A stretch of 62,839 nucleotides of DNA from a virus (taxonomy: Duplodnaviria; Caudoviricetes). Both the position numbers and the translations under genes were made by a program. The DNA lies in the IMG/VR virus record IMGVR_UViG_3300047548_001519, positions 1-62,839 of that record, one strand, 5' to 3'. Below the pieces are notes generated by a model. It was not told the DNA's origin. It did not search any database and saw only the letters and a list, made by a program, of their open reading frames with translations. Within the stretch, counting starts at the first letter, position 1, and each line of letters starts with the position of its first letter. Shown here piece by piece: positions 1 through 62,839 of this stretch.

Positions 1-21
1 AATGTAGTGATATTGGTGCAT
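1..21 (-). CDS. 5' end of a gene truncated by the window edge (MHQYHYI...), possibly another homing endonuclease
   Basis: ATG at 21-19 is preceded by AGGAG inside a small hairpin (CTCCT-ATAC-AGGAG) and by a late promoter TATAAATA at 51-44. Confidence 0.4.
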
Positions 22-91
22 TAAGTTATCTCCTGTATAGGAGTATTTATAGCTCAATGGACCTCATTTCGACTATATGAACAAAATATTT

Positions 92-544
92 TTACATCAA
101 TTCAAAATGCGGGCAGTCGATGAAAGGGCGTCTACCTTCACGACGACGTGAGTCTACGTAGTAGTCCATAGCATCTTGCATGGTACCATCCCATTCACGG
201 ATGTCAGGAACATTCCAAGCTCCACCCCAACGAACAGGAACACCGATCTCAATTGCACCCAACCTCATTGCGTCTGCCAGATCGTCATACAGGTTCAATT
301 CCCAAGACACTCGATCGCCGATGTACGCAACAAGGTCTACCGCCATTCCTTTGATGTGCTTGGAGTCCATGGTCTGACTAGCACCAGATGCAACAAGTTC
401 ACGTTGACGCTCTACAGTCCGCAACCCTTCAGTTACGCCGAAGTCAATTTTGGTAACTGTAATTGCAAACTGGACTACTTCTACAAGAGCTGGTTCAACT
501 CCCTCCAATCTCTGTAATGATCTTTTTGATAGTTTAAATGCCAT
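92..544 (-). CDS. Endolysin, peptidase M15C family (L-Ala-D-Glu peptidase, T5 endolysin-like)
   Basis: FKLSKRS N-terminus, EGLRTVERQ, SKH..G.AVD and WGG.W...D.PHFEL zinc peptidase motifs. Confidence 0.9.
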   Translation of the reverse strand: MAFKLSKRSLQRLEGVEPALVEVVQFAITVTKIDFGVTEGLRTVERQRELVASGASQTMDSKHIKGMAVDLVAYIGDRVSWELNLYDDLADAMRLGAIEIGVPVRWGGAWNVPDIREWDGTMQDAMDYYVDSRRREGRRPFIDCPHFELM

Positions 545-1211
545 TATTTTGTCTCCTCCGTTGAGCCTCTTTACTTCTAGTATTCACGTAATCCCAATCA
601 CTTATTGACGAATAAATTTCTTTTTGTTTATGATACTGTTCTGTTGTTATTTGTATAGCCTTTCCTTGTTTATCTATACATGTAATCTTACCAGGAGTTC
701 CTTTGTAGTTTTCTTTACTAGATTTCGGTCTTTTAAGCAACTTTCTTGTGTGTTCTGTAAACGATTTTGCTTTATAGTTAGGGTTTCTATCACCTTTTCT
801 CATCTCACTCCAAAGATGTTTTTGCTCATCAGAATGTTTTTTACCAAAAAAGGGATTGAGACTTCCTGTCTTACCATACATCCCATTAAGAGGGCCACTA
901 GCCCCTTTTCTATACACTCCTTTTGGAGCACCATCCATCCCATTTTCTTCTTGTAAATTGAGCCATTTAGTAGAATCAACTATATCAAAGAATGATGAAA
1001 AGAACAACGCAAATTCTTGCAACAATTCCACATCATAAAAAGGCTCCGACACCCACAAAGTTTTTACATGGGATGGGCCGTGCTTTTTGATGTGTCTCAA
1101 CCAATGAGTGCCAGACCCTTTATACTGATGTATATTTTCTTTAGTCGTTCTACCAAAATAATACTTGTCGGTTAGTTCGTGACGCTTGATATAAAGATAT
1201 GTTGGGGTCAT
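534..1211 (-). CDS. Free-standing homing endonuclease, GIY-YIG-like (Seg-type) with NUMOD3-like repeats
   Basis: YLYIK...YYFG..T, YKGSG..W, LN...G.DG, NPFFGKKHSDE motifs. Confidence 0.8.
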   Translation of the reverse strand: MTPTYLYIKRHELTDKYYFGRTTKENIHQYKGSGTHWLRHIKKHGPSHVKTLWVSEPFYDVELLQEFALFFSSFFDIVDSTKWLNLQEENGMDGAPKGVYRKGASGPLNGMYGKTGSLNPFFGKKHSDEQKHLWSEMRKGDRNPNYKAKSFTEHTRKLLKRPKSSKENYKGTPGKITCIDKQGKAIQITTEQYHKQKEIYSSISDWDYVNTRSKEAQRRRQNNGI

Positions 1212-3025
1212 AAGTCGACTCCAACTTTATTACATGCGATAATCCAATCACGAACTAAACTACTTCTTACGATATCATCTACAACAAATTCTATGTGTGT
1301 AAATGAAGGCATTGTTTTAGCAATCTCGAGAAATTGCTTTACCCCACTTACATCGTTTCTCGATTTATTTAAATCAGTTTGTCTATAATCACCACACCAG
1401 ATAATTTTGGAACGATATCCCACTCGTGTCATCACTGTTGAAATTTCACTCCAATTCATGTTCTGGCATTCATCCACGATAATGATTGCATCATCGAACG
1501 ATTGCCCTCGAATAAACGATGTAGAGATGAACTCAATATATCCTTGCTCTTCTAGTCTTTGGTATGCGTCTGGTCTTCCGAATAGAGTGTGACAGATTTG
1601 TTGATAAGGTTGACGATAGATTTGAGTCTTCTCTTCGAGGTCACCGGGCAGATGACCGACTTCCCTTGACGGGACTGCAGAACGGACAATAATAATCTTA
1701 TCGAATGGATTTGATTTGTCGAGTACTTCTTCGATTGCCTTGTAGAGAGCAACGAAGGTATTGTGTGTGACAATGTAGTCATCTGTTACATAGAGATGGT
1801 CCTCACTATCGATCATAATACACTGAGCTTCTTCCTCCCCAACCACTTCAATAGAGCTAACTCGTCTACGCAATTCAACCCGCCCGTGTGCAAATTGTTC
1901 TGGTAATCTGTCCTGCTTACGAGGAAGGGAAAATAGCAGTTTGGGTGTCGGATGTGCAATGTGTAGGGTATAAGCCCTCTTGCCTGCTTTTGTTTCTCCA
2001 AGGTATGAATAGTGTGGAACTCGGTGTGTGATGGTACATGTTGCGCCTACAGACCAAAGGAGCTGTTGTACATCCAAGGCTAGTTGATGACTTACCGTTG
2101 TGTATGATACAGTACCTCGTTTACCCACAGTACCATCAGTATCTAACAACCCCCTAATCAACTCAAGCCGTTGTTGCAAACTACACTGATTATAAGAGCT
2201 GGGGATGAACTTTTCTGCTGATGTACAGCCATATAATCCTAGCTCACTTAACATCTGTTTGTAAAAGTTAGTAAAGTGACCTTTTGTGTTGATGTGGGTT
2301 TGATTCTTTTGTATAATTGCAAACTCTATGTCTCCACGCTGTGACAGCGTATACCCTTCATCCAACTCACTTGTTACTTTTTCTATGATATGGCTGTCAG
2401 CAGATGTTAGGGAAATATGATGTGTCATCCCTCCATCTCCAAGCAGTGCTCCTAACACGTATGGGGTGATAGGTAAGGCACAGTCAATACCAGGAGTGGG
2501 TGTAATCATGTCGACTGAAACAGATCTACCAGAGTCAATCACACTTAGTATATCTAATGTATTCACCACATGGTACTGTGCTTTTCGACCGTTATTATCT
2601 GGATACCAAACACCCCAGAGATGCTCTGCACAAGCTCTCGTTGAGCTGCCATCGTGGAAGGTAATCTGGAATATTTCCTTCTTACCCTGCGGAAATATTC
2701 CCGTAATAGGAGCCAGGTCACCTTTAGGTGTTACAACAAGATCTCCAACATTGAGGTCTCCCATCAGCTTCCAACTTGATGGTGTTAGAATTTTTGCATC
2801 TAGGGGTTGGGCTTTACCAGTTCCTGCCACACCGTGGAGAGCTATAAAGTAGTCACCTTGTTTGTATGCATCAAAGAATTTTTTCTGGTTGTCGGTTAGG
2901 GGATCAAAAGTTTTTAAATCATCAATTCTAAGTTTTAGATGGTTGTTTGGTTTTGGTTTGTCAAATTTCTCTTCCGGTTGTACTAGCTCAGTCACGTTAT
3001 CATGCTTCTGTTGTCGTCTGGCCAT
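1208..3025 (-). CDS. phoH: PhoH-family ATPase interrupted by an intein
   Basis: Walker A GVAGTGK|T split by the insertion; GHLPGDLEEK, FIRGQSFD, IIVDECQN, GD..Q.DL, DIVRS.LV motifs. Confidence 0.93.
   Translation of the reverse strand: MARRQQKHDNVTELVQPEEKFDKPKPNNHLKLRIDDLKTFDPLTDNQKKFFDAYKQGDYFIALHGVAGTGKAQPLDAKILTPSSWKLMGDLNVGDLVVTPKGDLAPITGIFPQGKKEIFQITFHDGSSTRACAEHLWGVWYPDNNGRKAQYHVVNTLDILSVIDSGRSVSVDMITPTPGIDCALPITPYVLGALLGDGGMTHHISLTSADSHIIEKVTSELDEGYTLSQRGDIEFAIIQKNQTHINTKGHFTNFYKQMLSELGLYGCTSAEKFIPSSYNQCSLQQRLELIRGLLDTDGTVGKRGTVSYTTVSHQLALDVQQLLWSVGATCTITHRVPHYSYLGETKAGKRAYTLHIAHPTPKLLFSLPRKQDRLPEQFAHGRVELRRRVSSIEVVGEEEAQCIMIDSEDHLYVTDDYIVTHNTFVALYKAIEEVLDKSNPFDKIIIVRSAVPSREVGHLPGDLEEKTQIYRQPYQQICHTLFGRPDAYQRLEEQGYIEFISTSFIRGQSFDDAIIIVDECQNMNWSEISTVMTRVGYRSKIIWCGDYRQTDLNKSRNDVSGVKQFLEIAKTMPSFTHIEFVVDDIVRSSLVRDWIIACNKVGVDL
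1760..2812 (-). mobile_element. Class 3 intein (351 aa) with LAGLIDADG endonuclease, inserted in the PhoH P-loop
   Basis: Starts AQPLDAKI, ends VTHN followed by Thr; block B CAEHLW, block F AQCIMID, block G IVTHN; LGALLGDG and IRGLLDTDG LAGLIDADG helices. Confidence 0.9.
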
Positions 3026-3037
3026 AAATTCTCCATC

Positions 3038-3280
3038 TTAGATATCGGCGATAGTATTTAGTCTACTCCCCGGCGCTCTTGAGTGGATTTTTTGCAGCAC
3101 TTCTTTGAATCCTCCATCAACTTTTCTTACCCCAAGTCGTACAGGGTCACCTAGATTCATTGTAGAATGAAAAGATTCAAAATCTGGGTTTTCTTTAAGA
3201 AAATCTTCCTTCTCAGCAATTTTCATTTGCTTTTCAATTACTTCCCCAGTTTTTGTATTTTTAAATTGATATGTTGGCAC
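3038..3280 (-). CDS. Small conserved T4-like phage protein (FmdB-like N-terminus PTYQFKN..TGE)
   Basis: GTG start after GAGGAG; DGGFKEVLQKI motif typical of T4-like phage small proteins. Confidence 0.6.
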   Translation of the reverse strand: MPTYQFKNTKTGEVIEKQMKIAEKEDFLKENPDFESFHSTMNLGDPVRLGVRKVDGGFKEVLQKIHSRAPGSRLNTIADI

Positions 3281-3290
3281 TACAATCTCC

Positions 3291-3602
3291 TCAAGCCAAG
3301 AATGCACCAATAAGAAAAATTACAAACAAAATAATTATTCCCAAAGCCATAAGAAATGATCCACCGCTAGCCTGGCTTGGATTGCTTTTTGATTTTTTAT
3401 CATAGCTAACCCACCGAACCCCGTTACCCAAATTTACAGTTAGCCTTGATGGGTGTCCTTTACCACCAAGAAGGTTTCCTGTGTTGTATGTAACATTGCT
3501 GGCTGCTTTTACAGAAGCAGAAGCTCGTGGTCCTCTTTTACTATAAGAACCATTCAGCCAACCATCTTTTCCTTTTGTTCGTTTACGTACTTGAAGTCCC
3601 AT
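3291..3602 (-). CDS. DUF4236-like protein with C-terminal transmembrane helix
   Basis: MGLQVRKR.K..G.LN.S.SK.G.S.S pattern and hydrophobic C-terminus. Confidence 0.55.
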   Translation of the reverse strand: MGLQVRKRTKGKDGWLNGSYSKRGPRASASVKAASNVTYNTGNLLGGKGHPSRLTVNLGNGVRWVSYDKKSKSNPSQASGGSFLMALGIIILFVIFLIGAFLA

Positions 3603-3889
3603 TACATTAGCATCCTAAAGAGACCGACAGAGTCGATCGTTGTTAATAACAAATAATTGGCAAGCATTCCAAATGACTTTCTTGTCCAAGCTGCCCAAGC
3701 ATACATCGAACAACCAAGGATCCATATTGGATAAAGAATCATCAAAGGTGGATTGGGAACAGTCAGTGCCATGGCGAGTGCACAACCAATTGACATTGCC
3801 CAGGCCAACAATTCAATTACAAATCGTACACGATGAGAATTCCAATCTTCTTTTATCCATGCAAATGTGTTGTAGAAGAGATCGTTCAT
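3602..3889 (-). CDS. Small multi-pass membrane protein
   Basis: Three hydrophobic segments; coupled to neighbours by overlapping start/stop codons. Confidence 0.65.
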   Translation of the reverse strand: MNDLFYNTFAWIKEDWNSHRVRFVIELLAWAMSIGCALAMALTVPNPPLMILYPIWILGCSMYAWAAWTRKSFGMLANYLLLTTIDSVGLFRMLM

Positions 3890-4410
3890 TTGATTGGCCA
3901 GTGTTTGTTGAATCGTTCAAAATAGAACATCAGTTCTTCTTTATCATCGTCAAAATACTCACCAACATAATCAGACCTCACCGCTGAGTGTATATTCTCA
4001 CATAACGCAATTAATGTCAAATCTTTCCGCTCGTACCCAAAAGAGTACAATACATCCAACATCCATTTCCAGTTACCACCTCGAATAATTCCAGCTTCAA
4101 CAAGGACTAGCTTTTTGGGGAGTCCCATTTCAAATCGACGCCATTTAAACTCAGCCTCAAATTTCTTGATATAGAAGTCTGGACTCTCATCAGGATATGC
4201 TACGTCGACAGGAATGATTGGAATGATCTCTCCATCGCGTGACCACATATGTGCGAAATGCATTGCGACAGTTGCTGAATAGTCCGGAGAAGCCATAATA
4301 ATAGCTGTATCTTTTGGATCCAATCCTACCGTATCCACCACAGTGAGGAGACGATTGATCAACTCATGTTCTTTTTGCCTGGTGATAAACTTAAGCGGTC
4401 TTCTGGTCAT
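3886..4410 (-). CDS. Divergent type I phosphoribosyltransferase-fold protein
   Basis: LVLVEAGIIRGGN resembles the PRPP-binding loop; C-terminal DYVG......F.FE typical of HPRT/XPRT-like folds. Confidence 0.5.
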   Translation of the reverse strand: MTRRPLKFITRQKEHELINRLLTVVDTVGLDPKDTAIIMASPDYSATVAMHFAHMWSRDGEIIPIIPVDVAYPDESPDFYIKKFEAEFKWRRFEMGLPKKLVLVEAGIIRGGNWKWMLDVLYSFGYERKDLTLIALCENIHSAVRSDYVGEYFDDDKEELMFYFERFNKHWPIK

Positions 4411-4576
4411 TTAGGGGTTCCTCTAGAGCGTCCAACACACAATCCTCAGTAGAAAGGATATCCTGATAGTCGGCCGGTGGTTTTTTTTTGGAAAAAATTC
4501 GGTCCCAATTGCTCTCGAATGTTTCCTGGTCTACGGAAAATGGTCTTGGAGCAGATCCTTTTCCTCCGTCACTCAT
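4391..4576 (-). CDS. Conserved small phage protein (GGKGS..RP......F..NWDRIF)
   Basis: Recognisable phage motif; strong RBS AGGAG. Confidence 0.7.
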   Translation of the reverse strand: MSDGGKGSAPRPFSVDQETFESNWDRIFSKKKPPADYQDILSTEDCVLDALEEPLNDQKTA

Positions 4577-4590
4577 ATGTATCTCCTAAT

Positions 4591-4615
4591 AAAAAGAGCC
4601 ACCGAAGTGGCTCTT
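4591..4615 (-). terminator. Rho-independent terminator with UUCG tetraloop
   Basis: - strand AAGAGCCAC-TTCG-GTGGCTCTT-TTT. Confidence 0.85.
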
Positions 4616-4637
4616 GTAGTTAATTATTGTGGACAGA

Positions 4638-5012
4638 TCACTTCTTAACACTGTAGAAGTATGTCGATGCAGCTGCTTTCGAGAGACCAAGTTCCTTGGT
4701 AAACAACTCGATCATTGCGCCTCGACTCTGGTCCTGAGCCTTATTATATAGCTCTTTTGCACGCGACATCTTTGTCGACTTAGGTGCTTTAGCCGGTTTC
4801 TGCTTTGCGGTTGCCTTCTTCACTTTAGCCAAGGTGTCCTCAGCTGCTTCTACAGGCTCAACATCCTCTGTCAGGTCCATCGTAAGAAGGTTCTCAATAT
4901 CACCTTCAGCTTCCGGATACTTCTGAATGAGAATGTCACGAGCCTCGTCTGCTGAGTAGGACTGCGTGAGGTGCTTGTACATGGACTTAATTACTTGTTC
5001 ACTGATAGCCAT
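4638..5012 (-). CDS. Hypothetical protein, Lys/Ala-rich linker and putative C-terminal HTH DNA-binding domain
   Basis: ELGLSKAAASTYFY helix-turn-helix-like end; own promoter and RBS. Confidence 0.6.
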   Translation of the reverse strand: MAISEQVIKSMYKHLTQSYSADEARDILIQKYPEAEGDIENLLTMDLTEDVEPVEAAEDTLAKVKKATAKQKPAKAPKSTKMSRAKELYNKAQDQSRGAMIELFTKELGLSKAAASTYFYSVKK

Positions 5013-5056
5013 AATATAAATCTCCTGATATGATGTAAAGTTTGTACTACTTGGTC

Positions 5057-5085
5057 ACTATAAAACAAATTCGAATTAATGTCAA
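5057..5085 (-). promoter_or_regulatory. Sigma70-type early promoter
   Basis: TTGACA-N17-TATAGT. Confidence 0.75.
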
Positions 5086-5268
5086 CTACTCTTGTGCATC
5101 GTACTCAAAATAACCGTAATGTGTGCAGAACTCTTTCACTTCTCTCTCGGAAATCCAGCAAAGGATACTTTGCAGAACTTCACGAGCATCAATCAACTCA
5201 TCATCTACAGCTTCCAACAACGCTACCGTAAAAGCTCGGTGTCTTGCCAAATCAATTGCCATGTTCAT
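5086..5268 (-). CDS. Hypothetical early protein
   Basis: ORF with AGGAG RBS. Confidence 0.6.
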   Translation of the reverse strand: MNMAIDLARHRAFTVALLEAVDDELIDAREVLQSILCWISEREVKEFCTHYGYFEYDAQE

Positions 5269-5275
5269 CTCCTAA

Positions 5276-5509
5276 TCAAGCCCAATTCTTTTTGTCACCG
5301 TACAACTCATTCCACTCGTACCCAGCAGTGTATGCTTCCAATTGTTCGGCAGTCATCTCATCTTCAGAGTACTTCTTGCTATTGTAGGTAGCGCCCTCGA
5401 AGTAATGAGGATCATACCCACGGCCGTAGAAACTGTCTGCTGAACCACGATCAAAAGGACCACCGTGACGCTGATCGTATCGCTTAGTTGCTTCATAATC
5501 TATTGTCAT
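5276..5509 (-). CDS. Conserved phage hypothetical protein (RHGGPFDRGSADSFYGR)
   Basis: Start moved to MTIDYE after AAGGA RBS and promoter; recognisable phage motif. Confidence 0.7.
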   Translation of the reverse strand: MTIDYEATKRYDQRHGGPFDRGSADSFYGRGYDPHYFEGATYNSKKYSEDEMTAEQLEAYTAGYEWNELYGDKKNWA

Positions 5510-5539
5510 TTTATTTCCTTGTTTGTTCACTGTAAATAC

Positions 5540-5568
5540 ATTATAAATTAATTCGGAATTTTGGTCAA
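5540..5568 (-). promoter_or_regulatory. Sigma70-type early promoter
   Basis: TTGACC-N17-TATAAT. Confidence 0.8.
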
Positions 5569-5622
5569 CGATCACAAACCTGCCAGATGCTGCTCGATTT
5601 GACGACGATACTCTTCGTGTCA

Positions 5623-5808
5623 TTAGTATGCTCCTTCTTCCATCTGTTGGTTTGTAAGTTCTTCAACACCCGCTGACATACCGAGTCCTTCAAACATAGC
5701 AGCTAACTCATAAACACTGGGGGAGTGTCCTTCGTACAGGACCTTGTCCTCTTTCATAACAACTACCCAGTCTCCTGTGCCCAAACTGTTGGTAATAATC
5801 CTAATCAT
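5623..5808 (-). CDS. Hypothetical early protein
   Basis: Start moved to MIRIIT after AAGGAG; promoter TTGACC-N17-GACAAT at 5879-5851. Confidence 0.6.
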   Translation of the reverse strand: MIRIITNSLGTGDWVVVMKEDKVLYEGHSPSVYELAAMFEGLGMSAGVEELTNQQMEEGAY

Positions 5809-5884
5809 ACTGACTCCTTTGAGTTGATAAATGTTACCAGTTGATCTACCATTGTCCCAGATAATTAAATTTTGGTCAACCACC

Positions 5885-6037
5885 TTAGGCAGGGAAAAAG
5901 TCTGCATATCCGCCTGTCCCGCCTAGATGTGCCCAATCTTGATAAATCTCGTGCATGAAAGAACCAGAAACGCCAGTGTACAGTTTGCGATAAACCTCTT
6001 TGCCTTTGCTGTTGTAAACAACTAGGAAGTATCTCAT
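5885..6037 (-). CDS. 50-aa hypothetical early protein (MRYFLVVYNSKGKEVYRKLY...), not in ORF track
   Basis: AGGAG RBS; promoter TTGACC-N17-GATAAT at 6101-6073. Confidence 0.6.
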   Translation of the reverse strand: MRYFLVVYNSKGKEVYRKLYTGVSGSFMHEIYQDWAHLGGTGGYADFFPA

Positions 6038-6097
6038 TTTTTTGCTCCTGTTAATTTCTTTACTGTAATTTCATTATCCCCGATCTGGTCATTTTGG

Positions 6098-6205
6098 TCA
6101 ACTGATCAAAGCCCAAATTACACAAAAAATTAACAAAAGTTCTGCCACGGACATTAAAATTATCGTAGTCCAATCCTTAAAGATACTTTGGGGATGCGGT
6201 TTCAT
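6098..6205 (-). CDS. 35-aa single-pass membrane peptide (MKPHPQSIFKDWTTIILMSVAELLLIFCVIWALIS)
   Basis: Downstream of promoter TTGACG-N17-TACAAT at 6261-6233; weak RBS. Confidence 0.4.
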   Translation of the reverse strand: MKPHPQSIFKDWTTIILMSVAELLLIFCVIWALIS

Positions 6206-6265
6206 GGTGTAATTTTGTTCAATTGATGACTGATTGTATCAAGTAAACAAATTAACGTCAACAGG

Positions 6266-6421
6266 TCAGGTCTGCGGGGGAGTTTGTGGTGTTCGGGTTT
6301 GTAAAAACCGATAGAAATTCACGAAGTACGCAAACGCTTTGGGCTGATGAATAGGGTTTGGTACGGAACCAAATTCTTTGATCAAATTATTGTAGAGGTC
6401 GATTGCTTCTTTGTCAGTCAT
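6266..6421 (-). CDS. 51-aa conserved phage protein (MTDKEAIDLYNNLIKEFGSVPNPIHQPKAFAYFV...), not in ORF track
   Basis: ATGA overlap with clpP stop; FG..PNP.H.P..F.Y.V motif. Confidence 0.6.
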   Translation of the reverse strand: MTDKEAIDLYNNLIKEFGSVPNPIHQPKAFAYFVNFYRFLQTRTPQTPPQT

Positions 6422-6987
6422 ATGATTGAATCTGCAATATTAAATTTTAGCGCTTCTTCAGCAGACATATAGGTATCAGAGGGCCGCAATAGTTGTGATT
6501 TGATCTTTGATCTAACCAGACCAGTCGCTTGTTGCAGGATGTCAATCATTCTACTATTGCATCGCTCACCCTCAGCCATAGACGCCTTCAAGTCATGGTG
6601 CTTCCCTTGCATCTCGTCAGAGTATTGGTGACACATGAAACTAGTGTGCGACATTGCGTACCTGTGACCTTTCTCACCTGAAGCAAATATCAACAAGGCA
6701 GCACTCATCACAGATCCAACACCAATCACGTGGATTGGATGGACACTATGTTTCATCACGTCAATTAAAGCAAACGAAGAGTACAGATCGCCACCTGTCG
6801 AATTGATGTAGAGAGTAAGTGGTCTTATGGAGGTTGCGTTGAAATTCTCATACAAAATCCACTTGATGCACTTTTCAATGTTCTCCTCATCAATCTCTCC
6901 AGAAAGAAAATGCGTACGATTCTCAAGTAGTGTTGAGTCTACTCGATCGCTAACATTGAATTCTGAAGCGGCAGGAGGTCGTTTCAT
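6418..6987 (-). CDS. clpP: ClpP-family protease proteolytic subunit
   Basis: LYINSTGG, catalytic Ser (VMSAA), His (MCHQ), Asp (DTYMSAEEA). Confidence 0.88.
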   Translation of the reverse strand: MKRPPAASEFNVSDRVDSTLLENRTHFLSGEIDEENIEKCIKWILYENFNATSIRPLTLYINSTGGDLYSSFALIDVMKHSVHPIHVIGVGSVMSAALLIFASGEKGHRYAMSHTSFMCHQYSDEMQGKHHDLKASMAEGERCNSRMIDILQQATGLVRSKIKSQLLRPSDTYMSAEEALKFNIADSII

Positions 6988-7136
6988 CTAACGTAGTAAT
7001 AGTATGGTGCGTAGTAAGGAGCGTAATAAACTGCGGGTTGAGGATAGTATGTGTAAGGAGCATAGTAGTATCCAGCTGGATAAGCAACGCATCCACCTAG
7101 CAATCCTACCACCAACATGGCTAGTAATATTTTCAT
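6984..7136 (-). CDS. 50-aa Tyr/Pro-rich lipoprotein (MKILLAMLVVGLLGGCVAYPAGYYYAPY...), not in ORF track
   Basis: Lipobox LGGC, AAGGA RBS, ATGA overlap with clpP start. Confidence 0.7.
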   Translation of the reverse strand: MKILLAMLVVGLLGGCVAYPAGYYYAPYTYYPQPAVYYAPYYAPYYYYVR

Positions 7137-7149
7137 ATTTAGTCCTTAG

Positions 7150-7701
7150 TTAATGAAGCCTTGAGTAAGCTGGTAATGATTGTTTAAGAAACTGGAGTTG
7201 ATCTGCGAGGATATTTCTGTTCTTGAGTATCATTGCTTCCTCTCGTGTTGGTACATATGGCACATAGAGAAGTTTCATATCTGTCTCTTCAAGAAGAGAA
7301 TTCGCCTTACGATGGTTACATCTTTTACAAGCAGTAACACAATTCATCCAGCTATGCTCACCACCTCGTGATTTAGGAACAATGTGATCGTTAGTTAGCT
7401 GATATGATAAAAAGTGACCACCACAATATGCACAAACGTGTAGATCTCTTCCGAACAAGTTGTAGTTCGTTAGCGATGGAGTCTTAAAGGCAGGACGGTG
7501 ATCTCCGCGAACAGCCATGATGGAGGAAAACGTGATTGACGATTGCTTTCCAGTAAGACGATTTGTCCCGCCATACTTTGTCCAATCATACTCCCCCATT
7601 TCCCACACGACATAGTTTTTAGCTTTGTATGTAACAGCCTCTTGCCACGTCGCCCAATGATGAGGCACTCCTTGTTCATTGAGGGCCAAAACCAACGCCA
7701 T
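7150..7701 (-). CDS. HNH endonuclease (McrA-like, host-type)
   Basis: RD..CAYCG, DHIVPKSRGG..SW.N.VTAC..CN..K. Confidence 0.88.
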   Translation of the reverse strand: MALVLALNEQGVPHHWATWQEAVTYKAKNYVVWEMGEYDWTKYGGTNRLTGKQSSITFSSIMAVRGDHRPAFKTPSLTNYNLFGRDLHVCAYCGGHFLSYQLTNDHIVPKSRGGEHSWMNCVTACKRCNHRKANSLLEETDMKLLYVPYVPTREEAMILKNRNILADQLQFLKQSLPAYSRLH

Positions 7702-8095
7702 TTAGTTGATACTCCGTTAGATAAGGTTTCCATTGTTCTGCAAAACTGCAGTTATCGTTACACCCTTTGAAGAGTGGGGCAATATCACGATCCTTATATC
7801 CAGCAAGTCCACAGCCGATCCTTGTAACAAAAAAATGAACTGAAGGATACTCGTGGGTGATCTTGATAAACCTATCAATATATAGCTTGATGTGTTCGAT
7901 CTTCATTGTAGCAACATCATGGTCTTTAGTTGGAATTGCATATGATCTACCTGCAGCTCCAACGCCTTGACCGTACCGAGCACCATACCTCAGAGCTTGC
8001 TTAGCAGCACCTGCACCGTGAATTCCTGCTAAGTTTGAACCGAAAACAAAAACCTCGTTTTCACGAGGCTGTGAACCGTCTTTGTGAAATTTCAT
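7676..8095 (-). CDS. Macrodomain (Appr-1-p/ADP-ribose processing-like) protein
   Basis: VFVFGSNLAGIHGAGAA and TRIGCGLAG glycine loops. Confidence 0.75.
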   Translation of the reverse strand: MKFHKDGSQPRENEVFVFGSNLAGIHGAGAAKQALRYGARYGQGVGAAGRSYAIPTKDHDVATMKIEHIKLYIDRFIKITHEYPSVHFFVTRIGCGLAGYKDRDIAPLFKGCNDNCSFAEQWKPYLTEYQLNGVGFGPQ

Positions 8096-8102
8096 AACAA
8101 CC

Positions 8103-8483
8103 TCATCGATCTGGAACCATCACGGTTCTTGTACAATTGCAATCAGGAAAGTACATATCCACTGCTCTGTATCTTGGACTATATGGTGTTCCAGGAGGAG
8201 GTACTCCAGGAGGCACAATAGCTATCGGTCTAGGATAACTTGGAGCGGGAATAACTGGATATGCTGGATATCCATATCCTACAGGTGGACCATACACAGG
8301 AGGTGCATATACTGGTGGTGGGGCGTACACAGGAGGTGCGAGAGCACCTGCCAGCAGCTGTATACCAATTACACTTGCAGCACCAATTAACGCACCCTGC
8401 TCACGATCCCCCCAAGCCATGGCTGGAGATCCCGCTGTTAAGGTCGTCGCTACTAACAGTACTGCGGTTAATATTTTACGCAT
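8103..8483 (-). CDS. Secreted/membrane proline-rich protein
   Basis: Signal peptide ending AMA-W, WGDREQGAL.G motif, PPVYA repeats. Confidence 0.7.
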   Translation of the reverse strand: MRKILTAVLLVATTLTAGSPAMAWGDREQGALIGAASVIGIQLLAGALAPPVYAPPPVYAPPVYGPPVGYGYPAYPVIPAPSYPRPIAIVPPGVPPPGTPYSPRYRAVDMYFPDCNCTRTVMVPDR

Positions 8484-8496
8484 TGTAGGCTCCTAA

Positions 8497-8628
8497 TTAT
8501 TTTCCAAACACATAACCAACAAACAAGATCAGAACAGGCAGTACAATGATAGATGCCCCTGCAATAAATTCACCAACGATTTCAGTTTTCGTCAAACCAG
8601 CTTCACGCATTTCACGAATAATATTCAT
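8497..8628 (-). CDS. Small membrane protein with its own early promoter
   Basis: Start MNIIRE after AAGGAG; promoter TTGACC-N17-TATACT at 8688-8660. Confidence 0.55.
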   Translation of the reverse strand: MNIIREMREAGLTKTEIVGEFIAGASIIVLPVLILFVGYVFGK

Positions 8629-8721
8629 TGGGTGCTCCTTATTTGTCCACTGTAAAGATAGTATAAAATAAATTATCTTAAAGGTCAACAGCAGGTAACC
8701 TATTGATGTATAAGAAAAATT

Positions 8722-9297
8722 CTACAAAGTATAAAAAATGTGCCGGCCAATTTGGACTGTTTTGATCATTGTTTTATTCCAACGAGGATTTACATAGTCT
8801 GCATGGAAGAACAAAGCGCCTCCAGTAAAATCTAGAACCTGGTGCCGTTGCGCATACAATCTTACAGCAATGCTACGTGCAAGTCTATACTCCTGTGAGC
8901 TTGTATCCAAGGCTAACGCTTTCCTAGAGCAGTACCATGAGAATTGACAGACGTTAGCCTTTTTCTGATACACAACTTCACATACCGTAGGAGGAAAGTT
9001 ACGATGTCCTGCACGATTCATTGTGACTAATCCTACAGCCTTCATACCATAGTAACCTTGATTCTTAGCTTCATGGTACATATTGGTTGCTAGGCAATCA
9101 ACTTGTTGGCGGTCAGCTTTAGTCAAGTCTTCGTAATAGTATTCCCTCTCTCTTAGAGAAGATTTGAGTGGGTTGGCAAGTTCAACAATGTAAACAGTTG
9201 CCGTTGATAGTGGTAGTGTCCAAAAATATACAATGCACGTGAACGATATTAAAAAAGAGGACAAGAATACCGCTAATGAAACTTTTAAGTTTTTCAT
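8722..9297 (-). CDS. Cell wall hydrolase, SleB/Hydrolase_2 family, N-terminal membrane anchor
   Basis: CLA.N.YHEA, V.MNR....FP.TVCEVVYQ, CQFSW, GALFFHADYVNPRW, IGRHIFY. Confidence 0.9.
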   Translation of the reverse strand: MKNLKVSLAVFLSSFLISFTCIVYFWTLPLSTATVYIVELANPLKSSLREREYYYEDLTKADRQQVDCLATNMYHEAKNQGYYGMKAVGLVTMNRAGHRNFPPTVCEVVYQKKANVCQFSWYCSRKALALDTSSQEYRLARSIAVRLYAQRHQVLDFTGGALFFHADYVNPRWNKTMIKTVQIGRHIFYTL

Positions 9298-9353
9298 TAT
9301 TTTCTTCCTGTGGAAAATAGGTTGGCAGTTTTACGGGTCTGCCAACCTAGCTG

Positions 9354-9797
9354 TTAAAAGCGATATTTGACGCCACCAGTCAACACGTTAGCGTTGTTCT
9401 GGCTATTCTGGGCGAATTGATATGCATAATCTGCGGTGAGAGAAACATTCTTGCTGACAGGAATTTCTACGCCAATGCCAACAAGACCTGCTGAACCTTC
9501 ATTCCTCGACTGATTCAAATAAGCATAACCAACTTTACCCGATATTACAAAAGATTTGCTTTGGTAGACATCATATGAACCAACCAAAGTCCAACGGTTC
9601 TGGTCACCTTGGCTAAGCCATGCCTGAGCATAACCAGCTGTTAGACCCACTTTACCCCACTTCTCTCCAACAGTCACACCAGCAAGACCCCCATTATTGG
9701 ATCCAGTAGCGCCACCACCAACTACGCCAACTTCCAAAGCGGATGCTGTAGTTGCTGCTGCGGTAAGTGCGACTGCAATTGCCATTTTACGAATCAT
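9354..9797 (-). CDS. Small outer-membrane beta-barrel protein (OmpA/OmpX/Ail-like)
   Basis: Signal peptide (ASA), amphipathic strands, C-terminal GVKYRF BAM signature. Confidence 0.8.
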   Translation of the reverse strand: MIRKMAIAVALTAAATTASALEVGVVGGGATGSNNGGLAGVTVGEKWGKVGLTAGYAQAWLSQGDQNRWTLVGSYDVYQSKSFVISGKVGYAYLNQSRNEGSAGLVGIGVEIPVSKNVSLTADYAYQFAQNSQNNANVLTGGVKYRF

Positions 9798-9819
9798 AGT
9801 ATCTCCTATAGTTAATAAA

Positions 9820-10190
9820 GTACTAGCTGATTGGGTAATAAGGTTCAGCTAGCAAAACCCCAGCTCAGCATGCACTAGGCAGCTAAAGCAAATCGCTCAT
9901 CATTGGCGTTTATAGTTTTTGCTTGATTTACGGTCATCGCCTACCGGATCGTCCATATCTCTACTTGTTACCCTGTCGAATCTAGTCATCCCCATCAAAA
10001 TAAACCTTTTACTACTCCAAATGTAATGGCAAATAGTGGGATCAATATAATTGATGCGGCTAGCAACAATACAAACACCCAAACACATCTAAAGAATAAT
10101 TTTATATATTTCATAAAGTCTATTTTGGTGGAGATGGTGGGATTCGCACCCACGTCCAGGATACCTTTGGATCAACTTCGTACGATCATA
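9820..10190 (-). ncRNA. ssrA: tmRNA, circularly permuted (two-piece) gene; tag ANDERFALAA
   Basis: Acceptor piece ...GGACGTGGGTGCGAATCCCACCATCTCCACCA ends at 10126, upstream of coding piece GGGGATGACTAGATTCGAC starting at 9993; acceptor stem GGGGATG/CATCTCC with G3-U; tag codons 9907-9875; outer boundaries approximate. Confidence 0.9.
9995..10114 (-). CDS. 39-aa hydrophobic peptide encoded in the tmRNA intervening segment
   Basis: MKYIKLFFRCVWVFVLLLAASIILIPLFAITFGVVKGLF fills the spacer between the CCA end and the 5' G; no strong RBS. Confidence 0.5.
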   Translation of the reverse strand: MKYIKLFFRCVWVFVLLLAASIILIPLFAITFGVVKGLF

Positions 10191-10192
10191 AT

Positions 10193-10477
10193 CTATGACT
10201 GCTTTGGTGTACCACCCATACTGATGACGCACATAATTCCTTTTACTATTTCTGTCTTTGTTACTGTATACGACTTTGTCTCTAAGTTTTGCCAAAGAGA
10301 TACGACTATTGTAGCACTTTCAACAGCAGACCACAACTTCATTTCACCGTAGGATTCTATCCATTTGGTCACATCTTCTGTTGAAGAGCAGATAGCGCTC
10401 ATCTTAACATGCTGTACAGAGGGCTGGGCAAAAGCCATCAATGGAACAAATAAAAGCCCTAGAAAGTATTTGCGCAT
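10193..10477 (-). CDS. Secreted hypothetical protein with two cysteines
   Basis: Signal peptide ending AFA; late promoter TATAAATA at 10509-10502. Confidence 0.65.
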   Translation of the reverse strand: MRKYFLGLLFVPLMAFAQPSVQHVKMSAICSSTEDVTKWIESYGEMKLWSAVESATIVVSLWQNLETKSYTVTKTEIVKGIMCVISMGGTPKQS

Positions 10478-10517
10478 GGCTTTTCCTAGAGTGAGTATTT
10501 TTATTTATAAGAATGAT

Positions 10518-10606
10518 TGGTGCGAGTGGCCGGACTTGAACCGGCAAGACCTTTTACAGTCGGTGGGTTTTAAGCCCACTGTGTTTGCCTATTTCACCAC
10601 ACTCGC
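10518..10606 (-). tRNA. tRNA-Leu(TAA)
   Basis: Cloverleaf with long variable arm, anticodon loop CTTAAAA, GGTTCAAGTCC, encoded CCA. Confidence 0.93.
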
Positions 10607-10616
10607 GAAGTACTAA

Positions 10617-12140
10617 TTATATAATAATGTTGGCAAAATATCCACTTAAATTAATGGTTATTTGGGGTTCTTCGGGTTCCACTCCCTCTTCTTCAAGTTC
10701 TACTTTGTACCCCCAAAGATACTCAAGATAGTGGATGACTTCCAATTTCTTGTCCGTTAATTTTTCATCATTTCTTGGGGTGTATCTCAACACTAATCTT
10801 CTTGTGGTCTTGAGGTTTGCATTCACAACTTGAATATCTGGAACAAACCTTGAGAGACTATACTGTGCACTTAGTGTGCGTCTAATCGAATCATACCCTC
10901 TTTTATCTTGTATGCCAGATATTGTGACATAATCATCATGCTCATTGTTGGTAATTTCAAACAACTTCCATTTGCGTATGATTGCTGGACTTAGGAATTG
11001 CGCAACAAAGCTTTCATCTCGATAATTCTTTACTGCATCTAAGACTGTTGGTAACCAAGGCTGCCCTGCCATATGTGGGAAGTACTCTTCATCTTCCTTT
11101 GTCGGATTCTCGCATATTCTTTTGATGTCTGTAAACATATCAAACCCAAGAGCGTATGGATTGAATCCAGAGTAGTACTTGTGATCGTGAGGTAGTTGTC
11201 TCAGCACGGAACTGTGGCTATGAATGAACTCCATATATTGACCATCTGATAACTGACCCTTCTCCCATAGCCTATTCATAATATAGTAGTGAGTAAAGGA
11301 AGCAAACCCTTCATTCATCAGCTTAGTTTGATACTGAGGGTAGAAATATTGCGAGAGTTTACGAACAATCCTTACAATCTCTCTTTGCCATGACTCTAAA
11401 ACAGGACTATTCTTTTCGATGAAGTAGAGAATGTTTTCTTGAGGTTCTTTAGGGAAGACGTCATCGTCTTCATCATCTACCTCAATCTTACCGGAAGGCG
11501 GCAAGGTTCTCCAAAGGTCGTTAGCCATCTTTTGGACGTACTCTTCACGCTCCTTCTGCATCTCCTGTTCTTTTTTCTTACTCAATTTTGTTGGTCGTTT
11601 ATAACGATCCACACCATACATCATCAACGCGTGGCAAGCGTCTAACGTAAGCTCAACTTCCTGTACACCGTATGACTCTTCACACTTTGCAATATAGTTT
11701 TTAGCAAACTGCAGGTAGTCAACAATTGATTCTGCATCCGTCCATTGACGAAACAAATAGTTGTTCTTAAAGAAGTGATTGTGGCCATAGGCTGCATGAG
11801 CAATCACAAGAGCCTGCATCGTCATAGAATTCTCTTCCATGAGATATGAAATGCAAGGTGAACTGTTAATTACAATCTCATATGCAAGGCCAGAATGTCC
11901 TTTCCTGTAGCCGTACATATCCCTCAAGAAATGCTTTCCGAAACTCCAATGGGTGTACATTAAAGGAAGACCGTGACTTGAGTATGCGTCAAGCATCTGA
12001 TCACTACCAATAATCTCAATCTGATTAGGATACACATCAAGATGCAATTCTTCAAGTGCAATCTCGCGAATTGCATCTTCAGCAATCCTCAACCGATCGA
12101 ACGTCCAATCGTTTGTGTCAAATAACAGCTTTGAGATCAT
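10617..12140 (-). CDS. ycgB: SpoVR/YcgB family protein
   Basis: DVYPNQIEII, G.P..Y.HWSFGK.F, GLAYEIVINS.PCI.YLMEEN, AHA.YGHN.FFKNN, YFYPQ.QTK.MNEG.A. Confidence 0.93.
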   Translation of the reverse strand: MISKLLFDTNDWTFDRLRIAEDAIREIALEELHLDVYPNQIEIIGSDQMLDAYSSHGLPLMYTHWSFGKHFLRDMYGYRKGHSGLAYEIVINSSPCISYLMEENSMTMQALVIAHAAYGHNHFFKNNYLFRQWTDAESIVDYLQFAKNYIAKCEESYGVQEVELTLDACHALMMYGVDRYKRPTKLSKKKEQEMQKEREEYVQKMANDLWRTLPPSGKIEVDDEDDDVFPKEPQENILYFIEKNSPVLESWQREIVRIVRKLSQYFYPQYQTKLMNEGFASFTHYYIMNRLWEKGQLSDGQYMEFIHSHSSVLRQLPHDHKYYSGFNPYALGFDMFTDIKRICENPTKEDEEYFPHMAGQPWLPTVLDAVKNYRDESFVAQFLSPAIIRKWKLFEITNNEHDDYVTISGIQDKRGYDSIRRTLSAQYSLSRFVPDIQVVNANLKTTRRLVLRYTPRNDEKLTDKKLEVIHYLEYLWGYKVELEEEGVEPEEPQITINLSGYFANIII

Positions 12141-13408
12141 ACGGATTCCTTTGCAAATAAGGATTTAAACACTTTCCAGATATCTTCTGTATAAAACACT
12201 GTCCTCATAGCAAGGTGTTTAAATTCGTCAGCAACAGGACTATATGACTCCCAAAGGTCTGTATTTGTGTCTGAACCAAGTTGGTACACTCTACCAATTT
12301 CAATGTAAGCGAAGTATTGTGTCAAAGGCATCAACTCTGTGATTGTTTTTGTCGCTTCCTCCGAATCATCACTATAGTTATCACCATCAGATGACTGAGC
12401 AATGTAGATGTTCCAGTCGTTAGATGGATATCTACGCTCGATGATCTCTTTTGTTAGCTTAAGAGCAGATGAAACAATTGTTCCACCAGATCGTTGACCG
12501 TAGAAGAATTCTTCCTCATCTACCTCATCAGCTTCTTCGTGGTGACGAATGAATACAATATCTACTTTCTCATACTTACGATGAAGGAACATATGTAATA
12601 GAAAAAAGAATCTTTTTGCAAGATCTTTCTCTCTTTGTCCCATCGAGGCTGATACATCCATCAAACAAAACATCACAGCTTTGGTTGTTGGTTTAGGCAC
12701 TTGTGTGAAGTTGCGATAGCGAACATCAAAAGGATCTAGCCAAGGAATTGCTACTTGTTTTCTTTTCAGTTCATCCAGTTCAATTTTTAGCTTTTGTACA
12801 AGCTCAGCATCCTTATCGATGATTGCCTGATCAATCTTCTTTTCAAGCTCCTCGATTTCTTCATTCTTTGGTCTATGAAGTCCAGTACGCCTACCCATAC
12901 TATTTTTCAACGATCTAACAACATCCAGTTGAGATGGGTTGCCCGTGTTAGTATATCCCGCTCGTTTCATTTGCGTTTTGGTAACATCTTTAATTTGCTT
13001 TTTGACGAGGTCAGGAAGCTCAAGATCTTCGAAAATGAAATCGATGAACTCATCCTTACTAAGGATGAACTCAAACTCATCCTCGGCATCTACGCCAGTA
13101 CCGCCTTTTGTCCCTCGTCTCCCTCCCCCTTGAGGAGGTTTATCCTCAGTATCACCTTCGATGTATTCCTTATTGCCTGGCATGACATATTTCTTATCAC
13201 CAGTCTTTGGATCTACTTGAAACTGAGGTTCTCCGATACCTTTCACCCGAACACGTATTTTATTGTTCTGAATGTCAGCAATATTACCACCATCAATAGC
13301 CTTCTTAACAACTCTCTTAATCTGCTCTTTACTACGTTCAATAAAGCGCTGACGGTTCTTGATAGTTTTATCTCGTGGATTGAGACGTCGATCGATGATC
13401 GTTGACAT
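12137..13408 (-). CDS. yeaH: YeaH/YhbH (DUF444) vWA-domain protein
   Basis: IIDRRLN...K...NRQRF, AVMFCLMDVS.SM (MIDAS), FIRHH, SGGTIVSSAL, Q.SDGDN. Confidence 0.93.
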   Translation of the reverse strand: MSTIIDRRLNPRDKTIKNRQRFIERSKEQIKRVVKKAIDGGNIADIQNNKIRVRVKGIGEPQFQVDPKTGDKKYVMPGNKEYIEGDTEDKPPQGGGRRGTKGGTGVDAEDEFEFILSKDEFIDFIFEDLELPDLVKKQIKDVTKTQMKRAGYTNTGNPSQLDVVRSLKNSMGRRTGLHRPKNEEIEELEKKIDQAIIDKDAELVQKLKIELDELKRKQVAIPWLDPFDVRYRNFTQVPKPTTKAVMFCLMDVSASMGQREKDLAKRFFFLLHMFLHRKYEKVDIVFIRHHEEADEVDEEEFFYGQRSGGTIVSSALKLTKEIIERRYPSNDWNIYIAQSSDGDNYSDDSEEATKTITELMPLTQYFAYIEIGRVYQLGSDTNTDLWESYSPVADEFKHLAMRTVFYTEDIWKVFKSLFAKESV

Positions 13409-13416
13409 GATTACAC

Positions 13417-15372
13417 CTACGCTGATTTACGTACACGCATATACCACTCAACGAGACGGCGAATCTGTCTCGGTGTATATCCACGCTGCTCCATCCGCGA
13501 AATAAAGTCATTGTGTTTCTTTTCCAGGTCTTTATCTTTCTTGCTATCAAAAGAGATAACAGGCAACAAGTCCTCTACCTGGCTAAACATCTTCTTCTCG
13601 ATTACATCTCGAAGAATACTGTAGCTGGTCCATGTTGGGTTGTTACCATTGTTCTCAGGCTTAGCGCGCGCACGCAAACAGAAGTTTACGATCTCATTAC
13701 GGAAGTCTTTTGGATTAGCAATTCCAGCTGGCTTTTCAATCTTCTCAAGCTCATCATTCAACAAAGAACGATCCATCAAGAGACCAGTGTCTGGATCCTT
13801 AAACTCAACATCCTGAATCCAGGCATCAGCGTACTCAACGTAGCGATCAAACAAATTCTGGCCATATTCGGAATACGATTCCAAGTATGCTTTCTGAACT
13901 TCATTACCCAAGAACTCAGCATATCGAGTTGCAAGTTCACCCTTGATGAGAGATAACAGCTCCTGCTCTTTCTCACCACCAAACTGTTCACGCTTAATTG
14001 CATTCTCGAGAACGTACATCAGATGAACTGGATCAGCAGCAATCTCTTCTGGAGTGAAGTTAAATGTCTGTGAAAGAATCTTATATGCAAATCGAGTAGA
14101 GATTCCTTCCATTCCTTCATCAACACCAGCTACATCACGATACTCTTGAATTGACTTAGCTTTTGGATCAGACTCTTTGATGTTCTCGCCGTTGTACACT
14201 CGCATCTTGCTATACAACGTACTATTTTCATGATCTTTCAAACGAGTGAGGACACTAAATTGAGCAAGCATCTCGAGCGTCTGAGGTGCACAAGGAGCTT
14301 CTGTGAGACCAGAGCTCTTGATCATTTTTTGATAGATTTTCTGCTCTTCATCAACACGCAAACAATATGGAACCTTGATGACGCAAATACGATCTAGGAA
14401 TGCTTCGTTGTTCTTGTTGTTGCGGAATGTCTGCCACTCGCTCTCATTCGAGTGCGCCAACACGATACCTTGGAAGGGTATTGCAGAAATAGCTTCTGTT
14501 CCTGTGTAGTTGCCCTCTTGGGTAGCGGTGAGTAGAGGATGAAGAACCTTAATAGGTGCTTTAAACATTTCAACAAATTCAAGCAGACCTTGGTTAGCAC
14601 GGCAGAGTCCTCCAGAATAGCTGTATGCATCTGTATCGTTTTGGCTAAACTTTTCTAGTTTGCGAATGTCTACTTTTCCAACAAGAGTGGAAATGTCTTG
14701 ATTATTCTCATCGCCTGGTTCTGTTTTCATCACACCAATCTGTTCCAGCTTACTTGGTTGCAGACGAACAACGCGAAACTGATCGATGTCACCACCTGAT
14801 TGCTTCAATCGCTTTAGAGCCCATGGACTCATAATCGTATTCAAGTAACGACGATCGATGTGATACTTCTTTTCCAACACCTCAACATACTCAGGCGAAG
14901 AAAACAAGCCAAGAGGACTTTCAAACACTGGACTTATCTCAATAGTACCATCAGCGTGCTGGAATGCTAATGCGTAAATGGGATTTACTTCCATTAATTC
15001 TTTCAACTTCTCAGCCAGAGAGCTTTTGCCTCCTCCAACTGGTCCAAGAAGATACAGAATTTGCTTACGCTCTTCAAGCCCTTGAGCAGCATGTCGGAAG
15101 TAACCAACAATGCGCTCGATGGCATCTTCCATTCCGTAAAATTCTTTGAATGCAGGATAGACGCGAAGCGTTCTGTTTGAAAAGATCCTGCTTAGACGAG
15201 CATCTTTGCTGGTGTCAACCAATTCCGGTTCACCAATTGCAGCAACCATGCGCTCTGCTGCAGAAGCGTACATCATCTTATCTTTTTTACACAAATCAAG
15301 ATACTCATCAACAGTCATTGACTTGCTGATGGTTTTCTCGAAGTTCTTTTTAAACAAATTGGAAATCGACAT
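13417..15372 (-). CDS. yeaG: PrkA/YeaG family AAA+ serine protein kinase
   Basis: LLGPVGGGKSSLAE, EPGDENNQDIS.LVGKVDIRKLE, ANQGLLEFVEMFKAPIKVLHPLLTATQE. Confidence 0.96.
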   Translation of the reverse strand: MSISNLFKKNFEKTISKSMTVDEYLDLCKKDKMMYASAAERMVAAIGEPELVDTSKDARLSRIFSNRTLRVYPAFKEFYGMEDAIERIVGYFRHAAQGLEERKQILYLLGPVGGGKSSLAEKLKELMEVNPIYALAFQHADGTIEISPVFESPLGLFSSPEYVEVLEKKYHIDRRYLNTIMSPWALKRLKQSGGDIDQFRVVRLQPSKLEQIGVMKTEPGDENNQDISTLVGKVDIRKLEKFSQNDTDAYSYSGGLCRANQGLLEFVEMFKAPIKVLHPLLTATQEGNYTGTEAISAIPFQGIVLAHSNESEWQTFRNNKNNEAFLDRICVIKVPYCLRVDEEQKIYQKMIKSSGLTEAPCAPQTLEMLAQFSVLTRLKDHENSTLYSKMRVYNGENIKESDPKAKSIQEYRDVAGVDEGMEGISTRFAYKILSQTFNFTPEEIAADPVHLMYVLENAIKREQFGGEKEQELLSLIKGELATRYAEFLGNEVQKAYLESYSEYGQNLFDRYVEYADAWIQDVEFKDPDTGLLMDRSLLNDELEKIEKPAGIANPKDFRNEIVNFCLRARAKPENNGNNPTWTSYSILRDVIEKKMFSQVEDLLPVISFDSKKDKDLEKKHNDFISRMEQRGYTPRQIRRLVEWYMRVRKSA

Positions 15373-15460
15373 CTTGGCTCCCGCTCAACTATGATCCAAA
15401 ACTATTTAGTACAAGAAAAATAACGAATCTCTTTTATTGTATAATTTTGCGAGATGTCTA

Positions 15461-15491
15461 AAAAGGTGGGGGGCGTTGCACCCCCCGTTTT
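15461..15491. terminator. GC-rich hairpin terminator between the HTH gene and the prkA operon
   Basis: GGGGGG-CGTTGCA-CCCCCC flanked by A and T runs. Confidence 0.6.
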
Positions 15492-15494
15492 GAA

Positions 15495-15767
15495 TTAACG
15501 CTGTCCTACAACACCAAGTGCTTTAAGCATTACACGACCTGCACGGAGCATAGTGCGGGTTGGGGTGCTGTGGCGATAGAAATACTTTACACGACCTTTA
15601 GTGTCGACTTCACGATTGGAGTAAATAACATAACCTTCATCGCGAATCTCACTAATGCGAGCTGCAACAGTCTTGCGGGTTGTGCCCAACTGTGCTGCTA
15701 GCTGTGCTGCAGTCTTCTGTTTGCCTTCTTGAACAAGCGCTTCAAAAATTTTCTGCTTCATACTCAT
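15495..15767 (-). CDS. Winged helix-turn-helix DNA-binding protein
   Basis: TAAQLAAQLGTTRKTVAARISEIRDEGYVI wHTH pattern. Confidence 0.75.
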   Translation of the reverse strand: MSMKQKIFEALVQEGKQKTAAQLAAQLGTTRKTVAARISEIRDEGYVIYSNREVDTKGRVKYFYRHSTPTRTMLRAGRVMLKALGVVGQR

Positions 15768-15865
15768 GTTTCAATTTCTCCTAATATTAAAATGTACCCA
15801 ATTGGTACCCTTACAGTATCGCACATTTTACTTTAACTTGCAACAAATAAAATGTGCAATAAACT

Positions 15866-15940
15866 TGGAGCGGGATACCGGATTCGAACCGGTGACGAAC
15901 AGCTTGGAAGGCTGACACTCTACCCCTGAGTTAATCCCGC
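15866..15940 (-). tRNA. tRNA-Gly(TCC)
   Basis: Cloverleaf, anticodon loop CTTCCAA, GGTTCGAATCC, CCA. Confidence 0.93.
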
Positions 15941-15941
15941 A

Positions 15942-16502
15942 TTACATTGATGGTCCATTACCATTCTTAAAACCAATCTGACCACCTTCCGCTTCAATTC
16001 GTTTGATTACTTCCTCGAAAAGAATTGGAGCAAAGTCTGTCTGTTCAACACATACACAATGATACCGTGTATCGATAACTTTGTCAATCTTAACTCGATT
16101 GGCATGGAGATGCCCGTGAATGTTTGTTCCAAACCGGCCAAGACTTTCTGGATGGATGGGAATATGACTAAGAATCATTCCGTTCATAACATGATATGCA
16201 CGAAGCTCACGAAAGTATTGTCTGTACTCCTCATCACGGAAGATGTCATGGTTACCACGAATCAGAACCTTGTCACCGTTCAAGCGAGTGAGTGTAGATA
16301 ATGCCTTACGGTTAATTACTACATCGCCAAGATGATACACTTTGTCGTTGGGACGCACACGATCGTTCCAGCGTTTGATCATTTCTTCATCCATCTCTGC
16401 TGGATCATCCCAAGGACGGAGCTTTGATCCATCATCTCTTAAGAATCGGCATACACCAGCATGACCAAAATGCGTATCGCTAACAAGCCATACAGCAGGC
16501 AT
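15942..16502 (-). CDS. Calcineurin-like metallophosphoesterase
   Basis: SDTHFGH, HLGDV, GNHD, SH.P, HGHLH motifs; start moved to MPAVW because the longer ORF runs into tRNA-Pro. Confidence 0.9.
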   Translation of the reverse strand: MPAVWLVSDTHFGHAGVCRFLRDDGSKLRPWDDPAEMDEEMIKRWNDRVRPNDKVYHLGDVVINRKALSTLTRLNGDKVLIRGNHDIFRDEEYRQYFRELRAYHVMNGMILSHIPIHPESLGRFGTNIHGHLHANRVKIDKVIDTRYHCVCVEQTDFAPILFEEVIKRIEAEGGQIGFKNGNGPSM

Positions 16503-16525
16503 TATGCTTCTCCATAATAAATTAG

Positions 16526-16601
16526 TGGTCTCCGTACTAGGATTTGAACCTAGACCGCTGCGCCCCAAACGCACCACGCTACCTGATTACGCCATACGGA
16601 G
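16526..16601 (-). tRNA. tRNA-Pro(TGG)
   Basis: Cloverleaf, anticodon loop TTTGGGG, GGTTCAAATCC, CCA. Confidence 0.88.
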
Positions 16602-16608
16602 TTAAATT

Positions 16609-16684
16609 TGGTGCCGGTAACAGGGGTCGAACCCGTGACCTTCGCATTACAAATGCGCTGCTCTACCAACTGAGCTACACCGGC
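16609..16684 (-). tRNA. tRNA-Thr(TGT)
   Basis: Cloverleaf, TAGCTCAGTTGGTAGAGC D-arm, anticodon TGT, CCA. Confidence 0.93.
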
Positions 16685-16695
16685 ATGTTTCTATT

Positions 16696-16876
16696 TAGCA
16701 TTGGTGAGAGTACTGTCATATCCTTTTAAGACCTAAACGAGAGGTCTCCTGACATACCTCTAGAACCACCACAGTTCTATTCTCCGAATGAGAGTGAGTA
16801 ATATGCAGGATCGTATTTCACCACGACAGTCTGGCTGCTGGTTAGGCATTTTGCCCTAGGACTCTCAACAATGCTA
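16696..16876 (-). ncRNA. Unassigned ~180-nt structured RNA inside the tRNA cluster
   Basis: Terminal stem TAGCATTGTTGAGAGT/ACTCTCACCAATGCTA (15 of 16 pairs) enclosing several hairpins. Confidence 0.6.
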
Positions 16877-16878
16877 AC

Positions 16879-16953
16879 TGGCCCGGCCGCCAGGAATCGA
16901 ACCTGGATCACAAGATTAGAAGTCATGTGTACTATCCATTGTACTACGGCCAG
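16879..16953 (-). tRNA. tRNA-Arg(TCT)
   Basis: Cloverleaf, anticodon loop CTTCTAA, GGTTCGATTCC, CCA. Confidence 0.9.
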
Positions 16954-16955
16954 CG

Positions 16956-17031
<76 letters not shown>

Positions 17032-17039
17032 GTACTATT

Positions 17040-17116
17040 TGGCGGACCCGACGAGACTCGAACTCGCAACTTCTGCCGTGACAGGGCAGTGCTCTAACCA
17101 ATTGAACTACGGGTCC
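17040..17116 (-). tRNA. tRNA-Asp(GTC)
   Basis: Cloverleaf, anticodon loop CTGTCAC, GCCA end. Confidence 0.93.
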
Positions 17117-17186
17117 TAAAACAAAATAGCCTCCATATGGAGGCTATTGAAAATTCTTAACAAATGTGCTCTCATATTGTTCGATT

Positions 17187-17215
17187 ATTATATATGCTCA
17201 TTTGTGTAAAGTCAA
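17187..17215 (-). promoter_or_regulatory. Sigma70-type promoter for the tRNA cluster
   Basis: TTGACT-N17-TATAAT. Confidence 0.75.
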
Positions 17216-17349
17216 CTGGTTAATCTGGTTCCTCTTCTACGTGCTCAATAATGCGATAATGTTCTGCAGTGGACATTAGCAAATTTCTGAAATTATCTCT
17301 TGCCTCTACCAGTTTTTCGTACCCTTGTCCGCCTTGGGCACTTACTGAC

Positions 17350-17727
17350 GTACCCCGCGGTAGTTTGAATTTGCTGTGTTGTCATGTTATAGATGCCTTC
17401 ACCGTACATCGTTTGATTTTAACAGCTAACCTTATTCTCTATGCGTCCAAAGAGTATTTGGCTTCGACCAACTCCTGATTACAAGTATGCGCTCATGTAA
17501 CCACTCAGAGATTCACTATCCTGCGATCACAGGAATTTTCCATAACAACACAGCAAATTCAACTACTTATCCTACGGTTGTAGGAACTATAATTGTTCTT
17601 AAATTGCGATAACTATCCATATTACTATAACAGAATAAGGATTATTCTGGAATACTAAGAACTATTCAATCAACATCATTAGAGTCACAACCCAACTAAA
17701 CACTGTAATACAGACTGCAATAAAGAG
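17350..17727 (-). ncRNA. Candidate large structured ncRNA
   Basis: No credible ORF; promoter TTGACA-N17-TACCAT at 17761-17733; ~26-bp long-range stem (17541-17566 with 17360-17386) plus several hairpins. Confidence 0.5.
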
Positions 17728-17765
17728 ATAATATGGTAGCATAGAACATTCCTCTTGTCAACTGC

Positions 17766-18582
17766 ATTATATTGAAACATACTGGCTGACTGGATGTACG
17801 CATTTAACTTTGGAACTTAATCCAACTGCACCAATACGCTTCAATATGGTGTCCCTATCGTTACCGGTCAGGGCTATTGTCGGGACTTCGTAGAACCCGA
17901 TCATGACATTGTGTATGACTAGTACACCTGTTTCAATCACATCCTCTACTACTAACCATATTGAAGCACACTGTCGCCAAGGCCGGTTATGATCCGTCTC
18001 TATGTACTAGGCGTTTAGTACATCGCATCACCAGATGCTTGTTCCTTAAATGTGCTTCAATATGATTACTCATATCGATCTTAACGATCTCCCACTGCTC
18101 ACGACTGCTTCCCAATTTCCCGTCAATCTGCACCTGTGGTCAGGCAAAGATCCTCATCGGCCCTGCCTTCTAGAGCAGGTGATCCTTGGGAAAGGACTCT
18201 TAGGCCTAAACCTGCCTAAGATCAGGCACTGCTATATTGAAACACACTCGGTGCTGATCAGGCACTTACAGGAATCGAACCTGCCACCCCGAGACTCAGA
18301 GCTGTATCCAACGAACCAATGCGCTTGGTCTGAATGTGCTTCAATATAGCCCGACTGGGGCTCATACATTGTACTACCGGTAGTACAATTGTACTACCCT
18401 TTAACGGAACAGTCGGCACTCCGTATGGCACCGGTTTTTCCCTAAAAGGTAAATTTCCACCACCGGAAGGACAAGTTTCGAACCTTGTTACCATATTGAA
18501 ACACACTCAACTTTCCTCTACCCTTGCCCGGCAAATCCGGCACAACAGCAGGATCTTGGTCAAATGTGCTTCAATATGGTAA
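17766..18582 (-). repeat. Array of four stem-closed RNA units sharing arms ACCATATTGAAGCACATT / AGTGTGTTTCAATATGGT
   Basis: Units at ~17766-17850, 17954-18067, 18231-18350 and 18488-18582; a degenerate further copy at ~19418-19498. Confidence 0.8.
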
Positions 18583-18746
18583 ACACCGAGTAGCATACAG
18601 GCGCACCCGCCCATATACCTTAAACTCTTATCCGCTTGATCTAGATTTTACACCACATCAAGTTTCGGTGTTACCATATTGACTAGTGTTTTGAGGTCAC
18701 CAGTCTGATAGATCACTATCACCTGTTACGTTATAATCAGCAGTGA

Positions 18747-19013
18747 TCATGCTTCCTCCTTCATGCCCATTGCACGAGCAGCGATAACGCCTGCTTTGTT
18801 CAAATACAGCACACGGTTGCGGGTAGCAGTTACAACGTATAAGCAGCCTTCTGCATCATCTGCCCGAGCGTCAAACTTTACGTTTGGATCCTTAAGCAGG
18901 GCAGTGATAGCCATCTTGCGGGCACGTTCGCCTTCGTTGTAGGTACCGTTGCAGCCGCACATGCAGCCTGGTTTACCGGAATAGCTACGGGTAGTTTGAT
19001 TTACTGTAAGCAT
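18747..19013 (-). CDS. Hypothetical early protein (YSGKPGCMCGCNG motif)
   Basis: Start MLTVNQ after AGGAG; consensus promoter upstream. Confidence 0.7.
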   Translation of the reverse strand: MLTVNQTTRSYSGKPGCMCGCNGTYNEGERARKMAITALLKDPNVKFDARADDAEGCLYVVTATRNRVLYLNKAGVIAARAMGMKEEA

Positions 19014-19045
19014 CTTTCGCTCCTGTTTTGCTAGTGTATGTGTCA

Positions 19046-19074
19046 ATTATACAGCCAAAATCGCTAGATGTCAA
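19046..19074 (-). promoter_or_regulatory. Consensus sigma70 early promoter
   Basis: TTGACA-N17-TATAAT. Confidence 0.88.
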
Positions 19075-19084
19075 CCAAAAAATG

Positions 19085-19324
19085 CTAGACCAAACCCTGA
19101 AGCAATTGGCTAACCCACATTGGCTTATTGGCATCAACGACTGTTCCTGTGTTGGTCTCTATACGAACACGAACAATACGGTCAGGATTGCCAAAGCGTG
19201 TACTGACAGGATCAACTTTCAATACAGTACTGATATAGTAGAAATAACCGTTTCCGGAAGTAAGTTGAGTATCACTACCGAAACGGTCACCTACTTTAAC
19301 TTGATCATATGTTGGGTTAAACAT
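19085..19324 (-). CDS. Hypothetical early protein
   Basis: GGGAG RBS; promoter TTGACT-N17-TATAAT at 19384-19356. Confidence 0.6.
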   Translation of the reverse strand: MFNPTYDQVKVGDRFGSDTQLTSGNGYFYYISTVLKVDPVSTRFGNPDRIVRVRIETNTGTVVDANKPMWVSQLLQGLV

Positions 19325-19542
19325 CTCTCGCTCCCTGTTGTTTCACTATAACTACATTATACAACTAAGTCTGAATATAGTCAAGTTGTATTTTTACAAC
19401 AGTTGCTTATTTACAACACCATATTGAAACACACTATGCCTTTACCTCAAATCCGTCGCCCGCAAAAGGGGCCGGAATCGAACAGAGCATTTCTTCAAAC
19501 AACAAGATCATTATATACCTGTTTACTATAAAAGTCAACCGA

Positions 19543-20007
19543 TTATTTACCACAATTTTTGTCGGGATAGTACTGCGATGTATACTGCTCGATGTCGACC
19601 TCACACCTCTTTAGGAAGTCCACACCGTTATCGTTCTTGTACACATCGCGATAAAACACTCTTCGTATTCCTGCTCCATATATTAGTTTAGCACATTCAA
19701 TACAAGGAGCATGAGTACAAAATAAATAGGCACCATCACCTCCGTCACTAGAACGGGCAAGTTTTGATATAGCGTTAGCTTCAGCATGGATTGTTTCATC
19801 TTTTGTCCTCAATGTAATTGAACCATCATCGTTAACGATTTCGTTTTCACAGTTGTTATCCCAACCTGAAGGTGGATTGTTATACCCAATGGATATGATA
19901 CGGTTGTCTTTTACCACAACTGCACCTACTCTCAATCGGCGCGATGAGGAGAGCTGAGCAAAACGCTCGGCTACATCCATAAAAGCGTCGATCCATTTAG
20001 TCTTCAT
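19543..20007 (-). CDS. cd: dCMP deaminase
   Basis: VGAVVVKDNRIISIGYN, HAEANAI, THAPCIECAKLI zinc motifs. Confidence 0.92.
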   Translation of the reverse strand: MKTKWIDAFMDVAERFAQLSSSRRLRVGAVVVKDNRIISIGYNNPPSGWDNNCENEIVNDDGSITLRTKDETIHAEANAISKLARSSDGGDGAYLFCTHAPCIECAKLIYGAGIRRVFYRDVYKNDNGVDFLKRCEVDIEQYTSQYYPDKNCGK

Positions 20008-20215
20008 GTCGAGGAGCATTTATCAAGTGCACAAGAGCTTGGTACTCACCTTCCGTTAATGAAACTCTCTCTTGTCTATTCTTGCTAGAAATAATGATAT
20101 CATATCCTTCGCCGTTATACCAGTCGGTAATCTCAATATAGTCATTATCACCTGCGTGGTGACAAAATGGTTTGAGTTCGGCGAAGATACTTTCACGTTT
20201 ATAAAACCTACTCAT
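19997..20215 (-). CDS. Conserved phage hypothetical protein (IEITDWYNGEGYDI)
   Basis: ORF with AAGGA RBS, coupled to cd. Confidence 0.6.
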   Translation of the reverse strand: MSRFYKRESIFAELKPFCHHAGDNDYIEITDWYNGEGYDIIISSKNRQERVSLTEGEYQALVHLINAPRHED

Positions 20216-20270
20216 AATCTAAATATCCTTTTCGCTAATTTCTGAGCCCAGTTAAATTTCCAACGCTCTC

Positions 20271-20786
20271 TTACAGGACTACTCGGGGGCTTTGGGACTT
20301 GCGAGGTCTGCCCCTGGACCCTGCGGATTTTTTTACTTCAACCTCCTCCGCTTTGAGTTCATCCTTAGAGAGCTGAGGAATGTATCCAGCATCTGCAACT
20401 GCTTGCCTTGTAATGTTAGGATAGAGATCCGTCAGCTTCTGATCCTTAATTGCAATTAGAATCTTGCACTCATCCGGATGTAAACCTTCAAGCAGTTGAA
20501 TAAACATCGTCTCACGTCGAACAGCACTGATATCTTCTCTGCAGAAGTTTTGGAATTTCTTAGTCTCAGAAATAAACCTAGCTGGAGTCATTCCAAGAGG
20601 CTCTGCAGCTTCTTTGAATGGTGGCGTTCCATCTGGAAGCCTAAACTTACCAGCAGCCGTGAATGCACACCAGAAGATCACGTGCAGAGGACTTCCCTGA
20701 AGATCCTCGTTCTTTTTGTAGGTAGTCTGAAGCAATGACGGATTGTCATTGATTTCTTTCAACACCTCTGTTACATATTTTGCCAT
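20271..20786 (-). CDS. Conserved T4-like hypothetical protein (LPDGTPPF...RRETMFIQLLEGLHPDE)
   Basis: Motif recognisable from T4-like marine/freshwater phages, typically beside rnh. Confidence 0.7.
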   Translation of the reverse strand: MAKYVTEVLKEINDNPSLLQTTYKKNEDLQGSPLHVIFWCAFTAAGKFRLPDGTPPFKEAAEPLGMTPARFISETKKFQNFCREDISAVRRETMFIQLLEGLHPDECKILIAIKDQKLTDLYPNITRQAVADAGYIPQLSKDELKAEEVEVKKSAGSRGRPRKSQSPRVVL

Positions 20787-20801
20787 TAAAATTCCTTTTA
20801 T

Positions 20802-20878
20802 TATAAATAGGAGTAGGTCGCGGAGCTGTAACTCCCACCTACACTACCCATTTATCAGTTATTTTATAGGAAAACAAC
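20802..20878 (+). promoter_or_regulatory. T4 late promoter plus conserved structured leader, copy 1
   Basis: TATAAATA then GTAGGT-CGC-GGAG..CTCC-C-ACCTAC. Confidence 0.75.
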
Positions 20879-21586
20879 ATGGACAGCAACTTTATTTACT
20901 GTGTTTATCTCACAACATATCGTGGAAATAAACTCCCTCCCTTCTACATCGGATCTTCCAGTATTGATAGAATAACTAAAGGATATCACGGTTCTGTGTT
21001 GTCCAAAAAGTACTCCGATATATGGAAAACCGAGTTACGTATCAACCCCCATCTATTCAAAACACAAATAATATCTAAACATACAAACCGCAAAGAAGCT
21101 CTTGCGAAAGAAAATTATATTCAAAAAACACTAAATGTAATAAAGTCTCCTTTATATATCAACCAAGCAATTGCTCAAATTAATGGATATGCTGGACACG
21201 ATGTTTCGGGTGTATGTAATCCTATGTATGGACAAGGTCACAAAGTAAAGGGTATGAAAAATGGTAGATATGGAGATAGCAGAACTACCTTTAAGGATAA
21301 AAACGGTAATAATATCTTCACATCACCACAAGATCCAAGAGTTGTTTCTGGCGATCTTATTGGAATAGGCACCAACGGCAATAAAATTAGCATTACTAAA
21401 CTTTCTGCAAAATTTCCCAATTGCAAAAAACAAACTCGTGGTGAGTTGTACAAACACATATATGATTGCTATATATCCTCAAAACTAAAGCGAACCATAT
21501 TTTGCAAAAATCACTCGCTTGATTACAATACCTTCTTAAAAATCATCAAGGTCGTTGAGGAGCAATCTACAGCGATATTTAATTAA
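20879..21586 (+). CDS. Antisense free-standing GIY-YIG-like (Seg-type) homing endonuclease
   Basis: YCVYLT...PPFYIGS, GYHGS, ...KE..Q......YIN; 3' end overlaps the rnh 3' end. Confidence 0.8.
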   Translation: MDSNFIYCVYLTTYRGNKLPPFYIGSSSIDRITKGYHGSVLSKKYSDIWKTELRINPHLFKTQIISKHTNRKEALAKENYIQKTLNVIKSPLYINQAIAQINGYAGHDVSGVCNPMYGQGHKVKGMKNGRYGDSRTTFKDKNGNNIFTSPQDPRVVSGDLIGIGTNGNKISITKLSAKFPNCKKQTRGELYKHIYDCYISSKLKRTIFCKNHSLDYNTFLKIIKVVEEQSTAIFN

Positions 21587-22441
21587 ATAATTCATCACGC
21601 TCATTTTATCGCCCTTTGGAGTATTGTTAATAAAACAATTTATTACGGACTGCTCTACTTGGTGAGGTATTGCTGATAAATCAACCAGCGACGTATTGCG
21701 ATCCCAATTACGTCGTTCCTCATCATTGATGCAGGCATCTCGACCACGGGCGATAAAATCTGCAAGTCTTTTACTTGTCATTTTGCTTTGACGTGTTCCC
21801 TCTGTCACCAGTGCATCATCTCTTGACAATATATTTGGAATACCATCCCCCGAATCACCCTTTGCAATATGCTCAGCAAGGTATGCTATTGGATCATCAC
21901 ATTGTACCATCTTCTTTTGGATTGGACTATACTGCTTTACATTATCATACTTGTGAAGCTGTTTAAAGTCACCATCAGACGATACTATCATGATTGGCTG
22001 CTTCTGTTCAAAAAAGAAGTAGTCCTCTAGATGGTTTGTTTGTGACCACTTACAAATAGTAGCTACAATGTCATCTGCCTCAATATGGTCGAGATGAATC
22101 ACCTTGTAAGGAAAGTGAGCTGCAATATCCTCCCTTATCTGGGAGATGGTATCAAAGATCAGTTTCCAATCGAGATCGGACTGCGAACGAGCTTTGCTTC
22201 GGCCAGCTTTGTAGTAAGGGAAGATGTCCTTTCTCCAGTACTGCTTACCGTCACATGCAAGAATGATATCACCATACTGTTGACCAAACTTCTTCTTGTA
22301 GAATTTGAGCCCAGTAAGGATAGCATGACGAATAATATTCACAGCTTCCGGATTGTTTGCTTCCTTCTTCAGGTCTGCTTGGAATTGAAAGATGTTGGAT
22401 AGTGCCACTTGGCTGTAGTCTAGGATAATAATTTTAGTCAC
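21536..22441 (-). CDS. rnh: T4-type RNase H (5'-3' exonuclease, FEN family)
   Basis: ILACD...YWRKDIFPYYKA.R, EADDI, IVSSDGDFKQL, GDSGDGIPN. Confidence 0.92.
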   Translation of the reverse strand: MTKIIILDYSQVALSNIFQFQADLKKEANNPEAVNIIRHAILTGLKFYKKKFGQQYGDIILACDGKQYWRKDIFPYYKAGRSKARSQSDLDWKLIFDTISQIREDIAAHFPYKVIHLDHIEADDIVATICKWSQTNHLEDYFFFEQKQPIMIVSSDGDFKQLHKYDNVKQYSPIQKKMVQCDDPIAYLAEHIAKGDSGDGIPNILSRDDALVTEGTRQSKMTSKRLADFIARGRDACINDEERRNWDRNTSLVDLSAIPHQVEQSVINCFINNTPKGDKMSVMNYLIKYRCRLLLNDLDDF

Positions 22442-22445
22442 CTTT

Positions 22446-23555
22446 TCAGTTAACAGCTAGAAGAACCATCTCTTCAGTAATCCGAGCTCGAGGACTTGAG
22501 ACCTTTGCGCGAACTGCCTTCCAAGCATTTGCCATTGCACGCTTGCCCATCGATGTGAGTCCTTTGAAGAACTCTTCTGGCTTACGTAGCGTTTTCACTT
22601 CAGACGTCTTAGTATCATAGTTAGAGATAGACATACCACTAACACTGAGGTATCCACCATCCGCTCCACGATATACAATCAGCTTTCGTTTCTCTGGCAC
22701 ATACACCCAAAGCTCTGTGGATCCAATGATCTTAGCTGGATCAATCGACTTCAATTTCAACTCAGGATACTCACGCATATACTTCATCTTCTTCACAACT
22801 ACGGATGCTGGCTTAGCCTTACGAGCACGAGGCTTGCGTTGAGCTTTAGCAGATACCGTCTGTTGGGTACAGTCATCAATAATCGACTGAATGAATGCAA
22901 TGAATCGACGAAGCTCAATCCGACCGAAGTTAGAATATCCTTCTTTTAGCTGATCGTCTTTGCCTTGTTGGACTTCCGTAAGTTCTTTGATCATGGGCTT
23001 GTAGAATTCACCTATCTTCTTAGCAACAGCACCCGACACTTGATTAGATGCAAGATAGTTCTTAGCAACAAACGTTGTACCTTTGGTAGTTGCGTACTCA
23101 TCGATAGCTGCATCAAACTCTGCTGCATGTGTACGAGCTGCTTCAAGCATTCGATCTTGAATTGATATAGGAGTGGGAATAGCAGCATTGATGACAGCAG
23201 GCTCTGCCACTTTTGTTTTGGAATGAGCTTTCTTAATTTTCTCAAGACTAATCATAACACGCTCAACTTCACTTAGCTCAACATGCTGTTCAGTGAGAAC
23301 AAGACGACCAATTACACCAACTGGTCGGATCTCGATGAATGATGCTTTTGAAAGAGGTTGTGTATACTCCTTCAACCCCATCTTTTTGATGTACACCTCA
23401 GCTGCTTTACGGTAGTCCTTTTCTTCCCAATTAGCATTGTACCAATTAAGAGCTTTAACAAGGTCTACTCGATAGTTGTCTTTAGAAACCCGAGGCTCAT
23501 CACCTCGGAGTTTTGTCATTGACTCTTCCAGACTCATTTTACGTTTAACTGCCAT
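22446..23555 (-). CDS. Conserved T4-like hypothetical protein
   Basis: ALNWYN, QLKEGYS, SIDPAKIIG..ELWVY, KTLRKPEE motifs; own promoter TTGACA-N17-TATAAT at 23610-23582. Confidence 0.7.
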   Translation of the reverse strand: MAVKRKMSLEESMTKLRGDEPRVSKDNYRVDLVKALNWYNANWEEKDYRKAAEVYIKKMGLKEYTQPLSKASFIEIRPVGVIGRLVLTEQHVELSEVERVMISLEKIKKAHSKTKVAEPAVINAAIPTPISIQDRMLEAARTHAAEFDAAIDEYATTKGTTFVAKNYLASNQVSGAVAKKIGEFYKPMIKELTEVQQGKDDQLKEGYSNFGRIELRRFIAFIQSIIDDCTQQTVSAKAQRKPRARKAKPASVVVKKMKYMREYPELKLKSIDPAKIIGSTELWVYVPEKRKLIVYRGADGGYLSVSGMSISNYDTKTSEVKTLRKPEEFFKGLTSMGKRAMANAWKAVRAKVSSPRARITEEMVLLAVN

Positions 23556-23617
23556 AATGGATCTCCATTCAAAGAATATCTATTATAATATAGTCTGGAA
23601 TTTATGTCAACAGCTTG

Positions 23618-23884
23618 TCACTCGCCTTTTTGGCCAGTGATCTCTTCATAGAGCATTTCAAACTGTTCGTGGTTGGCTACTTCTTCTTGGAAGTTCTGTT
23701 TGTGATACACACGTGCCATCTTAGCAATCTGTTTCTTGGAAAGGTTGTCCTTAAATTCCTCAAACAAGTCTGCTTTGATATCTTTAATAAGATCACGTTC
23801 GGATTCAATCCGAGTCATACTATTGCTAATCTCTTGCAATGCATCTTTAATCTTTTTGCGGTCGGCTGGGGAACTAATAGTCAT
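23618..23884 (-). CDS. dsbA: T4 DsbA-like double-stranded DNA-binding protein
   Basis: E.S.SM.RI..E...IKDI, ...KMARVYHKQNF.E....E.FE.LYE; T4 phage dsbA, not the disulfide oxidoreductase. Confidence 0.75.
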   Translation of the reverse strand: MTISSPADRKKIKDALQEISNSMTRIESERDLIKDIKADLFEEFKDNLSKKQIAKMARVYHKQNFQEEVANHEQFEMLYEEITGQKGE

Positions 23885-23900
23885 TTTCACACTCCATTGT

Positions 23901-24206
23901 TTAAATTTCATTTGTACTACTAATACTAAATTTTACTTCTTTCACTGAGTCGAGTTTAAAAGATCTCCATTCCTGGATGTCAAGGTCGAACACTCTTTGC
24001 GTGGTATCAGTAGTGCTGCGACCTGTCCCTTTAGGCTTTTTCTCAGCTGGGATGTGGTCTTCAATGAGTGTGCAGTGCATGGTACGGTCTGTACCGTCTG
24101 CTTTGGTGAAAGTAATACACAAATTTTCGACGTTTCGGTCATGTAACAATCCTTGAATGTACTCTTTTGTAAATTTAAGATCTGTTGATTCCATAATGTA
24201 TTTCAC
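23901..24206 (-). CDS. WYL-like/SH3-fold phage protein (DUF2693-like)
   Basis: ITFTKADGTDRTMHCTL ... VFDLDIQEWRSFKLDSV. Confidence 0.7.
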   Translation of the reverse strand: MKYIMESTDLKFTKEYIQGLLHDRNVENLCITFTKADGTDRTMHCTLIEDHIPAEKKPKGTGRSTTDTTQRVFDLDIQEWRSFKLDSVKEVKFSISSTNEI

Positions 24207-24373
24207 TCCTTTCTATATTCTATTGGACTTATGTCCCTCAAATCATCCTGCCTGTACTCATAATCACCTATTTCTTCATCCATTCGTCTTCGGAGTTCCT
24301 CTTCAATTTGTCGTAACTTCATGATACGCTTAACATCTTTGAGCTCTTGTTGAAGATCGAATGACATACCCAT
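24203..24373 (-). CDS. 56-aa acidic coiled-coil protein (MGMSFDLQQELKDVKR...), not in ORF track
   Basis: AGGAG RBS; fills the gap between neighbours. Confidence 0.55.
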   Translation of the reverse strand: MGMSFDLQQELKDVKRIMKLRQIEEELRRRMDEEIGDYEYRQDDLRDISPIEYRKE

Positions 24374-24382
24374 ATACTTCTC

Positions 24383-24598
24383 CTATACGAATAATCCTAC
24401 AAAATACACTAAAAATAAAGTCATATTTACCACTACAAGACTTAGCTCACGAATTCGAATTGACCAAATTAGCCACAACAAGGTGGCCACATTTGCAATC
24501 CAAATGTTCAATGGAGTAATGTCTAAACTGGTAAGTATGGCAAATATCACCAGGAGGACAGTTGCTGTCCACTTCAACCAAAAATTAAATGTTTTCAT
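24383..24598 (-). CDS. Small membrane protein
   Basis: Three hydrophobic helices. Confidence 0.6.
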   Translation of the reverse strand: MKTFNFWLKWTATVLLVIFAILTSLDITPLNIWIANVATLLWLIWSIRIRELSLVVVNMTLFLVYFVGLFV

Positions 24599-24629
24599 AC
24601 GTCAATCTTATACCAATTAACGTATTAAG

Positions 24630-25589
24630 TCAATACTTCTTTTTTGGTCTGGATTTCCAATACTGATCGCCTGGTTCGAAGGCAGGATGCTCTTTTACGT
24701 CTTTAGAACTCTCTACAGGAGCAGACTGTTCAGATTCTGGAGTCACTGTGGGCTCCGTTTTCTCAACAATTTTTTTCTTCAAGACCACATTTGTTTGTTT
24801 TGGGATAGTAGAAGGAATAGTCCGTTCTACAGGAGGAGATTGTTTGCTTTTATTTTGTGCAAGTGACCAGTTAGCTGCTATCAACATGAGAACAGCTAAC
24901 GGATCGAATACTGCTACAATTAGGATGGTAACCCAACGGACTGCTTTTTCGAGGAGCGCCGTGTCCGACGTGGCTTCGTCGCCGTAGATGAGAGCTGCGA
25001 TGTATTTGATTGGTCCGACTTCGGCTTCGACTTTGCGGAGCGAGGCTGACTGGACGGACTTTTCTTCGTTGAGCTTGGCAATGGTGGATTGACTGGACTG
25101 GATTTGATCGAGGAGGATTCCTCGTTCTTTTTGTTGCTGTTGTCTGGCTTGGACACTTCGGGTGACGTTTCCAAGTTGCGTGAACTTATCAACTTGCGCA
25201 TCCAGTTGAGTAATTGCTTTACGAGCTGCATCTATATTCTCCCTTTCGGTTTTAATTTTTTCATCGATCAACGCTACATTAGCTGCAATGTCTCCTGTTG
25301 GAGTGCCTTGTTCGATATGAGCTTTTGACAAGAATCCAAAAATCCCCATTGATGTCAAAAACATTAACACAATCAACGCTAGTGTCAAATACGATTTCAA
25401 CAAGAAAGGAGCTGGTCTCCAATTCCTATACAACCATGAAGCGACAACAAGTTTAGAGGACTCTAAGAGAGACCCCATCACTATGATTGGTATTGGAGCA
25501 GCTGCAAAAATAGCAACTAATCCAAAAATGGCATAGAATGCTGCAACACCCGACAACGCGAGTGCGCATAGTAAAAGTAAGTAAGTCAA
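24630..25589 (-). CDS. Membrane protein with long coiled coil (conserved in T4-like phages)
   Basis: N-terminal TM helices, TSMGIFGFLSKAH, EAEVGPIKYIA, FDPLAV. Confidence 0.75.
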   Translation of the reverse strand: MTYLLLLCALALSGVAAFYAIFGLVAIFAAAPIPIIVMGSLLESSKLVVASWLYRNWRPAPFLLKSYLTLALIVLMFLTSMGIFGFLSKAHIEQGTPTGDIAANVALIDEKIKTERENIDAARKAITQLDAQVDKFTQLGNVTRSVQARQQQQKERGILLDQIQSSQSTIAKLNEEKSVQSASLRKVEAEVGPIKYIAALIYGDEATSDTALLEKAVRWVTILIVAVFDPLAVLMLIAANWSLAQNKSKQSPPVERTIPSTIPKQTNVVLKKKIVEKTEPTVTPESEQSAPVESSKDVKEHPAFEPGDQYWKSRPKKKY

Positions 25590-25601
25590 AACACAAATCC
25601 T

Positions 25602-25669
25602 TATAAATAAAGGTAGGTCGCGATATGGGGATATCCACCTACTCTAACATCTATCTAGGAGACGTCAGC
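25602..25669 (+). promoter_or_regulatory. T4 late promoter plus conserved structured leader, copy 2
   Basis: TATAAATA, GTAGGT-CGC-GATAT..ATATC-C-ACCTAC, TCTAACATCT..AGGAGACGTCAGC-ATG. Confidence 0.8.
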
Positions 25670-26218
25670 ATGGATATTTATTATGTATATGCTTACATTC
25701 GATCAAAAAATTCATCAACAGCTAAGGCTGGAACACCATATTATATTGGTAAAGGCAAAGGCAAGCGCAGATTCCAACGTCATCACAGCGTCTCAGTCCC
25801 CAAAGATCACACTAAAATTATTATTTTAGAATCAAACTTATCTGAAATTGGCGCACTAGCAATAGAACGTCGTATGATCAGGTGGTGGGGCAGAAAAGAC
25901 CAAGGGTCTGGAATTCTCCACAATAGAACTGATGGTGGCGACGGTCTTACAGGCGTTTCGGGAGAAAACCACCCTCGATGGGGGAAACCACGACCCGATC
26001 TAGCCGAAAGAAATAAGCAAAGAGCTGGGTCAAAATGGCCGTCTGATACACCCCACTACAACACAGGTAAAGTACGATCAGCTGAGACTAGGCTCAAACA
26101 AAAAAATGCACCTCGTAAACCTCACTCAGAAGAAACAAAAGCCAAAATGAGGCTTGCTGCTTTAAGGAGATATCAACGATCTGATATGATTTCTGTGGAC
26201 CCTACAATTCACGATTGA
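25670..26218 (+). CDS. Antisense GIY-YIG homing endonuclease with NUMOD3-like tail
   Basis: YYVYAY...PYYIGKG, E..MI..WGRKD...[18 protein letters not shown]. Confidence 0.85.
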
Positions 26219-26569
26219 ATTGTACCACTTATCTGGATGTTCTAACACTCGCCTATCAAACTGTTCGCGAGCTTCAAGGTAGTTTGCAGTTCCTTTGTTT
26301 AAACAAAAATATAAAATTTCACGCTTGAATGATTCCTCTCCAAGCTTCTCCACTTCTTGTTTTAATTCTTCGGAAGAGGACCAGTATTCTCTCCAGTCCG
26401 ATTCTACTTTATATCTTTTTTTCTTGCCTTTGACTTGTTTAGTCTTGGCAAATTTTGTAAGTTTCAAACCAATATATTGTTTACCATTAACCAGATTAGT
26501 TATCAGATAAACAAAGGCTGTATATTTAGGATCTATTTCCTCTACAGGTTGGTTTTGATATAACCACAT
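26162..26569 (-). CDS. GIY-YIG family nuclease (core T4-like type)
   Basis: [38 protein letters not shown]. Confidence 0.8.
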
Positions 26570-26718
26570 TATTCGTCGTCGATTTCGTCTTCTTCATCGT
26601 ATATATCTGACCCACATACAGGGCAGCAAACGATATCTTGATATTCATAATCTGTTCCTTTCACTGTTATTTTGCCTTCAGCACCGCAATGTTCGCACTC
26701 GAATTGTTTTACAACCAT
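26569..26718 (-). CDS. 49-aa zinc-ribbon protein (MVVKQFECEHCGAEG...CCPVCGSD), not in ORF track
   Basis: Two CxxC pairs, acidic tail, TAATG coupling. Confidence 0.7.
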   Translation of the reverse strand: MVVKQFECEHCGAEGKITVKGTDYEYQDIVCCPVCGSDIYDEEDEIDDE

Positions 26719-26720
26719 TA

Positions 26721-26966
26721 CTACCCTCTTATTTTTAGATTGAGTGTAAAATTTTCAACCACGAGCTTTACTACCGTGGCAAACATAATCTCATTAAAAT
26801 TAGGTTCATTATATTTATCTTTAAACATTTCTAGCACATTTAAAGTCATCAATCGATACGTCTCTTCCTCAGAGATGGCAAGCATGCCCCAATCAATAGG
26901 GTCTTCTGCTTCCACCTCTTGTGCAAGTTCAGATATCAATTCAACATATTCAGGGGTGATTTGCAT
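26721..26966 (-). CDS. Hypothetical protein
   Basis: GGAG RBS; AEDPIDWG motif. Confidence 0.6.
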   Translation of the reverse strand: MQITPEYVELISELAQEVEAEDPIDWGMLAISEEETYRLMTLNVLEMFKDKYNEPNFNEIMFATVVKLVVENFTLNLKIRG

Positions 26967-26967
26967 A

Positions 26968-27177
26968 TTACTCCGTATCTAAGATCAACTCTATTGCTTT
27001 AAGCTCTGGATTCCATTTAAGTTTAACAACTTCTCTGAACCCTTCTGGTGTCCAGACAATAGCTGGCATGTGTATATATGTCTTATGCAGACTACCACTA
27101 GATTTATCTGAGTGATCAGCCCAAAGTTGTTGTATTTCGTGATACAAGTCGTATGCGTCCACATTACCTCCAAACAT
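26968..27177 (-). CDS. Hypothetical protein
   Basis: Fills the gap downstream of nrdB. Confidence 0.5.
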   Translation of the reverse strand: MFGGNVDAYDLYHEIQQLWADHSDKSSGSLHKTYIHMPAIVWTPEGFREVVKLKWNPELKAIELILDTE

Positions 27178-28147
27178 TACCCCAGGATCCTGTTAAAGAT
27201 CCTTTCGAATATGCTGTTGCACGTTGCTCAAAAAAGTTAGCATGTTCTGGAGCGTTAAGAATCTCCTCAACCCATGGTAGAGGATTGTTCTTCACTTTAA
27301 AGATCCCTTTCATACCCAATCCAATCAAGCGACGATCTGCAATGTAACGGATGTACTGTTTCACTTCTTCAATCGTCAATCCCTCAACCCCACCAGTCTC
27401 AAAAGCAAGATCAATGAACTTGTCTTCCAGCTCTACCATCTTCTCAGCAATGGTATATAGCTGGCTCTTAAGTTCGTCTGTCCAAATCTCGCGATGCTCC
27501 TTCAAGAACTCCTTAAACAGCCATGTCATTCCTTCAACGTGGACTGACTCATCTTTGATTGACCAGGCAATGATCTGTCCCATACCATTCATCTTGTTAT
27601 AGCGAGTAAAATTCAATAGCATAATGAACGAGCTGAACAACTGCATCCCTTCCGTGAAGGCAGAGAAAGCAGCAATCTGCTGAACAATCATCTTCTCATC
27701 AGTACCCATGAACTCCTCAATGAAGTCATGCTTCTCCTTCATTGCCTCATATTCCATGAATGCCTTGTATGTCGTTTCTGGCATACCAAGAGTATCAATC
27801 AAATGACTATATGCTTGAATATGAATGGCTTCACGAGCAGCGAAGCTCAACAACATCATTCGGATTTCTGGCTTTGGAAACAAAGGAATGTACTTGTTAG
27901 CATATGCACCAGCAACATCCACATCCGATTGTGTAAACAATCTAAAGATCTGAGTGAGGAAGTGCTTCTCTTGTTTTGTTAACTTATTCTTCCAATCTAG
28001 AACGTCTTGGTTCATTGGAACTTCTGTGGGGAGCCAATGCATAGACTCGTGCATTTCGTAAAATTTATACGCTTCAGGGTATTCATGAGGCTTGTAATAA
28101 TTTCTCGGTTCAAATAATGATTTACTGCGTTTCTTAATTGCATTCAT
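27164..28147 (-). CDS. nrdB: Ribonucleotide reductase class Ia beta subunit
   Basis: HWLPTEV, FTQSD, REAIH..AY, EGMQLFSSF, DESVH, NFFE.RAT.Y. Confidence 0.96.
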   Translation of the reverse strand: MNAIKKRSKSLFEPRNYYKPHEYPEAYKFYEMHESMHWLPTEVPMNQDVLDWKNKLTKQEKHFLTQIFRLFTQSDVDVAGAYANKYIPLFPKPEIRMMLLSFAAREAIHIQAYSHLIDTLGMPETTYKAFMEYEAMKEKHDFIEEFMGTDEKMIVQQIAAFSAFTEGMQLFSSFIMLLNFTRYNKMNGMGQIIAWSIKDESVHVEGMTWLFKEFLKEHREIWTDELKSQLYTIAEKMVELEDKFIDLAFETGGVEGLTIEEVKQYIRYIADRRLIGLGMKGIFKVKNNPLPWVEEILNAPEHANFFEQRATAYSKGSLTGSWGNVWR

Positions 28148-28875
28148 TTTACATCAATCCTTTTCTTTGCTTCTGACATTTTCTGTTTTGTTTCTCTACT
28201 AAGCGTTCTATTCTTAAGTGAATTAGAACGTTTTTTCTTTGTTTCTTCTGAATGTTTTAATGCACCTTTTATCCAACCCTCGCCAGGACAATCAATACTG
28301 CGTTTCATATGAGTTCCATTATTCCACCAGAATTTACCCCTCACATTGGTATTCCCCTTTGATTTTTCTGCAGCATGCTGTTTCTGCTCGTCTGTTAAAA
28401 CTCTACCAGCGGCGTATCTGTTGCCTATTTGTTTTTGTCTACATAATTCTTTATGGTACTCTGTTCGCTCATATGGAATTAAAAAATTATGTGTCCCTTC
28501 TGAAACTCTTTTATTAGCAATCTCTATCATTTTTTGACGCTTTGATTCGGAGTTTGCTCTTAGAATTGAATCCTCATCTAGTAATATACCAGGTGCGATG
28601 TTTCTATTATAAAATTTCTTTATGAAGGTATCCTTTCCAAGTTTTCTATAGCAGTATCGTAAAACTTTATGCTCAAACATCCTGGCATCTTTCATCTCTA
28701 CCACTTTAACAACTTCAAATGAATCTTTTCCATCTTCCATGATCAACTGATGAATTGTCTTAGATGATGTGAAGTATTTTCTAAAAAATAAGCTGGGATC
28801 GGCATTTCTACCGTACTGGCATCCCACATATACCATACCAGTATTCTTATGTCTTATTCTGTAGTAGTATTGCAT
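28144..28875 (-). CDS. Free-standing GIY-YIG-like homing endonuclease between nrdA and nrdB
   Basis: YYYRI...TG..YVG, YFTSS, WWNNG, HSEETKKK NUMOD3-like repeats. Confidence 0.8.
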   Translation of the reverse strand: MQYYYRIRHKNTGMVYVGCQYGRNADPSLFFRKYFTSSKTIHQLIMEDGKDSFEVVKVVEMKDARMFEHKVLRYCYRKLGKDTFIKKFYNRNIAPGILLDEDSILRANSESKRQKMIEIANKRVSEGTHNFLIPYERTEYHKELCRQKQIGNRYAAGRVLTDEQKQHAAEKSKGNTNVRGKFWWNNGTHMKRSIDCPGEGWIKGALKHSEETKKKRSNSLKNRTLSRETKQKMSEAKKRIDVK

Positions 28876-28937
28876 TGAGATCTCCTTAATAGATGCATTG
28901 GTCTATTTATAATCTTGGAGATCTCAATGCATCTATT
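28871..28937 (-). promoter_or_regulatory. Late promoter inside an RBS-sequestering hairpin for the endonuclease
   Basis: TGCATTGAGATCTCC ... TATAAATA ... GGAGATCTCAATGCA: 15-bp inverted repeat covering RBS and ATG. Confidence 0.85.
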
Positions 28938-30751
28938 CAACCTTCACACGCAAAACAAACTGGCTCATCTGATTTCAACATATCTTTCATGTCTTCAATA
29001 CGTTCACGTTCAACTTTCTTTCCAACTTTATCTGCCTTACGCATATTATCTGAACGACAATAGTAAAGTGATTTCAATCCCATCTTCCAAGCCATTAAAT
29101 GAACTAGGTGTAAGTATTCGACGTTTGATGTTGGGCTAAAGAACAAATTCAACGACTGAGCTTGACAGATGTACGGTTGACGATCTGCTGCATGCTGAAT
29201 TAACCATGTTTGATCAATCTCCATAGATGTCTTGAACACATCTTTTTCCCAATCATCTAAACATTCAAGTCCAGCAACGGAACCATCGTTAGCAACAATG
29301 TCACGCCATACATCTGGTGTGTTCTGACCTTTCTTCTCAAGTAAAGCTTCTAGGTACTTGTTCTTATGAACTTGTGTGCCATTCACACCTTTCTCAAGGT
29401 AGACGTTTGCACGATAAGGTTCAATCGATGGGGAAGTATTTAGGATAATTGAACTCGATGCATTTGGAGCAACAGCAAACAAGTGAGCGTTACGAACTGG
29501 TGTAGCTGACCCTTCCGAATCAGGACATGGACCACGTTCTTCTGCAAGAGAAACGGTTTTAGCTTTTGCTTCTGCATTAAGCTTTTCCCAGATCTTCTTA
29601 TTGAGACCAATTGCCATTGGAGATTCAAAAGGAATGTTCTTACTTTGCAGCAGAGCATGCCATCCGAGCATTCCAATGCCAATTGACCGTTCTTGTTGAG
29701 CAGAGTGTACAGCATTAGCAATCTCTGGAAAGTTTTTACCCTTCTCACAGAAAACTGTAATCACATTGTCTAACATCTCAACGACGTCAGCAATAAACTG
29801 CTTGTCATCCTTCCAGTCTTCATACTTCTCAGCATTGATTGACGACAAGCAGCACACAAAAGTACGGTCATCATCAGTAGCCAAAGAAATCTCAGAGCAA
29901 AGGTTAGATCCTCTATTCTTTAAACCCTTAGCTTTTTGGAATTCAGGAAGTGCTTTATTAGCTGTATCAATAAACCAGAGATAAGGCTCACCTGTCTCCA
30001 TACGAATAGATAGTAAGCGTTCCCACAACTCTCTTGCCGACACATACTCAACTACTTCACCAGTGTTAGGATTCACTAAAGGAAACTGATCAAGTACTTC
30101 TTTCTGCTCATCTGTCAGATCTGATCCATGCAGAGATAGCTTTTCGATACGTTGCATGAAGTCATCTGTAACGTTGACCCCATGGTGTAGGTTCAAACAC
30201 TTGCGATTTGGATCACCACCTGTTGGCTTTCTCATCTCAAGAAAGTCAATGATCTCTGGATGGTTGATATCCAAATAGGCAGCTGTTGCACCACGACGTG
30301 TAGTTCCTTGCTTGAATGCTAGCGTATCAACGTCGTATGTCTTCAAGTGAGGAATAATCCCTGAAGACTTCTTGTCGCCAGGACGCAACCCAACGTGAAG
30401 ACCAACTCCACCACCAACCACTGCCAACATACGCGTCTCGGATGATGTATCGAGAATAGATCTCATCGAATCACCCAAATAAGAGGCAAAGCAAGAAATT
30501 GGAAGTGAGCGTGGTGTTTTACCGTAGCTTAGAATTGGTGTGGCATACGACAACCACATCTTAGAAGAATATTCATACAAACGCTGAGCATGCTCTGGAT
30601 TGGATGAAAACGTTTTTGAAACATAAGCAAATCTTTCTTGAGGAGACTTCTCCCCTTCATGCAAATAACCATCTTTAAGTCTTGATAATCCTGATTCTGA
30701 AAACAAATTGTCGCGCGAATAGTCGACAGTAATACCGTGAACAACGTCCAT
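28937..30751 (-). CDS. nrdA: Ribonucleotide reductase class Ia alpha subunit
   Basis: ATPIL, PISCF, RRGA.A.Y, SNLCSEI, APNASSS, QAQSLN, KSLYY, C-terminal CFACEG. Confidence 0.96.
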   Translation of the reverse strand: MDVVHGITVDYSRDNLFSESGLSRLKDGYLHEGEKSPQERFAYVSKTFSSNPEHAQRLYEYSSKMWLSYATPILSYGKTPRSLPISCFASYLGDSMRSILDTSSETRMLAVVGGGVGLHVGLRPGDKKSSGIIPHLKTYDVDTLAFKQGTTRRGATAAYLDINHPEIIDFLEMRKPTGGDPNRKCLNLHHGVNVTDDFMQRIEKLSLHGSDLTDEQKEVLDQFPLVNPNTGEVVEYVSARELWERLLSIRMETGEPYLWFIDTANKALPEFQKAKGLKNRGSNLCSEISLATDDDRTFVCCLSSINAEKYEDWKDDKQFIADVVEMLDNVITVFCEKGKNFPEIANAVHSAQQERSIGIGMLGWHALLQSKNIPFESPMAIGLNKKIWEKLNAEAKAKTVSLAEERGPCPDSEGSATPVRNAHLFAVAPNASSSIILNTSPSIEPYRANVYLEKGVNGTQVHKNKYLEALLEKKGQNTPDVWRDIVANDGSVAGLECLDDWEKDVFKTSMEIDQTWLIQHAADRQPYICQAQSLNLFFSPTSNVEYLHLVHLMAWKMGLKSLYYCRSDNMRKADKVGKKVERERIEDMKDMLKSDEPVCFACEG

Positions 30752-30763
30752 ACCTACCTCTTA

Positions 30764-31447
30764 TTATTCTGTTACGAAATTATTTGCTAAAGGAAAAATT
30801 TCTGAAATCACTCGTGCACATTGACGAGCAATCTCCATGTGTTCTTTTTGAGTACCATTACCAGATCTTACTTCAATGAAATGAACCCACGACCGCAAAG
30901 TGCCATTGACGTACATTCGAGAAACAGTCAGACCCTCAGGCAGAACTGCTCTTGCCTGTTCCTTTGCGATTCCATTATTTACCGCCCATTGATACGCCTT
31001 GTTCGCTGCTTCAATCACTTCTCGTTGATGCCAGGACCATTGCTCTTTTAAATTTGCAGATTGTAATGTACCTTCTTCAATGCTGATTGAATTTTGTCTG
31101 TTATTGGGATCTTGAAGTCTTGGTTCACGAAAAACAAAATCCAAATCCTTAGTTGGATCTGCATAACGTTGACTAAACTCTTGAAAAGAAAAAGAACGAT
31201 GACGAAGAATCTGTCTTGCAATATCCCTTGTGGTTTCAACTTCCATGCACGCCGATACAACTTCAAGAGGGCTCCAGTGGGCATGTTTGATTAGATATTT
31301 AATTAATTTTTCGGAGGTTTCAGTGTTGTATTGATTTGAGGGATTTGAAACTCTAGCACAAAAAGCCACTAAATCTTGAGCATTCCGTATACCCTCTTGT
31401 TTAAATTCTTCAGTTGGTTGGCTGTATGATACAAGACGGACTTTCAT
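30764..31447 (-). CDS. thyX: FAD-dependent thymidylate synthase
   Basis: H.SP.E, RQILRHRSFSFQEFSQRY ThyX motif, TQKEH. Confidence 0.96.
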   Translation of the reverse strand: MKVRLVSYSQPTEEFKQEGIRNAQDLVAFCARVSNPSNQYNTETSEKLIKYLIKHAHWSPLEVVSACMEVETTRDIARQILRHRSFSFQEFSQRYADPTKDLDFVFREPRLQDPNNRQNSISIEEGTLQSANLKEQWSWHQREVIEAANKAYQWAVNNGIAKEQARAVLPEGLTVSRMYVNGTLRSWVHFIEVRSGNGTQKEHMEIARQCARVISEIFPLANNFVTE

Positions 31448-31656
31448 CGTAGTTCTTTCCTTGCATTCGTCAAGATTTCAATAAAACGATCAATCTCTTT
31501 TGCGGACAGATTCATCTCAAACCTATTCTGTAAAAGTTTAGGATTCTTAGCTCCAGTCCATTCCGTTTGAAACTTAAGCGATATCATATTGTCGATGATT
31601 GGGGTTACATCGACCCAATGAGAGTAATCTTTCTCAGTAATTTGATATTTAATCAT
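31444..31656 (-). CDS. Hypothetical protein
   Basis: Coupled to primase stop and thyX start. Confidence 0.55.
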   Translation of the reverse strand: MIKYQITEKDYSHWVDVTPIIDNMISLKFQTEWTGAKNPKLLQNRFEMNLSAKEIDRFIEILTNARKELR

Positions 31657-32675
31657 TAGCACTTCCTCCATGTTGTAAATCGTAGCTGTGCTTCCGCACC
31701 ACTGTATGTATTTGCATTGATGATGTCGACAATATCTTTAGGAGACTTACCAGACAACACCATCTCATTAATATCCTTTTCTACTACTATATCAGGCCAA
31801 AGGCAGACACTAAATCCTCGATCAATCGTTCTCTTGATCAAGTTGGTGAGTTCTTTTGATCTAGGTTCATTATCATATACAACAGTCGCATTCGTCTTGA
31901 GTTTATCAATCGAGGGACTGTTGAACGATGATCCGGATACAGCAATGCTGTTGGGAATGAAGAGAGAGTCAATAGGTCCTTCTAGTATATAGATCCGTTT
32001 AGAGTAGTTTAAACGCTCAAGACCAAATATTTTTTCTGCTTCTTCATCCAACTTAACAGTGTAGTATTTAGGATCTTCCTTACCAAACGCTCTGCCCTGA
32101 AAAGCAAAACATTTGCCATATTCATTAAAGAAAGGAATAATTAGTCTTGGATGCTCGGCATCATAACTCTTAAACTTGTTTGGTACACACTTATTGACAA
32201 AATGCATGAATCTAGGAGCAAAGTATAGTAAATGGAAAACACTTGAAGGAATTTTCCTTTTAATACAATACTTTACAGCTGGATGAGTAATAGACAAGTT
32301 GTCCAAACGCTTGATCGAATCAAGAACAGAATCCGTTAGTTCTGGAGCCTTAATGATTTCCGGAACGGACTCTTCCTCTTTCTTTACAAATATGGGAGTT
32401 TGATTCTCTTTGTAGTTCTCAAGCACATACTCTTGATGCAGGTTAGGATCAAGATACTTGATAAAACTACCTAGATTGGTTGAATAACCGCAATTGTGAC
32501 ATTTAACGAACAAACCCGTCTTGACTCGAAAAATGTACAGACGAGCTTTGAATTGGTTTGTTTTGGAATCACCACACACGACACAACTTGCGTTCCACAA
32601 GTACTCTGATTTGTGTTTGAAATTTCGAAGTCGCGTGCCAAGCATGTTTGCATACTTCACGTCAACAAAAAGCAT
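31656..32675 (-). CDS. DNA primase (T4 gp61-like)
   Basis: CVVCGDS...KAR...CHNC zinc finger, PRLIIPF, QGRA, EGPIDS TOPRIM, KDINEM. Confidence 0.93.
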   Translation of the reverse strand: MLFVDVKYANMLGTRLRNFKHKSEYLWNASCVVCGDSKTNQFKARLYIFRVKTGLFVKCHNCGYSTNLGSFIKYLDPNLHQEYVLENYKENQTPIFVKKEEESVPEIIKAPELTDSVLDSIKRLDNLSITHPAVKYCIKRKIPSSVFHLLYFAPRFMHFVNKCVPNKFKSYDAEHPRLIIPFFNEYGKCFAFQGRAFGKEDPKYYTVKLDEEAEKIFGLERLNYSKRIYILEGPIDSLFIPNSIAVSGSSFNSPSIDKLKTNATVVYDNEPRSKELTNLIKRTIDRGFSVCLWPDIVVEKDINEMVLSGKSPKDIVDIINANTYSGAEAQLRFTTWRKC

Positions 32676-32791
32676 AATATCTCCATAATGATCGTCTATG
32701 ATACACGACGATCCATTACAAATCAAGCGTAAAATAAAGTTGACTGATAATATATGGCCCCTGTAGAATTTTCTATGTGGGGTTGCATGTA

Positions 32792-32926
32792 TTACAGCTG
32801 CTTAAGTGCCTGTGGTCTCTCTAAGAGTTCTGGTGGTACTTTAAGGATCAATTGATCTTTGTTAGCTACTTCTGGTGATGCGCATCCAGCAAGAACGAAG
32901 ATAGCTAGTAACATAACGTATTTCAT
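32792..32926 (-). CDS. o-spanin (Rz1-like lipoprotein, 44 aa), not in ORF track
   Basis: MKYVMLLAIFVLAGC lipobox, Pro-rich PKVPPELLERP; ATGA overlap with i-spanin stop. Confidence 0.8.
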   Translation of the reverse strand: MKYVMLLAIFVLAGCASPEVANKDQLILKVPPELLERPQALKQL

Positions 32927-33465
32927 TTTGTCAATTCCTTCTGCCTCTTTTGGTACTCTATCACAAGGTCTTGAAGAGCATTCAATCGAGCAATTAATTC
33001 ATTACAACGATAATAGTTCTCAGCAATTACAGCTGCAGCATTATTCAATGTCCTGTTAGAAGGTCTTTCTGGATTCTGAGGAGGAGGGTCCAAAGAAAGT
33101 CCAGAAGCAGATCTGTTGTGCAACTCTACAAATCCTTCCGGTATTGTACACTGAGTCTTAACAGGAACAAAACGATCGACATACTGAGTGACCACTTGAG
33201 GATTGTTCTTTAACTTTTCAATCTCATCTCTATATCGCTTTACTTCATCACGATACTCATCACGCAGCTTAGAGATCTCTTCATCATATTCCTGTTGCTT
33301 TTGTGCGACCTCATCTTGCCATTTACGCTTCTCTTCAGCATACTTAGCTTCCGTCAAATCGACGCCATCCATACGGCCTTTGATGTAAGTGCCGCCTAAG
33401 AGCAAAACTGCAGCCAGAGCTGCAGCAAGGTACTTAACAAGAGGAATAGAAAATAATTGTATCAT
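32923..33465 (-). CDS. i-spanin (Rz-like)
   Basis: N-terminal TM, coiled coil, C.IPEGFV.LHN, ENY..C motifs; directly upstream of a lipoprotein gene. Confidence 0.75.
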   Translation of the reverse strand: MIQLFSIPLVKYLAAALAAVLLLGGTYIKGRMDGVDLTEAKYAEEKRKWQDEVAQKQQEYDEEISKLRDEYRDEVKRYRDEIEKLKNNPQVVTQYVDRFVPVKTQCTIPEGFVELHNRSASGLSLDPPPQNPERPSNRTLNNAAAVIAENYYRCNELIARLNALQDLVIEYQKRQKELTK

Positions 33466-34247
33466 GTGATCATCTTATTGTTAACTTGTTTAGCAGGTCT
33501 CTTGATCCTTGACCAATTGCCCCCGCCACGACGGTTGAATCTAATTGACTTCGTGTTTTTCCCGTTGTGGAGAATGATTACGCCATTAGGATTCTTCTTT
33601 GCAAAATTATATATCATCTTTTGACCCTCGTCTTCGAGGTTCAGATACTCAGCCCACTTGCGAAACTTAGCTTTTCCGTCTGTAAACTTATTATACACTT
33701 CGTCATTCACTGTGAAACGAGCAAAACGACGTGGTTTCTTTTTAGCACGGATCACCGGTTCATCTGTAGAAACTCTTTGACCAGTAACATTCGCAATTCC
33801 ACCTAAAGGAGAAGAAGGAGCGCCACCTGGACCAAGAATACCACCAATCCCCTCTTCACATAGGATGAAATCTTGGACGACAAGTTGTTCCTCAACTAAT
33901 ACAACTCCTTCATCTAACATCTTAACGATGTGATGTAATTTTTCTTCGTTAATGGTTGTGGACCTTGTTTTATATGCTTCTTTAATAAGAAACAAAGCAG
34001 CAACCAAGTTTTTTAGTTTAGATTCCCCGCCAGGCAACTTATTAATAATTTTTTTCATATTAAACACAAGACGAGTTAGATAGTTATAAGCATCTTTCTG
34101 TTCTTGTGTCGTAAAGTCTTTTGCTTTGATTAAGTTTTTGCCTTGAGCATCAATAATACCTAGTTTAAATGCTTCCGTCTCACCAAATGGCTTTACCATC
34201 ATTGAAAGAACTCGATAAGCAATTAGGTTGTCAATAATTTGTGACAT
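33462..34247 (-). CDS. Conserved T4-like hypothetical protein (AFKLGIID..G...RLVFN.K)
   Basis: Motifs typical of T4-like phage conserved proteins. Confidence 0.7.
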   Translation of the reverse strand: MSQIIDNLIAYRVLSMMVKPFGETEAFKLGIIDAQGKNLIKAKDFTTQEQKDAYNYLTRLVFNMKKIINKLPGGESKLKNLVAALFLIKEAYKTRSTTINEEKLHHIVKMLDEGVVLVEEQLVVQDFILCEEGIGGILGPGGAPSSPLGGIANVTGQRVSTDEPVIRAKKKPRRFARFTVNDEVYNKFTDGKAKFRKWAEYLNLEDEGQKMIYNFAKKNPNGVIILHNGKNTKSIRFNRRGGGNWSRIKRPAKQVNNKMIT

Positions 34248-34628
34248 TTAAATATCCTTTAGTGCTGCAATGACTTTATCATCTAGCTGCAATTCACTTA
34301 ATTTAATATTGAACTCTGGTACTGCTTCAGGCATACGCTCAAGATAAACAAGAAACGTAGCTAATACATCCCAGTATTGTCTATCAATTTTAAAAAACAG
34401 TAGTTCGGTAGTAACAATACCAAACAAATTATATAGCACGATAATATGATTTAGAATCAACCTCTCTTTCAAATCATTATTGTCTTTATAACGACTGAAT
34501 AATTTTTTCAAATACGCAAACCGCTTTAAATCTTCCTCGAACTCTGCTAGTGACGTGCACTGAGAGTTGTCGTAATGATGCATCGCAATCAAAATAAAAT
34601 TATTCTCATTAATGGGTTGTTCAATCAT
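34248..34628 (-). CDS. Conserved T4-like hypothetical protein (YDN.QC...EF.EDLKRF.YLKKL...LILNH)
   Basis: Recognisable conserved motif. Confidence 0.75.
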   Translation of the reverse strand: MIEQPINENNFILIAMHHYDNSQCTSLAEFEEDLKRFAYLKKLFSRYKDNNDLKERLILNHIIVLYNLFGIVTTELLFFKIDRQYWDVLATFLVYLERMPEAVPEFNIKLSELQLDDKVIAALKDI

Positions 34629-34661
34629 ATTGTAGAGGAGGGGTTGCCCCCTCCTTCATTA

Positions 34662-35516
34662 TTAAGCAGTAATAGTCAGAGTTGCTGCGTCAGAAGTTAA
34701 TGTTACTGCACCCGAAGTAACAACTGCACGGAACTGATTACCAGTCACGAACAGAGGACTTGTAGTGGCAACAGTCAGATCAAACGCTGTCTCTCCTACA
34801 ATGTCAGTCCAAGTGGTACCATCAGTTGAAGATTGCCATTGAATTGTTGCTGCTGGGCCACCTGTGCCTACATAATCAACTGCGAAATTCGCATCGGTAA
34901 GAGCATCAACTGTTGTGTCTTGTGGTTGCTCAGTGATCGTCAGAAATGCTTCAACAGTTAAGGTAACTGCATCAGACGCAACAGATTGAGCGCCAACAAG
35001 AGACACTACCACACGATACTTATCACCATTATCATCAGCAACGGCAGTAGCACCTGTTGTGTAAGAAGCCGAAGTAGCTCCTGGGATGTTGGTGTAGGTT
35101 GCTAGATTGGTAGACTCAGCTTTCTGCCACTGATATGTCAGTGTGCCGGTACCAGTACGTGTAGCTGTTACGCTGAATGTAGCGGTTGCTGGCTCAACGA
35201 CAGATACGTCTACTGGAGCTACAGTGATTGTAATCTCAGGTGCCAAAGTGTCGTTGTCGCCACTCGTAAAGTCACCAGCAAATGCAACCAAAACTTCAGC
35301 CTTGTGACGTGTGTTACCTTGAGCGTCAGTGTATGTGCGATATTCTGTCCAGCCTGGAGTTTTAATTCCTTTGGCGCGGTTATCTGCAGCAGCAGCTTCC
35401 GCGACATCAACACCAGCTGTGGCGTCTTTGTCTGAAACTGTCTGTTCGTTTCTCAGTGTGTCGCTGAGGTATTTTGGCTTGCCAGCCTCGTTATCTACTT
35501 TGCCCCAAAGTGCCAT
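34662..35516 (-). CDS. Virion surface protein with two Ig-like domains (Hoc-like)
   Basis: MALWG N-terminus, ITVAP.DVSV..P.TATFSV, YQWQK...GATSASYT, YRVVV Ig repeats. Confidence 0.8.
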   Translation of the reverse strand: MALWGKVDNEAGKPKYLSDTLRNEQTVSDKDATAGVDVAEAAAADNRAKGIKTPGWTEYRTYTDAQGNTRHKAEVLVAFAGDFTSGDNDTLAPEITITVAPVDVSVVEPATATFSVTATRTGTGTLTYQWQKAESTNLATYTNIPGATSASYTTGATAVADDNGDKYRVVVSLVGAQSVASDAVTLTVEAFLTITEQPQDTTVDALTDANFAVDYVGTGGPAATIQWQSSTDGTTWTDIVGETAFDLTVATTSPLFVTGNQFRAVVTSGAVTLTSDAATLTITA

Positions 35517-35528
35517 TTGTATATCTCC

Positions 35529-37667
35529 TTATTGTGTGCGAGCGCCTGACTTCGATCCTGCAGGACGTCCGCGGCCACGCTTTTCGGTTGGTTTAACTTC
35601 TGCTGCTCCGTCATCCTCTCCATCCATCTTGCCAAGAACTTCCATTTTATGGCCTTGAGGAGTATGAGTCACTTTACGTCCTGTTCCATCAGGAGTAATG
35701 GTGGTAAACGTAGCTTTTCCACTGGTATATTTATCATCAACAACTTTATGACCGGCTTTACGGTGAGACTTGATCTTATCCATAAAATCGCTGTAGGAAA
35801 TCATGGCTTCTTCGAGATCAATGTCTTCTTTGACTTGTTTAATGTTTTTCTTATCTAATTGAATTGACTTGGAACGAGCTGTCGATGCATCGTAGTCATA
35901 ATCTACGGTATACGTTTTTGGCGCACCTTTATAGAGACCATGACGAATCTCACCAACTCTACCAGTCTTACCGTGATAATCATTGCCTGGGGAGTGAATG
36001 GTAACTTTAGAACCTAGCTTGATTGCTTCTTCGAGATCGACTTCTTCCTTCGCCATTTTCTCACTAGCTTTCATCATTCCACTGAAACGTTTAGCAGCTT
36101 TAGCTTTTGCTTCTTCACCTGGTTTAATTAAGTTGGCAAGGTTCTCTTTTGCGGCCTTACCCATGTAGCTTTTCAACGTGTCTTTTGAAAGCTCATCAAT
36201 CTGCTCAACTTCTTCCTTAGCCATTTCTTTTTTGGTTTTTTGAACAGCCATACGAGCAAGATGTTTCACCTTCGACATTTCTGTGTGTTTAGCGCCAGAC
36301 TTATCTGTCACTGGAGAAGGCTCAGATTTCTTCCATTTTTCTTCTTTTTTCCAGGCTTCAGCTTCATCAAGATCTATCTCTTCTTTTTTAACACCACGAC
36401 CAACCATAACGTCAGCGTGTGTAATCTTGTCTTTTGGTTCAGCAAGAGCAGCAAGAGATTTCTCTTTAGCAGTCTTAGGAATGGTGTGTGGCTTGTCTTC
36501 TTCAGACATTTTGCGTTTGTGGTTGTTGTGATACTCAGCGTGCATGACTTTAACTTTCTCAGTCATTACACGACGAACAGTACCACCAAAGTCAACATCA
36601 TACCACTCGATCAAGCCATTTGCATCTGGCTCAGCATGTGATCCTTCAACCACAAAGCCCTCACCAAAACGCTCTGAGTAAACGTGCTTAGCGCAGTAGT
36701 GCATACCTTCGGTTTCTTCTTTGGTCAGCTTGCTGGTTGCAGTAGCAATGCCTTTTAGACGCTTGTCGATTTTGCTACCGGAAACGTTTGCGGCTGTTTT
36801 GCTCTTGCCCACTTGAGCGCGACCCAGCATATTACCGTGGCGTGCAACATCCATAGCAGCAGCGTTGATGTAGTTTTGCTTAGCAGCAGTGCTAATCTCG
36901 TCGAGCTCTTCAGCTTCTTCAGCAACTTTCTTAGCGGTAGCTGTTGCAATGGCCATTTTCTTGCTCATTGGCATATCAGGATTTTCGCGCTCGATTGCCT
37001 TAGCAACTTCTTCGCGCTTTTTCATTTCAGCTGGGGTCAGCTTTTTTTCTTCCAGACCTGACCTAAAATCTGCCTTGCCTTCAATGGCGGCAAGGTACTG
37101 TTCCATTGATGACATGGTGTCTCCTTGTTGTTCTTCATTTAAACTTTTATGGTAATCTACAGCTGCATCTTTAGCATCTTTGAAATTATAGGCTTTTTTA
37201 ACACGCTTACCATTGTGACGAACTGCATACCCAAACGTCGATCCATCTAAAGTTATACCTGTAGGGGATCCTTGAAAATGTAATTCATGTTCAGCCGAAG
37301 ATGTCCCTAAATTATTACCTTGCCACTGACGACCGGTTTTTCTCTTAAATGAATAAGTCTCATCAATCTGCTCGACCTCTTCTTGAACCTTTACGGTATC
37401 AACTTTAGCGTACTTGTTGCTCTTGGCCATTTTGTAATGCATATCCATGGCTTGTTTCTTAGTTGGATATTTTGCAGATCTAAACGTCTCACCTTCTTTT
37501 GTCTTTGCGACAACTTGGTGAGCTTCTTCAATTTCAGTTTCTTCTTTTTTCAAGGCTGGACACGTACCACCTTGCGAAGGAGGAACATGGACTGTTCCAC
37601 AACGACTACAATAAGTCGCTTTTGCTTCAAGTTGCAACGAGGACGTGAGATCCTTAAAAGACTTCAT
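35529..37667 (-). CDS. Probable internal head polyprotein with repeated prohead-protease sites
   Basis: MKSFKDL capsid-targeting-like N-terminus; repeated EEVEQIDE / EE.DL.EA linkers between short modules. Confidence 0.65.
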   Translation of the reverse strand: MKSFKDLTSSLQLEAKATYCSRCGTVHVPPSQGGTCPALKKEETEIEEAHQVVAKTKEGETFRSAKYPTKKQAMDMHYKMAKSNKYAKVDTVKVQEEVEQIDETYSFKRKTGRQWQGNNLGTSSAEHELHFQGSPTGITLDGSTFGYAVRHNGKRVKKAYNFKDAKDAAVDYHKSLNEEQQGDTMSSMEQYLAAIEGKADFRSGLEEKKLTPAEMKKREEVAKAIERENPDMPMSKKMAIATATAKKVAEEAEELDEISTAAKQNYINAAAMDVARHGNMLGRAQVGKSKTAANVSGSKIDKRLKGIATATSKLTKEETEGMHYCAKHVYSERFGEGFVVEGSHAEPDANGLIEWYDVDFGGTVRRVMTEKVKVMHAEYHNNHKRKMSEEDKPHTIPKTAKEKSLAALAEPKDKITHADVMVGRGVKKEEIDLDEAEAWKKEEKWKKSEPSPVTDKSGAKHTEMSKVKHLARMAVQKTKKEMAKEEVEQIDELSKDTLKSYMGKAAKENLANLIKPGEEAKAKAAKRFSGMMKASEKMAKEEVDLEEAIKLGSKVTIHSPGNDYHGKTGRVGEIRHGLYKGAPKTYTVDYDYDASTARSKSIQLDKKNIKQVKEDIDLEEAMISYSDFMDKIKSHRKAGHKVVDDKYTSGKATFTTITPDGTGRKVTHTPQGHKMEVLGKMDGEDDGAAEVKPTEKRGRGRPAGSKSGARTQ

Positions 37668-37668
37668 A

Positions 37669-38118
37669 TTACTCTCCGAATGATTTTGATGTTGCTGTCA
37701 ACATCCAGCCATGCTTGGCATGCGTATCTAAACGACCTGCTAAGAAGTCCATCAGACCTTGATTATTAGCTTGTTCGGCCAAATTAAAAGCAGCATTAAG
37801 ACTTTCAATCACTGATCCGTTTGCTCTTTGCAAAGAAGCAATCATATCTCTAACGCTAACACGTCTTGTTTCATCTTCCGTGCATGTTGTGTTACGTAAC
37901 ACCTCTGCTAAAGAGACAGGACCATATGCATTAATCGCTCTCATCTGTTCAGCAATTGGATCAACGGCTCCATGCAGTTCTTCATAAAGGTCACCAAAGA
38001 ATTCATGGAATTGAGGAAAAAACATTCCTTCAACATTCCAGTGCGAAGCGTGAGCTTTAAAATACATCACCATTGTGTTAGATAAAACAATTTGGAGAGC
38101 TGCTTGTAATGGGTTCAT
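37669..38118 (-). CDS. dps: Dps/ferritin-like protein
   Basis: KAH..HWNVEG..F...H.FF..LY.E.....D.IAE.MR, H.KH.WML. Confidence 0.9.
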   Translation of the reverse strand: MNPLQAALQIVLSNTMVMYFKAHASHWNVEGMFFPQFHEFFGDLYEELHGAVDPIAEQMRAINAYGPVSLAEVLRNTTCTEDETRRVSVRDMIASLQRANGSVIESLNAAFNLAEQANNQGLMDFLAGRLDTHAKHGWMLTATSKSFGE

Positions 38119-38135
38119 TTTTGTTTCCTTTTTTG

Positions 38136-38504
38136 TTACCACATCTTGCATGACCAAAATCTGGCTTTTGTCTTCGGACCTGGATTATCGCAATTATGTC
38201 TTGCTCTGAATGATCTGCGACGTTCTGGGTCGTGCTTTTTTATTGTCATATTAGGATCACCAAAGTTAACTTTTTTGATGTTTCCTGTTTCAGGGTCCTT
38301 CACATATACTTTTGATTTTTTAACATCGCCTTGCATAGGTTTATTTAGCGGAACCTCTCTTCCTTGGTACTCCGCTTCATTAATCTCTTCTTCAGGAATA
38401 CAGTTAGGAACTTCTTTTCCGCCTTTTTTCTTCATTCCAAGTTGATGATATCCCTTCCAACAAGGATCCTCAGCTTCTTTTAGGTACTCTTTGAATGATA
38501 ACAT
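38136..38504 (-). CDS. Conserved T4-like small (probably head-packaged) protein
   Basis: MLSFKEYLKE, PCWKGY...G.KKKGG.EVPNC, KKVNFGD, SFRARHNC...ARFWSC. Confidence 0.7.
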   Translation of the reverse strand: MLSFKEYLKEAEDPCWKGYHQLGMKKKGGKEVPNCIPEEEINEAEYQGREVPLNKPMQGDVKKSKVYVKDPETGNIKKVNFGDPNMTIKKHDPERRRSFRARHNCDNPGPKTKARFWSCKMW

Positions 38505-40318
38505 TAGGTGCTCGCTGCAGGTGTAGGTTGAGACTTTTTGGAGTGACTCAAACGATCGTTTTCAATCTTCTTCACTCTTGGTAACATTCTCATAGCTAAT
38601 CTATCAATAAGAGCTTTGCGTGACTGCAACATTTTCTCAATACGCTCTTTTTCAGCAACTGACATTTTGGATATCGATTTCTTAGCAATTCTTTCTTTCA
38701 ACGTTTTAACTGCCAATCTACGAGCGCGCTTTGTCAATGTCTTAACATCTGACCGGCGCTTGAGAGCAATCTGCATTCTGCGCTCACGCTTTGCTTTTGA
38801 GCGTAAGAAGCGAATTTTGGCTTTCATTCTTTCAAGACGAGACAGAACTTCATTTAAAGCTTCTTCGTTCATTTCCTCTTCTTCGTCTTCAACTTCTTCA
38901 CCAGTTTCAGTATCGACAATCATTAACTCATCTGGATCATAAGCATCCAATACATCCTCTTCATCCTCAAGCTCAGCAGCCATTTTTTCCAACTCATCAT
39001 CAGAAAAATCAACCTCTTCTTTTACATCATTCTGCTTATCGCCATCGCCAAAAACAATTTCATGAGCTCTGTGTTTACGACCTCTTTTATCAGTTTTGTA
39101 ATCGGCTGTTTCAACTTCGTCAACTTCTTCAGCATTGACTTCTTCTGTCTTATAAGCAACTTTCATTCTACGTAGCTGATCTTCAGCTGGGTCGTGCAAG
39201 GAATGACCAACTTGAGTCTGAGGCTGAGTATCGACAACATCCATTTCTGCTGGAGCTAGAGCTGGCTCTACTCCCTTAGGCTGAGACATTCCTGTTCCTA
39301 CAGGTACAATGCCTTTGTTTACTTTCGTGAGTTCAGCATAGTCTTTGAACTTTAAGATACCTTTAGCCAAGTTATACTCCGTATTTTTGTTTACTTCCGT
39401 TGCTTGTTCGTTTACTTGTTTAGATATGACTGATGCATCAATCTTAATACCAACATCGCCAGCTAAAGTGACCATCTTTTTAAGGACAGCGACAAACTCT
39501 GGTGTCATTCTTTTTGATTTGACTTTGCGGAATGCTTGATTAACAGCTTGATCTGGAGACATTGATTCTACTTTTTCAACACCAAGCATATCTGCAATGA
39601 CACGAGCTACCTTAACTTTATCAGATAAACGAATTGTTTTATCGGTTAACTCTTCTTTAATCTGTTGGTCACTATCTGCAACTGCATATTTTTTACGTAA
39701 ATCTTTGTAGGTATCGTAAGCGTCTTTAATTTTACGCATATCAGTAGATTTTACGCCGAGCATAAAAGATCGAGCGTTATCGAGATGCATTTTTGCATTA
39801 TCATGCCTTCCAGCACGATATGCTTTAGAGGCTGCGTTGACCTTCTGAATAAACCTCGTTGCCGATTCATTAATCTGATCACCTTGAGGAATATATGAGT
39901 CTGCCATTTCAGCTCCAGCTGTAGAAGGGGTATATTTTGTTTCCATGTCCTGAAGCTCATGTTCATGCATATGCCAGTAATCCATATGGTGCATAAATTC
40001 ACCAATCTTATGAAGGTGGTTTCTAGCTTCGGCGTGTGCTTGCTTCCATTGGTTTATTTCTTTTTCATCTGGAGCCTTTCCTTGCTCCAGGTGCATATCA
40101 TTCAGCTTCATGTAAGTGTCGGTCGCTTTAAGAGCATGTAATACTCCTTCACGATCCAGGATTTCACCCCGCTTAACTTTCTCAATGGTTGATTGAAAAG
40201 CTTTAGCGGCATCAGCGGAGTGATGAAGATTCTTAGTTGTATACCCCATGAAAGTAATCTCTTCCGGAGCATAACCAGGTTTAACGTCTTCTTTAATTGT
40301 TTCTTTGAATGACTTCAT
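38504..40318 (-). CDS. Probable internal head protein
   Basis: MKSFKETIKE N-terminus, acidic linkers, basic C-terminal domain. Confidence 0.6.
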   Translation of the reverse strand: MKSFKETIKEDVKPGYAPEEITFMGYTTKNLHHSADAAKAFQSTIEKVKRGEILDREGVLHALKATDTYMKLNDMHLEQGKAPDEKEINQWKQAHAEARNHLHKIGEFMHHMDYWHMHEHELQDMETKYTPSTAGAEMADSYIPQGDQINESATRFIQKVNAASKAYRAGRHDNAKMHLDNARSFMLGVKSTDMRKIKDAYDTYKDLRKKYAVADSDQQIKEELTDKTIRLSDKVKVARVIADMLGVEKVESMSPDQAVNQAFRKVKSKRMTPEFVAVLKKMVTLAGDVGIKIDASVISKQVNEQATEVNKNTEYNLAKGILKFKDYAELTKVNKGIVPVGTGMSQPKGVEPALAPAEMDVVDTQPQTQVGHSLHDPAEDQLRRMKVAYKTEEVNAEEVDEVETADYKTDKRGRKHRAHEIVFGDGDKQNDVKEEVDFSDDELEKMAAELEDEEDVLDAYDPDELMIVDTETGEEVEDEEEEMNEEALNEVLSRLERMKAKIRFLRSKAKRERRMQIALKRRSDVKTLTKRARRLAVKTLKERIAKKSISKMSVAEKERIEKMLQSRKALIDRLAMRMLPRVKKIENDRLSHSKKSQPTPAAST

Positions 40319-41087
40319 GGATCCACTTACTCTGTGTTTTGCCGTCTTGATCTTTAACCAACAAATAATTGGTCCCTCTTTTTATTATTTCAAACTGCTC
40401 GCCAGCTGATTCTACAATCTCACCTACGTTATATATTTCACCACGGAAATAACTTTCGCGTAAGGTATCAACAGGTAATGCAATTTGTTCTTTAATTGGG
40501 TCTAATCCCATTCCTCCCCGCACATCATTCATTAGACGTCTAGCGTCAATTGCGCGAACGGTTCCTGGAAGACCTTTTTTAAACTGCTCAAAGTCGCCTT
40601 TTGAGGCTAGTGTTCTCATTTTGGAAGCAGACATTCCAGATGCGTCATCAGCATCAGGGTCACGCTCACCAGCAGAAACGACTTTGACGGAATCAAACTT
40701 AAATTCAGTTCCGTTATATTTTTCTAAAATCTTGGTATACTCTGGAACTCGATCGGATCCAGCAACCATAATTAGATTCTTATATCTTTTATTTAATGAT
40801 TTTACAGCTTCGATAAACGTACGCTCTTGCTCATTAGCACCTTTAAAATTCGTGTTTGGGAACATCAAATTCAAATAATGGAGTTTTCTGTCCACAGAAA
40901 GTGGATTCTTTTTAGCGTCTTGGGTACGGGATGCATAGATGACGTGGTCAGCCTTTGATTGCTGAGCCAGTTTTTTCACCATCTTCACCAATAATAAATG
41001 GCCAGCTGTTGGAGGGTTGAATCTACCAAAAGCAAACACTATAGTTTTTGATGGTAGAGATTCTACCAACTGTCTATATTTTTTCAT
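40293..41087 (-). CDS. Cytidylyltransferase-like (HIGH-family nucleotidyltransferase) protein
   Basis: FGRFNPPTAGH, KNPL...K, MVAGSDR, SAGERDPD, MSASKMR. Confidence 0.8.
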   Translation of the reverse strand: MKKYRQLVESLPSKTIVFAFGRFNPPTAGHLLLVKMVKKLAQQSKADHVIYASRTQDAKKNPLSVDRKLHYLNLMFPNTNFKGANEQERTFIEAVKSLNKRYKNLIMVAGSDRVPEYTKILEKYNGTEFKFDSVKVVSAGERDPDADDASGMSASKMRTLASKGDFEQFKKGLPGTVRAIDARRLMNDVRGGMGLDPIKEQIALPVDTLRESYFRGEIYNVGEIVESAGEQFEIIKRGTNYLLVKDQDGKTQSKWIHEVIQRNN

Positions 41088-41129
41088 TTGACCCATCTAT
41101 GTAAATGTACTGCTATTATTTATAATAAT

Positions 41130-42704
41130 TTACAGGGCAATCTCGGAAACTGTTAATAAAACAGATGGAATTGCTGGACAAAATGCAGTAGCAGCAGGAG
41201 CAACAATACGAACACCGGTATCAGATACTGCCCACATAATCTGGAAATAATCGTTTGGCTGCATCGTAGGAGATATATCCCAAGCAGCAACATCATATAC
41301 GTTATTACCTGTGATCGTTTTTCTAGTAGCAGAGTCTGGAATATCGACGCCGTTTTTACGGAACCAAATCCACACATCTTTGGCACTTGCGCTAGTAGAA
41401 GCTAACTGAATTGAAAATTTAAAATTATACAGTCCAGAATTCTCTGCAATAATATGGGAAGTGTCAGTGCCTATTCTGAACCCGTTTGCAACTTCTGTTG
41501 TATCAAACGTGACTGCTTTTGGAGTGTTAATTTGTGTTTGTATTTGATTAGTTTTATCTGCAAATGTGCCGTAATGTAGTCTTGGGAAGATTGTGGGACG
41601 AACCAGAAGAATACCCGTTGTCGCATCTTTTTTCAACACAGCCGCAACTGATACCACAATTTGTGGAGCGGTTGGTTTGAATTTAGTCATCTTTCCAGGC
41701 AACGTTGGATGAACGTAGAGGATATCCCCTTCGTTCCACACTTCTCCGACATCAGATCCTGTTGTGTTGGTATCACGAACTTTTCCAAGAACAGTCGCTC
41801 GTCCAGTGCTACTGTTCACAATATCTGATGTGACTACACCAACCGTGTATAGAGGAGGGACAGTACCATCAGCAAGATGTGGCACGACTTGTGGAACATA
41901 ATCGCCATTCGAATAGGCACCAGAAAATCTAACCACAGTTCCATTTGTTAGCGTAGACCCGGTATCATTTCTAACTTGGATGTATTGTTCTAATCCTAAT
42001 TGAAGAGTGGTATTATCTTCTTGAATGACGTCCAGACACTTCTCATCTACATTCCAATAAACCGTCCCTGGAAATAGAATATCGTCTCCTGGACCATCTA
42101 GATTAAACTGAAGATAGTCGAGAACACCAATCTCTTGTGCGTTAGGATTATCAAATGTAAACTTGCTGGTTGCTTGATCATACCGCAAATAGCGGCCATT
42201 TTGTATAGAGGAACGATTGATATCGTCGAGATACCGAAGCTTCGTTTCACCAGATCCCGGACCAAGAGCAGCAATTTTCCCTATCGATTGTTCCAGAAAC
42301 TTTATTTTTTCTTGAATCGCTTTGAAATTTGGATCTACTTTGTCAGGGTCTGGTTGTTGAAACGAAGCATTCCGGCGAAGATATTTATCAATTTCTGCTT
42401 GAGAATAGACTTGTGAAGCTGGTTTTACCTCAGGTGTGTCCACCTCTGTAAGCATCTGAGGTTCAACATATTGTCCGTCTTCAAATAGAAACTCACCAAC
42501 AACTTCACGTGTTGGTTCATCTGGAATTACAATTTCCTCTTCAATCCACTCATTTGTTTCTTTTGGTGGATTGGTAGACAAGAATGGGTTGTTGTTTTTA
42601 ATGTCTTCTTGCAAACGGAGCAACAACTTTTTACCAGGATGGTTTTCAATAGCCTGCTTCTTAGCTTCCGCTAACTGAGCTAATAGTTGTTCGAGATCAT
42701 TCAT
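41130..42704 (-). CDS. Putative virion protein with beta-rich C-terminal (C1q/BclA-like) domain
   Basis: GSGE.KL.YLDD linker; SGLYNFKFSIQL, VWIWFRKNG.D, DY.QIMWA; late promoter region. Confidence 0.5.
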   Translation of the reverse strand: MNDLEQLLAQLAEAKKQAIENHPGKKLLLRLQEDIKNNNPFLSTNPPKETNEWIEEEIVIPDEPTREVVGEFLFEDGQYVEPQMLTEVDTPEVKPASQVYSQAEIDKYLRRNASFQQPDPDKVDPNFKAIQEKIKFLEQSIGKIAALGPGSGETKLRYLDDINRSSIQNGRYLRYDQATSKFTFDNPNAQEIGVLDYLQFNLDGPGDDILFPGTVYWNVDEKCLDVIQEDNTTLQLGLEQYIQVRNDTGSTLTNGTVVRFSGAYSNGDYVPQVVPHLADGTVPPLYTVGVVTSDIVNSSTGRATVLGKVRDTNTTGSDVGEVWNEGDILYVHPTLPGKMTKFKPTAPQIVVSVAAVLKKDATTGILLVRPTIFPRLHYGTFADKTNQIQTQINTPKAVTFDTTEVANGFRIGTDTSHIIAENSGLYNFKFSIQLASTSASAKDVWIWFRKNGVDIPDSATRKTITGNNVYDVAAWDISPTMQPNDYFQIMWAVSDTGVRIVAPAATAFCPAIPSVLLTVSEIAL

Positions 42705-43425
42705 TTATTTTTACCAATTTAAAAATTATTGCGTGTTTTTTACTATAATATTCTCTATTTTCTTTTGCAGATTTTGTAAGGTTTGGGTAAATTGAAATAT
42801 ACCCAGCATTTTTTAAAAACATTCGTACATTATTTCCTTCGAAAACCAAATCATTATTAATAAAAAGACGCCAGTTTTTTGTATTACAAATGTAATCTAC
42901 ACCACGAGTTTTTGGATTGGATACGTTTTCCTCAATTAACTTTCTTCCAACACTCCATCCCGTGGGTTGATTGTGAGATAAAACTGACTCGTTGGTTTGT
43001 GGGTTATAGAACCACTTTCTACCAACCATGCTTTTTTTTCTTTTTTCAATTGCTTCGGGAGAATGGGTGTTCTCGTTGTAAGGACAAGTGTTTTTACTTT
43101 TTAAAGTGTTGCTTATTTTAGCCCGTACATCATCGGTCAAATGGTTTCTAGGAGGGGTATCGCCTCCAGGAATTATATTCCATCCTTGATGTTTGTCTGG
43201 TCTATACAGTTTTTCAAGTGCAACAACTTCTTCACGTGTATTACATTCATGCAGAATTATAATTTCAATATCATTATAAATCTCTAAAGCTCGTTTCAAA
43301 TGTGGATTATCATTTCTTGTTTTGTGATTAACAAACCTTTTGATCGGATTGTTGCTGATTCCAATATAACCCTCTGTATAGGGATCGTTAAATTCTTTTC
43401 TTTTTATCCAGTAGACGTATTCCAT
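42697..43425 (-). CDS. Free-standing GIY-YIG-like homing endonuclease
   Basis: YVYWI...EGYIGIS.NP.KR..NH, E..YRP....GWNI.PGG; GATAAATA late promoter inside an RBS-sequestering hairpin upstream. Confidence 0.8.
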   Translation of the reverse strand: MEYVYWIKRKEFNDPYTEGYIGISNNPIKRFVNHKTRNDNPHLKRALEIYNDIEIIILHECNTREEVVALEKLYRPDKHQGWNIIPGGDTPPRNHLTDDVRAKISNTLKSKNTCPYNENTHSPEAIEKRKKSMVGRKWFYNPQTNESVLSHNQPTGWSVGRKLIEENVSNPKTRGVDYICNTKNWRLFINNDLVFEGNNVRMFLKNAGYISIYPNLTKSAKENREYYSKKHAIIFKLVKINE

Positions 43426-43477
43426 AATCTCCTCCTTATTCTTATTTATCACAAGAATAATTTTTAAAGAAGGATTA

Positions 43478-44722
43478 TCAACGAGTTTTGTCAAAACCTT
43501 TAATTATTTCAGCAGAAAAATTGTTGCGTGAAAATTCCATACGATCCACAATCTTTACTGCACCACCCTTTAAGTGATCAATTGCCACAAACCCTTCAAC
43601 GCCAGTTGCTTTGAATCCACTAGCAGTTTTAACAAACGTGTTGATGTGACCAGCCTGATTCATCTTTGCAATGATTGGACCTTTAACATCTGCTATCATA
43701 TTAGATAACTGAAATATTTTTACGATATTTTGCTTATCGTGATTTGCAAAGAACGCAAGAATCTTCTTGCGCTTTTCTTCTTGAGCAGACTTACCCTTCT
43801 CCGTTTTCTTGGTCTCAATCTCTTTCTGATAACGGTCGTAAATCCATTTAAACAAACCATCCACATGCTGAGAAGGGTTGATTTTTACTCCTTCACGGAC
43901 CTTTGTATTGTTGTAAGTCTTGACTAGCATTGAAAGATCGGGATCGTTACTAATTCCATTGATTGTTGCTGCTGGAATTTGATTAAACAATTTACCGATT
44001 GCAGACAACATCTCTGTCACATGCGTTGTTTCTGCTTGAGTGAATGTTGCGGTTCCGGAATAATCTTTATAGTTAGCATCATCCATCCACACCGACGATA
44101 CGTGTGTTAGATGAGTTACAATCGATTTACCAAAAGATGCTTGCATAGTCTCAAATGAATTGCCAGTATACGTTGTATGCCAGACGACTCCTATTTTAGC
44201 TGCACGGATCTTCTTTGCAAGGTCACTCTCATAGGGAACAGCATACACAATTGTATTTGGATGAAAGGTTGTGTATTTTTGACCGTCAATTGTTTCTGTT
44301 TTGAGATCTGCAGCGGTGAACATTAAATCACCCTGAAACACACCAGATTTGATTCCAAGTTTCTTGAACTCAGCGAGAGCAATCTTTAATTTGACAGCCA
44401 GATCGCCCTCTGTATCAACATCAACTTCAGCTGCAGTTTTATATATTTTAGGATTCTTATTGAAAACACCTTTCTTTGCAACAAAGAATTTACCATCAGA
44501 TGGATCCACACCAGCAAAGACAGCAGGAGCACCATCCCACTTCACAGTCGCAGTAACTTTGGAAGCAGAGCTACCAGCTAACATATCACGGAGATCACGA
44601 AGAAAGTTAATTGCCTTTCTTGTGCCATCAACCCCCTCATTGAAGATCAAATCCTCAATGTGCTCCATATGGACGTTCTTTTCTTCGTCCAGCTGTTTGA
44701 TGAATCCTTTTAGAGTTCTCAT
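43478..44722 (-). CDS. Conserved T4-like protein with KxDG nucleotidyltransferase/ligase-like motif (DUF6267-like)
   Basis: KN.H.EH.ED, TVKWDGAPA, FFVAKK, QGDLMF, EGFVA, KIVDR.EFS..NF. Confidence 0.65.
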   Translation of the reverse strand: MRTLKGFIKQLDEEKNVHMEHIEDLIFNEGVDGTRKAINFLRDLRDMLAGSSASKVTATVKWDGAPAVFAGVDPSDGKFFVAKKGVFNKNPKIYKTAAEVDVDTEGDLAVKLKIALAEFKKLGIKSGVFQGDLMFTAADLKTETIDGQKYTTFHPNTIVYAVPYESDLAKKIRAAKIGVVWHTTYTGNSFETMQASFGKSIVTHLTHVSSVWMDDANYKDYSGTATFTQAETTHVTEMLSAIGKLFNQIPAATINGISNDPDLSMLVKTYNNTKVREGVKINPSQHVDGLFKWIYDRYQKEIETKKTEKGKSAQEEKRKKILAFFANHDKQNIVKIFQLSNMIADVKGPIIAKMNQAGHINTFVKTASGFKATGVEGFVAIDHLKGGAVKIVDRMEFSRNNFSAEIIKGFDKTR

Positions 44723-44731
44723 ATTGATATC

Positions 44732-46114
44732 TTAGTAAATTTTAATGAAAAAACCGTTGTCGGTTGATATTTTCTTTGCGCCAGCAATCATATTGTTAAC
44801 AATAGGAGATATTTTATCTGCATTAGTAACAAAGAAATACATCATCTTCAATCCCTGTATTTTCATACACAAAGTCTCTGCATCTGCAAAGTTCTTTTTG
44901 GCGTCTTGGATGAGTACCTCAAATTGAGGCTTTGTGAGTTTGTTATTGAATGTAACTTTAGGTGATTTAATGACGGTTTGGTACCAAGACCAAACCTCAT
45001 TAATTCTAGCTGGAGTAAACGCACCAAAAGGATCAGAAGATGGACCAAAAAATGATATCGACGATATACGACTATCGCCATACTCAGCCATCACCTTATC
45101 CACGACGCCGGTAGGAACCTTACCTACACGTCCCCCGGAGATAGATCCATCGCTTGTAATTTCTGTTTGAGTAATACCGTACCCATGCGGAAACCCTCTA
45201 ACCTGCATCGATATGTCTTTACCCGTATCATTGTTCTTGAATACAAACAACCCAATCTCTTTGCCCTTGAGCGACAAATCGCAATTAAATCTATTAATCG
45301 AAATGTCGTATGGTTTTAAAGCATTAGCTCCAGGCACATTTGTGTATTCAATTTTTGCAGGGATGGTTGTCAGCTGCTTCAAAGATATTGGATACACCAA
45401 TTTCTTTTTGTAAAAATCGTACAATCTTGCATTAAACACTGGCACCAAATCCGCACCATAATCTTTTACAATCTGATTCAATTCTTTGACAACATTATTA
45501 AATTTTGTCTCGTCAACAACCCAGACATCTGCCGGGTTCCAGGAATCTTTTTTCAATTTAGCTTTGGCTACAAAAGAATCAATTACTTTTTTGAATTCGG
45601 ATGTGTCGGTAGCATCGTGGAGGAGGTGGAATTTCGAAATCGAGCTAGGCCTTAATACCTTCTCAACAGCTTCTTTAGTATGATCAAAAGTCATCTTCCA
45701 TGCTTGAAAAGCAACCAAATCATCAATAAAAATTTGCTGCCCAGTATCTTCAGGAGTCTTAATTTTACTCGTTAACGACAACACTGTAGCAAGTTCACCA
45801 GCGTCAGCCAGCTTCTTACCCAAAGCGTTTCTGTTGCTCGTTTGCTTCTTACTTGAAACAATGAACCTAATTTTGGACTCTTTAAACTGCAAATCTAAGT
45901 TTTTACCAACTATTTTTGCTTTAAATTTTTTAGATGGGAATTCGACGTTGCTATCCGTCGTTTTAGCACTAATGTTTATGACGTTCTTTCCTATCTTATA
46001 CGAACTTTCACCAAAAAACGCTTCATCTGGCAGCTTCAATGAAGATAGCTGCTTCTTTGCATCAGCATCTTTAATTACTGCTATAAATTTGGTAAAAGGT
46101 AGTTCGTATGCCAC
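44732..46114 (-). CDS. Hypothetical protein, possible PD-(D/E)xK nuclease
   Basis: DSWNPADVW...ISLK motif; GATAAATA late promoter upstream. Confidence 0.5.
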   Translation of the reverse strand: MAYELPFTKFIAVIKDADAKKQLSSLKLPDEAFFGESSYKIGKNVINISAKTTDSNVEFPSKKFKAKIVGKNLDLQFKESKIRFIVSSKKQTSNRNALGKKLADAGELATVLSLTSKIKTPEDTGQQIFIDDLVAFQAWKMTFDHTKEAVEKVLRPSSISKFHLLHDATDTSEFKKVIDSFVAKAKLKKDSWNPADVWVVDETKFNNVVKELNQIVKDYGADLVPVFNARLYDFYKKKLVYPISLKQLTTIPAKIEYTNVPGANALKPYDISINRFNCDLSLKGKEIGLFVFKNNDTGKDISMQVRGFPHGYGITQTEITSDGSISGGRVGKVPTGVVDKVMAEYGDSRISSISFFGPSSDPFGAFTPARINEVWSWYQTVIKSPKVTFNNKLTKPQFEVLIQDAKKNFADAETLCMKIQGLKMMYFFVTNADKISPIVNNMIAGAKKISTDNGFFIKIY

Positions 46115-46164
46115 ATTAATTCCTAAAGGTGAAATTCATCTTGTATTTATCCGAAAGAAACATC

Positions 46165-46329
46165 TCACGGTTGCCTGGGAGTAACGGGACACTCCTCATT
46201 GGGAGTTGGACAAGGATCTCTAAACCTATCCACACCACATTTTGAGCATATTAGAGTAGGTTTTAAATCTAGTGGTTTACCATTGAGAACGAATCCTATT
46301 TGGTCTTTAACGCTGGTCTTGTCTTTCAT
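46165..46329 (-). CDS. 54-aa Cys-containing protein (MKDKTSVKDQ...CSKCGVDR...C...C), not in ORF track
   Basis: TAATG coupling with helicase stop; four cysteines. Confidence 0.5.
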   Translation of the reverse strand: MKDKTSVKDQIGFVLNGKPLDLKPTLICSKCGVDRFRDPCPTPNEECPVTPRQP

Positions 46330-47717
46330 TAGTATTTGAAATCGTCAAATGAGGTTGAATGGTCTCGTTTGCCAAAATTGCTCTTGTCAAACACCGGTGT
46401 ATCGTCGTGCCCTGCATCTGTTAGACCTTCCTGTGCAGAGTCCTCTACATCGTACAACTTCATCTTGGATCGGTCAACACCGATGACGAATCTCTTGTAG
46501 TAGGACGGATCGGAGTATCGGTTTTTCAATTGCTTGATCATAATTTGATTCAACTGATCCAACTCCTCAGAACGAATCAATGCAATCATCAAGTCTGCTG
46601 TTGCAGGCAAGCCAAATGACTCAGAAGTGTCCGTCAGTTCAACGTCTGAATTATTGAAACCGCTTCTTGTAGTCTGAGTAGCAGTCAAGATTGGAAGATT
46701 GTACTCTACAGCCAAACCACGAAGCTCTTCAGCAATGCTCTTGATATAAAGATATGAGTTAACAGAAGCACCCATCTTCAATCGAGCACTGGTACAAATA
46801 TTTAAGTAGTCAATAATTACAATATCAGGGACGAACTCTTTCTTGCCTTTCAGTTCTTCTAACAAGGCACGGAAATGACCTGAATGAGCAGATGCCGTTG
46901 GATACTCTTTGATGATTAGTTTGCCCTGAGTCTTCTGAGCAATCTTACCAACTCGAGTATCAAACACTTTCTTATCAATGACTTTCAACTCATCCAAGCT
47001 TAGGTTCATCAGGTTAGCATCAATCCTCTCAGCAATCTTCTCTTCAGCCATCTCCAAAGTGATGTAAAGAACATTCCGTCCTTGAAGAAGAGTGGAGGCA
47101 GCTACGTGACACATAAACAATGATTTACCAGCATTAGTGCCAGCCAGAATCACATTCAAGCTCTTTCTACTCAATCCACCAGAAGTGATCTTGTTCAACA
47201 TATCAAGATCAAAAGGCAGCTTCTCTTCTTGACGATGATAGAATTCATATCGTGCATCAGCATCTTGTATATAGTCGTGACCAACATTCTGATCAAACGA
47301 TACAGACAAAGCATCTTGCAGGATCTTAGGAATAGCGTCTTGGTTATGTTTTGCGTCCTTTCCTTCGATGATCTTGATGCTATCCAAAATAGCATTGTAG
47401 ACAGCACGATTCTTACAGAATGTTTCCGTGTGCTCAATCATCCAGTCAAGATTCGTATTATCCTCGCCAAGAGTATCGACTACCTTTATAGTCTCAAGAA
47501 GCTCTTTATCCGTCAAATCTTTACGGTTTGACAACTCGATCTTAATGATGTCTTGTGTAGGCAGTTTGTTGTATTTGTTAAAGAAGTTGAGCGATTCCTC
47601 AATAATTACCTTGTCGAACTTGTCGGAAAAGTATGTAGGAGAAACGAAAGGAGCCACCTTTCTAGTGAACTCCTCGTTCCATATCAAATTAGCTAGGATC
47701 TTACTTTCTAATCTCAT
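46329..47717 (-). CDS. Replicative DNA helicase (T4 gp41-like)
   Basis: AGTNAGKS, YITLEMAEE.I.ERIDAN, IDYLNIC, ATQTTR, SESFGLPATAD, KQLKNRY. Confidence 0.95.
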   Translation of the reverse strand: MRLESKILANLIWNEEFTRKVAPFVSPTYFSDKFDKVIIEESLNFFNKYNKLPTQDIIKIELSNRKDLTDKELLETIKVVDTLGEDNTNLDWMIEHTETFCKNRAVYNAILDSIKIIEGKDAKHNQDAIPKILQDALSVSFDQNVGHDYIQDADARYEFYHRQEEKLPFDLDMLNKITSGGLSRKSLNVILAGTNAGKSLFMCHVAASTLLQGRNVLYITLEMAEEKIAERIDANLMNLSLDELKVIDKKVFDTRVGKIAQKTQGKLIIKEYPTASAHSGHFRALLEELKGKKEFVPDIVIIDYLNICTSARLKMGASVNSYLYIKSIAEELRGLAVEYNLPILTATQTTRSGFNNSDVELTDTSESFGLPATADLMIALIRSEELDQLNQIMIKQLKNRYSDPSYYKRFVIGVDRSKMKLYDVEDSAQEGLTDAGHDDTPVFDKSNFGKRDHSTSFDDFKY

Positions 47718-47980
47718 GTACCACCAGTGTAAACAATATCATTAGTTTGAAGCTTTTCTGTGATCAAGTCCAGGAGAAGATCCCCTGCGTATTGTTCGAA
47801 GGCCTTCATATCATCCGGCACCTTCTTAGAAAAAAAGTTTATATCAAAAGAGAGCTTAAGTTCATCATTACCCTCATCAGGCAGCAATTCCACCCTACCG
47901 TATTGGTATACTATACCAGTGTACGGTGGGTCGATCAACTCTATGTATTGATCATCAACTATCTTGTATGGCTTCATCAT
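47714..47980 (-). CDS. gp40-like head assembly chaperone (by synteny)
   Basis: Small gene between uvsX and 41, as in T4; sequence support weak. Confidence 0.45.
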   Translation of the reverse strand: MMKPYKIVDDQYIELIDPPYTGIVYQYGRVELLPDEGNDELKLSFDINFFSKKVPDDMKAFEQYAGDLLLDLITEKLQTNDIVYTGGT

Positions 47981-49049
47981 CTTCTTCCACATTGGCCAGT
48001 TCTTCATCGATAGATTCGTCAGACATCATCTGGCCAGATCCAACCTGATAGTTGTTCTTAACCCAGATCTGAAAAGCCTTGGATGTTAGAACTGGTAACC
48101 AAAACTCTTTGGAATCCGTATCAGCAAGACGCCACTTACGATCCTCAATTTCACCTGTAGTCACATCAACGCGACTGTACCAACCATTAGATGGCTTGAC
48201 TACTAGCTTAGCTTCCAGAGCCATCTCAAGTAAACCAGACCACTTAGAGAGTCCACCATCAAATGTAACTGTGACAGGGATCTTTGATTTTTCCTTTACG
48301 TAACGAGACTTCTCAACGTTAATGATAAAGTTCCATCCAGCAAGCTCTGTACCATCTTTTTCTTGCTGTTTGCCAATGAAAAATACCGTGTTAGCGCTAT
48401 ACATTGGACCAGTTCCACCAGACATAATGGTCTTAGGGTACAATGCCTGTTCTTGATATGTGTGGTTAACTACTATGCAAGGAATGTCTTTTGTTGCAAA
48501 GTGGGGAGTAATAATACGGAACAATCCTTTAAGAGTTTTGGCGCGTGTCATGTCTGCTACTGACTTGCCGTCAAGTGCATCCTCGACCTCTTTCTTTGAA
48601 GCTAAGTTGCCAATAGAGTCAATAAAAATAATAACTTTATCACCTCGATTAATCTCTTCCAATCTTTTTACAAGGTCAAATTTCAATTGTTCGATGTGTT
48701 CCACAGGTACGTGCAATACACGGTCTGTATCAATTCCAATAGTGCTAATATAATCAGGCGTTATTCCAAATTCTGAATCAATGAATAGGCATATCGACTC
48801 AGGATATCTTTTCATATAGGATTTTACCATAATTAATCCAAACATAGACTTAAAATGTCTACTAGGACCCGCTAAGATAGTCAATCCAGGTGTCAATCCT
48901 CCCTCTAACTTCCCAGACAAGGCTATATTAAGAGCTGGGATATCCGTTTGAATCATATCTTTGTCATTGAAAAATGACGACTTACTGATTGTTTCAGCTG
49001 TCTTAATTGAACCTGCTTTTTTGATTCGCTCTAATAGTGCATTATTCAT
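47955..49049 (-). CDS. uvsX: RecA-like recombinase UvsX
   Basis: LNIALSG...GG, AGPS.HFKS, DSEFG, DS.GNLASKKE, DMTRAK. Confidence 0.95.
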   Translation of the reverse strand: MNNALLERIKKAGSIKTAETISKSSFFNDKDMIQTDIPALNIALSGKLEGGLTPGLTILAGPSRHFKSMFGLIMVKSYMKRYPESICLFIDSEFGITPDYISTIGIDTDRVLHVPVEHIEQLKFDLVKRLEEINRGDKVIIFIDSIGNLASKKEVEDALDGKSVADMTRAKTLKGLFRIITPHFATKDIPCIVVNHTYQEQALYPKTIMSGGTGPMYSANTVFFIGKQQEKDGTELAGWNFIINVEKSRYVKEKSKIPVTVTFDGGLSKWSGLLEMALEAKLVVKPSNGWYSRVDVTTGEIEDRKWRLADTDSKEFWLPVLTSKAFQIWVKNNYQVGSGQMMSDESIDEELANVEEDDEAIQDS

Positions 49050-49704
49050 GTAGATCTCCTATTATATAATTCCAATTGCTCCACTGTGGAGATGTGCTTT
49101 TTACTCTGTATGTTACTGTCCCCGAAACAACTCCATAATATTGAGCAGCTAATTGCATGCTATCAAATATTCCATCTGGCGTCGTGATTTGTTTTTGGAG
49201 TTTTATTTTATGAGTTTTACGAAATTTGTCACTAAACATACCAAGTTTATTCTGGGTTGTTGTACGTCTTCCTTTATTTCTTGCAATGGTCATTTCTTCA
49301 TAAGATAATCGGTGAAACCCCAATCTATTATCTCTACTGTTTATGCCAGCGATTATTCCTGACCTACGCTGTCTGTCAGCATATCCTTGTGGATCTTTAT
49401 CTCTATATTGTTTGTGGTGAGCATACCCACCTGCAGCTGAAAATAGCTTGTGGTTTTCGGCCAATACACTTCTACCATACTTCATTAAATTATACGCTAA
49501 GATATTACCTAACACACCGTTTAATTTAAATCGGAGTTTGTGTACTATACGATGCTCTTTTTGAGTTAACCAGACTTGATGACCGTCACTTTGACCGCCT
49601 TCACAACGTGGTATGATGTGATGTGATTCGTATACAACATCTAGGATCTTGGATCTACAAGATGCACGTTGTATGATTGAGTTATGTATATTTTGATAAT
49701 TCAT
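49042..49704 (-). CDS. Free-standing HNH homing endonuclease (Mob-like)
   Basis: YE.HHIIPRCEGG, V.LT.KEH...H; C-terminal NUMOD1/HTH-like F.S...AA. Confidence 0.82.
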   Translation of the reverse strand: MNYQNIHNSIIQRASCRSKILDVVYESHHIIPRCEGGQSDGHQVWLTQKEHRIVHKLRFKLNGVLGNILAYNLMKYGRSVLAENHKLFSAAGGYAHHKQYRDKDPQGYADRQRRSGIIAGINSRDNRLGFHRLSYEEMTIARNKGRRTTTQNKLGMFSDKFRKTHKIKLQKQITTPDGIFDSMQLAAQYYGVVSGTVTYRVKSTSPQWSNWNYIIGDLHE

Positions 49705-49797
49705 GGGTTCCTTGTTGATTGTTTTAAAGAGGGGAACTACCCCTCACTTTGTATTTATGTATATAAATTGACATTCTACAGAAATATTTTGTATAAA

Positions 49798-52302
49798 TCA
49801 ACTGAACCAATCTTCCAAAGAAGATTTCTGTTCAGAACTCCAACCTAGTGAATCAAGAATGTTCTGAACGGCATCCTTGAATGTCTTCTCGAACATTGTA
49901 TCATAGTCAACGTATTTTGACAAATTAAACTCTTCTGGCAACTTATCAACAAACGAGATGCAGTCTTCGTTGAATGGATTAGGTGTTCTCAGATATGTGA
50001 ACTTGACCTTGTCCCCTTCTCGAATCAAAGGATACTTCTTGGTCAATCCCATCTTGTTAACATAGTGGTTGTACAATAAAGCACCACGAACATGGATTGG
50101 CGTTCCCTTTGAATATATAGAAGTTGCACTTTGATACTTTTTCACATCACTAATTCCTCGAGGAAAGGCCACCTCTTCTACAGATAGCTTCTCGAATTCT
50201 GTTTTATACTTAGCCACATACAGCTGTACATCTGCCTCAGTACCACGAAGAATTGTATTCAATGAGTCCTTGAGCTTATCACGAATCACGGCCGGTGTAC
50301 TAGATTTAACCATCTGCAGACCCATGATCTTGAGTTGAGGTTCCTTGTACTGCACCCCCTCTGAGTTGTGTACTGACATCACATAACGCTTCTTACTAAC
50401 AGAGATCATAACATCAGCAAGGTTTTCTCGCTTCATTTGCATCTTCTGCTCATACGCATTCATGTAGTCAGCTAACGCTTGGTATGACTCGTCAATGACA
50501 GGTTGAATCTTCTGCTCAGCAATCTTATCCATAAACTCGATGACCTTCTCTGTAGGAAGATCTACCTTACCACTTGCACCGTATACTTTCTGAACTAAGT
50601 CGTTCAAAGTTAATACAACAGAGTCAGTGTCAATTAGAACAATACGATCAACATCTTCTGTCTTTAAAATCTTGTTGAAGTATTGGTTAAGTCTATTAGC
50701 AATCCAACGAATAGATAGCTGACCGCTAATAGTGATCCCCTCTGCAATTCGCATATCGAAGTAACGGAAGTATGCATTACCACAGGCACCATAAGCACTG
50801 TTCAGCAAGATCTTCATCGCCATCTGCAGATTGTTGAGTCGACTAATCTCCATCTGCCACTTTGCGTCACCAGAGTTAGCATACTCTTGCTTAGCTTTCA
50901 GCATCTCCTTCTTGTAGATTACTCGACGATCATAATACAATTGCATTAGAGTTGGTAGCAGACCTCTCTTATCACGTCTAAAGCACCAACCGTTAGCAGC
51001 AACAGCGAAGTCATTATCATGTGCTTGAGACAAATCACATTTCTGCTCAAGTAAGCCATCAACAGATACATCCAGACGAAGATCCGTGATGGTCTCTGGA
51101 CTCATGTTGTATTGCATAATCAAGTGTGGATACAGACTGTTCAAGTCGAACGATACGTTCCAATGATGCTTACCAACCAATGGATCTTTTACATATGCGC
51201 CTTCATACGCTTGGGACTTTGTTCCGTCCTTACGACGAGGAATAACAATCTTTTGATCATTCAGATAATTGTAGATGATGATGTCCCAGGTCTTCACTGG
51301 ACTGAACACATCTTCGTAGTTGACCTTAGCATCATATGCCATAGTCAATACAAGATCCATCAACTTCATTTTTGCGTCTAGCTTATCAACCAACTCCACA
51401 TCTCGAATGTTATAATCTACGAATGTTTGCCAGTGATTGGTATAGAAGTCTTTGAAAGATGTTCCTGGATTCTCTAACTTACGTTCACCAAGCTCAACAT
51501 ACGCAATGTAATCCAACTTGTAGGACTCTTGAGCGGAGTATGTAAACTTCTTGTATAGATCAAGATAGTCGAGAGAAGCGACCCCCATGATATATGTCTT
51601 GACTGCTGTGCGTCCACCTAGATCAACATCTCGCTGATTAACAACACCCCATGGCGATAACTTCTTAGCAAGTTGTTCACCAACGACATGAACCAATCTA
51701 TTATAGAGATATGTGACGTCAAACAATGAACTGTTCCAACCAGTTATAGCATCTGGACAATTATGTTGCCACCACGAAATGAAGTCTTTGAGCATGGACT
51801 GCTCTGACGAAAACTCTCGATACTCTACGTGCGTTTGTGAGTTGTCATAGGCGTATGTACCCCATGTAATGATGGAATTATGACGTGTATCTTTAACAGA
51901 TATTAGCAGGATCCGTTCACCAGCTGTTGCTGGATCCGGAAACCCACTCTCAACCTCTGTCTCGATATCAACTGTGAATACTTTGATGTCGTTTGGTGAC
52001 CACCGAATCTCACCTGGCCACTCTTCTGCAATATATTGATAGACGTTACCTGGTGATTCGTATACGTCGAATCCATGGACGTCTTTATATCTTTCAACGA
52101 ACTCCTTACAGTCGTTGATTGATCCAGGCTGAATAGCTTCAACACGTGTTCCGTCTAACGTACGCCATGGAGATGTGGGTGACTTGTTAGATATCCAAAC
52201 TGTTGGAGAGAATGGAACCTTACCACTGTAACGCTGTCCATCTTTTACTCCCCGAACATAAATCTGATTACCACGCTGTGATACATTTGTGTACAAAATC
52301 AT
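49798..52302 (-). CDS. Family B DNA polymerase (T4 gp43-like)
   Basis: DIET exonuclease, GWN...FD, SFDLNSLYPH, K..LNS.YG, DTDS; uninterrupted. Confidence 0.97.
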   Translation of the reverse strand: MILYTNVSQRGNQIYVRGVKDGQRYSGKVPFSPTVWISNKSPTSPWRTLDGTRVEAIQPGSINDCKEFVERYKDVHGFDVYESPGNVYQYIAEEWPGEIRWSPNDIKVFTVDIETEVESGFPDPATAGERILLISVKDTRHNSIITWGTYAYDNSQTHVEYREFSSEQSMLKDFISWWQHNCPDAITGWNSSLFDVTYLYNRLVHVVGEQLAKKLSPWGVVNQRDVDLGGRTAVKTYIMGVASLDYLDLYKKFTYSAQESYKLDYIAYVELGERKLENPGTSFKDFYTNHWQTFVDYNIRDVELVDKLDAKMKLMDLVLTMAYDAKVNYEDVFSPVKTWDIIIYNYLNDQKIVIPRRKDGTKSQAYEGAYVKDPLVGKHHWNVSFDLNSLYPHLIMQYNMSPETITDLRLDVSVDGLLEQKCDLSQAHDNDFAVAANGWCFRRDKRGLLPTLMQLYYDRRVIYKKEMLKAKQEYANSGDAKWQMEISRLNNLQMAMKILLNSAYGACGNAYFRYFDMRIAEGITISGQLSIRWIANRLNQYFNKILKTEDVDRIVLIDTDSVVLTLNDLVQKVYGASGKVDLPTEKVIEFMDKIAEQKIQPVIDESYQALADYMNAYEQKMQMKRENLADVMISVSKKRYVMSVHNSEGVQYKEPQLKIMGLQMVKSSTPAVIRDKLKDSLNTILRGTEADVQLYVAKYKTEFEKLSVEEVAFPRGISDVKKYQSATSIYSKGTPIHVRGALLYNHYVNKMGLTKKYPLIREGDKVKFTYLRTPNPFNEDCISFVDKLPEEFNLSKYVDYDTMFEKTFKDAVQNILDSLGWSSEQKSSLEDWFS

Positions 52303-52359
52303 TCCTCATATCAATAGAATCATATAATATTATCCCTCATCACGTGATAAAAATCCATC

Positions 52360-53661
52360 TCATTTAATGTCCTTTGATGAGTCTGCCTCTGTCTTATCTA
52401 GTCTAAATTCCAAAAACACGGGAAGAAACAAAGAATCAACATCCGATTTCTTGTCAGTGATCCGAGCATTATACTTGATAGCAACAATCTGACCAATCAC
52501 ATCAGGCTTAATATTGTCTCGATCTTCATCACTGAACCCAGTACCCAGGCCAACTCTAACTAAACCATCAGCTGATTCAAGGACCAATGCGCCCATACGT
52601 CCAACGTTTTTTCCTGTACCCTCAACCCAGTCAACAATCTTTAGGTCACACTCAAGTTCACCTTTGAATTTGATCTGATGCTTGGATCGTTTGTTCTCCC
52701 AGATCATGTCTCTGGTCTTGAGAATGATTCCTTCTTGACCTTGAGCAAGATACTGTTCAAACAAGGTCTGAGCTTCGTCAATGCTATTTACTGTCTTCAT
52801 TTCAACAAGATCAACACGATGGTTGCTTGCATGAGTAATAGCAGACGACAACAGTCGTAGACGCTCTTCGTACGATCTCCTGCATACACCAGCCTCAAAG
52901 TCGCTCAACGGAATCATATCCCAAAGAGTTGCACATACAAGTTCACCTTCAGATTCTGATTGAGTTCCTTTCACTGCTTTGTTGAGAATGCCGTTACCTG
53001 TCTTACGATCAAGAATCCGACCATTCTCTTTGATTAGCAACTCACCATCGAACACTACATTCTGGCCAGCTGCCATGTAGATGAATGGAAGTTCAAACAA
53101 TGGATCTGCAATCTGAATCTCTTTACCATTACGCGAACGGAACTCAACAGCACCATTACGTACGATGGCATTGAACCGCATCCCATCCAACTTCAATTGA
53201 ACGTATGCTGGAAATTTAACTTTATCAACCAGCTTCTGGTCATATGCAGACGCGAGCATGCAAGGATACTCAGCAATCAGACCTGGCCACACTTTGTTAG
53301 CAGTGCTATCACTAACACCACACTTGAGATCCTTCTGAATAATGCGTTCAATGACTTGAGCATCTTCAGTATCAAGATCACTAAGCAGCTTTGCCAGGAA
53401 CTCGATAGCTGCATTACCGGTAACCGTACGAGAGGACAGCATTGCCAGACCGTCTAGGGCAGCATCAAGAGACCCTGCTAGGGTAGCTGGGGCGGGCTTA
53501 TAGGAGGGAATCTTGCGAATGTAGAAATTCACCATTGAATTAACAGCTAAGAACACCACGCGCTTCAGTGTATGATTGTCCTTGTATGACTCTAGCAATT
53601 TAATTTTGTCATTTCTACCAGAAAGTTCTGAAATTTCAGTTAAGATTTTATAAATACTCAT
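52360..53661 (-). CDS. ATP-dependent DNA ligase (T4 gp30-like)
   Basis: QLKLDGMR, FDGEL, EGIILK, WENKRS...IKFK, LFLPVF..FR.DK. Confidence 0.95.
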   Translation of the reverse strand: MSIYKILTEISELSGRNDKIKLLESYKDNHTLKRVVFLAVNSMVNFYIRKIPSYKPAPATLAGSLDAALDGLAMLSSRTVTGNAAIEFLAKLLSDLDTEDAQVIERIIQKDLKCGVSDSTANKVWPGLIAEYPCMLASAYDQKLVDKVKFPAYVQLKLDGMRFNAIVRNGAVEFRSRNGKEIQIADPLFELPFIYMAAGQNVVFDGELLIKENGRILDRKTGNGILNKAVKGTQSESEGELVCATLWDMIPLSDFEAGVCRRSYEERLRLLSSAITHASNHRVDLVEMKTVNSIDEAQTLFEQYLAQGQEGIILKTRDMIWENKRSKHQIKFKGELECDLKIVDWVEGTGKNVGRMGALVLESADGLVRVGLGTGFSDEDRDNIKPDVIGQIVAIKYNARITDKKSDVDSLFLPVFLEFRLDKTEADSSKDIK

Positions 53662-53710
53662 GATGTATCCTTTTACTCAATTATACAAATTATACTTTAA
53701 AGGAAATTTA

Positions 53711-54379
53711 ATGTCAACACACGTAGTATATTGGATCCACAACGACTTGATGGTGAATTACAAAGATCAAGGATACGTAGGAGTCACTAACAACCTAGAG
53801 AGACGAACAAAACATCATTTTTCAAACCTTCGAAATAATCGACATATTAACCCTTACCTCCAACATGCATTTAATCAAAATAATAACATGGTTGTCGTAG
53901 TTTTGTATGAAGGTAATGAGCAAGAATGTTATGAATTTGAAAGAAGTGCTCGTCCATCGTGTAATGTTGGTTGGAACCTAATTGAGGGAGGATCTGCGCC
54001 TCCAAGAGGTTATCGAAAATACACCACATTGTCAGAAGAACACAAAGCCAAACTCCGAGATAATCATAAAGGCATGTCTGGTAAATATCACTCAAGTGAA
54101 ACAAAAACAAAAATGTCAATTGCAGCATCAAACCGAACAACCTCAGACAAAACCAGAGAATCTATATCTAACTCAAAGAAAGGTGAGAACAACCCAAATT
54201 TTAATAAGCCCAGGTCGCAAGAAGTGAAAGATAAAATACGAAAAACAAACAAGACTATGGTTGAAATTCGTCATGAATATTCATCTGTTACTGGAATACC
54301 ATATAAACAAGTGTCAAAAAAGGATGCTAATTTTTGTTTGTATGTTGATCGATGTAGGGAGGAAGGACGATTCGATTGA
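53711..54379 (+). CDS. GIY-YIG-like homing endonuclease, divergent from the ligase gene
   Basis: VVYWIH...GYVGVT.NL.RR..H, GWNL.EGG, HSSETK.KMS NUMOD3 repeats; lacks the shared leader. Confidence 0.8.
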   Translation: MSTHVVYWIHNDLMVNYKDQGYVGVTNNLERRTKHHFSNLRNNRHINPYLQHAFNQNNNMVVVVLYEGNEQECYEFERSARPSCNVGWNLIEGGSAPPRGYRKYTTLSEEHKAKLRDNHKGMSGKYHSSETKTKMSIAASNRTTSDKTRESISNSKKGENNPNFNKPRSQEVKDKIRKTNKTMVEIRHEYSSVTGIPYKQVSKKDANFCLYVDRCREEGRFD

Positions 54380-54411
54380 TCATAATCAATCCAAAAATAA
54401 TAATAAAAGTC

Positions 54412-54436
54412 AACTGGGGGATTGACCCCCAGTTTT
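54412..54436. terminator. Bidirectional hairpin terminator between convergent genes
   Basis: AACTGGGGG-ATTGA-CCCCCAGTT followed by T run. Confidence 0.75.
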
Positions 54437-54438
54437 AC

Positions 54439-54627
54439 TTAGATTTCTGATCCCATTTCTAGATCATGAATTGCATCTTCATCGTTTTGATCAATCACAA
54501 AGTCGAAACATTCCGACAATTCTGTCATTTCTTCTTTTTCAATTTTATTGAATTTAGAAGTTTTGGTGTTTGAGAAGGCTTTTTGGATTAAGTTTAGTTG
54601 AGCATTGGAGAGGATGATTGTAGGCAT
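54439..54627 (-). CDS. Hypothetical early protein
   Basis: Start MPTIIL after AAGGA; promoter TTGACA-N17-GATAAT at 54684-54656. Confidence 0.55.
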   Translation of the reverse strand: MPTIILSNAQLNLIQKAFSNTKTSKFNKIEKEEMTELSECFDFVIDQNDEDAIHDLEMGSEI

Positions 54628-54698
54628 TTTTGGTTCCTTTTTTGACAGAACCGTCATTATCTCATGGTGCCCAATTAATGTCAACCGCTAAACAATTC

Positions 54699-55019
54699 TT
54701 AACGTGATGCTAATACACTCGCTGGTGCAATTTGAATCTTGGAAAACACACGATTGTATTCATCAAGAATTTGCTGTTTGAGCTCACTTGTGGAGGATAC
54801 AACAGCACTTTGATTGAGTGCAATCTCACCTTCTGCATAAGGCATGAAAGGAGCAAATCCGGTTGTCATTCTTCCATCATTAGTTGGTTGATATACTAAA
54901 GATACTACATCTTCTAAAACATATTCATTTCCTGAAACAGTTCTGAAGGATGTGACTTTTGCGATAATCTCTTCACCAGATATTAACTTAAATAATTTGA
55001 TATCATGCATATTTTTCAC
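54699..55019 (-). CDS. Conserved T4-like Sm/SH3-fold protein (KLISGEEIIAKV)
   Basis: Motif commonly found downstream of hsp20 in T4-like phages. Confidence 0.65.
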   Translation of the reverse strand: MKNMHDIKLFKLISGEEIIAKVTSFRTVSGNEYVLEDVVSLVYQPTNDGRMTTGFAPFMPYAEGEIALNQSAVVSSTSELKQQILDEYNRVFSKIQIAPASVLASR

Positions 55020-55197
55020 CTAAAAAGTTTACAAAATTAACTACCTGCATTTCGCTACTAAAGAATTTGGCTATAACTTCATCATCATGTATGTTCTGCG
55101 CAATCAATATGAATTGAGGGTCATTGTATACCTTCGTGTACGAAAGTTTTACAATCCAATTTCCAAATCTAGTAGGGTGAAATGTAGTAAGTTCCAT
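55003..55197 (-). CDS. Hypothetical protein
   Basis: Fills the gap downstream of hsp20. Confidence 0.5.
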   Translation of the reverse strand: MELTTFHPTRFGNWIVKLSYTKVYNDPQFILIAQNIHDDEVIAKFFSSEMQVVNFVNFLGEKYA

Positions 55198-55229
55198 GTT
55201 GCTGAGGGGGCATTGCTGCCCCCAAGTAT

Positions 55230-55766
55230 TTACAGTTTCTTAGAACGAGCTTTTTTAATTTGCTCGTGATCTTCCTCTGTAAGAAGTTGAGCATTGCCTT
55301 TTGAGAATACTGTAACTGTTGAAGGTTCATCAGCTACTTCAATCTTCTTAGGCTTCTTATGCTCAGGGATGATACGTTCAAGAGCGATCTGCAACATGCC
55401 GTTCATAAGACCAGCTCCCTTAATCTCAATTTGATCATTGAGTGCAAAGGTGCGAGTGAAGTTACGAGCAGCGATTCCGCGGAACAGATAATCTGTAGCA
55501 GGATCTTCTTTTGCATTGCCTCGAACAACTAGTTTGTCATCAACAAACTCAACTTCAATCTCTGACCTGCTAAAGCCAGCAACAGCCATTTCGATGACGT
55601 ACTTGTTGTCATCAACTTTACGGATGTTGTATGGAGGATAGTTGGGAATGTTTTTTGTGACCTCATCATGTAGTTTTGCCATTCGATTGATTTGTTCGTC
55701 AAAACCAACGAAGTACTTATCAAACAATTGCATATCACGACCAAAGACATCTTTAATGTATGTCAT
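55230..55766 (-). CDS. hsp20: Small heat shock protein Hsp20 (IbpA-like)
   Basis: NYPPYNI, IEMAVAGF, RGIAARNFTRTF.L, NGML.I.L.R.IPE.KKP.KI. Confidence 0.95.
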   Translation of the reverse strand: MTYIKDVFGRDMQLFDKYFVGFDEQINRMAKLHDEVTKNIPNYPPYNIRKVDDNKYVIEMAVAGFSRSEIEVEFVDDKLVVRGNAKEDPATDYLFRGIAARNFTRTFALNDQIEIKGAGLMNGMLQIALERIIPEHKKPKKIEVADEPSTVTVFSKGNAQLLTEEDHEQIKKARSKKL

Positions 55767-55774
55767 AGTTTTCT

Positions 55775-55970
55775 CCTTTGTTAAGCGAGAGTTAAAAGAA
55801 AAGTATACCCAATTGGCGTATACTAGCCGGTTACTTTATCCGGCACACACTCACAGAGGTGCAGTGAAATCTCCCTGGACGCCTTTACCGTAGCGTCAAA
55901 CAGCCCTAAGGTGGGCCAAAAACTAGTGGGGTTTTGAACTGACCCCAAACAGTCTTCCCATCCCTGAGAA
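55775..55970 (-). ncRNA. Structured 5' leader of hsp20, resembling the manA RNA motif
   Basis: Hairpins GACGC..GCGTC, GCCGG-ATAAAGTAA-CCGGC, GTATAC..GTATAC, GGGGT..ACCCC; family assignment from memory only. Confidence 0.5.
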
Positions 55971-55971
55971 T

Positions 55972-56085
55972 TTATTTATTAAAACGGTTCTTGATTTTTG
56001 CTGTCAATTCAGCAGCCCAAGAAGGTTGAGGAAGATTCCAACCAACAACAATACCTACAAGAACCCAAAGAATAGTGTTAAGCAT
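55972..56085 (-). CDS. 37-aa membrane peptide (MLNTILWVLVGIVVGWNLPQPSWA...), not in ORF track
   Basis: GGAGG RBS; G...GWN.PQP.WA motif. Confidence 0.6.
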   Translation of the reverse strand: MLNTILWVLVGIVVGWNLPQPSWAAELTAKIKNRFNK

Positions 56086-56272
56086 TTGTTTCCTCCGCTT
56101 GATGAGGGGTCATAGATTGAATTTCTAACAACTGCGTTTCACCTTGATTTTTAATTTTTTGAATCAAGGCAGCAATTTCTTCGAAAGGATGTTTGCCCAA
56201 AGATCTCAAAATTACATTGATTTCATTTACTGTCAATTCTAATTTAAGAACAGCGTCTTGTTGATTTTCCAT
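56078..56272 (-). CDS. Small conserved phage protein (LTVNEIN.IL..LG.HPF.E...LI.KI..Q)
   Basis: GAGGA RBS; recognisable motif. Confidence 0.6.
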   Translation of the reverse strand: MENQQDAVLKLELTVNEINVILRSLGKHPFEEIAALIQKIKNQGETQLLEIQSMTPHQAEETNA

Positions 56273-56303
56273 AATTTATTTTCCTCTTTTTTGGCCAATA
56301 TTA

Positions 56304-56374
56304 TATAAATAAGAATGTAGTTCGCGATGGTTGCACATCCAACTACCCTAACATCTATCTAGGAGACATCAGCT
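56304..56374 (+). promoter_or_regulatory. T4 late promoter plus conserved structured leader, copy 3
   Basis: TATAAATA, GTAGTT-CGC-GATG..CATC-C-AACTAC, CCTAACATCT..AGGAGACATCAGC. Confidence 0.8.
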
Positions 56375-56983
56375 ATGGTATCAAGTATTTATAGAGCAAC
56401 AAACACCTTTACTAATAAAGTATATATCGGGTTTGCTATGGATTTTGTTGCCAGAATACGTCGACATAAAATCCTATACAAAACTACAAATACTAAATTT
56501 TATAATGCAATTAAAAAATACGGCTGGGATGCTTTTAAATGGGACATCCTTTACCAATCACGTGATCAGCAACACTGTCATCAAGTAATGGAATCGTTAT
56601 TTATTCAGGAATATGATTCCATTGAAAATGGGTACAACACCACTGAAGGAGGACGTGGTGTGATAGGAGCCGCTAGAAATCGAATATGGATTAACGACGG
56701 TACCAATCACAAACGAGTGCCTGAAGATTGCATTCCTGAAGGGTGGGCCATTGGAAGAGTTGGGTTACAACGCAAATTTAATACTCAATGGACCCCCAAC
56801 CGAAAACCACGCAGATCATATGCTGGAGGAAATAACCCTGCAGCAAAATCGGTATCTATTCACGGAATTCGATATGATACCATGAAAGATGCTGTCAACA
56901 ACTTAAAACTATCAGAGCCGACAATTAGACGCAGATGCAAGTCTAGCTCTTCTGAGTATGCTGATTGGTTTTATGTGTTTTAA
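56375..56983 (+). CDS. Antisense GIY-YIG homing endonuclease
   Basis: SIYRATN..TNKVYIG, F..AIKKYG...F, E..FI..YDS...GYN.T.GG. Confidence 0.88.
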   Translation: MVSSIYRATNTFTNKVYIGFAMDFVARIRRHKILYKTTNTKFYNAIKKYGWDAFKWDILYQSRDQQHCHQVMESLFIQEYDSIENGYNTTEGGRGVIGAARNRIWINDGTNHKRVPEDCIPEGWAIGRVGLQRKFNTQWTPNRKPRRSYAGGNNPAAKSVSIHGIRYDTMKDAVNNLKLSEPTIRRRCKSSSSEYADWFYVF

Positions 56984-57389
56984 CCCCGATATTATATTTG
57001 GGCACCAACTCCCACTCATTTTTCTCTTTATAAGAGACGATTTTAATCTGAGATAAAACTGATTGGGTGCCTGTATTTGGTTTATTAACTAACTTCAACA
57101 ACCCCCACTCTTCCAGCAAAATAGCAATAGCATTTCGCCGTTCAACATCATTCACTGTAATATCCGAATCTTTATTATCTAAAATAAAAAGTTCTTTAAA
57201 GTGAACGATAAAATACCTACCCTGCTTATGCAAGATATGTGCTGATTGGTATAACTTCTTGTCTTTTTTTGATGCCACCCCAATACGAGTTAACGTCTCT
57301 TTCACCTTCAAGAAATTGTCCGGTGTGGGTAGCGTGATTTCTAACATAGACTCTGGAGCCCAGTCGTAGTAGATCACGTCGTTATTCAT
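56943..57389 (-). CDS. regA: Translational repressor RegA
   Basis: MLEI.L..PDNFLKVKETLTRIGVAS.KDK.LYQS.HILHKQGRYFIVHFKE. Confidence 0.95.
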   Translation of the reverse strand: MNNDVIYYDWAPESMLEITLPTPDNFLKVKETLTRIGVASKKDKKLYQSAHILHKQGRYFIVHFKELFILDNKDSDITVNDVERRNAIAILLEEWGLLKLVNKPNTGTQSVLSQIKIVSYKEKNEWELVPKYNIGVKTHKTNQHTQKS

Positions 57390-57483
57390 TGTTTTCCACC
57401 TTTATCCATCTGTTGTTTTATAACATTTATTTGCTCATTGGAAAGGATAGACATAGCTTCCAGAGCCTTTTCCGTCGAGTATT
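57386..57483 (-). pseudogene. Duplicated 3' remnant of the gp62 gene (98 bp)
   Basis: YSTEKALEAMSILSNEQINVIKQQMDKGGKQ* versus gp62 end YSTEKALEAMSILSREQINAIKQQMDKGGKA* at 58138-58041. Confidence 0.85.
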
Positions 57484-57506
57484 TATAAAAACAAACTGTT
57501 TGGAAT

Positions 57507-57574
57507 AATAAATAGTGTAGATCGCGAGGCTCCCAACCTCCATCTACTCTAACATCTTTCAAGGAGATATCAGC
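57507..57574 (+). promoter_or_regulatory. Late promoter variant plus conserved structured leader, copy 4
   Basis: AATAAATA, GTAGAT-CGC-GAGG..CCTC-C-ATCTAC, TCTAACATCT..AGGAGATATCAGC-GTG. Confidence 0.8.
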
Positions 57575-58078
57575 GTGACTATATATCATAAACATCATAT
57601 TGTTCCTCGCCATGCTGGAGGAACAGACGACCCAATCAATCTAGTAGAACTAACGCTTGAAGAACATGCTGAAGCGCATCGAGTATTATTTGAGCAGTTT
57701 GGCCGTTGGCAAGATCTTATTGCTTGGCGGACACTTTCCGGCCAAATATCTGTACACGAGGCTCGGGTAGAGGCTGTTCGATATGCTCTTGCAGGTAAAA
57801 AGCAATCGCCTGAGCATGTCGCAAAGCGCACGTATAAAGGCATTAAACGTAAACCTGCTTCAGAAGAAAGAAAACAAAAAGTGTCGGAAACCCTTAAAGC
57901 AATTGGACATGCTCCACCGCCAAGCGCTCGTGAAGCTGCTGCAATGTGTAATAGAGGATCTTTCTGGGTAACAGATGGAACAAAAAATAAAAAATTACGT
58001 AGAGGTGAACCAATCCCCGATGGTTGGCGAGTCGGTCGAGTCATGCCTTCCCGCCTTTATCCATCTGTTGTTTTATAG
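57575..58078 (+). CDS. Antisense HNH homing endonuclease
   Basis: HKHHIVPRHAGGTDDP.NLV.LT.EEH.EAH; WVTDG...GW..GR tail. Confidence 0.88.
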   Translation: MTIYHKHHIVPRHAGGTDDPINLVELTLEEHAEAHRVLFEQFGRWQDLIAWRTLSGQISVHEARVEAVRYALAGKKQSPEHVAKRTYKGIKRKPASEERKQKVSETLKAIGHAPPPSAREAAAMCNRGSFWVTDGTKNKKLRRGEPIPDGWRVGRVMPSRLYPSVVL

Positions 58079-58421
58079 CATTTATTTGCTCTCTGGAGAG
58101 GATAGACATAGCTTCCAGAGCCTTTTCCGTCGAATATTCGAAGAATGTTGAAACAGCAGTAAGGGATTCAGAAGTAATTTCTTTCTTAATCCACTTAGAA
58201 TATCGGCGTTTTTTTGTAATAGTTGAGCTTAAAAAGTCGAATTGCCACTCTACAGGAATCTGATTATGGACATTCATTGCATTTGCATACAACACTGTAT
58301 CTGGAAAGTACGATAATGCTTTATTGACTATAAACGACTTATAATCTTTCTCTGCTTGAGGATCCTCGAAAAGATCTTTTTTCTCATAATTAATCGAGTT
58401 AACGAAATCAAAAGGCGTCAT
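58041..58421 (-). CDS. Clamp loader small subunit (T4 gp62-like)
   Basis: PFDF.NSIN..K, Y..F.VN.ALSYF.D.VL.AN.MN, RR.SKW.K; synteny 45-44-62-regA. Confidence 0.9.
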   Translation of the reverse strand: MTPFDFVNSINYEKKDLFEDPQAEKDYKSFIVNKALSYFPDTVLYANAMNVHNQIPVEWQFDFLSSTITKKRRYSKWIKKEITSESLTAVSTFFEYSTEKALEAMSILSREQINAIKQQMDKGGKA

Positions 58422-58755
58422 CTTGTAGCTTAAATCCAGTTGCAACTAAGTTTTGAGGTGTGGCTGTGAAGGTGCTTTGGGGGTATCTCTCTCGAAGAAT
58501 TTTCACGATCTCTTTGTGATCTTTGCCCTGAGCTAGGAATTCACCTGTAGTTTCATTATACACATAAAATGTATCATTCTCTTTGGTGATGTGGATGTGA
58601 ACAATATATTTCTGAACTTCTTTCTGTATATGTTCTAAGGATTTCAGATATTCCTGCACTTTCTGTGTAGCAACCCACTCTCGATAGAATATTCCAAGAC
58701 GAAAGCTCGCCCAACATAATGCAGCGCCAATAATAACAATAAGAAGTTCGTTCAT
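58408..58755 (-). CDS. Membrane-anchored hypothetical protein
   Basis: N-terminal TM; Y.Y...T.EFLAQG motif. Confidence 0.6.
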   Translation of the reverse strand: MNELLIVIIGAALCWASFRLGIFYREWVATQKVQEYLKSLEHIQKEVQKYIVHIHITKENDTFYVYNETTGEFLAQGKDHKEIVKILRERYPQSTFTATPQNLVATGFKLQDDAF

Positions 58756-59690
58756 TGGAATTTACACTCCTTCATCACTTCGGTTAGGCAAGCAACCATA
58801 TTCAACTCATGATCTGCAACAAAAGCAGCCTTGTACTGATACTCAGCAAGAATGAGAACAAGCGCAGGTACACTTGAAGGTTCTAGGAATGTTGGTGAAT
58901 AGCTATACAATTCACGGAATATGGCGGTTGTATCTCCATCAGCATTCAATGCAACCCACTTACGCATTTCCGAGAAATCTTTTTCCTTCAATATCTTATA
59001 TAGCGTCTTGTATGATTCAGATCCTACATTAACCAGGATACCGGAATCAATCCTTCCAGATACTGAATAACGTTGTAGTTCATTGATCACACGACGAAAA
59101 TCTGGAAAGAACTTCTGTACAAGATCTGCCACTACCTTCTTATCATACTCAATCCCTTCTTGGTTCAGAATATGTAGAACTCGCTTGAAGAACCCACCAG
59201 CAACCTCCAACTTCTCCTTGTTCTGAATCTTGAAATCGATTACAGCACATCGAGAGTGCAAAGGCTCAATGATCCTATTCTTGAAGTTACAAGTCAGGAT
59301 GAACCTACAGTTGTCTGCAAACTCCTCAATGAAACCACGAAGAGCTGGCTGGAAACTTTGAGGGTTTGCATAATCAGCTTCGTCTAGGATCACTACCTTT
59401 TTGGAATCAGTTAAACTCACTGTAGATGCAAATTGAGCAATCTTTGTACGAAGGATGTCAATACCATTCTCAAGTGAAGCGTTAATGAACAGAACATCTG
59501 CCCCTACTTCATTACACATTGCCAACGCAGCTGTAGTCTTACCACATCCTGCAGGTCCGGTCAGCAGGAGATTTGGAAGCTCTCCTTTGCTGACCATTCC
59601 TTGCAACTCTTGCTTGATCCTTTCTGGAAGGATACACTCTTCAATCGTCTTTGGACGATACTTCTCCACAAACAAAAAACTATCATTCAT
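58752..59690 (-). CDS. Clamp loader large subunit (T4 gp44-like)
   Basis: VEKYRP..I.ECILP, GPAGCGKTT, ILDEAD, PLHSRC. Confidence 0.95.
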   Translation of the reverse strand: MNDSFLFVEKYRPKTIEECILPERIKQELQGMVSKGELPNLLLTGPAGCGKTTAALAMCNEVGADVLFINASLENGIDILRTKIAQFASTVSLTDSKKVVILDEADYANPQSFQPALRGFIEEFADNCRFILTCNFKNRIIEPLHSRCAVIDFKIQNKEKLEVAGGFFKRVLHILNQEGIEYDKKVVADLVQKFFPDFRRVINELQRYSVSGRIDSGILVNVGSESYKTLYKILKEKDFSEMRKWVALNADGDTTAIFRELYSYSPTFLEPSSVPALVLILAEYQYKAAFVADHELNMVACLTEVMKECKFQ

Positions 59691-59737
59691 AACAAAACCT
59701 CCACATCACATAATGTATTATTATACTACGCACTGCA

Positions 59738-60400
59738 TCAGAAATCAAACGTGGAGTCAAGTTCTATAGCTACAAAATAAGTAAGTTGGTTGTTTGTTGA
59801 TAGGAATCGAGCAATCTTCTTACCACCTATGGCTACGGTGTAATCAGTGGCCAACATCCTTAAGTTCTCAACTTTCAAATTAACCTTGAAGGTTTTGTCT
59901 GTAGTGCCCAACTCTGAATCAAATGTTGTACCAGTAGGATTCTTCTTATCGCCAATTGAGATCGAAATAACACTACCATCACCACTGATTGAGAAGTCTG
60001 CTACCTTGAGGATAGAAGCTACTCGTTGAATCTGCCCAAGCATTTGCTGTGAGAGGTTGAACTGAATGTCTGGTTCCGGAAACGCCTTCAATGTTGGTAC
60101 TACTGTAAGCACTTGTGAATTAGCAGCAAAGTACTTGACGGAGTTCTTACCTTCTTTGATCGTAACCGACTTGTCAGTAAAATCCAATTCAGGAGACTCG
60201 AACAAAGATAATGTACCTAGGAATTCATTAAGGTCGTAGATTCCAAAGTCGATAGGAAATTCCTCAGCAACATCTGCTTTTGCAATGATGTTCTTACCAG
60301 TGGACATAGTGACTAATGTCTTGCCGGCTTTGATCGAAAGATTGCTGTTGATAGAAGCAAAGTTCTTAAATACTGCCAGTGTTTCTTTTGAAAGTTTCAT
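59738..60400 (-). CDS. Sliding clamp (T4 gp45-like)
   Basis: MKLSKETL..KNFA.IN, FGIYDLNEFL, Y..A.E.DS. Confidence 0.93.
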   Translation of the reverse strand: MKLSKETLAVFKNFASINSNLSIKAGKTLVTMSTGKNIIAKADVAEEFPIDFGIYDLNEFLGTLSLFESPELDFTDKSVTIKEGKNSVKYFAANSQVLTVVPTLKAFPEPDIQFNLSQQMLGQIQRVASILKVADFSISGDGSVISISIGDKKNPTGTTFDSELGTTDKTFKVNLKVENLRMLATDYTVAIGGKKIARFLSTNNQLTYFVAIELDSTFDF

Positions 60401-60897
60401 TATTGAACTCCATACTTCTGATCATGTTCTTTGCCGATACCGTAATCGCCATCATACTTGTGCAGAGCTTCTGCATTGAATGAAAGATATTGACCAATGC
60501 GTGTACCCTGCTTGATCCGTGCTGGACCTGTCGTAACATGAAGTACACCTGCCATTGCACCATGATAACCTGAGTCATATAGGCCAGAGGTCAAGAACAA
60601 CCCATTACGATTCAAGGTTGAGCGAGTAATGACCCATCCTGCCTCACCTTCACCGACATGAATGATGTTTTCCATTACAACTTCGTATGATCCAGGCTCC
60701 AGTTGAAAGTAACCATCTGGTCCTGGTTGAATCTCTACACTACCGCGATGTGACTTATGGTCATTGGAGATCTCGAACATTTCTGTCTTAATTTGAAAGA
60801 CTTTACCTAAACGAAGATCCACTGCATTAGGCTGCACATCACCCTCATGTACATGAGTCAACCTCGATTTTGATTCTTTACCCATAATATGTTTCAT
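60400..60897 (-). CDS. dCTP deaminase/dUTPase family protein
   Basis: VQPNAVDLRL, RSTLNRNG, YDSGYHG, RIGQ, YDG.YG. Confidence 0.8.
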   Translation of the reverse strand: MKHIMGKESKSRLTHVHEGDVQPNAVDLRLGKVFQIKTEMFEISNDHKSHRGSVEIQPGPDGYFQLEPGSYEVVMENIIHVGEGEAGWVITRSTLNRNGLFLTSGLYDSGYHGAMAGVLHVTTGPARIKQGTRIGQYLSFNAEALHKYDGDYGIGKEHDQKYGVQ

Positions 60898-60906
60898 AAT
60901 ATTCTC

Positions 60907-61494
60907 CTATGCCCAAAAATCTAGAATTTTATACATTGTTTCGATAGCCAACTCATTGTATTCATCAAGCGTTAAGTCTGTATTATAAACGATGAAGTTA
61001 CAAAGATCATCACTAAATTCGGTCTCTGTTACATGACCATCGAAGTCAACACCATCACGTTTGATCTTAACAATAACACCACCTAAGTTATTTCTAATTG
61101 ATGTAAGTTCATTCTCAAATCGTAGATCAGTAATGCACCAAACAGTCCCAGGATCCTTCATGATTTTATTTTCTACATATTGTACGAATTGATTAGGATC
61201 ATACCCTCTCATCATCATACCGATTTCGCGAACTACTTGACGTCCTGAAACTGCTCGGGCCTCATTATCATGGGATTCACGATCAGGAAGTGTGTACATT
61301 ACCTGAGTACGTTTGAAGTCATCGTATTCTTGTTCGTCTTTGAGACCAAAAATCCTACACACTTCATTCTTGATGGGATCAGCGTAAGCAATTTTACGAA
61401 CGTTGTGAAGAGGAAAAGCAGCTTTCACTGCTTTGTAAAATTGATCTTTACCTGATCCCTTTGCACCATGCAAACCAATAACCAATGGCATCAA
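60907..61494 (-). CDS. Deoxynucleoside monophosphate kinase (T4 gp1-like)
   Basis: IGLHGAKGSGKD, ADPIK, R...REIG, ITDLRFENE, H.TE. Confidence 0.85.
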   Translation of the reverse strand: MMPLVIGLHGAKGSGKDQFYKAVKAAFPLHNVRKIAYADPIKNEVCRIFGLKDEQEYDDFKRTQVMYTLPDRESHDNEARAVSGRQVVREIGMMMRGYDPNQFVQYVENKIMKDPGTVWCITDLRFENELTSIRNNLGGVIVKIKRDGVDFDGHVTETEFSDDLCNFIVYNTDLTLDEYNELAIETMYKILDFWA

Positions 61495-62360
61495 TAACTC
61501 CTACACATCTTATCAATGAAGCCCATATTATACGTGATGCTTGCAATACTGTCAAAAGAAGATACTGGGCTAACATTGAAGTCCACTTCTTGTTCAAACT
61601 TGCCGTTACGTAGACCAGTTGGACTCTTATCATACTCAATGCCGTTGATGCCATGCCAGATAGCAGAAGAGCTATCCCACGAAAAGATATGTTCGTGATA
61701 TGGACGGAGAAGCTCAACCTCTTTTGGACCATCTGTCATACCAAGACAATGGAATCGTCCCATCTCCGTGTGGTACCCAAGCAAACCACGACGATCTAGT
61801 TCTTGAAAGATTGTGAATCGTGACAAGTAACGTTGCAGACGATATGCTTCATCCTTTGACCCATCTGTATGTTTGGTTTCATTTACACCCAAAGCAATCG
61901 GACATGCCAGAATAGACACACCAATATAATCGATATCATGATTAAAAATTGCCCACTCAAAGCTCTTCATCAAGCCTTCTAGGTCACCAAGCTCTGACTG
62001 AGGACAGAAGAATGTCTTGAATCCCGCTTCTTTAAACCGCGGGATGTGTAATTCTGCAGAAGTCACAGTTTTGTAATATGGTTCCTTTGGATAGTCAGAT
62101 AGGACTATAGAGTCTGCTTTGACCAGCTTACCCATATCAACGAGTTTACTGGGATCGTACATTGGCTGTCCACGCTTGAACATCTCAAACGCTGAGTTGT
62201 CAAGGTGATAAAATACAGAGGGATTCTCACGCTTGAGATTGATATAAAAGTTACGATACTCCTCATTCTCTTCTACCAAATGAGCAAGCAAAAGGTGAAC
62301 AGGATAGTGTCGAACAAATGGTAGATAAGCTACAGGGACAATATGGCAGAAGTTAATCAT
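61491..62360 (-). CDS. TGT/DpdA-like TIM-barrel transglycosylase, putative 7-deazaguanine DNA insertion enzyme
   Basis: LDNSAFE, VLSD, FHCLG and SWDSS motifs paralleling TGT/DpdA; adjacent to a QueD-like gene. Confidence 0.6.
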   Translation of the reverse strand: MINFCHIVPVAYLPFVRHYPVHLLLAHLVEENEEYRNFYINLKRENPSVFYHLDNSAFEMFKRGQPMYDPSKLVDMGKLVKADSIVLSDYPKEPYYKTVTSAELHIPRFKEAGFKTFFCPQSELGDLEGLMKSFEWAIFNHDIDYIGVSILACPIALGVNETKHTDGSKDEAYRLQRYLSRFTIFQELDRRGLLGYHTEMGRFHCLGMTDGPKEVELLRPYHEHIFSWDSSSAIWHGINGIEYDKSPTGLRNGKFEQEVDFNVSPVSSFDSIASITYNMGFIDKMCRSY

Positions 62361-62755
62361 TTTGTAACCTCATAAGTTTTAAATGAACCGTTCTCACCAT
62401 CTTCCGACACTTCAATCCACACTTCGCGATCAGGATACTTCTCGTTGATACTTGCAAATAAATCGTCAGATATCATTTCACAACTTTTATAATCTAGCGA
62501 CAAAACACCTTGTGTGCCAGAATACAACCCTTCAAGCCATCGTTTGAATTGAATGAATTCCACATCTCTATCATTGTGGGTGACACTAATCCATACCCTA
62601 AAGTGAAAAATATGGCGATGAGGATATCCCAAAAACGATACATCATACTCATCTCCAGTTGCAAGTGATGGATCTGTTAAAGCGGCTGGGTACTTATGAA
62701 TGCCTTCCTTGCGAAAGGTGACCCAGATCATGTTGGTGGTTTTAATTGGTTGCAT
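62357..62755 (-). CDS. QueD/6-pyruvoyltetrahydropterin synthase-like (T-fold) protein
   Basis: GIH.YP.A, HRH.FHF, SCEM...L, VSEDGENG motifs of phage QueD-like proteins. Confidence 0.7.
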   Translation of the reverse strand: MQPIKTTNMIWVTFRKEGIHKYPAALTDPSLATGDEYDVSFLGYPHRHIFHFRVWISVTHNDRDVEFIQFKRWLEGLYSGTQGVLSLDYKSCEMISDDLFASINEKYPDREVWIEVSEDGENGSFKTYEVTK

Positions 62756-62839
62756 CGTACCTTCCATATTTAATTGAGGATCTAACCGGATCCTTGTCAA
62801 TGTTTAGTTCTGGTTTCAACGACCTAATAAGTTGGCCTT

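Follow-up and report, generated by a model that had tools for sequence, protein, structure and literature searches.

A phage RNA hairpin family with a common 18-bp closing helix and variable loops in tRNA arrays

Closest described systems and candidate partners

Small non-tRNA RNAs stand in line with phage tRNAs in T4, where they are known as species 1 and 2 (rnaC and rnaD), and the hairpins analysed here are found in similar positions. T4 rnaC has a T-arm close to its 3' end, and some loops of the present family have a T-arm as well; unlike the family, however, rnaC and rnaD have no 18-bp handle and are not repeated with variable loops. An identity with them was rejected because the T4 tRNA region contains neither the arm motif nor a match to our covariance model R1, described below. 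A double-stranded stem between functional parts of a transcript is also a feature of the T7-type intercistronic RNase III hairpins and of rRNA processing stems, and a helix of 18 bp is roughly as long as the smallest RNase III substrates. Unlike RNase III hairpins, the family has a register fixed on the upstream CCA, an arm sequence conserved in hundreds of phages, and a loop that may act as a cargo site.

RNAs that abut tRNAs can be released by RNase P together with 3'-end enzymes, as in mitochondrial transcripts and in the tRNA-hairpin units of the herpesvirus MHV68. Some members of the present family similarly have 0-nt spacing to both neighbouring tRNAs. In contrast to those cases, the family belongs to bacterial viruses and its hairpin pairs with the CCA itself, and the processing discussed here is a proposal. 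Bacterial Y RNAs (YrlA) share with the family a long terminal stem, and with about 10% of its members a T-arm module, but the family helix is regular and has no conserved bulge. This analogy, drawn in a first-pass annotation of the window (the whole 62,839-nt stretch of phage DNA analysed, a 38%-complete record), did not hold up. The YrlA model (RF02553) gave a lone match (19.9 bits, E 1.1) on tRNA genes at 17007-17070 and none in 17766-19500, and TROVE/Ro60 was absent from the window and from all five complete carrier genomes.

Integron cassette arrays resemble the present ones in being built of a gene plus an imperfect palindrome of variable length, with a variable centre and similar overall lengths; they differ in that the cassettes here are RNA genes with a strong RNA-strand signature. 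An assignment to integron attC was rejected because the arms (ACCATATTGAAGCACATT / AGTGTGTTTCAATATGGT) lack the GTTRRRY core, and no integrase was seen among the 30 neighbouring ORF clusters that occur most often, as judged by eye with five proteins scanned against Pfam. A MITE or terminal-inverted-repeat transposon was likewise rejected, since 74 of 75 places keep to one orientation and the interiors of 212 hairpins fall into 153 clusters. A self-cleaving ribozyme, as an account of the whole family, is ruled out by loops that are unrelated to one another and as short as 5 nt.

Comparison with Rfam, which the first-pass annotation had called for, matched no described RNA family to the units. 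At the gathering score the whole window returned tRNAs and tmRNA alone, and at E ≤ 10 nothing in 15500-20000 fell in the hairpins. The tRNA model (RF00005) had no match in 17766-19500 at E ≤ 10, and ARAGORN found no tRNA there. In 13 carrier loci (141 kb), the best 150 of 216 matches at the gathering score were tRNAs, one permuted tmRNA and one group I intron. The hairpin family is apparently undescribed, and we found no account of such hairpins in the literature. A catalogue of 8,495 IMG/VR candidate RNAs (PMC10690425) does not use the word 'hairpin' in its main text, and its supplementary tables may list the motif.

As to partner proteins, RtcB and a YkuK-like family were absent from this 38%-complete window, and an RNase III domain was found in none of the five complete carrier genomes. 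A YkuK-like protein is present in four of those five, and its gene is located, as is a metallophosphoesterase gene, inside tRNA arrays. Yet Stenotrophomonas phage DLP6, the closest cultured relative by the YkuK-like protein, has 38 tRNAs and no such hairpin, and we therefore claim no link between YkuK and the hairpins.

The window array and its closing helix

One common 18-bp helix closes four hairpins on the minus strand of the window (Table 1). The first-pass annotation had proposed these four with a shared stem of about this length, which arm counts, folding and model R1 all bear out. Thus, the arm core ATATTGAARCRYA occurs, with at most one mismatch, 10 times in the window, 9 of these within 17769-19433, against a mean of 1.1 and a maximum of 5 per shuffle (0 of 100 shuffles reach 10). 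A repeat search of the window returned the 3' arm five times and the 5' arm four times. Fold z-scores were -6.25, -5.87, -5.26 and -7.97 for hairpins 1 to 4. R1, built from 60 hairpins of other phages with the window left out, matched exactly the four hairpins, with minus-strand scores of 58.8 bits for hairpin 4 (E 2e-13), 49.7 for hairpin 2, 44.5 for hairpin 3 and 29.4 for hairpin 1 (E 1.6e-5). Plus-strand scores on the four were 37.6, 32.1, 22.3 and 22.8 bits, the minus strand being higher in every case. All four repeats genuinely belong to a widespread phage RNA hairpin family.

Table 1. Features of the window array; below the promoter, rows run from upstream to downstream on the minus strand
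Feature	Coordinates	Strand	Description
Promoter, sigma-70-like	19046..19074	-	12/12; precedes small ORF 19046-18747; consensus match only
Solo 3' arm	19418..19435	-	Matches the hairpin 4 3' arm at 18/18 positions; no usable 5' arm
3' arm remnant	18669..18682	-	14 nt, arm and flank together (UCAAUAUGGUAACA); exact copy of 18486-18499; directly upstream of X4
X4	18581..18668	-	Upstream of hairpin 4; own 8-bp terminal stem; runs into the ACCA that opens hairpin 4
Hairpin 4	18490..18580	-	5' arm 18580-18563 (ACCAUAUUGAAGCACAUU), 55-nt loop, 3' arm 18507-18490
X3	18351..18489	-	Structured RNA between hairpins 4 and 3; fold z -3.64
Hairpin 3	18231..18350	-	Covarying GCU/AGC arm base; T-arm (GCAGGUUCGAUUCCUGU) in 84-nt loop
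X2	18067..18230	-	Conserved structured RNA family, about 125-150 nt
Hairpin 2	17955..18066	-	76-nt loop
X1	17851..17954	-	RNA lying between hairpins 2 and 1; related sequences known from two further phage contigs
Hairpin 1	17766..17850	-	Most diverged; 49-nt loop; two C-A mismatches at base

On the minus strand, hairpins 2, 3 and 4 each pair with 16 Watson-Crick and 2 G-U pairs out of 18, and hairpin 1 with 13 Watson-Crick pairs, 3 G-U pairs and 2 C-A mismatches (positions 2 and 3). The window's G-U pairs become A-C mismatches on the plus strand, as the annotation had stated, and the covariation it had read in the arms was recovered: in hairpin 3, ACC/GGU is replaced by GCU/AGC, with two pairs altered on both sides, and in hairpin 1 the pair at position 15 is U-A in place of C-G. 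It was also right that the array holds no credible ORF, just short overlapping ones, several of which start inside arms. The unit boundaries needed a small correction, hairpin 4 ending at 18580 and not at 18582, with the interior lengths given in Table 1. A supposed degenerate fifth unit had to be dropped: its fold z is -1.24, with 26 of 200 shuffles folding as well, and no model match at E ≤ 10 was obtained in 19418-19500.

The same helix, exactly 18 bp long, recurs in the tRNA and small-RNA arrays of large uncultivated phages, with the consensus 5' N-CCA-UAUUGAARCACAUU ... AGUGUGYUUCAAUA-UGG-U 3'. Among 212 distinct hairpins positions 1-18 are paired (3673 of 3816 cells), and pairing collapses at positions 19-22. 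Changes on both sides of a pair number 307, compared with a shuffled mean of 39.9 and a maximum of 71. Alignment A4 has 95.5% of its cells paired, with compensatory change in 13 of the 18 pairs, a result matched by 0 of 500 shuffles, while slid controls gave 32-45% paired. G-U occurs in 380 instances in the 212 hairpins versus 58 for A-C, and the strand defined by G-U agrees with that of the tRNAs in 70 of 72 units. Position 17 is U-G in 152 of the 212. These data support the proposal of an RNA-level element, on the minus strand in the window, and that of a common stem acting as a conserved handle. The arms are strongly conserved in sequence, U-G 17 included, to a degree that a plain spacer would not require; this hints at a sequence-specific partner.

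Persistence of the arms in related phages had been set beforehand as a test of the proposal, and the arm motif was found in at least 118 IMG/VR stretches, nearly all of them within phage tRNA arrays. Of 176 arm pairs, 173 have a tRNA in the locus, 168 of these within 1 kb. To these can be added 80 loci picked via a protein and not via the motif, in which R1 finds 75 places (42 loci) and scores higher on the gene and tRNA strand in 74. Five complete phage genomes carry the exact arms as one pair each and nowhere else. In prokaryote genome contigs a partner arm accompanied 3 of 120 matches, the other 117 being single arms, as chance predicts. R1 had no match in Bordetella phage PHB04, the T4 region (L120) or DLP6, and a 97-nt family member had none at E ≤ 10 among 50,697 phage records, a search for which such short arms lie near the limit.

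CCA register, loops and inter-hairpin RNAs

In many units the first four bases of the helix are exactly the discriminator and CCA of the tRNA upstream. Among 142 units that have an upstream tRNA, there are 54 in which its CCA end is also where the 5' arm begins, and a hairpin of at least 14 pairs is anchored at N73 after 109 of 1235 CCA-ending tRNAs (null, 1 of 600). On the downstream side, the next tRNA begins 0 nt after ...CAAUAU in 17 distinct cases and otherwise after a leader of 1-18 nt, mostly AU-rich; the UGGU is kept even where that tRNA is spaced away. Starting as it does at the N73-CCA of the upstream RNA gene, the helix points to a punctuating or processing role.

About 9% of the tRNAs in these arrays carry a hairpin. 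Usage is biased towards Lys (24 of 54), Glu (24 of 66), Gln (9 of 39) and Leu (19 of 114) and is nil for Met (0 of 105) and Asp (0 of 55), in counts that ignore kinship, so the bias may reflect shared ancestry of the arrays. A generic punctuation fails to explain this low and uneven usage.

Loops range from 5 to about 150 nt across the family. Hairpins with loops of 5-9 nt sit between two tRNAs with zero spacing, from which it follows that the handle alone suffices; the stem may thus present payloads, as had been suggested, but is not a presenter alone. The 212 hairpins form 153 loop clusters, namely 31 families with two or more members and 122 singletons. Loop families are re-assorted among phages: the same ones occur with different arms and behind different upstream tRNAs, and in one of them the loops are about 95% identical while the arms differ at 7 of 18 positions. 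In public run X9, one contig links two of the window's arms through a loop of another family. Interiors are in this sense interchangeable across phages, as the first-pass annotation had it, but those of the window are unique, with no relatives in 118 loci. Loop family c4 has 15 covarying pairs in five sequences, together with conserved single strands. Conserved loop families suggest that cargo, and not a spacer role, is selected in many members. One loop family was compared with E. coli genomes for likeness to rRNA, with no match.

Payloads that resemble tRNAs had also been suggested, on the strength of two T-loop strings, both of which were found where claimed. Across the family a T-arm is present in 22 of 212 loops against 0.35 expected, and in 11 cases the T-arm finishes no more than 10 nt from the 3' arm, which lends the suggestion partial support. 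The description of the window's interiors as structured applies to one of the four. The loop of hairpin 2 alone has a fold z of -2.56, clearly more structured than chance, but the other three are little or no better than chance (-0.11 for hairpin 1, -0.03 for hairpin 3 and -1.61).

In the window it is the RNAs between the hairpins, rather than the loops, that are the conserved or structured parts. The hairpins are preceded by non-tRNA RNAs ending into ACCA, GCUA, AUCA and ACCA, and none of the window's eight tRNAs is followed by a hairpin, so that anchoring at the N73-CCA of a tRNA does not occur there. X4 folds with a z of -5.65 (0 of 200 shuffles as good) and, like X3, has no relatives in the carrier loci. 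X2 is 75% identical to a region of PHB04 and 84% to locus L039; an alignment of three sequences contains 10 pairs with compensatory changes, and its two conserved boxes were found in 31 viral stretches. It has no Rfam match. On its 3' side the X2 family has the same handle in locus L325 and a short GC-rich hairpin in most other loci. When 2.2 kb of the window was compared with named phages, PHB04 was the sole match, in X2 alone. X1 shares 81% identity with L066 across 93 nt and 90% with L119 across 39 nt, and its relatives are likewise flanked by family hairpins, as examined in the layout of L066.

Possible roles of the hairpins and transcription of the array

We put at about even the chances that the family provides punctuation and processing hairpins for polycistronic stable-RNA transcripts, with optional cargo. 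The helix would fold at once when transcribed, insulate neighbouring RNAs from one another, and delimit the upstream RNA at its 3' end (CCA) and the following RNA at its 5' end. Ordinary end-processing would remove the hairpin: RNase P would cut at the following tRNA, and an endonuclease of the RNase III, E or Z/BN type would cut at or inside the helix, with trimming back to CCA. A weakness of this model is its need for an endonuclease, since the usual 3' exonucleases, and RNase E too, act poorly on a CCA sequestered in an 18-bp helix, and a host enzyme must be assumed given the lack of an RNase III domain in the five carrier genomes. The excised, stem-clamped RNA could carry cargo in its loop. 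In the window, the part of the upstream RNA gene would be played by the four non-tRNA RNAs X4 to X1 instead of a tRNA.

A bolder version, which we regard as possible though on the doubtful side, makes the helix a universal docking module. It would hitch arbitrary functional RNAs (aptamer-like, ribozyme-like or tRNA-elbow mimics) onto the tRNA-processing pathway and mask chosen CCA ends (Lys, Glu, Gln, Leu) until cleavage, and the shared arms would let co-infecting phages swap cassettes. In a rival reading cargo came first, and the hairpins would be free-standing small RNAs with functional loops of the kinds just named, the helix being a protein handle or stability clamp and the adjoining tRNA just a means of release, as happens with tRNA-linked RNAs elsewhere. 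Loop families that are better conserved than their arms and lie behind different tRNAs would suit such RNAs, as would the covarying pairs and conserved single strands of c4, the T-arms close to the 3' arm, and the conservation of the arms and of U-G 17. Handles with 5-9 nt loops exist, however, 122 of the 153 loop clusters are singletons, and the window loops are unique and, in three of four cases, fold little or no better than chance. No candidate for binding the handle emerged, TROVE being absent from all five genomes and the YkuK-like protein, found in four, occurring also in the hairpin-free DLP6. We judge this reading unlikely. Very unlikely, in our estimate, is masking as the main function, whereby a paired 3' CCA would keep selected tRNAs or CCA-ending small RNAs as inert precursors, shielded from enzymes acting at tRNA 3' ends, until a timed cleavage, in the service of regulation or counter-defence. 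Some host toxins do modify tRNA 3' ends, the helix has its start precisely at N73-CCA, UGGU is retained even when the next tRNA is spaced away, and Lys, Glu, Gln and Leu tRNAs are favoured while Met and Asp have none. But the last of these may again be shared array ancestry, the window hairpins follow non-tRNA RNAs, no releasing enzyme has been identified, and nothing ties the carriers to any defence system.

Re-assortment of loops, arms and tRNAs among phages could also be read at the level of DNA, with the inverted arms as recombination sites (folded and attC-like, or homology arms) that swap cassettes, and with RNA folding as a by-product. The X9 contig fits such swapping, and the arrays hold many homing-endonuclease-like ORFs, as judged from cluster translations read by eye. 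A DNA element, however, would not account for an orientation fixed relative to the tRNAs (the 74 of 75 places and 70 of 72 units above), for the excess of G-U over A-C, or for the exact register with the CCA of the transcript; and no integrase-like family was seen by eye among the 30 commonest neighbour ORF clusters, nor do the arms contain GTTRRRY. We hold this reading, too, to be very unlikely.

Phage tRNA arrays are usually annotated as tRNAs and empty spacers, and many of these spacers turn out to be copies of a single conserved RNA device, present in hundreds of uncultivated phage contigs and set in a precise register on the tRNA CCA end. The loops of this device and the RNAs between hairpins, such as X2, which is present in a cultured Bordetella phage as well, include many structured families without known function; should the docking-module reading be true, the whole would amount to a modular system of RNA cassettes whose cargo comprises dozens of uncharacterised RNA families. 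The hairpins offer a testable entry into tRNA maturation in large phages and bear on the question whether such phages direct tRNA-linked RNAs against host defences, and the handle might serve as a natural scaffold for stable small-RNA expression.

The window array would be co-transcribed. The nearest upstream promoter-like site that could drive it is the one at 19046..19074, and between this and 17148 no terminator-like site was found on the minus strand. Parts of the window are contained in 23 public runs, all as contigs, the uncovered parts being uninformative. Contigs of metatranscriptome X23 include relatives, 90-99% identical, of X2, X3 and X4 and also of the small ORFs, though as contigs they show neither ends, strand nor transcription. 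A further promoter-like site, again a consensus match, lies at 19538-19510, just upstream of the solo 3' arm.

Four hairpins on a common helix

The hairpins of the window share one closing helix, ACCAUAUUGAAGCACAUU / AGUGUGUUUCAAUAUGGU, as the first-pass annotation had proposed for a common stem of ~18 bp. It is made of 16 Watson-Crick and two G-U pairs in each of units 2–4, and of 13 Watson-Crick and three G-U pairs plus two C-A mismatches in unit 1, with fold z-scores of −5.3 to −8.0 for the four units. The arm core has 10 copies in 62.8 kb, nine of them within the array (chance expectation 1.1; 10 reached in 0/100 shuffles). What had been taken for a degenerate fifth unit (19418–19498) proved to be a perfect 3′ arm without a working 5′ arm (fold z −1.24).

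No terminator-like site was found on the minus strand from the 12/12 promoter-like site to position 17148, so the array could, judging by consensus matches, be one transcript. Just upstream of tRNA-Asp, an 11/12 promoter-like site runs directly into a 10-bp terminator-like hairpin, which gave weak leader-like Rfam matches below threshold. The ORF adjoining the array on the opposite strand resembles, by eye, a GIY-YIG homing endonuclease and brings to mind segB of the T4 tRNA region. The phage also encodes a permuted tmRNA; one is present too in Bordetella phage PHB04 and in the contig L007.

Features of the hairpin array and its surroundings in the window (unit 4 is first in transcript direction)
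Feature	Position	Strand	Remark
GIY-YIG-like ORF	20879-21586	+	by-eye reading
Solo perfect 3′ arm	19418-19435	-	promoter-like site just before
Promoter-like site	19074-19046	-	12/12 consensus match
Small ORF	19046-18747	-	upstream flank of array
Arm remnant, 14 nt	18669-18682	-	repeat comparison
Hairpin 4	18580-18490	-	18-bp closing helix
Hairpin 3	18350-18231	-	18-bp closing helix
X2	18067-18230	-	conserved structured RNA family, ~125–150 nt
Hairpin 2	18066-17955	-	18-bp closing helix
Hairpin 1	17850-17766	-	18-bp closing helix
Promoter-like site and terminator-like hairpin	17215-17125	-	
tRNA cluster	17116-15866	-	downstream flank of array
Metallophosphoesterase gene	15942-16577	-	calcineurin-like; between tRNA-Gly and tRNA-Pro
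Permuted tmRNA	9784-10218	-	two-piece betaproteobacterial type, tag ANDERFALAA

A widespread family selected as RNA

The hairpin is a real and widespread feature. A 16-letter arm pattern matches at least 118 IMG/VR stretches; among the matches listed, a scripted search that included the window gave 176 arm pairs, 173 of which share their locus with a tRNA, at a distance within 1 kb in 168 cases. In contigs of prokaryote genomes, 117 of 120 matches are single arms, as chance predicts, while five complete phage genomes (156–400 kb) carry the exact arms as one pair each and nowhere else. A covariance model, R1, made with 60 hairpins from loci outside the window, found exactly the four units in the window, each scoring 7–22 bits better on the minus strand. 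Extending the search to other phages, as the first-pass annotation had advised, R1 matched 75 places in 42 of 80 loci gathered via a protein rather than the arm motif, and in 74 of them the higher score fell on the strand that carries the genes and tRNAs. The T4, PHB04 and DLP6 regions gave no match to R1.

The family is apparently new to description: a literature search found it nowhere described, and the supplements of a 2023 catalogue of IMG/VR candidate RNAs (PMC10690425) may list the motif.

No Rfam family, YrlA/Y RNA included, matched the hairpin units in the window (gathering score) or in 15500–20000 (E ≤ 10), nor the hairpins of 13 carrier loci among the best 150 of 216 rows. The suggested likeness to Y RNA/YrlA did not survive, and identity with these RNAs, with attC sites and with MITEs was rejected, the hairpins lacking a tested defining feature of each. 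T4 rnaC/rnaD share the tRNA-cluster context but lack the motif. As working analogies, RNase III processing stems and RNAs punctuated by or linked to tRNAs come closest.

The helix is selected at the RNA level. Across 212 distinct hairpins, pairing is kept at positions 1–18 and collapses at 19–22; 96% of cells are paired, and both-sided changes number 307 versus 39.9 in shuffles. A pair counter run on the alignment gave 95.5% paired, with compensatory change in 13 of 18 pairs (0/500 shuffles as high), whereas slid controls gave 32–45%. There are 380 G-U pairs against 58 A-C, with U-G at position 17 in 152 hairpins, and diverged members keep the helix although their arms are quite different. At position 9 an A-C mismatch recurs in 28/212 hairpins (ACCAUAUUAAAACACAUU opposite ...UUUCAAUAUGGU); the other positions rarely show such mismatches.

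Register on tRNA ends and competing readings

Among the 142 units that have a tRNA upstream on the same strand, the A preceding UAUUGAA is in 54 cases also the final A of that tRNA's CCA; thus, the helix starts at N73, the discriminator base. Searching by structure only, we found an N73-anchored hairpin of at least 14 pairs after 109 of 1235 CCA-ending tRNAs (null 1/600). The next tRNA follows ...CAAUAU at 0 nt in 17 distinct cases; the remaining ones have a leader of 1–18 nt, mostly AU-rich. The helix, its strand, its register, its tRNA context and its optional, re-assorting cargo (the structured RNA in the loop) are shown by the computations. Our best reading of the hairpins, with about even confidence, is that they are CCA-anchored punctuation or processing elements with optional cargo.

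An account in which they are free-standing small RNAs, the loops being functional and the constant helix a handle, seems to us rather improbable. Clustering of the 212 loops gave 153 groups, 122 of them singletons that include all four window loops, and the window loops alone have fold z-scores of −0.11, −2.56, −0.03 and −1.61 (units 1–4); some members are bare handles, with loops of 5–9 nt, that fit exactly between two tRNAs. Nevertheless, loop family c4 combines conserved single-stranded blocks with 15 pairs that covary across five sequences, and the tRNA T-loop noticed in unit 3 was recovered as a T-arm, found in 22/212 loops versus 0.35 in shuffles. The interiors are interchangeable, as had been proposed: loop families recur in different arm variants and behind different tRNAs across phages, one with ~95% loop identity in arms unlike at 7/18 positions. 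That the inverted arms are recombination sites for DNA cassettes, with RNA folding a by-product, has in our judgment only a slim chance. Equally slim is the chance that the helix serves to mask the 3′ CCA of selected tRNAs until a timed cleavage. Occurrence is strongly biased by tRNA type: counts that ignore kinship give CCA-anchored hairpins after Lys (24/54), Glu (24/66), Gln (9/39) and Leu (19/114), and none after Met (0/105), Asp (0/55), Trp or His.

On the punctuation or processing reading, the array would be transcribed as a single RNA in which the helix would fold at once and keep neighbouring RNAs apart; the parts would be freed by RNase P, cutting at the following tRNA, and by a putative endonuclease at or in the helix, and 3′ trimming would end at CCA.

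Intervening RNAs and candidate partners

The window hairpins punctuate four non-tRNA RNAs, X4 to X1, each upstream of the hairpin of its number and each extending into the next helix at its ACCA-like start. Structure is strong in X4 and X3 (fold z −5.65 and −3.64), and relatives of X1 occur in L066 and L119, the former laid out as tRNA-Lys, hairpin, X1, hairpin, tRNA. X2 is 75% identical to PHB04 and 84% to L039, shows 10 compensatory pairs in three sequences and has no Rfam match. Its invariant boxes, CCCAAGGAUCACC and GGGCCGAUGAG, occur together in 31 viral stretches, most without a handle hairpin nearby; a short GC-rich hairpin follows X2 in most aligned sequences, and in L325 the handle follows as in the window. 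The family's places include L001 5001–5112, L321–L350 and the cultured PHB04, with tRNAs in the locus at only 12 of 32.

In the five complete carrier genomes, neither RNase III nor Ro60 was found (0/5 each), and a YkuK-like RNase H-fold gene is present in four. It lies inside hairpin-bearing tRNA arrays, a median of 10 nt from a tRNA; DLP6 has this gene and 38 tRNAs, yet no hairpin. Public RNA libraries contain relatives only as contigs, from which RNA ends cannot be read.

The YkuK/DUF458 protein (PF04308) is encoded by at least 588 viral stretches and resides in phage tRNA arrays (L027 691–1161 and 30 other loci; L241–L320), with tRNAs in 79 of 80 sampled loci (1310 in total) and relatives in KVP40-like vibriophages and DLP6. 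Relatives of the window's metallophosphoesterase gene lie inside the tRNA arrays of 24 loci, with a median distance of 36 nt to a tRNA, which hints that it may heal or process RNA ends. The tRNA array of another carrier phage contains a group I intron (L094 4552–4748, 59 bits).

Follow-up and report, generated by a model that had tools for sequence, protein, structure and literature searches.

Why should endonuclease genes of different nuclease families begin with one and the same structured leader? The question was raised by a 62,839-nt stretch of viral DNA (Caudoviricetes, IMG/VR record IMGVR_UViG_3300047548_001519; hereafter the window), in which the initial annotation had noticed four such leaders, starting at positions 20802, 25602, 56304 and 57507, each in front of a homing endonuclease gene (HEG). 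All four copies lie on the + strand and none is expected by chance: the strict pattern GTAGNTCGCG-N8-20-CCANCTAC matched four times in the window and not once in any of 100 dinucleotide shuffles. A covariance model run on the window without filters returned just these four copies, at 63-78 bits (the runner-up had 19.5 bits, E 0.06); thus, the HEG at 53660 and a sense-strand HEG remnant are without the element, as had been proposed.

Read along the HEG strand, the element consists of a box of the T4 late-promoter type with the family consensus (N)TAAATA, a first hairpin (P1), a second hairpin (P2) with the Shine-Dalgarno (SD) sequence, the start codon and an inverted box, TATTTA. P1 starts about 5 nt past the left box; its outer stem of 6 bp is separated by a C-R-C/C internal loop from an inner stem that varies. 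P2 starts one nucleotide past P1 and holds the SD in its loop and 3' arm. The inverted box follows about 6 nt 3' of P2; it is exact in 97 of 109 copies and begins 6 nt after P2 in 72.

In copy 1, the left box TATAAATA (20802..20809, + strand) lies 3 nt 5' of P1 (20813..20842), which folds on both strands and has the 6-bp outer stem, a CGC/C internal loop and the inner stem GGAG/CTCC. The last part of this copy had been regarded as diverged; the covariance-model alignment corrected this view, as P2 (CTACCCAT...ATGGACAG, 20844..20886, - strand) is kept as a long clean - strand hairpin with the SD within its loop and the ATG within its 3' arm. The - strand fold had an energy of -23.9 kcal/mol (z -3.0). 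By sequence and by the same alignment, the inverted box TATTTA (TAAATA on the - strand, 20893..20898) starts 6 nt past the last paired base of P2, matching the family spacing. The HEG itself (20879..21586, + strand, 235 aa) matched PHROG 10820 (E 7e-34) and phrog_314 (homing endonuclease), and a Pfam search gave zero matches for it. Copy 2 has TATAAATA at 25602..25609 (+ strand), P1 at 25613..25642 (located by strict pattern, covariance model and fold), P2 CTAACATCT...AGACGTCAG at 25644..25668 with nine contiguous pairs on the - strand only, and TATTTA(T) at 25675..25680 (- strand; sequence and covariance model). Its - strand fold reached -18.7 kcal/mol with a z of -2.9, in comparison to a z of -0.3 for the + strand, and its HEG (25670..26218, + strand, 182 aa) is of the YVYAY..PYYIGKG type with NUMOD3.

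Copy 3 begins with TATAAATA at 56304..56311 (+ strand), 5 nt 5' of a P1 found by the same three approaches (56317..56346), and its P2 CTAACATCT...AGACATCAG (56348..56372) forms a 9-pair stem on the - strand and is absent from the + strand MFE structure. Here TATCAA occupies the usual position of the inverted box, and a box, TATTTATA, is found in the sequence 7 nt downstream of it (56386..56393, - strand). The HEG (56375..56983, + strand, 202 aa) encodes a GIY-YIG protein with an I-TevI-type DNA-binding domain. In copy 4, the left box AATAAATA (57507..57514, + strand) is just 2 nt 5' of P1 (57517..57547; strict pattern, covariance model and fold), P2 CTAACATCT...AGATATCAG (57549..57573) folds on the - strand at -20.0 kcal/mol (z -2.4), and the inverted box is a degenerate TATATA with one mismatch (57580..57585, - strand). 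Its HEG (57575..58078, + strand, 167 aa, GTG start) is of the HNH type with an HHIVPR motif. The nuclease labels given to these genes earlier depend on weak Pfam matches: GIY-YIG for copy 3 (E 3e-4) and HNH for copy 4 (E 0.006), whereas copy 2 matched NUMOD3 only and copy 1 no Pfam family.

The element is widespread in uncultured T4-like phages. In IMG/VR, 119 of 122 strict-pattern matches have its flanking features; the covariance model gave 114 matches in the window and 99 loci, with 22 more in 20 further loci, and about 13 of its copies escape the strict pattern. Among cultured phages, Variovorax phage V45v66 and Pseudoalteromonas phage vB_Psh_XG4 have one copy each, in which the P1 outer stem is altered throughout but both the A.C position and the CGC/C loop persist. 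A search of Rfam 15 with the element gave zero matches.

Compensatory changes are seen in the outer stems of the window copies (GTAGGT/ACCTAC, GTAGTT/AACTAC, GTAGAT/ATCTAC), and all four copies combine them with differing inner stems and a constant CGC/C loop, just as first noticed. The covariation holds in the larger alignment, far above both kinds of control: 16 of 18 pairs vary on both sides, 89% of cells are paired compared with 72% in shuffles, and double-change cells number 326 against 78, a score reached by none of 500 shuffles; slid controls gave at most 0.056, and the true alignment 0.44. The C-R-C/C loop and the UCUA junction stay constant though every surrounding stem pair changes, also in both cultured phages, which could suggest that a protein of the phage or its host, such as an RNase or a translational repressor, binds P1 specifically and acts on all HEG mRNAs together. 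We consider this very unlikely: no candidate protein was identified, the inverted box and the strand bias of P2 described below would be left unexplained, and RegA, although encoded in the window, differs in site type, as it binds unstructured AU-rich sites.

The genes that follow the element are varied in type. On more than 100 phage contigs it is followed by nucleases of at least six N-terminal types, which bears out the earlier proposal of a conserved 5' end that does not depend on the nuclease cargo. The downstream ORFs are almost all homing endonucleases: Pfam found NUMOD3 in 44, HNH in 15, HNH_5 in 11, GIY-YIG in 10, and TnsA-like and HNH_3 in 3 each of 103 unique ORFs, and PHROG homing-endonuclease families were matched as well. 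Not all of these genes are antisense to their surroundings; most are, with about 60% of copies antisense to both neighbours, but about 30% are co-oriented with the upstream gene. A scaffold or guide RNA with a target-derived 3' flank, suggested speculatively at first, was rejected, because this flank consists of the SD, the start codon, the conserved TATTTA and the ORF rather than of a variable target-derived segment, and the encoded HEGs, which have NUMOD3 and I-TevI-type DNA-binding modules, are of the ordinary protein-guided kind.

The second hairpin had been described as fully paired only on the - strand, and this is true of all four window copies and of the whole family. Paired cells of P2 amount to 96.2% on the - strand versus 77.3% on the + strand, with mismatches of 173 A.C versus 7 G.U (67 versus 7 without the invariant pair), and the - strand version of P2 is the more stable one in 98 of 109 copies. 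With 70-nt flanks, the mean pair probability of P2 was 0.61 on the - strand and 0.15 on the + strand, and that of P1, which folds on both, was 0.71 and 0.79. P2 is thus predicted to fold only on the minus strand, where all four window copies give a clean fold of both hairpins (P2' and P1').

G.T pairs are tolerated in single-stranded DNA too; therefore, the asymmetry of P2 is no proof of RNA and would also fit a DNA-level element, whose single-stranded hairpins or cruciform would act as a recombination or replication-linked site swapping HEG cargo, in the style of PeSL cassettes or integron attC sites. The identical 5' module on unrelated nuclease domains would then reflect cargo exchange by recombination at or near the element. 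PeSL motifs are a precedent for this, as short conserved stem-loop regulatory cassettes beside variable genes in T4-like phages that may mediate modular exchange (PMC4122927, PMC2839356). They are, however, described as a terminator and an early sigma-70 promoter flanking ORFans in hyperplastic regions (PMC4122927, PMC2839356), whereas our element has late boxes, spans the SD and the start codon and goes with HEGs. All its parts are expression signals at the correct spacing (promoter, SD in the P2 loop, start codon), it has no associated recombinase, and a conserved 3' end or partner site was looked for after the ORFs and none was found. This makes the DNA-level explanation highly improbable, and of the mobile cassette envisaged initially the cargo-independent 5' end stands but not a two-ended mobile unit.

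The inverted box lies in the coding region, at an offset of 3, 4 or 5 nt from the ATG in 15, 11 and 68 cases, respectively, i.e. in three reading frames that yield the peptides MYL, MIFI and MxIY, HNH genes included. Its retention across three frames indicates a constraint on the nucleotides and not on the protein. Its spacing to the hairpin mirrors that of the left promoter, being 5 nt in 82 of 105 copies.

On these grounds, we tentatively favour, at a probability of roughly 0.45, a module with two facing late promoters that yields the nuclease mRNA and a cis-antisense RNA of about 65 nt. The left and inverted boxes would be late promoters pointing at each other. If transcription starts 6 nt after the box, as it does at T4 late promoters, the HEG mRNA made from the left promoter would have its 5' end at the first G of P1 or close to it. 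P1 would then be a 5'-terminal hairpin, and P2 on this mRNA would be too weak to mask the SD. The right promoter, within codons 2-4, would transcribe the opposite strand into an RNA starting just before P2', which would fold P2' and P1' and continue into a U-rich tract, the complement of the left promoter. Being fully complementary to the HEG leader, SD and AUG, this RNA would lower the translation or stability of a potentially harmful nuclease. Its predicted length has a median of 65 nt, both hairpins are within the MFE structure in 82 of 109 copies, and on average 6 U are found among the 10 nt past P1'.

Similar arrangements are known from IS10 RNA-OUT/RNA-IN (transposase) and SymR/symE, where a cis-antisense RNA covers the 5' end of the mRNA of a harmful nuclease or transposase gene; the promoters face each other, that of the antisense RNA in or beside the first codons, and the RNA, about 70 nt long, folds into a stable stem-loop and is able to base-pair with the SD and AUG. 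Our element differs in that its promoters would be T4 late promoters, so both would fire at the same stage, that its antisense RNA is a predicted one with two hairpins, and that the module is common to many unrelated nuclease genes of lytic phages. Another comparison is CfrI, with which we know of no common sequence or structure. By its description, CfrI is an antisense RNA opposite an HEG in the T4-like cyanophage S-PM2, and it is longer, at about 225 nt, and connects the HEG to psbA (PMC2984593). Together with the promoters for adjacent genes reported to be embedded in HEG coding regions of T4-like phages (PMC2988022), it may serve as a precedent by analogy for facing promoters.

Several observations count against the facing promoters. 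TAAATA is a low-information motif in AT-rich DNA, and the base 5' of it is less constrained in the minus-strand box (G in 18 and T in 5 of 94) than in the left promoters (G in 4 and T in none of 94). In the window, the distance from the left box to P1 is variable (3, 3, 5 and 2 nt in copies 1-4; the family mode is 5), and an exact inverted box is at the usual place in just two of the four copies. Termination at P1' is doubtful as well, since the hairpin has only about -9 kcal/mol, an AU-rich base and AC ahead of the U run, and it was not picked up by a simple terminator scan. In copies 1 and 2, a divergent neighbour gene begins 23-26 nt past P1', and efficient termination there would cut off this gene.

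The two boxes could alternatively act on the plus strand only, as in classic T4 control. The promoter AUAAAUA would pair with UAUUUAU at codons 2-4 into a helix, P0, that in read-through RNA would close a three-way junction around P1, P2, SD and AUG and block translation, while late transcripts, starting past the promoter, would lack the 5' arm and be translated, with P1 also shielding their 5' end. Such a scheme is documented for I-TevI, I-TevII, I-TevIII, segB, Aeh1 mobE and T4 genes e and soc (PMC2988022, PMC3014915). The boxes are exactly complementary in most copies, P0 is present in the MFE structure of 70 of 109 elements folded alone, and HEG-strand read-through exists where the upstream gene is close by and runs in the same direction, as it does in roughly 30% of copies. 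However, with 70-nt flanks P0 remained in just 11 of 92 MFE structures (mean pair probability 0.12), and beyond the fixed 6-mer it neither covaries nor extends: canonical pairs occur at the seventh position in 62 of 94 copies (59.1 expected) and at the eighth in 40 of 94 (42.5 expected), and CTAAATA is never paired with a TATTTAG partner. Where the copies are antisense to both neighbours, HEG-strand read-through is scarce, and neither the A.C excess in P2 nor its predicted unfolding on the + strand would be explained. The promoter-containing inhibitory helix is therefore the weaker account here, and we regard it as somewhat unlikely.

The likeness to T4-type control lies in a late promoter TATAAATA directly 5' of the HEG and an RNA structure at the translation start, with the presumable common purpose of confining nuclease expression to late times (PMC2988022). 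The T4-type hairpins are described as gene-specific, with the SD sequestered on the sense strand and the promoter within the 5' arm (PMC2988022), whereas here the promoter lies ahead of two hairpins that recur across genomes and nuclease families. Predicted folding leaves our SD hairpin open on the sense strand and forms it on the antisense strand, and the promoter-containing helix is weak. The view that T4 leaders are normally gene-specific needs qualifying, as Dassa et al. 2009 reported that free-standing HEGs from metagenomes have TATAAATA, hairpins and a pair of conserved motifs complementary to each other in their 5' UTRs (PMC2677866). Their 16 loci resemble ours by description (the sequences are in figures and Supplementary Figure S4): they are phage-like loci from metagenomes, their HEGs are of the GIY-YIG and PD-(D/E)XK types, and they include 'fractured gene' loci, comparable to the terminase gene split by a leader-bearing HEG in locus L110, and a hairpin that outlasts HEG loss, comparable to the leaders that persist here beside decayed ORFs (PMC2677866). 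These hairpins were interpreted as sense-strand RBS hairpins, in line with plus-strand control (PMC2677866); to this account our element adds covariation, strand asymmetry, the inverted box and a wider spread.

The minus-strand features could also serve the neighbouring phage gene instead of the HEG. The inverted box would again be a late promoter, and P2' and P1' a 5' leader, processing site or stabiliser of the divergent host gene or of read-through RNA from the host strand; the polar effect of an antisense insertion would be offset and the cassette would be hard to lose. In 83 of 117 cases the gene upstream is encoded on the opposite strand, and it often begins 20-100 nt from P1, and with the gene starts so close past P1' in copies 1 and 2 the neighbour mRNA would have to cross the element. 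The promoters for adjacent genes in T4 HEGs (PMC2988022) fit this explanation as well, as does the HEG at 53660, which has no leader but contains a 12/12 sigma-70 promoter on the - strand that points towards the ligase gene. Yet the box and the A.C pattern are equally retained in the co-oriented copies, the distance to the neighbour gene ranges from 10 to more than 1400 nt, the neighbours in the window are early replication genes with no evident need of a late promoter, and regA has its own - strand TATAAATA beyond copy 4. We find this explanation unlikely.

Overall, the interpretation from which we started is partly supported. The element is best read as a portable module that heads free-standing HEGs of T4-like phages and serves their expression. 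As its best-conserved hairpin is predicted to fold opposite the gene, it may come with an antisense RNA of its own that restrains the nuclease.

All four copies of the element that the initial annotation had claimed were located in the window sequence, each at the 5' end of a homing-endonuclease gene (HEG) on the plus strand (20879-21586, 25670-26218, 56375-56983 and 57575-58078 for copies 1 to 4). The pattern of the first hairpin, P1, had four matches in the window (an entire IMG/VR record, a virus contig of 38% estimated completeness), all on the plus strand, and none in 100 shuffles. Every copy has a late-promoter box directly upstream of the HEG, which reads TATAAATA, or AATAAATA in copy 4, and is followed after 2-5 nt by P1, of the form GTAGNT-CGC-(inner stem-loop)-C-ANCTAC. 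One nucleotide separates P1 from the second hairpin, P2, which carries the Shine-Dalgarno sequence (SD); in copies 2-4 P2 reads CTAACATCT...AGAYRTCAG, next comes a C and then the start codon. The last part of copy 1 had been regarded as diverged, which it is not: in the covariance model of the element (R1) its P2 is formed by CTACCCAT/ATGGACAG, and the ATG lies within the 3' arm. When R1 was run unfiltered on the window it returned these four copies only, at 63-78 bits, the next best match scoring 19.5 bits. The GIY-YIG/NUMOD3 HEG at 53660-54379 (+), already described as lacking the element, is thus truly leaderless, and so is a HEG remnant on the minus strand, a 135-aa ORF with matches to GIY-YIG-type HEGs (26162-26569), which is convergent with the HEG of copy 2 and overlaps its 3' end.

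The covariation of the structure was examined in an alignment of 110 distinct sequences fitted to R1, and hence favouring the structure, in which 89% of cells pair in comparison to 72% in shuffles. Changes on both sides were observed for 16 of the 18 pairs, and the 326 double-change cells (78 in shuffles) were reached by none of 500 shuffles. The covariation score was 0.44, and at most 0.056 once the partners were slid by 1-3 columns; an ungapped parse of 109 leaders, sequence by sequence, agreed with the picture obtained from the model alignment. The covarying structure first noticed in four copies therefore stands far above both the shuffled and the slid controls.

Searched with the P1 pattern, IMG/VR gave at least 120 loci, and among the matches listed 119 of 122 also have the upstream box and the downstream P2 continuation. 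The P1-pattern matches in the other three loci (L040, L058 and L093) do not have this pair of features, were not found by R1 and were rejected as chance. R1 itself gave 114 matches in the window and 99 loci, and 22 more in 20 further loci; about 13 of the copies matched by R1 miss the strict P1 pattern. These looser copies have other complementary sequences throughout the outer stem of P1, while C-(G/A)-C...C and the junction TCTA are kept. TAAATA lies no more than 16 nt from P1 in 105 of 109 leaders, with a spacing of 5 nt in 82. BLAST against 50,697 phage records gave no match for a 1.9-kb region, a window copy or a consensus-like copy. A protein search with the HEG of copy 2, followed by the covariance model, led to one copy each in two cultured phages, Variovorax phage V45v66 (PV558790.1, 85989-86076) and Pseudoalteromonas phage vB_Psh_XG4 (PP712099.1, 56128-56223). 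Among 185,579 bacterial and archaeal species genomes only seven contigs matched, all of them metagenome-assembled and none from an isolate. We also asked about homogenisation of leaders within genomes: likeness of P2 was slightly higher within contigs (0.60 against 0.53; 78 of 2000 random subsets were as high), and the outer arm of P1 was less alike within contigs than between them. This idea was set aside, since the second copies came from the looser model and the comparison is biased by it.

Rfam 15 gave no match at gathering score at the element in the window, and none with E up to 10 at three copies in two further loci (L002 and L003). The element covaries clearly and has no counterpart in Rfam, which makes it a strong candidate for a new family of RNAs.

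Nearly every ORF behind the element encodes a homing endonuclease, and these are of many kinds. In the 103 unique ORFs of at least 95 aa, Pfam found NUMOD3 (44), HNH (15), HNH_5 (11), GIY-YIG (10), SegE-type GIY-YIG (4), a TnsA-like nuclease domain (3) and HNH_3 (3), and matches to the PHROG homing-endonuclease families were wide. By their N-termini the same ORFs fall into the types YVYAY..PYYIGKG (31), KTH..TGLKYxGxT (24), mob-like HHIxPK (16), canonical GIY..YIG (11), seg-like (5), IHHxDG (3) and other (13). Ten of these 13 were scanned singly; nine matched HEG or endonuclease families, and a 99-aa zinc-finger ORF (L124) matched no family. BLAST with single linkage placed 98 of the 103 ORFs in one cluster, via shared modules. 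Two ORFs in the HEG position (L079, 4034-4597, and L094, 1722-2660) have an N-terminal zinc-finger-like CxxC motif and a TnsA-like nuclease domain, and are labelled "head closure" in PHROGs (phrog_218, E about 1e-59); they could belong, as in the Vsr-like family of Dassa et al., to the HEGs of PD-(D/E)XK type. A conserved 3' end of the cassette was rejected, as nothing is conserved after the ORFs: downstream of 97 stop codons no 8-mer was enriched and folding did not differ between the strands.

The same proteins bear on the earlier suggestion that the element could be a scaffold or guide RNA with a target-derived flank. They are GIY-YIG, HNH and TnsA-like HEGs with NUMOD3, and the flank consists of a conserved SD, ATG and TATTTA, which speaks against that suggestion. 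A guide RNA of the omega-RNA/HEARO type, which would go with an IscB/TnpB-type protein and have a variable guide beside the scaffold, is likewise not supported.

At some loci the leader stands before an ORF that is truncated, stop-interrupted or missing (L010, L019, L069, L089, L112 and L117), and at one (L071) directly before a 558-aa terminase-like ORF. Since the leaders at all of these loci are intact, a leader can outlive its nuclease. At another locus (L110, 3694-6388) a leader-bearing, co-oriented HEG splits the gene for the terminase large subunit into an ATPase part (Terminase_6N) and a nuclease part (Terminase_6C). The first 23 nt of the second ORF lie within the HEG, and there was no match to an intein family at this locus.

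In the window, the four leader-bearing HEGs are antisense and lie between genes of the T4 replication module, which occupies the minus strand: the sliding clamp (59738-60400), the clamp loader (58752-59690 and 58041-58445), RegA (56943-57389), DNA ligase (52360-53661), DNA polymerase (49798-52302) and RNase H (21536-22441). Antisense HEGs, those of copies 3 and 4, stand on either side of the regA gene. Just beyond P1', that is P1 as read on the minus strand, of copy 4 the plus strand reads TATTTATA (57480-57487), a TATAAATA box on the minus strand; lying about 90 nt before the start of regA, it could be this gene's own late promoter. The replication module also contains a gene for an Hsp20-family small heat-shock protein (55230-55766, minus strand). 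Elsewhere on the minus strand the phage has a permuted tmRNA (9784-10218; Rfam RF04321, 136 bits), with the tag peptide ANDERFALAA according to ARAGORN, and seven tRNA genes (Leu, Gly, Pro, Thr, Arg, Met and Asp; 10518-17116).

The antisense position was then followed through the family, with counts resting on crude greedy ORF calling. The neighbour upstream of the element was on the opposite strand in 83 of 117 cases, as was the gene following the HEG in 76 of 108; the two neighbours were both opposite to the HEG in 61 of 102 and both on the same strand in 17 of 102. As to the question whether hits always lie upstream of antisense HEGs, the ORF is almost always a HEG, and both neighbours are antisense in those 61 of 102.

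The two hairpins differ in their strand preference. In the R1 alignment the third pair of P2 is A.C in 106 of 110 sequences and the fifth is C.A in 43 of 110, and both positions become G.U on the minus strand. Mismatches in P2 were A.C in 173 cases versus G.U in 7 (67 versus 7 without the invariant pair). Paired cells of P2 amounted to 77.3% on the plus and 96.2% on the minus strand, with mean energies of -2.5 and -5.5 kcal/mol, respectively, and in 98 of 109 leaders the minus-strand form of P2 was the more stable one. Folded with 70-nt flanks, P2 had a mean pair probability of 0.15 on the plus and 0.61 on the minus strand, exceeding 0.5 in 10 and 66 of 106 leaders, whereas P1, with 0.79 and 0.71, had no strand bias. 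The earlier observation that the second hairpin pairs fully only on the minus strand was borne out by the predicted folds of all four window copies: the minus strand forms two clean hairpins (-14.5 to -23.9 kcal/mol, z -1.0 to -3.0), while on the plus strand P2 is poor or another fold is formed instead. The near-exclusive A.C mismatches are the trace expected from selection for a minus-strand helix. The predicted folds gave no stable sense-strand structure hiding the SD or the AUG.

A second box, TATTTA, the reverse complement of the late-promoter core, lies 3' of P2 in 97 of 109 leaders. Counted from the last paired base of P2, its start is at 6 nt in 72 leaders and at 5-7 nt in 90. This spacing mirrors that between the left box and P1 (5 nt in 82/105). 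The distance from ATG to TATTTA is 3, 4 or 5 nt in 15, 11 and 68 cases, so that the same letters are translated as MYL, MIFI or MxIY depending on the frame, HNH proteins included. Where the ATG lies inside P2 (copy 1, L043, L061 and L097), the distance of the box is constant to P2 and not to the ATG. Since the box holds its place relative to P2 in three reading frames, the constraint on TATTTA is at the nucleotide level.

We prefer to read the inverted box as a second late promoter facing the left one, a reading to which we give a probability of roughly 45%. In T4, late transcription starts about 6 nt after the box. By this rule the sense RNA would start at the first G of P1 and the antisense RNA at the G just before P2' (P2 on the minus strand). 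The predicted antisense RNA is about 65 nt long (range 59-76), has both hairpins folded in 82 of 109 cases and a 3' flank with a mean of 6 U in the 10 nt after P1'; it would be complementary to the entire HEG leader, with SD and AUG. Facing promoters are preferred because they account for the bias in strand, for the mirrored spacing and for a box that ignores the reading frame, and because they do not depend on the genomic context. However, P1' is a modest terminator at best, which was not flagged by a simple terminator scan (this needs an unbroken stem). The neighbour gene of copies 1 and 2 begins 23-26 nt beyond P1', so minus-strand RNA must often read through, and the exact inverted box is missing from its usual place in two of the four window copies. 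One sequencing run labelled RNA-Seq, but probably of DNA, matched 0.23 of the words and gave short contigs that carry no information on strand or ends.

Alternatively, the inverted box fits the classic T4 scheme, in which a helix between the left and the inverted box on the plus strand (P0) would block initiation in read-through RNA, the late RNA lacking the 5' arm. P0 was in the minimum free energy fold of 70 of 109 leaders when the element was folded alone; with 70-nt flanks, however, it appeared in only 11 of 92, with a mean probability of 0.12. The next two pairs beyond P0 are at chance (62 of 94 versus 59.1 expected, and 40 of 94 versus 42.5), and the complementarity of P0 shows no covariation. 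As a variant, the minus-strand promoter and hairpins may serve the divergent neighbour gene. T4 HEGs do carry promoters of neighbour genes (PMC2988022), and in the window the leaderless HEG at 53660 contains within its first 60 nt a perfect sigma-70 promoter (TTGACA-17-TATAAT, 12 of 12; 53717-53689, minus strand) aimed into the DNA ligase gene, whose start is at 53661. Against this variant, the box and hairpin features are equally kept in co-oriented copies.

If the promoters do face each other, each cassette would encode an antisense small RNA of about 65 nt from a late promoter in codons 2-4, comprising P2' and P1' and ending in the complement of the sense promoter, which might act like a type I antitoxin or RNA-OUT. 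We regard this fuller proposal as less likely than not. As the cassettes have P1, the junction and the base of P2 in common, RNAs of one genome might also cross-regulate several different nucleases at once.

IS10 RNA-OUT and SymR/symE are cis-antisense RNA regulators, and they are the closest working analogies to the proposed RNA. Like them, the predicted antisense RNA has a stable, selected secondary structure. Its putative promoter would be the TAAATA on the opposite strand, whose distance from P2 is constant across three reading frames. The hairpins of T4 HEGs are described as gene-specific sense-strand traps of the ribosome-binding site (PMC2988022). In cyanophage S-PM2 the antisense RNA CfrI lies opposite a HEG (PMC2984593). 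PeSL cassettes are early promoter-terminator units (PMC4122927), joining an early sigma-70 promoter to a terminator stem-loop, whereas the boxes of the element are of late type; a scan for sigma-70-like sites before the HEGs gave a single weak match, 9 of 12, which overlaps copy 4's box. For free-standing HEGs in metagenomic split-gene loci, Dassa et al. 2009 (PMC2677866) reported upstream hairpins, TATAAATA and a pair of conserved motifs complementary to each other; this may be the same element. Our literature search for a described motif, PeSL included, gave no other description of it.

The element is real, widespread, strongly covarying, tied to homing endonucleases and absent from Rfam. 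It belongs to a known kind, the regulatory leaders of phage HEGs, and its mechanism is inferred; what is new compared with known HEG leaders is the shared modular form, the structure on the antisense strand and the inverted promoter box. How phages tolerate many selfish nuclease genes is understood only case by case in T4. The family shows nuclease domains exchanged behind a constant 5' module, and the element would be a common, transferable control module for GIY-YIG-like, HNH and PD-(D/E)XK-like homing endonucleases, found in many T4-like phages that are uncultured and in at least two that are in culture. The strand asymmetry leads to a specific claim, testable in culturable phages, that the selected structure is an antisense RNA and not a classic sense-strand hairpin at the ribosome-binding site. 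If true, the antisense RNA would mean copy-number control of the selfish nuclease genes that lytic phages carry.
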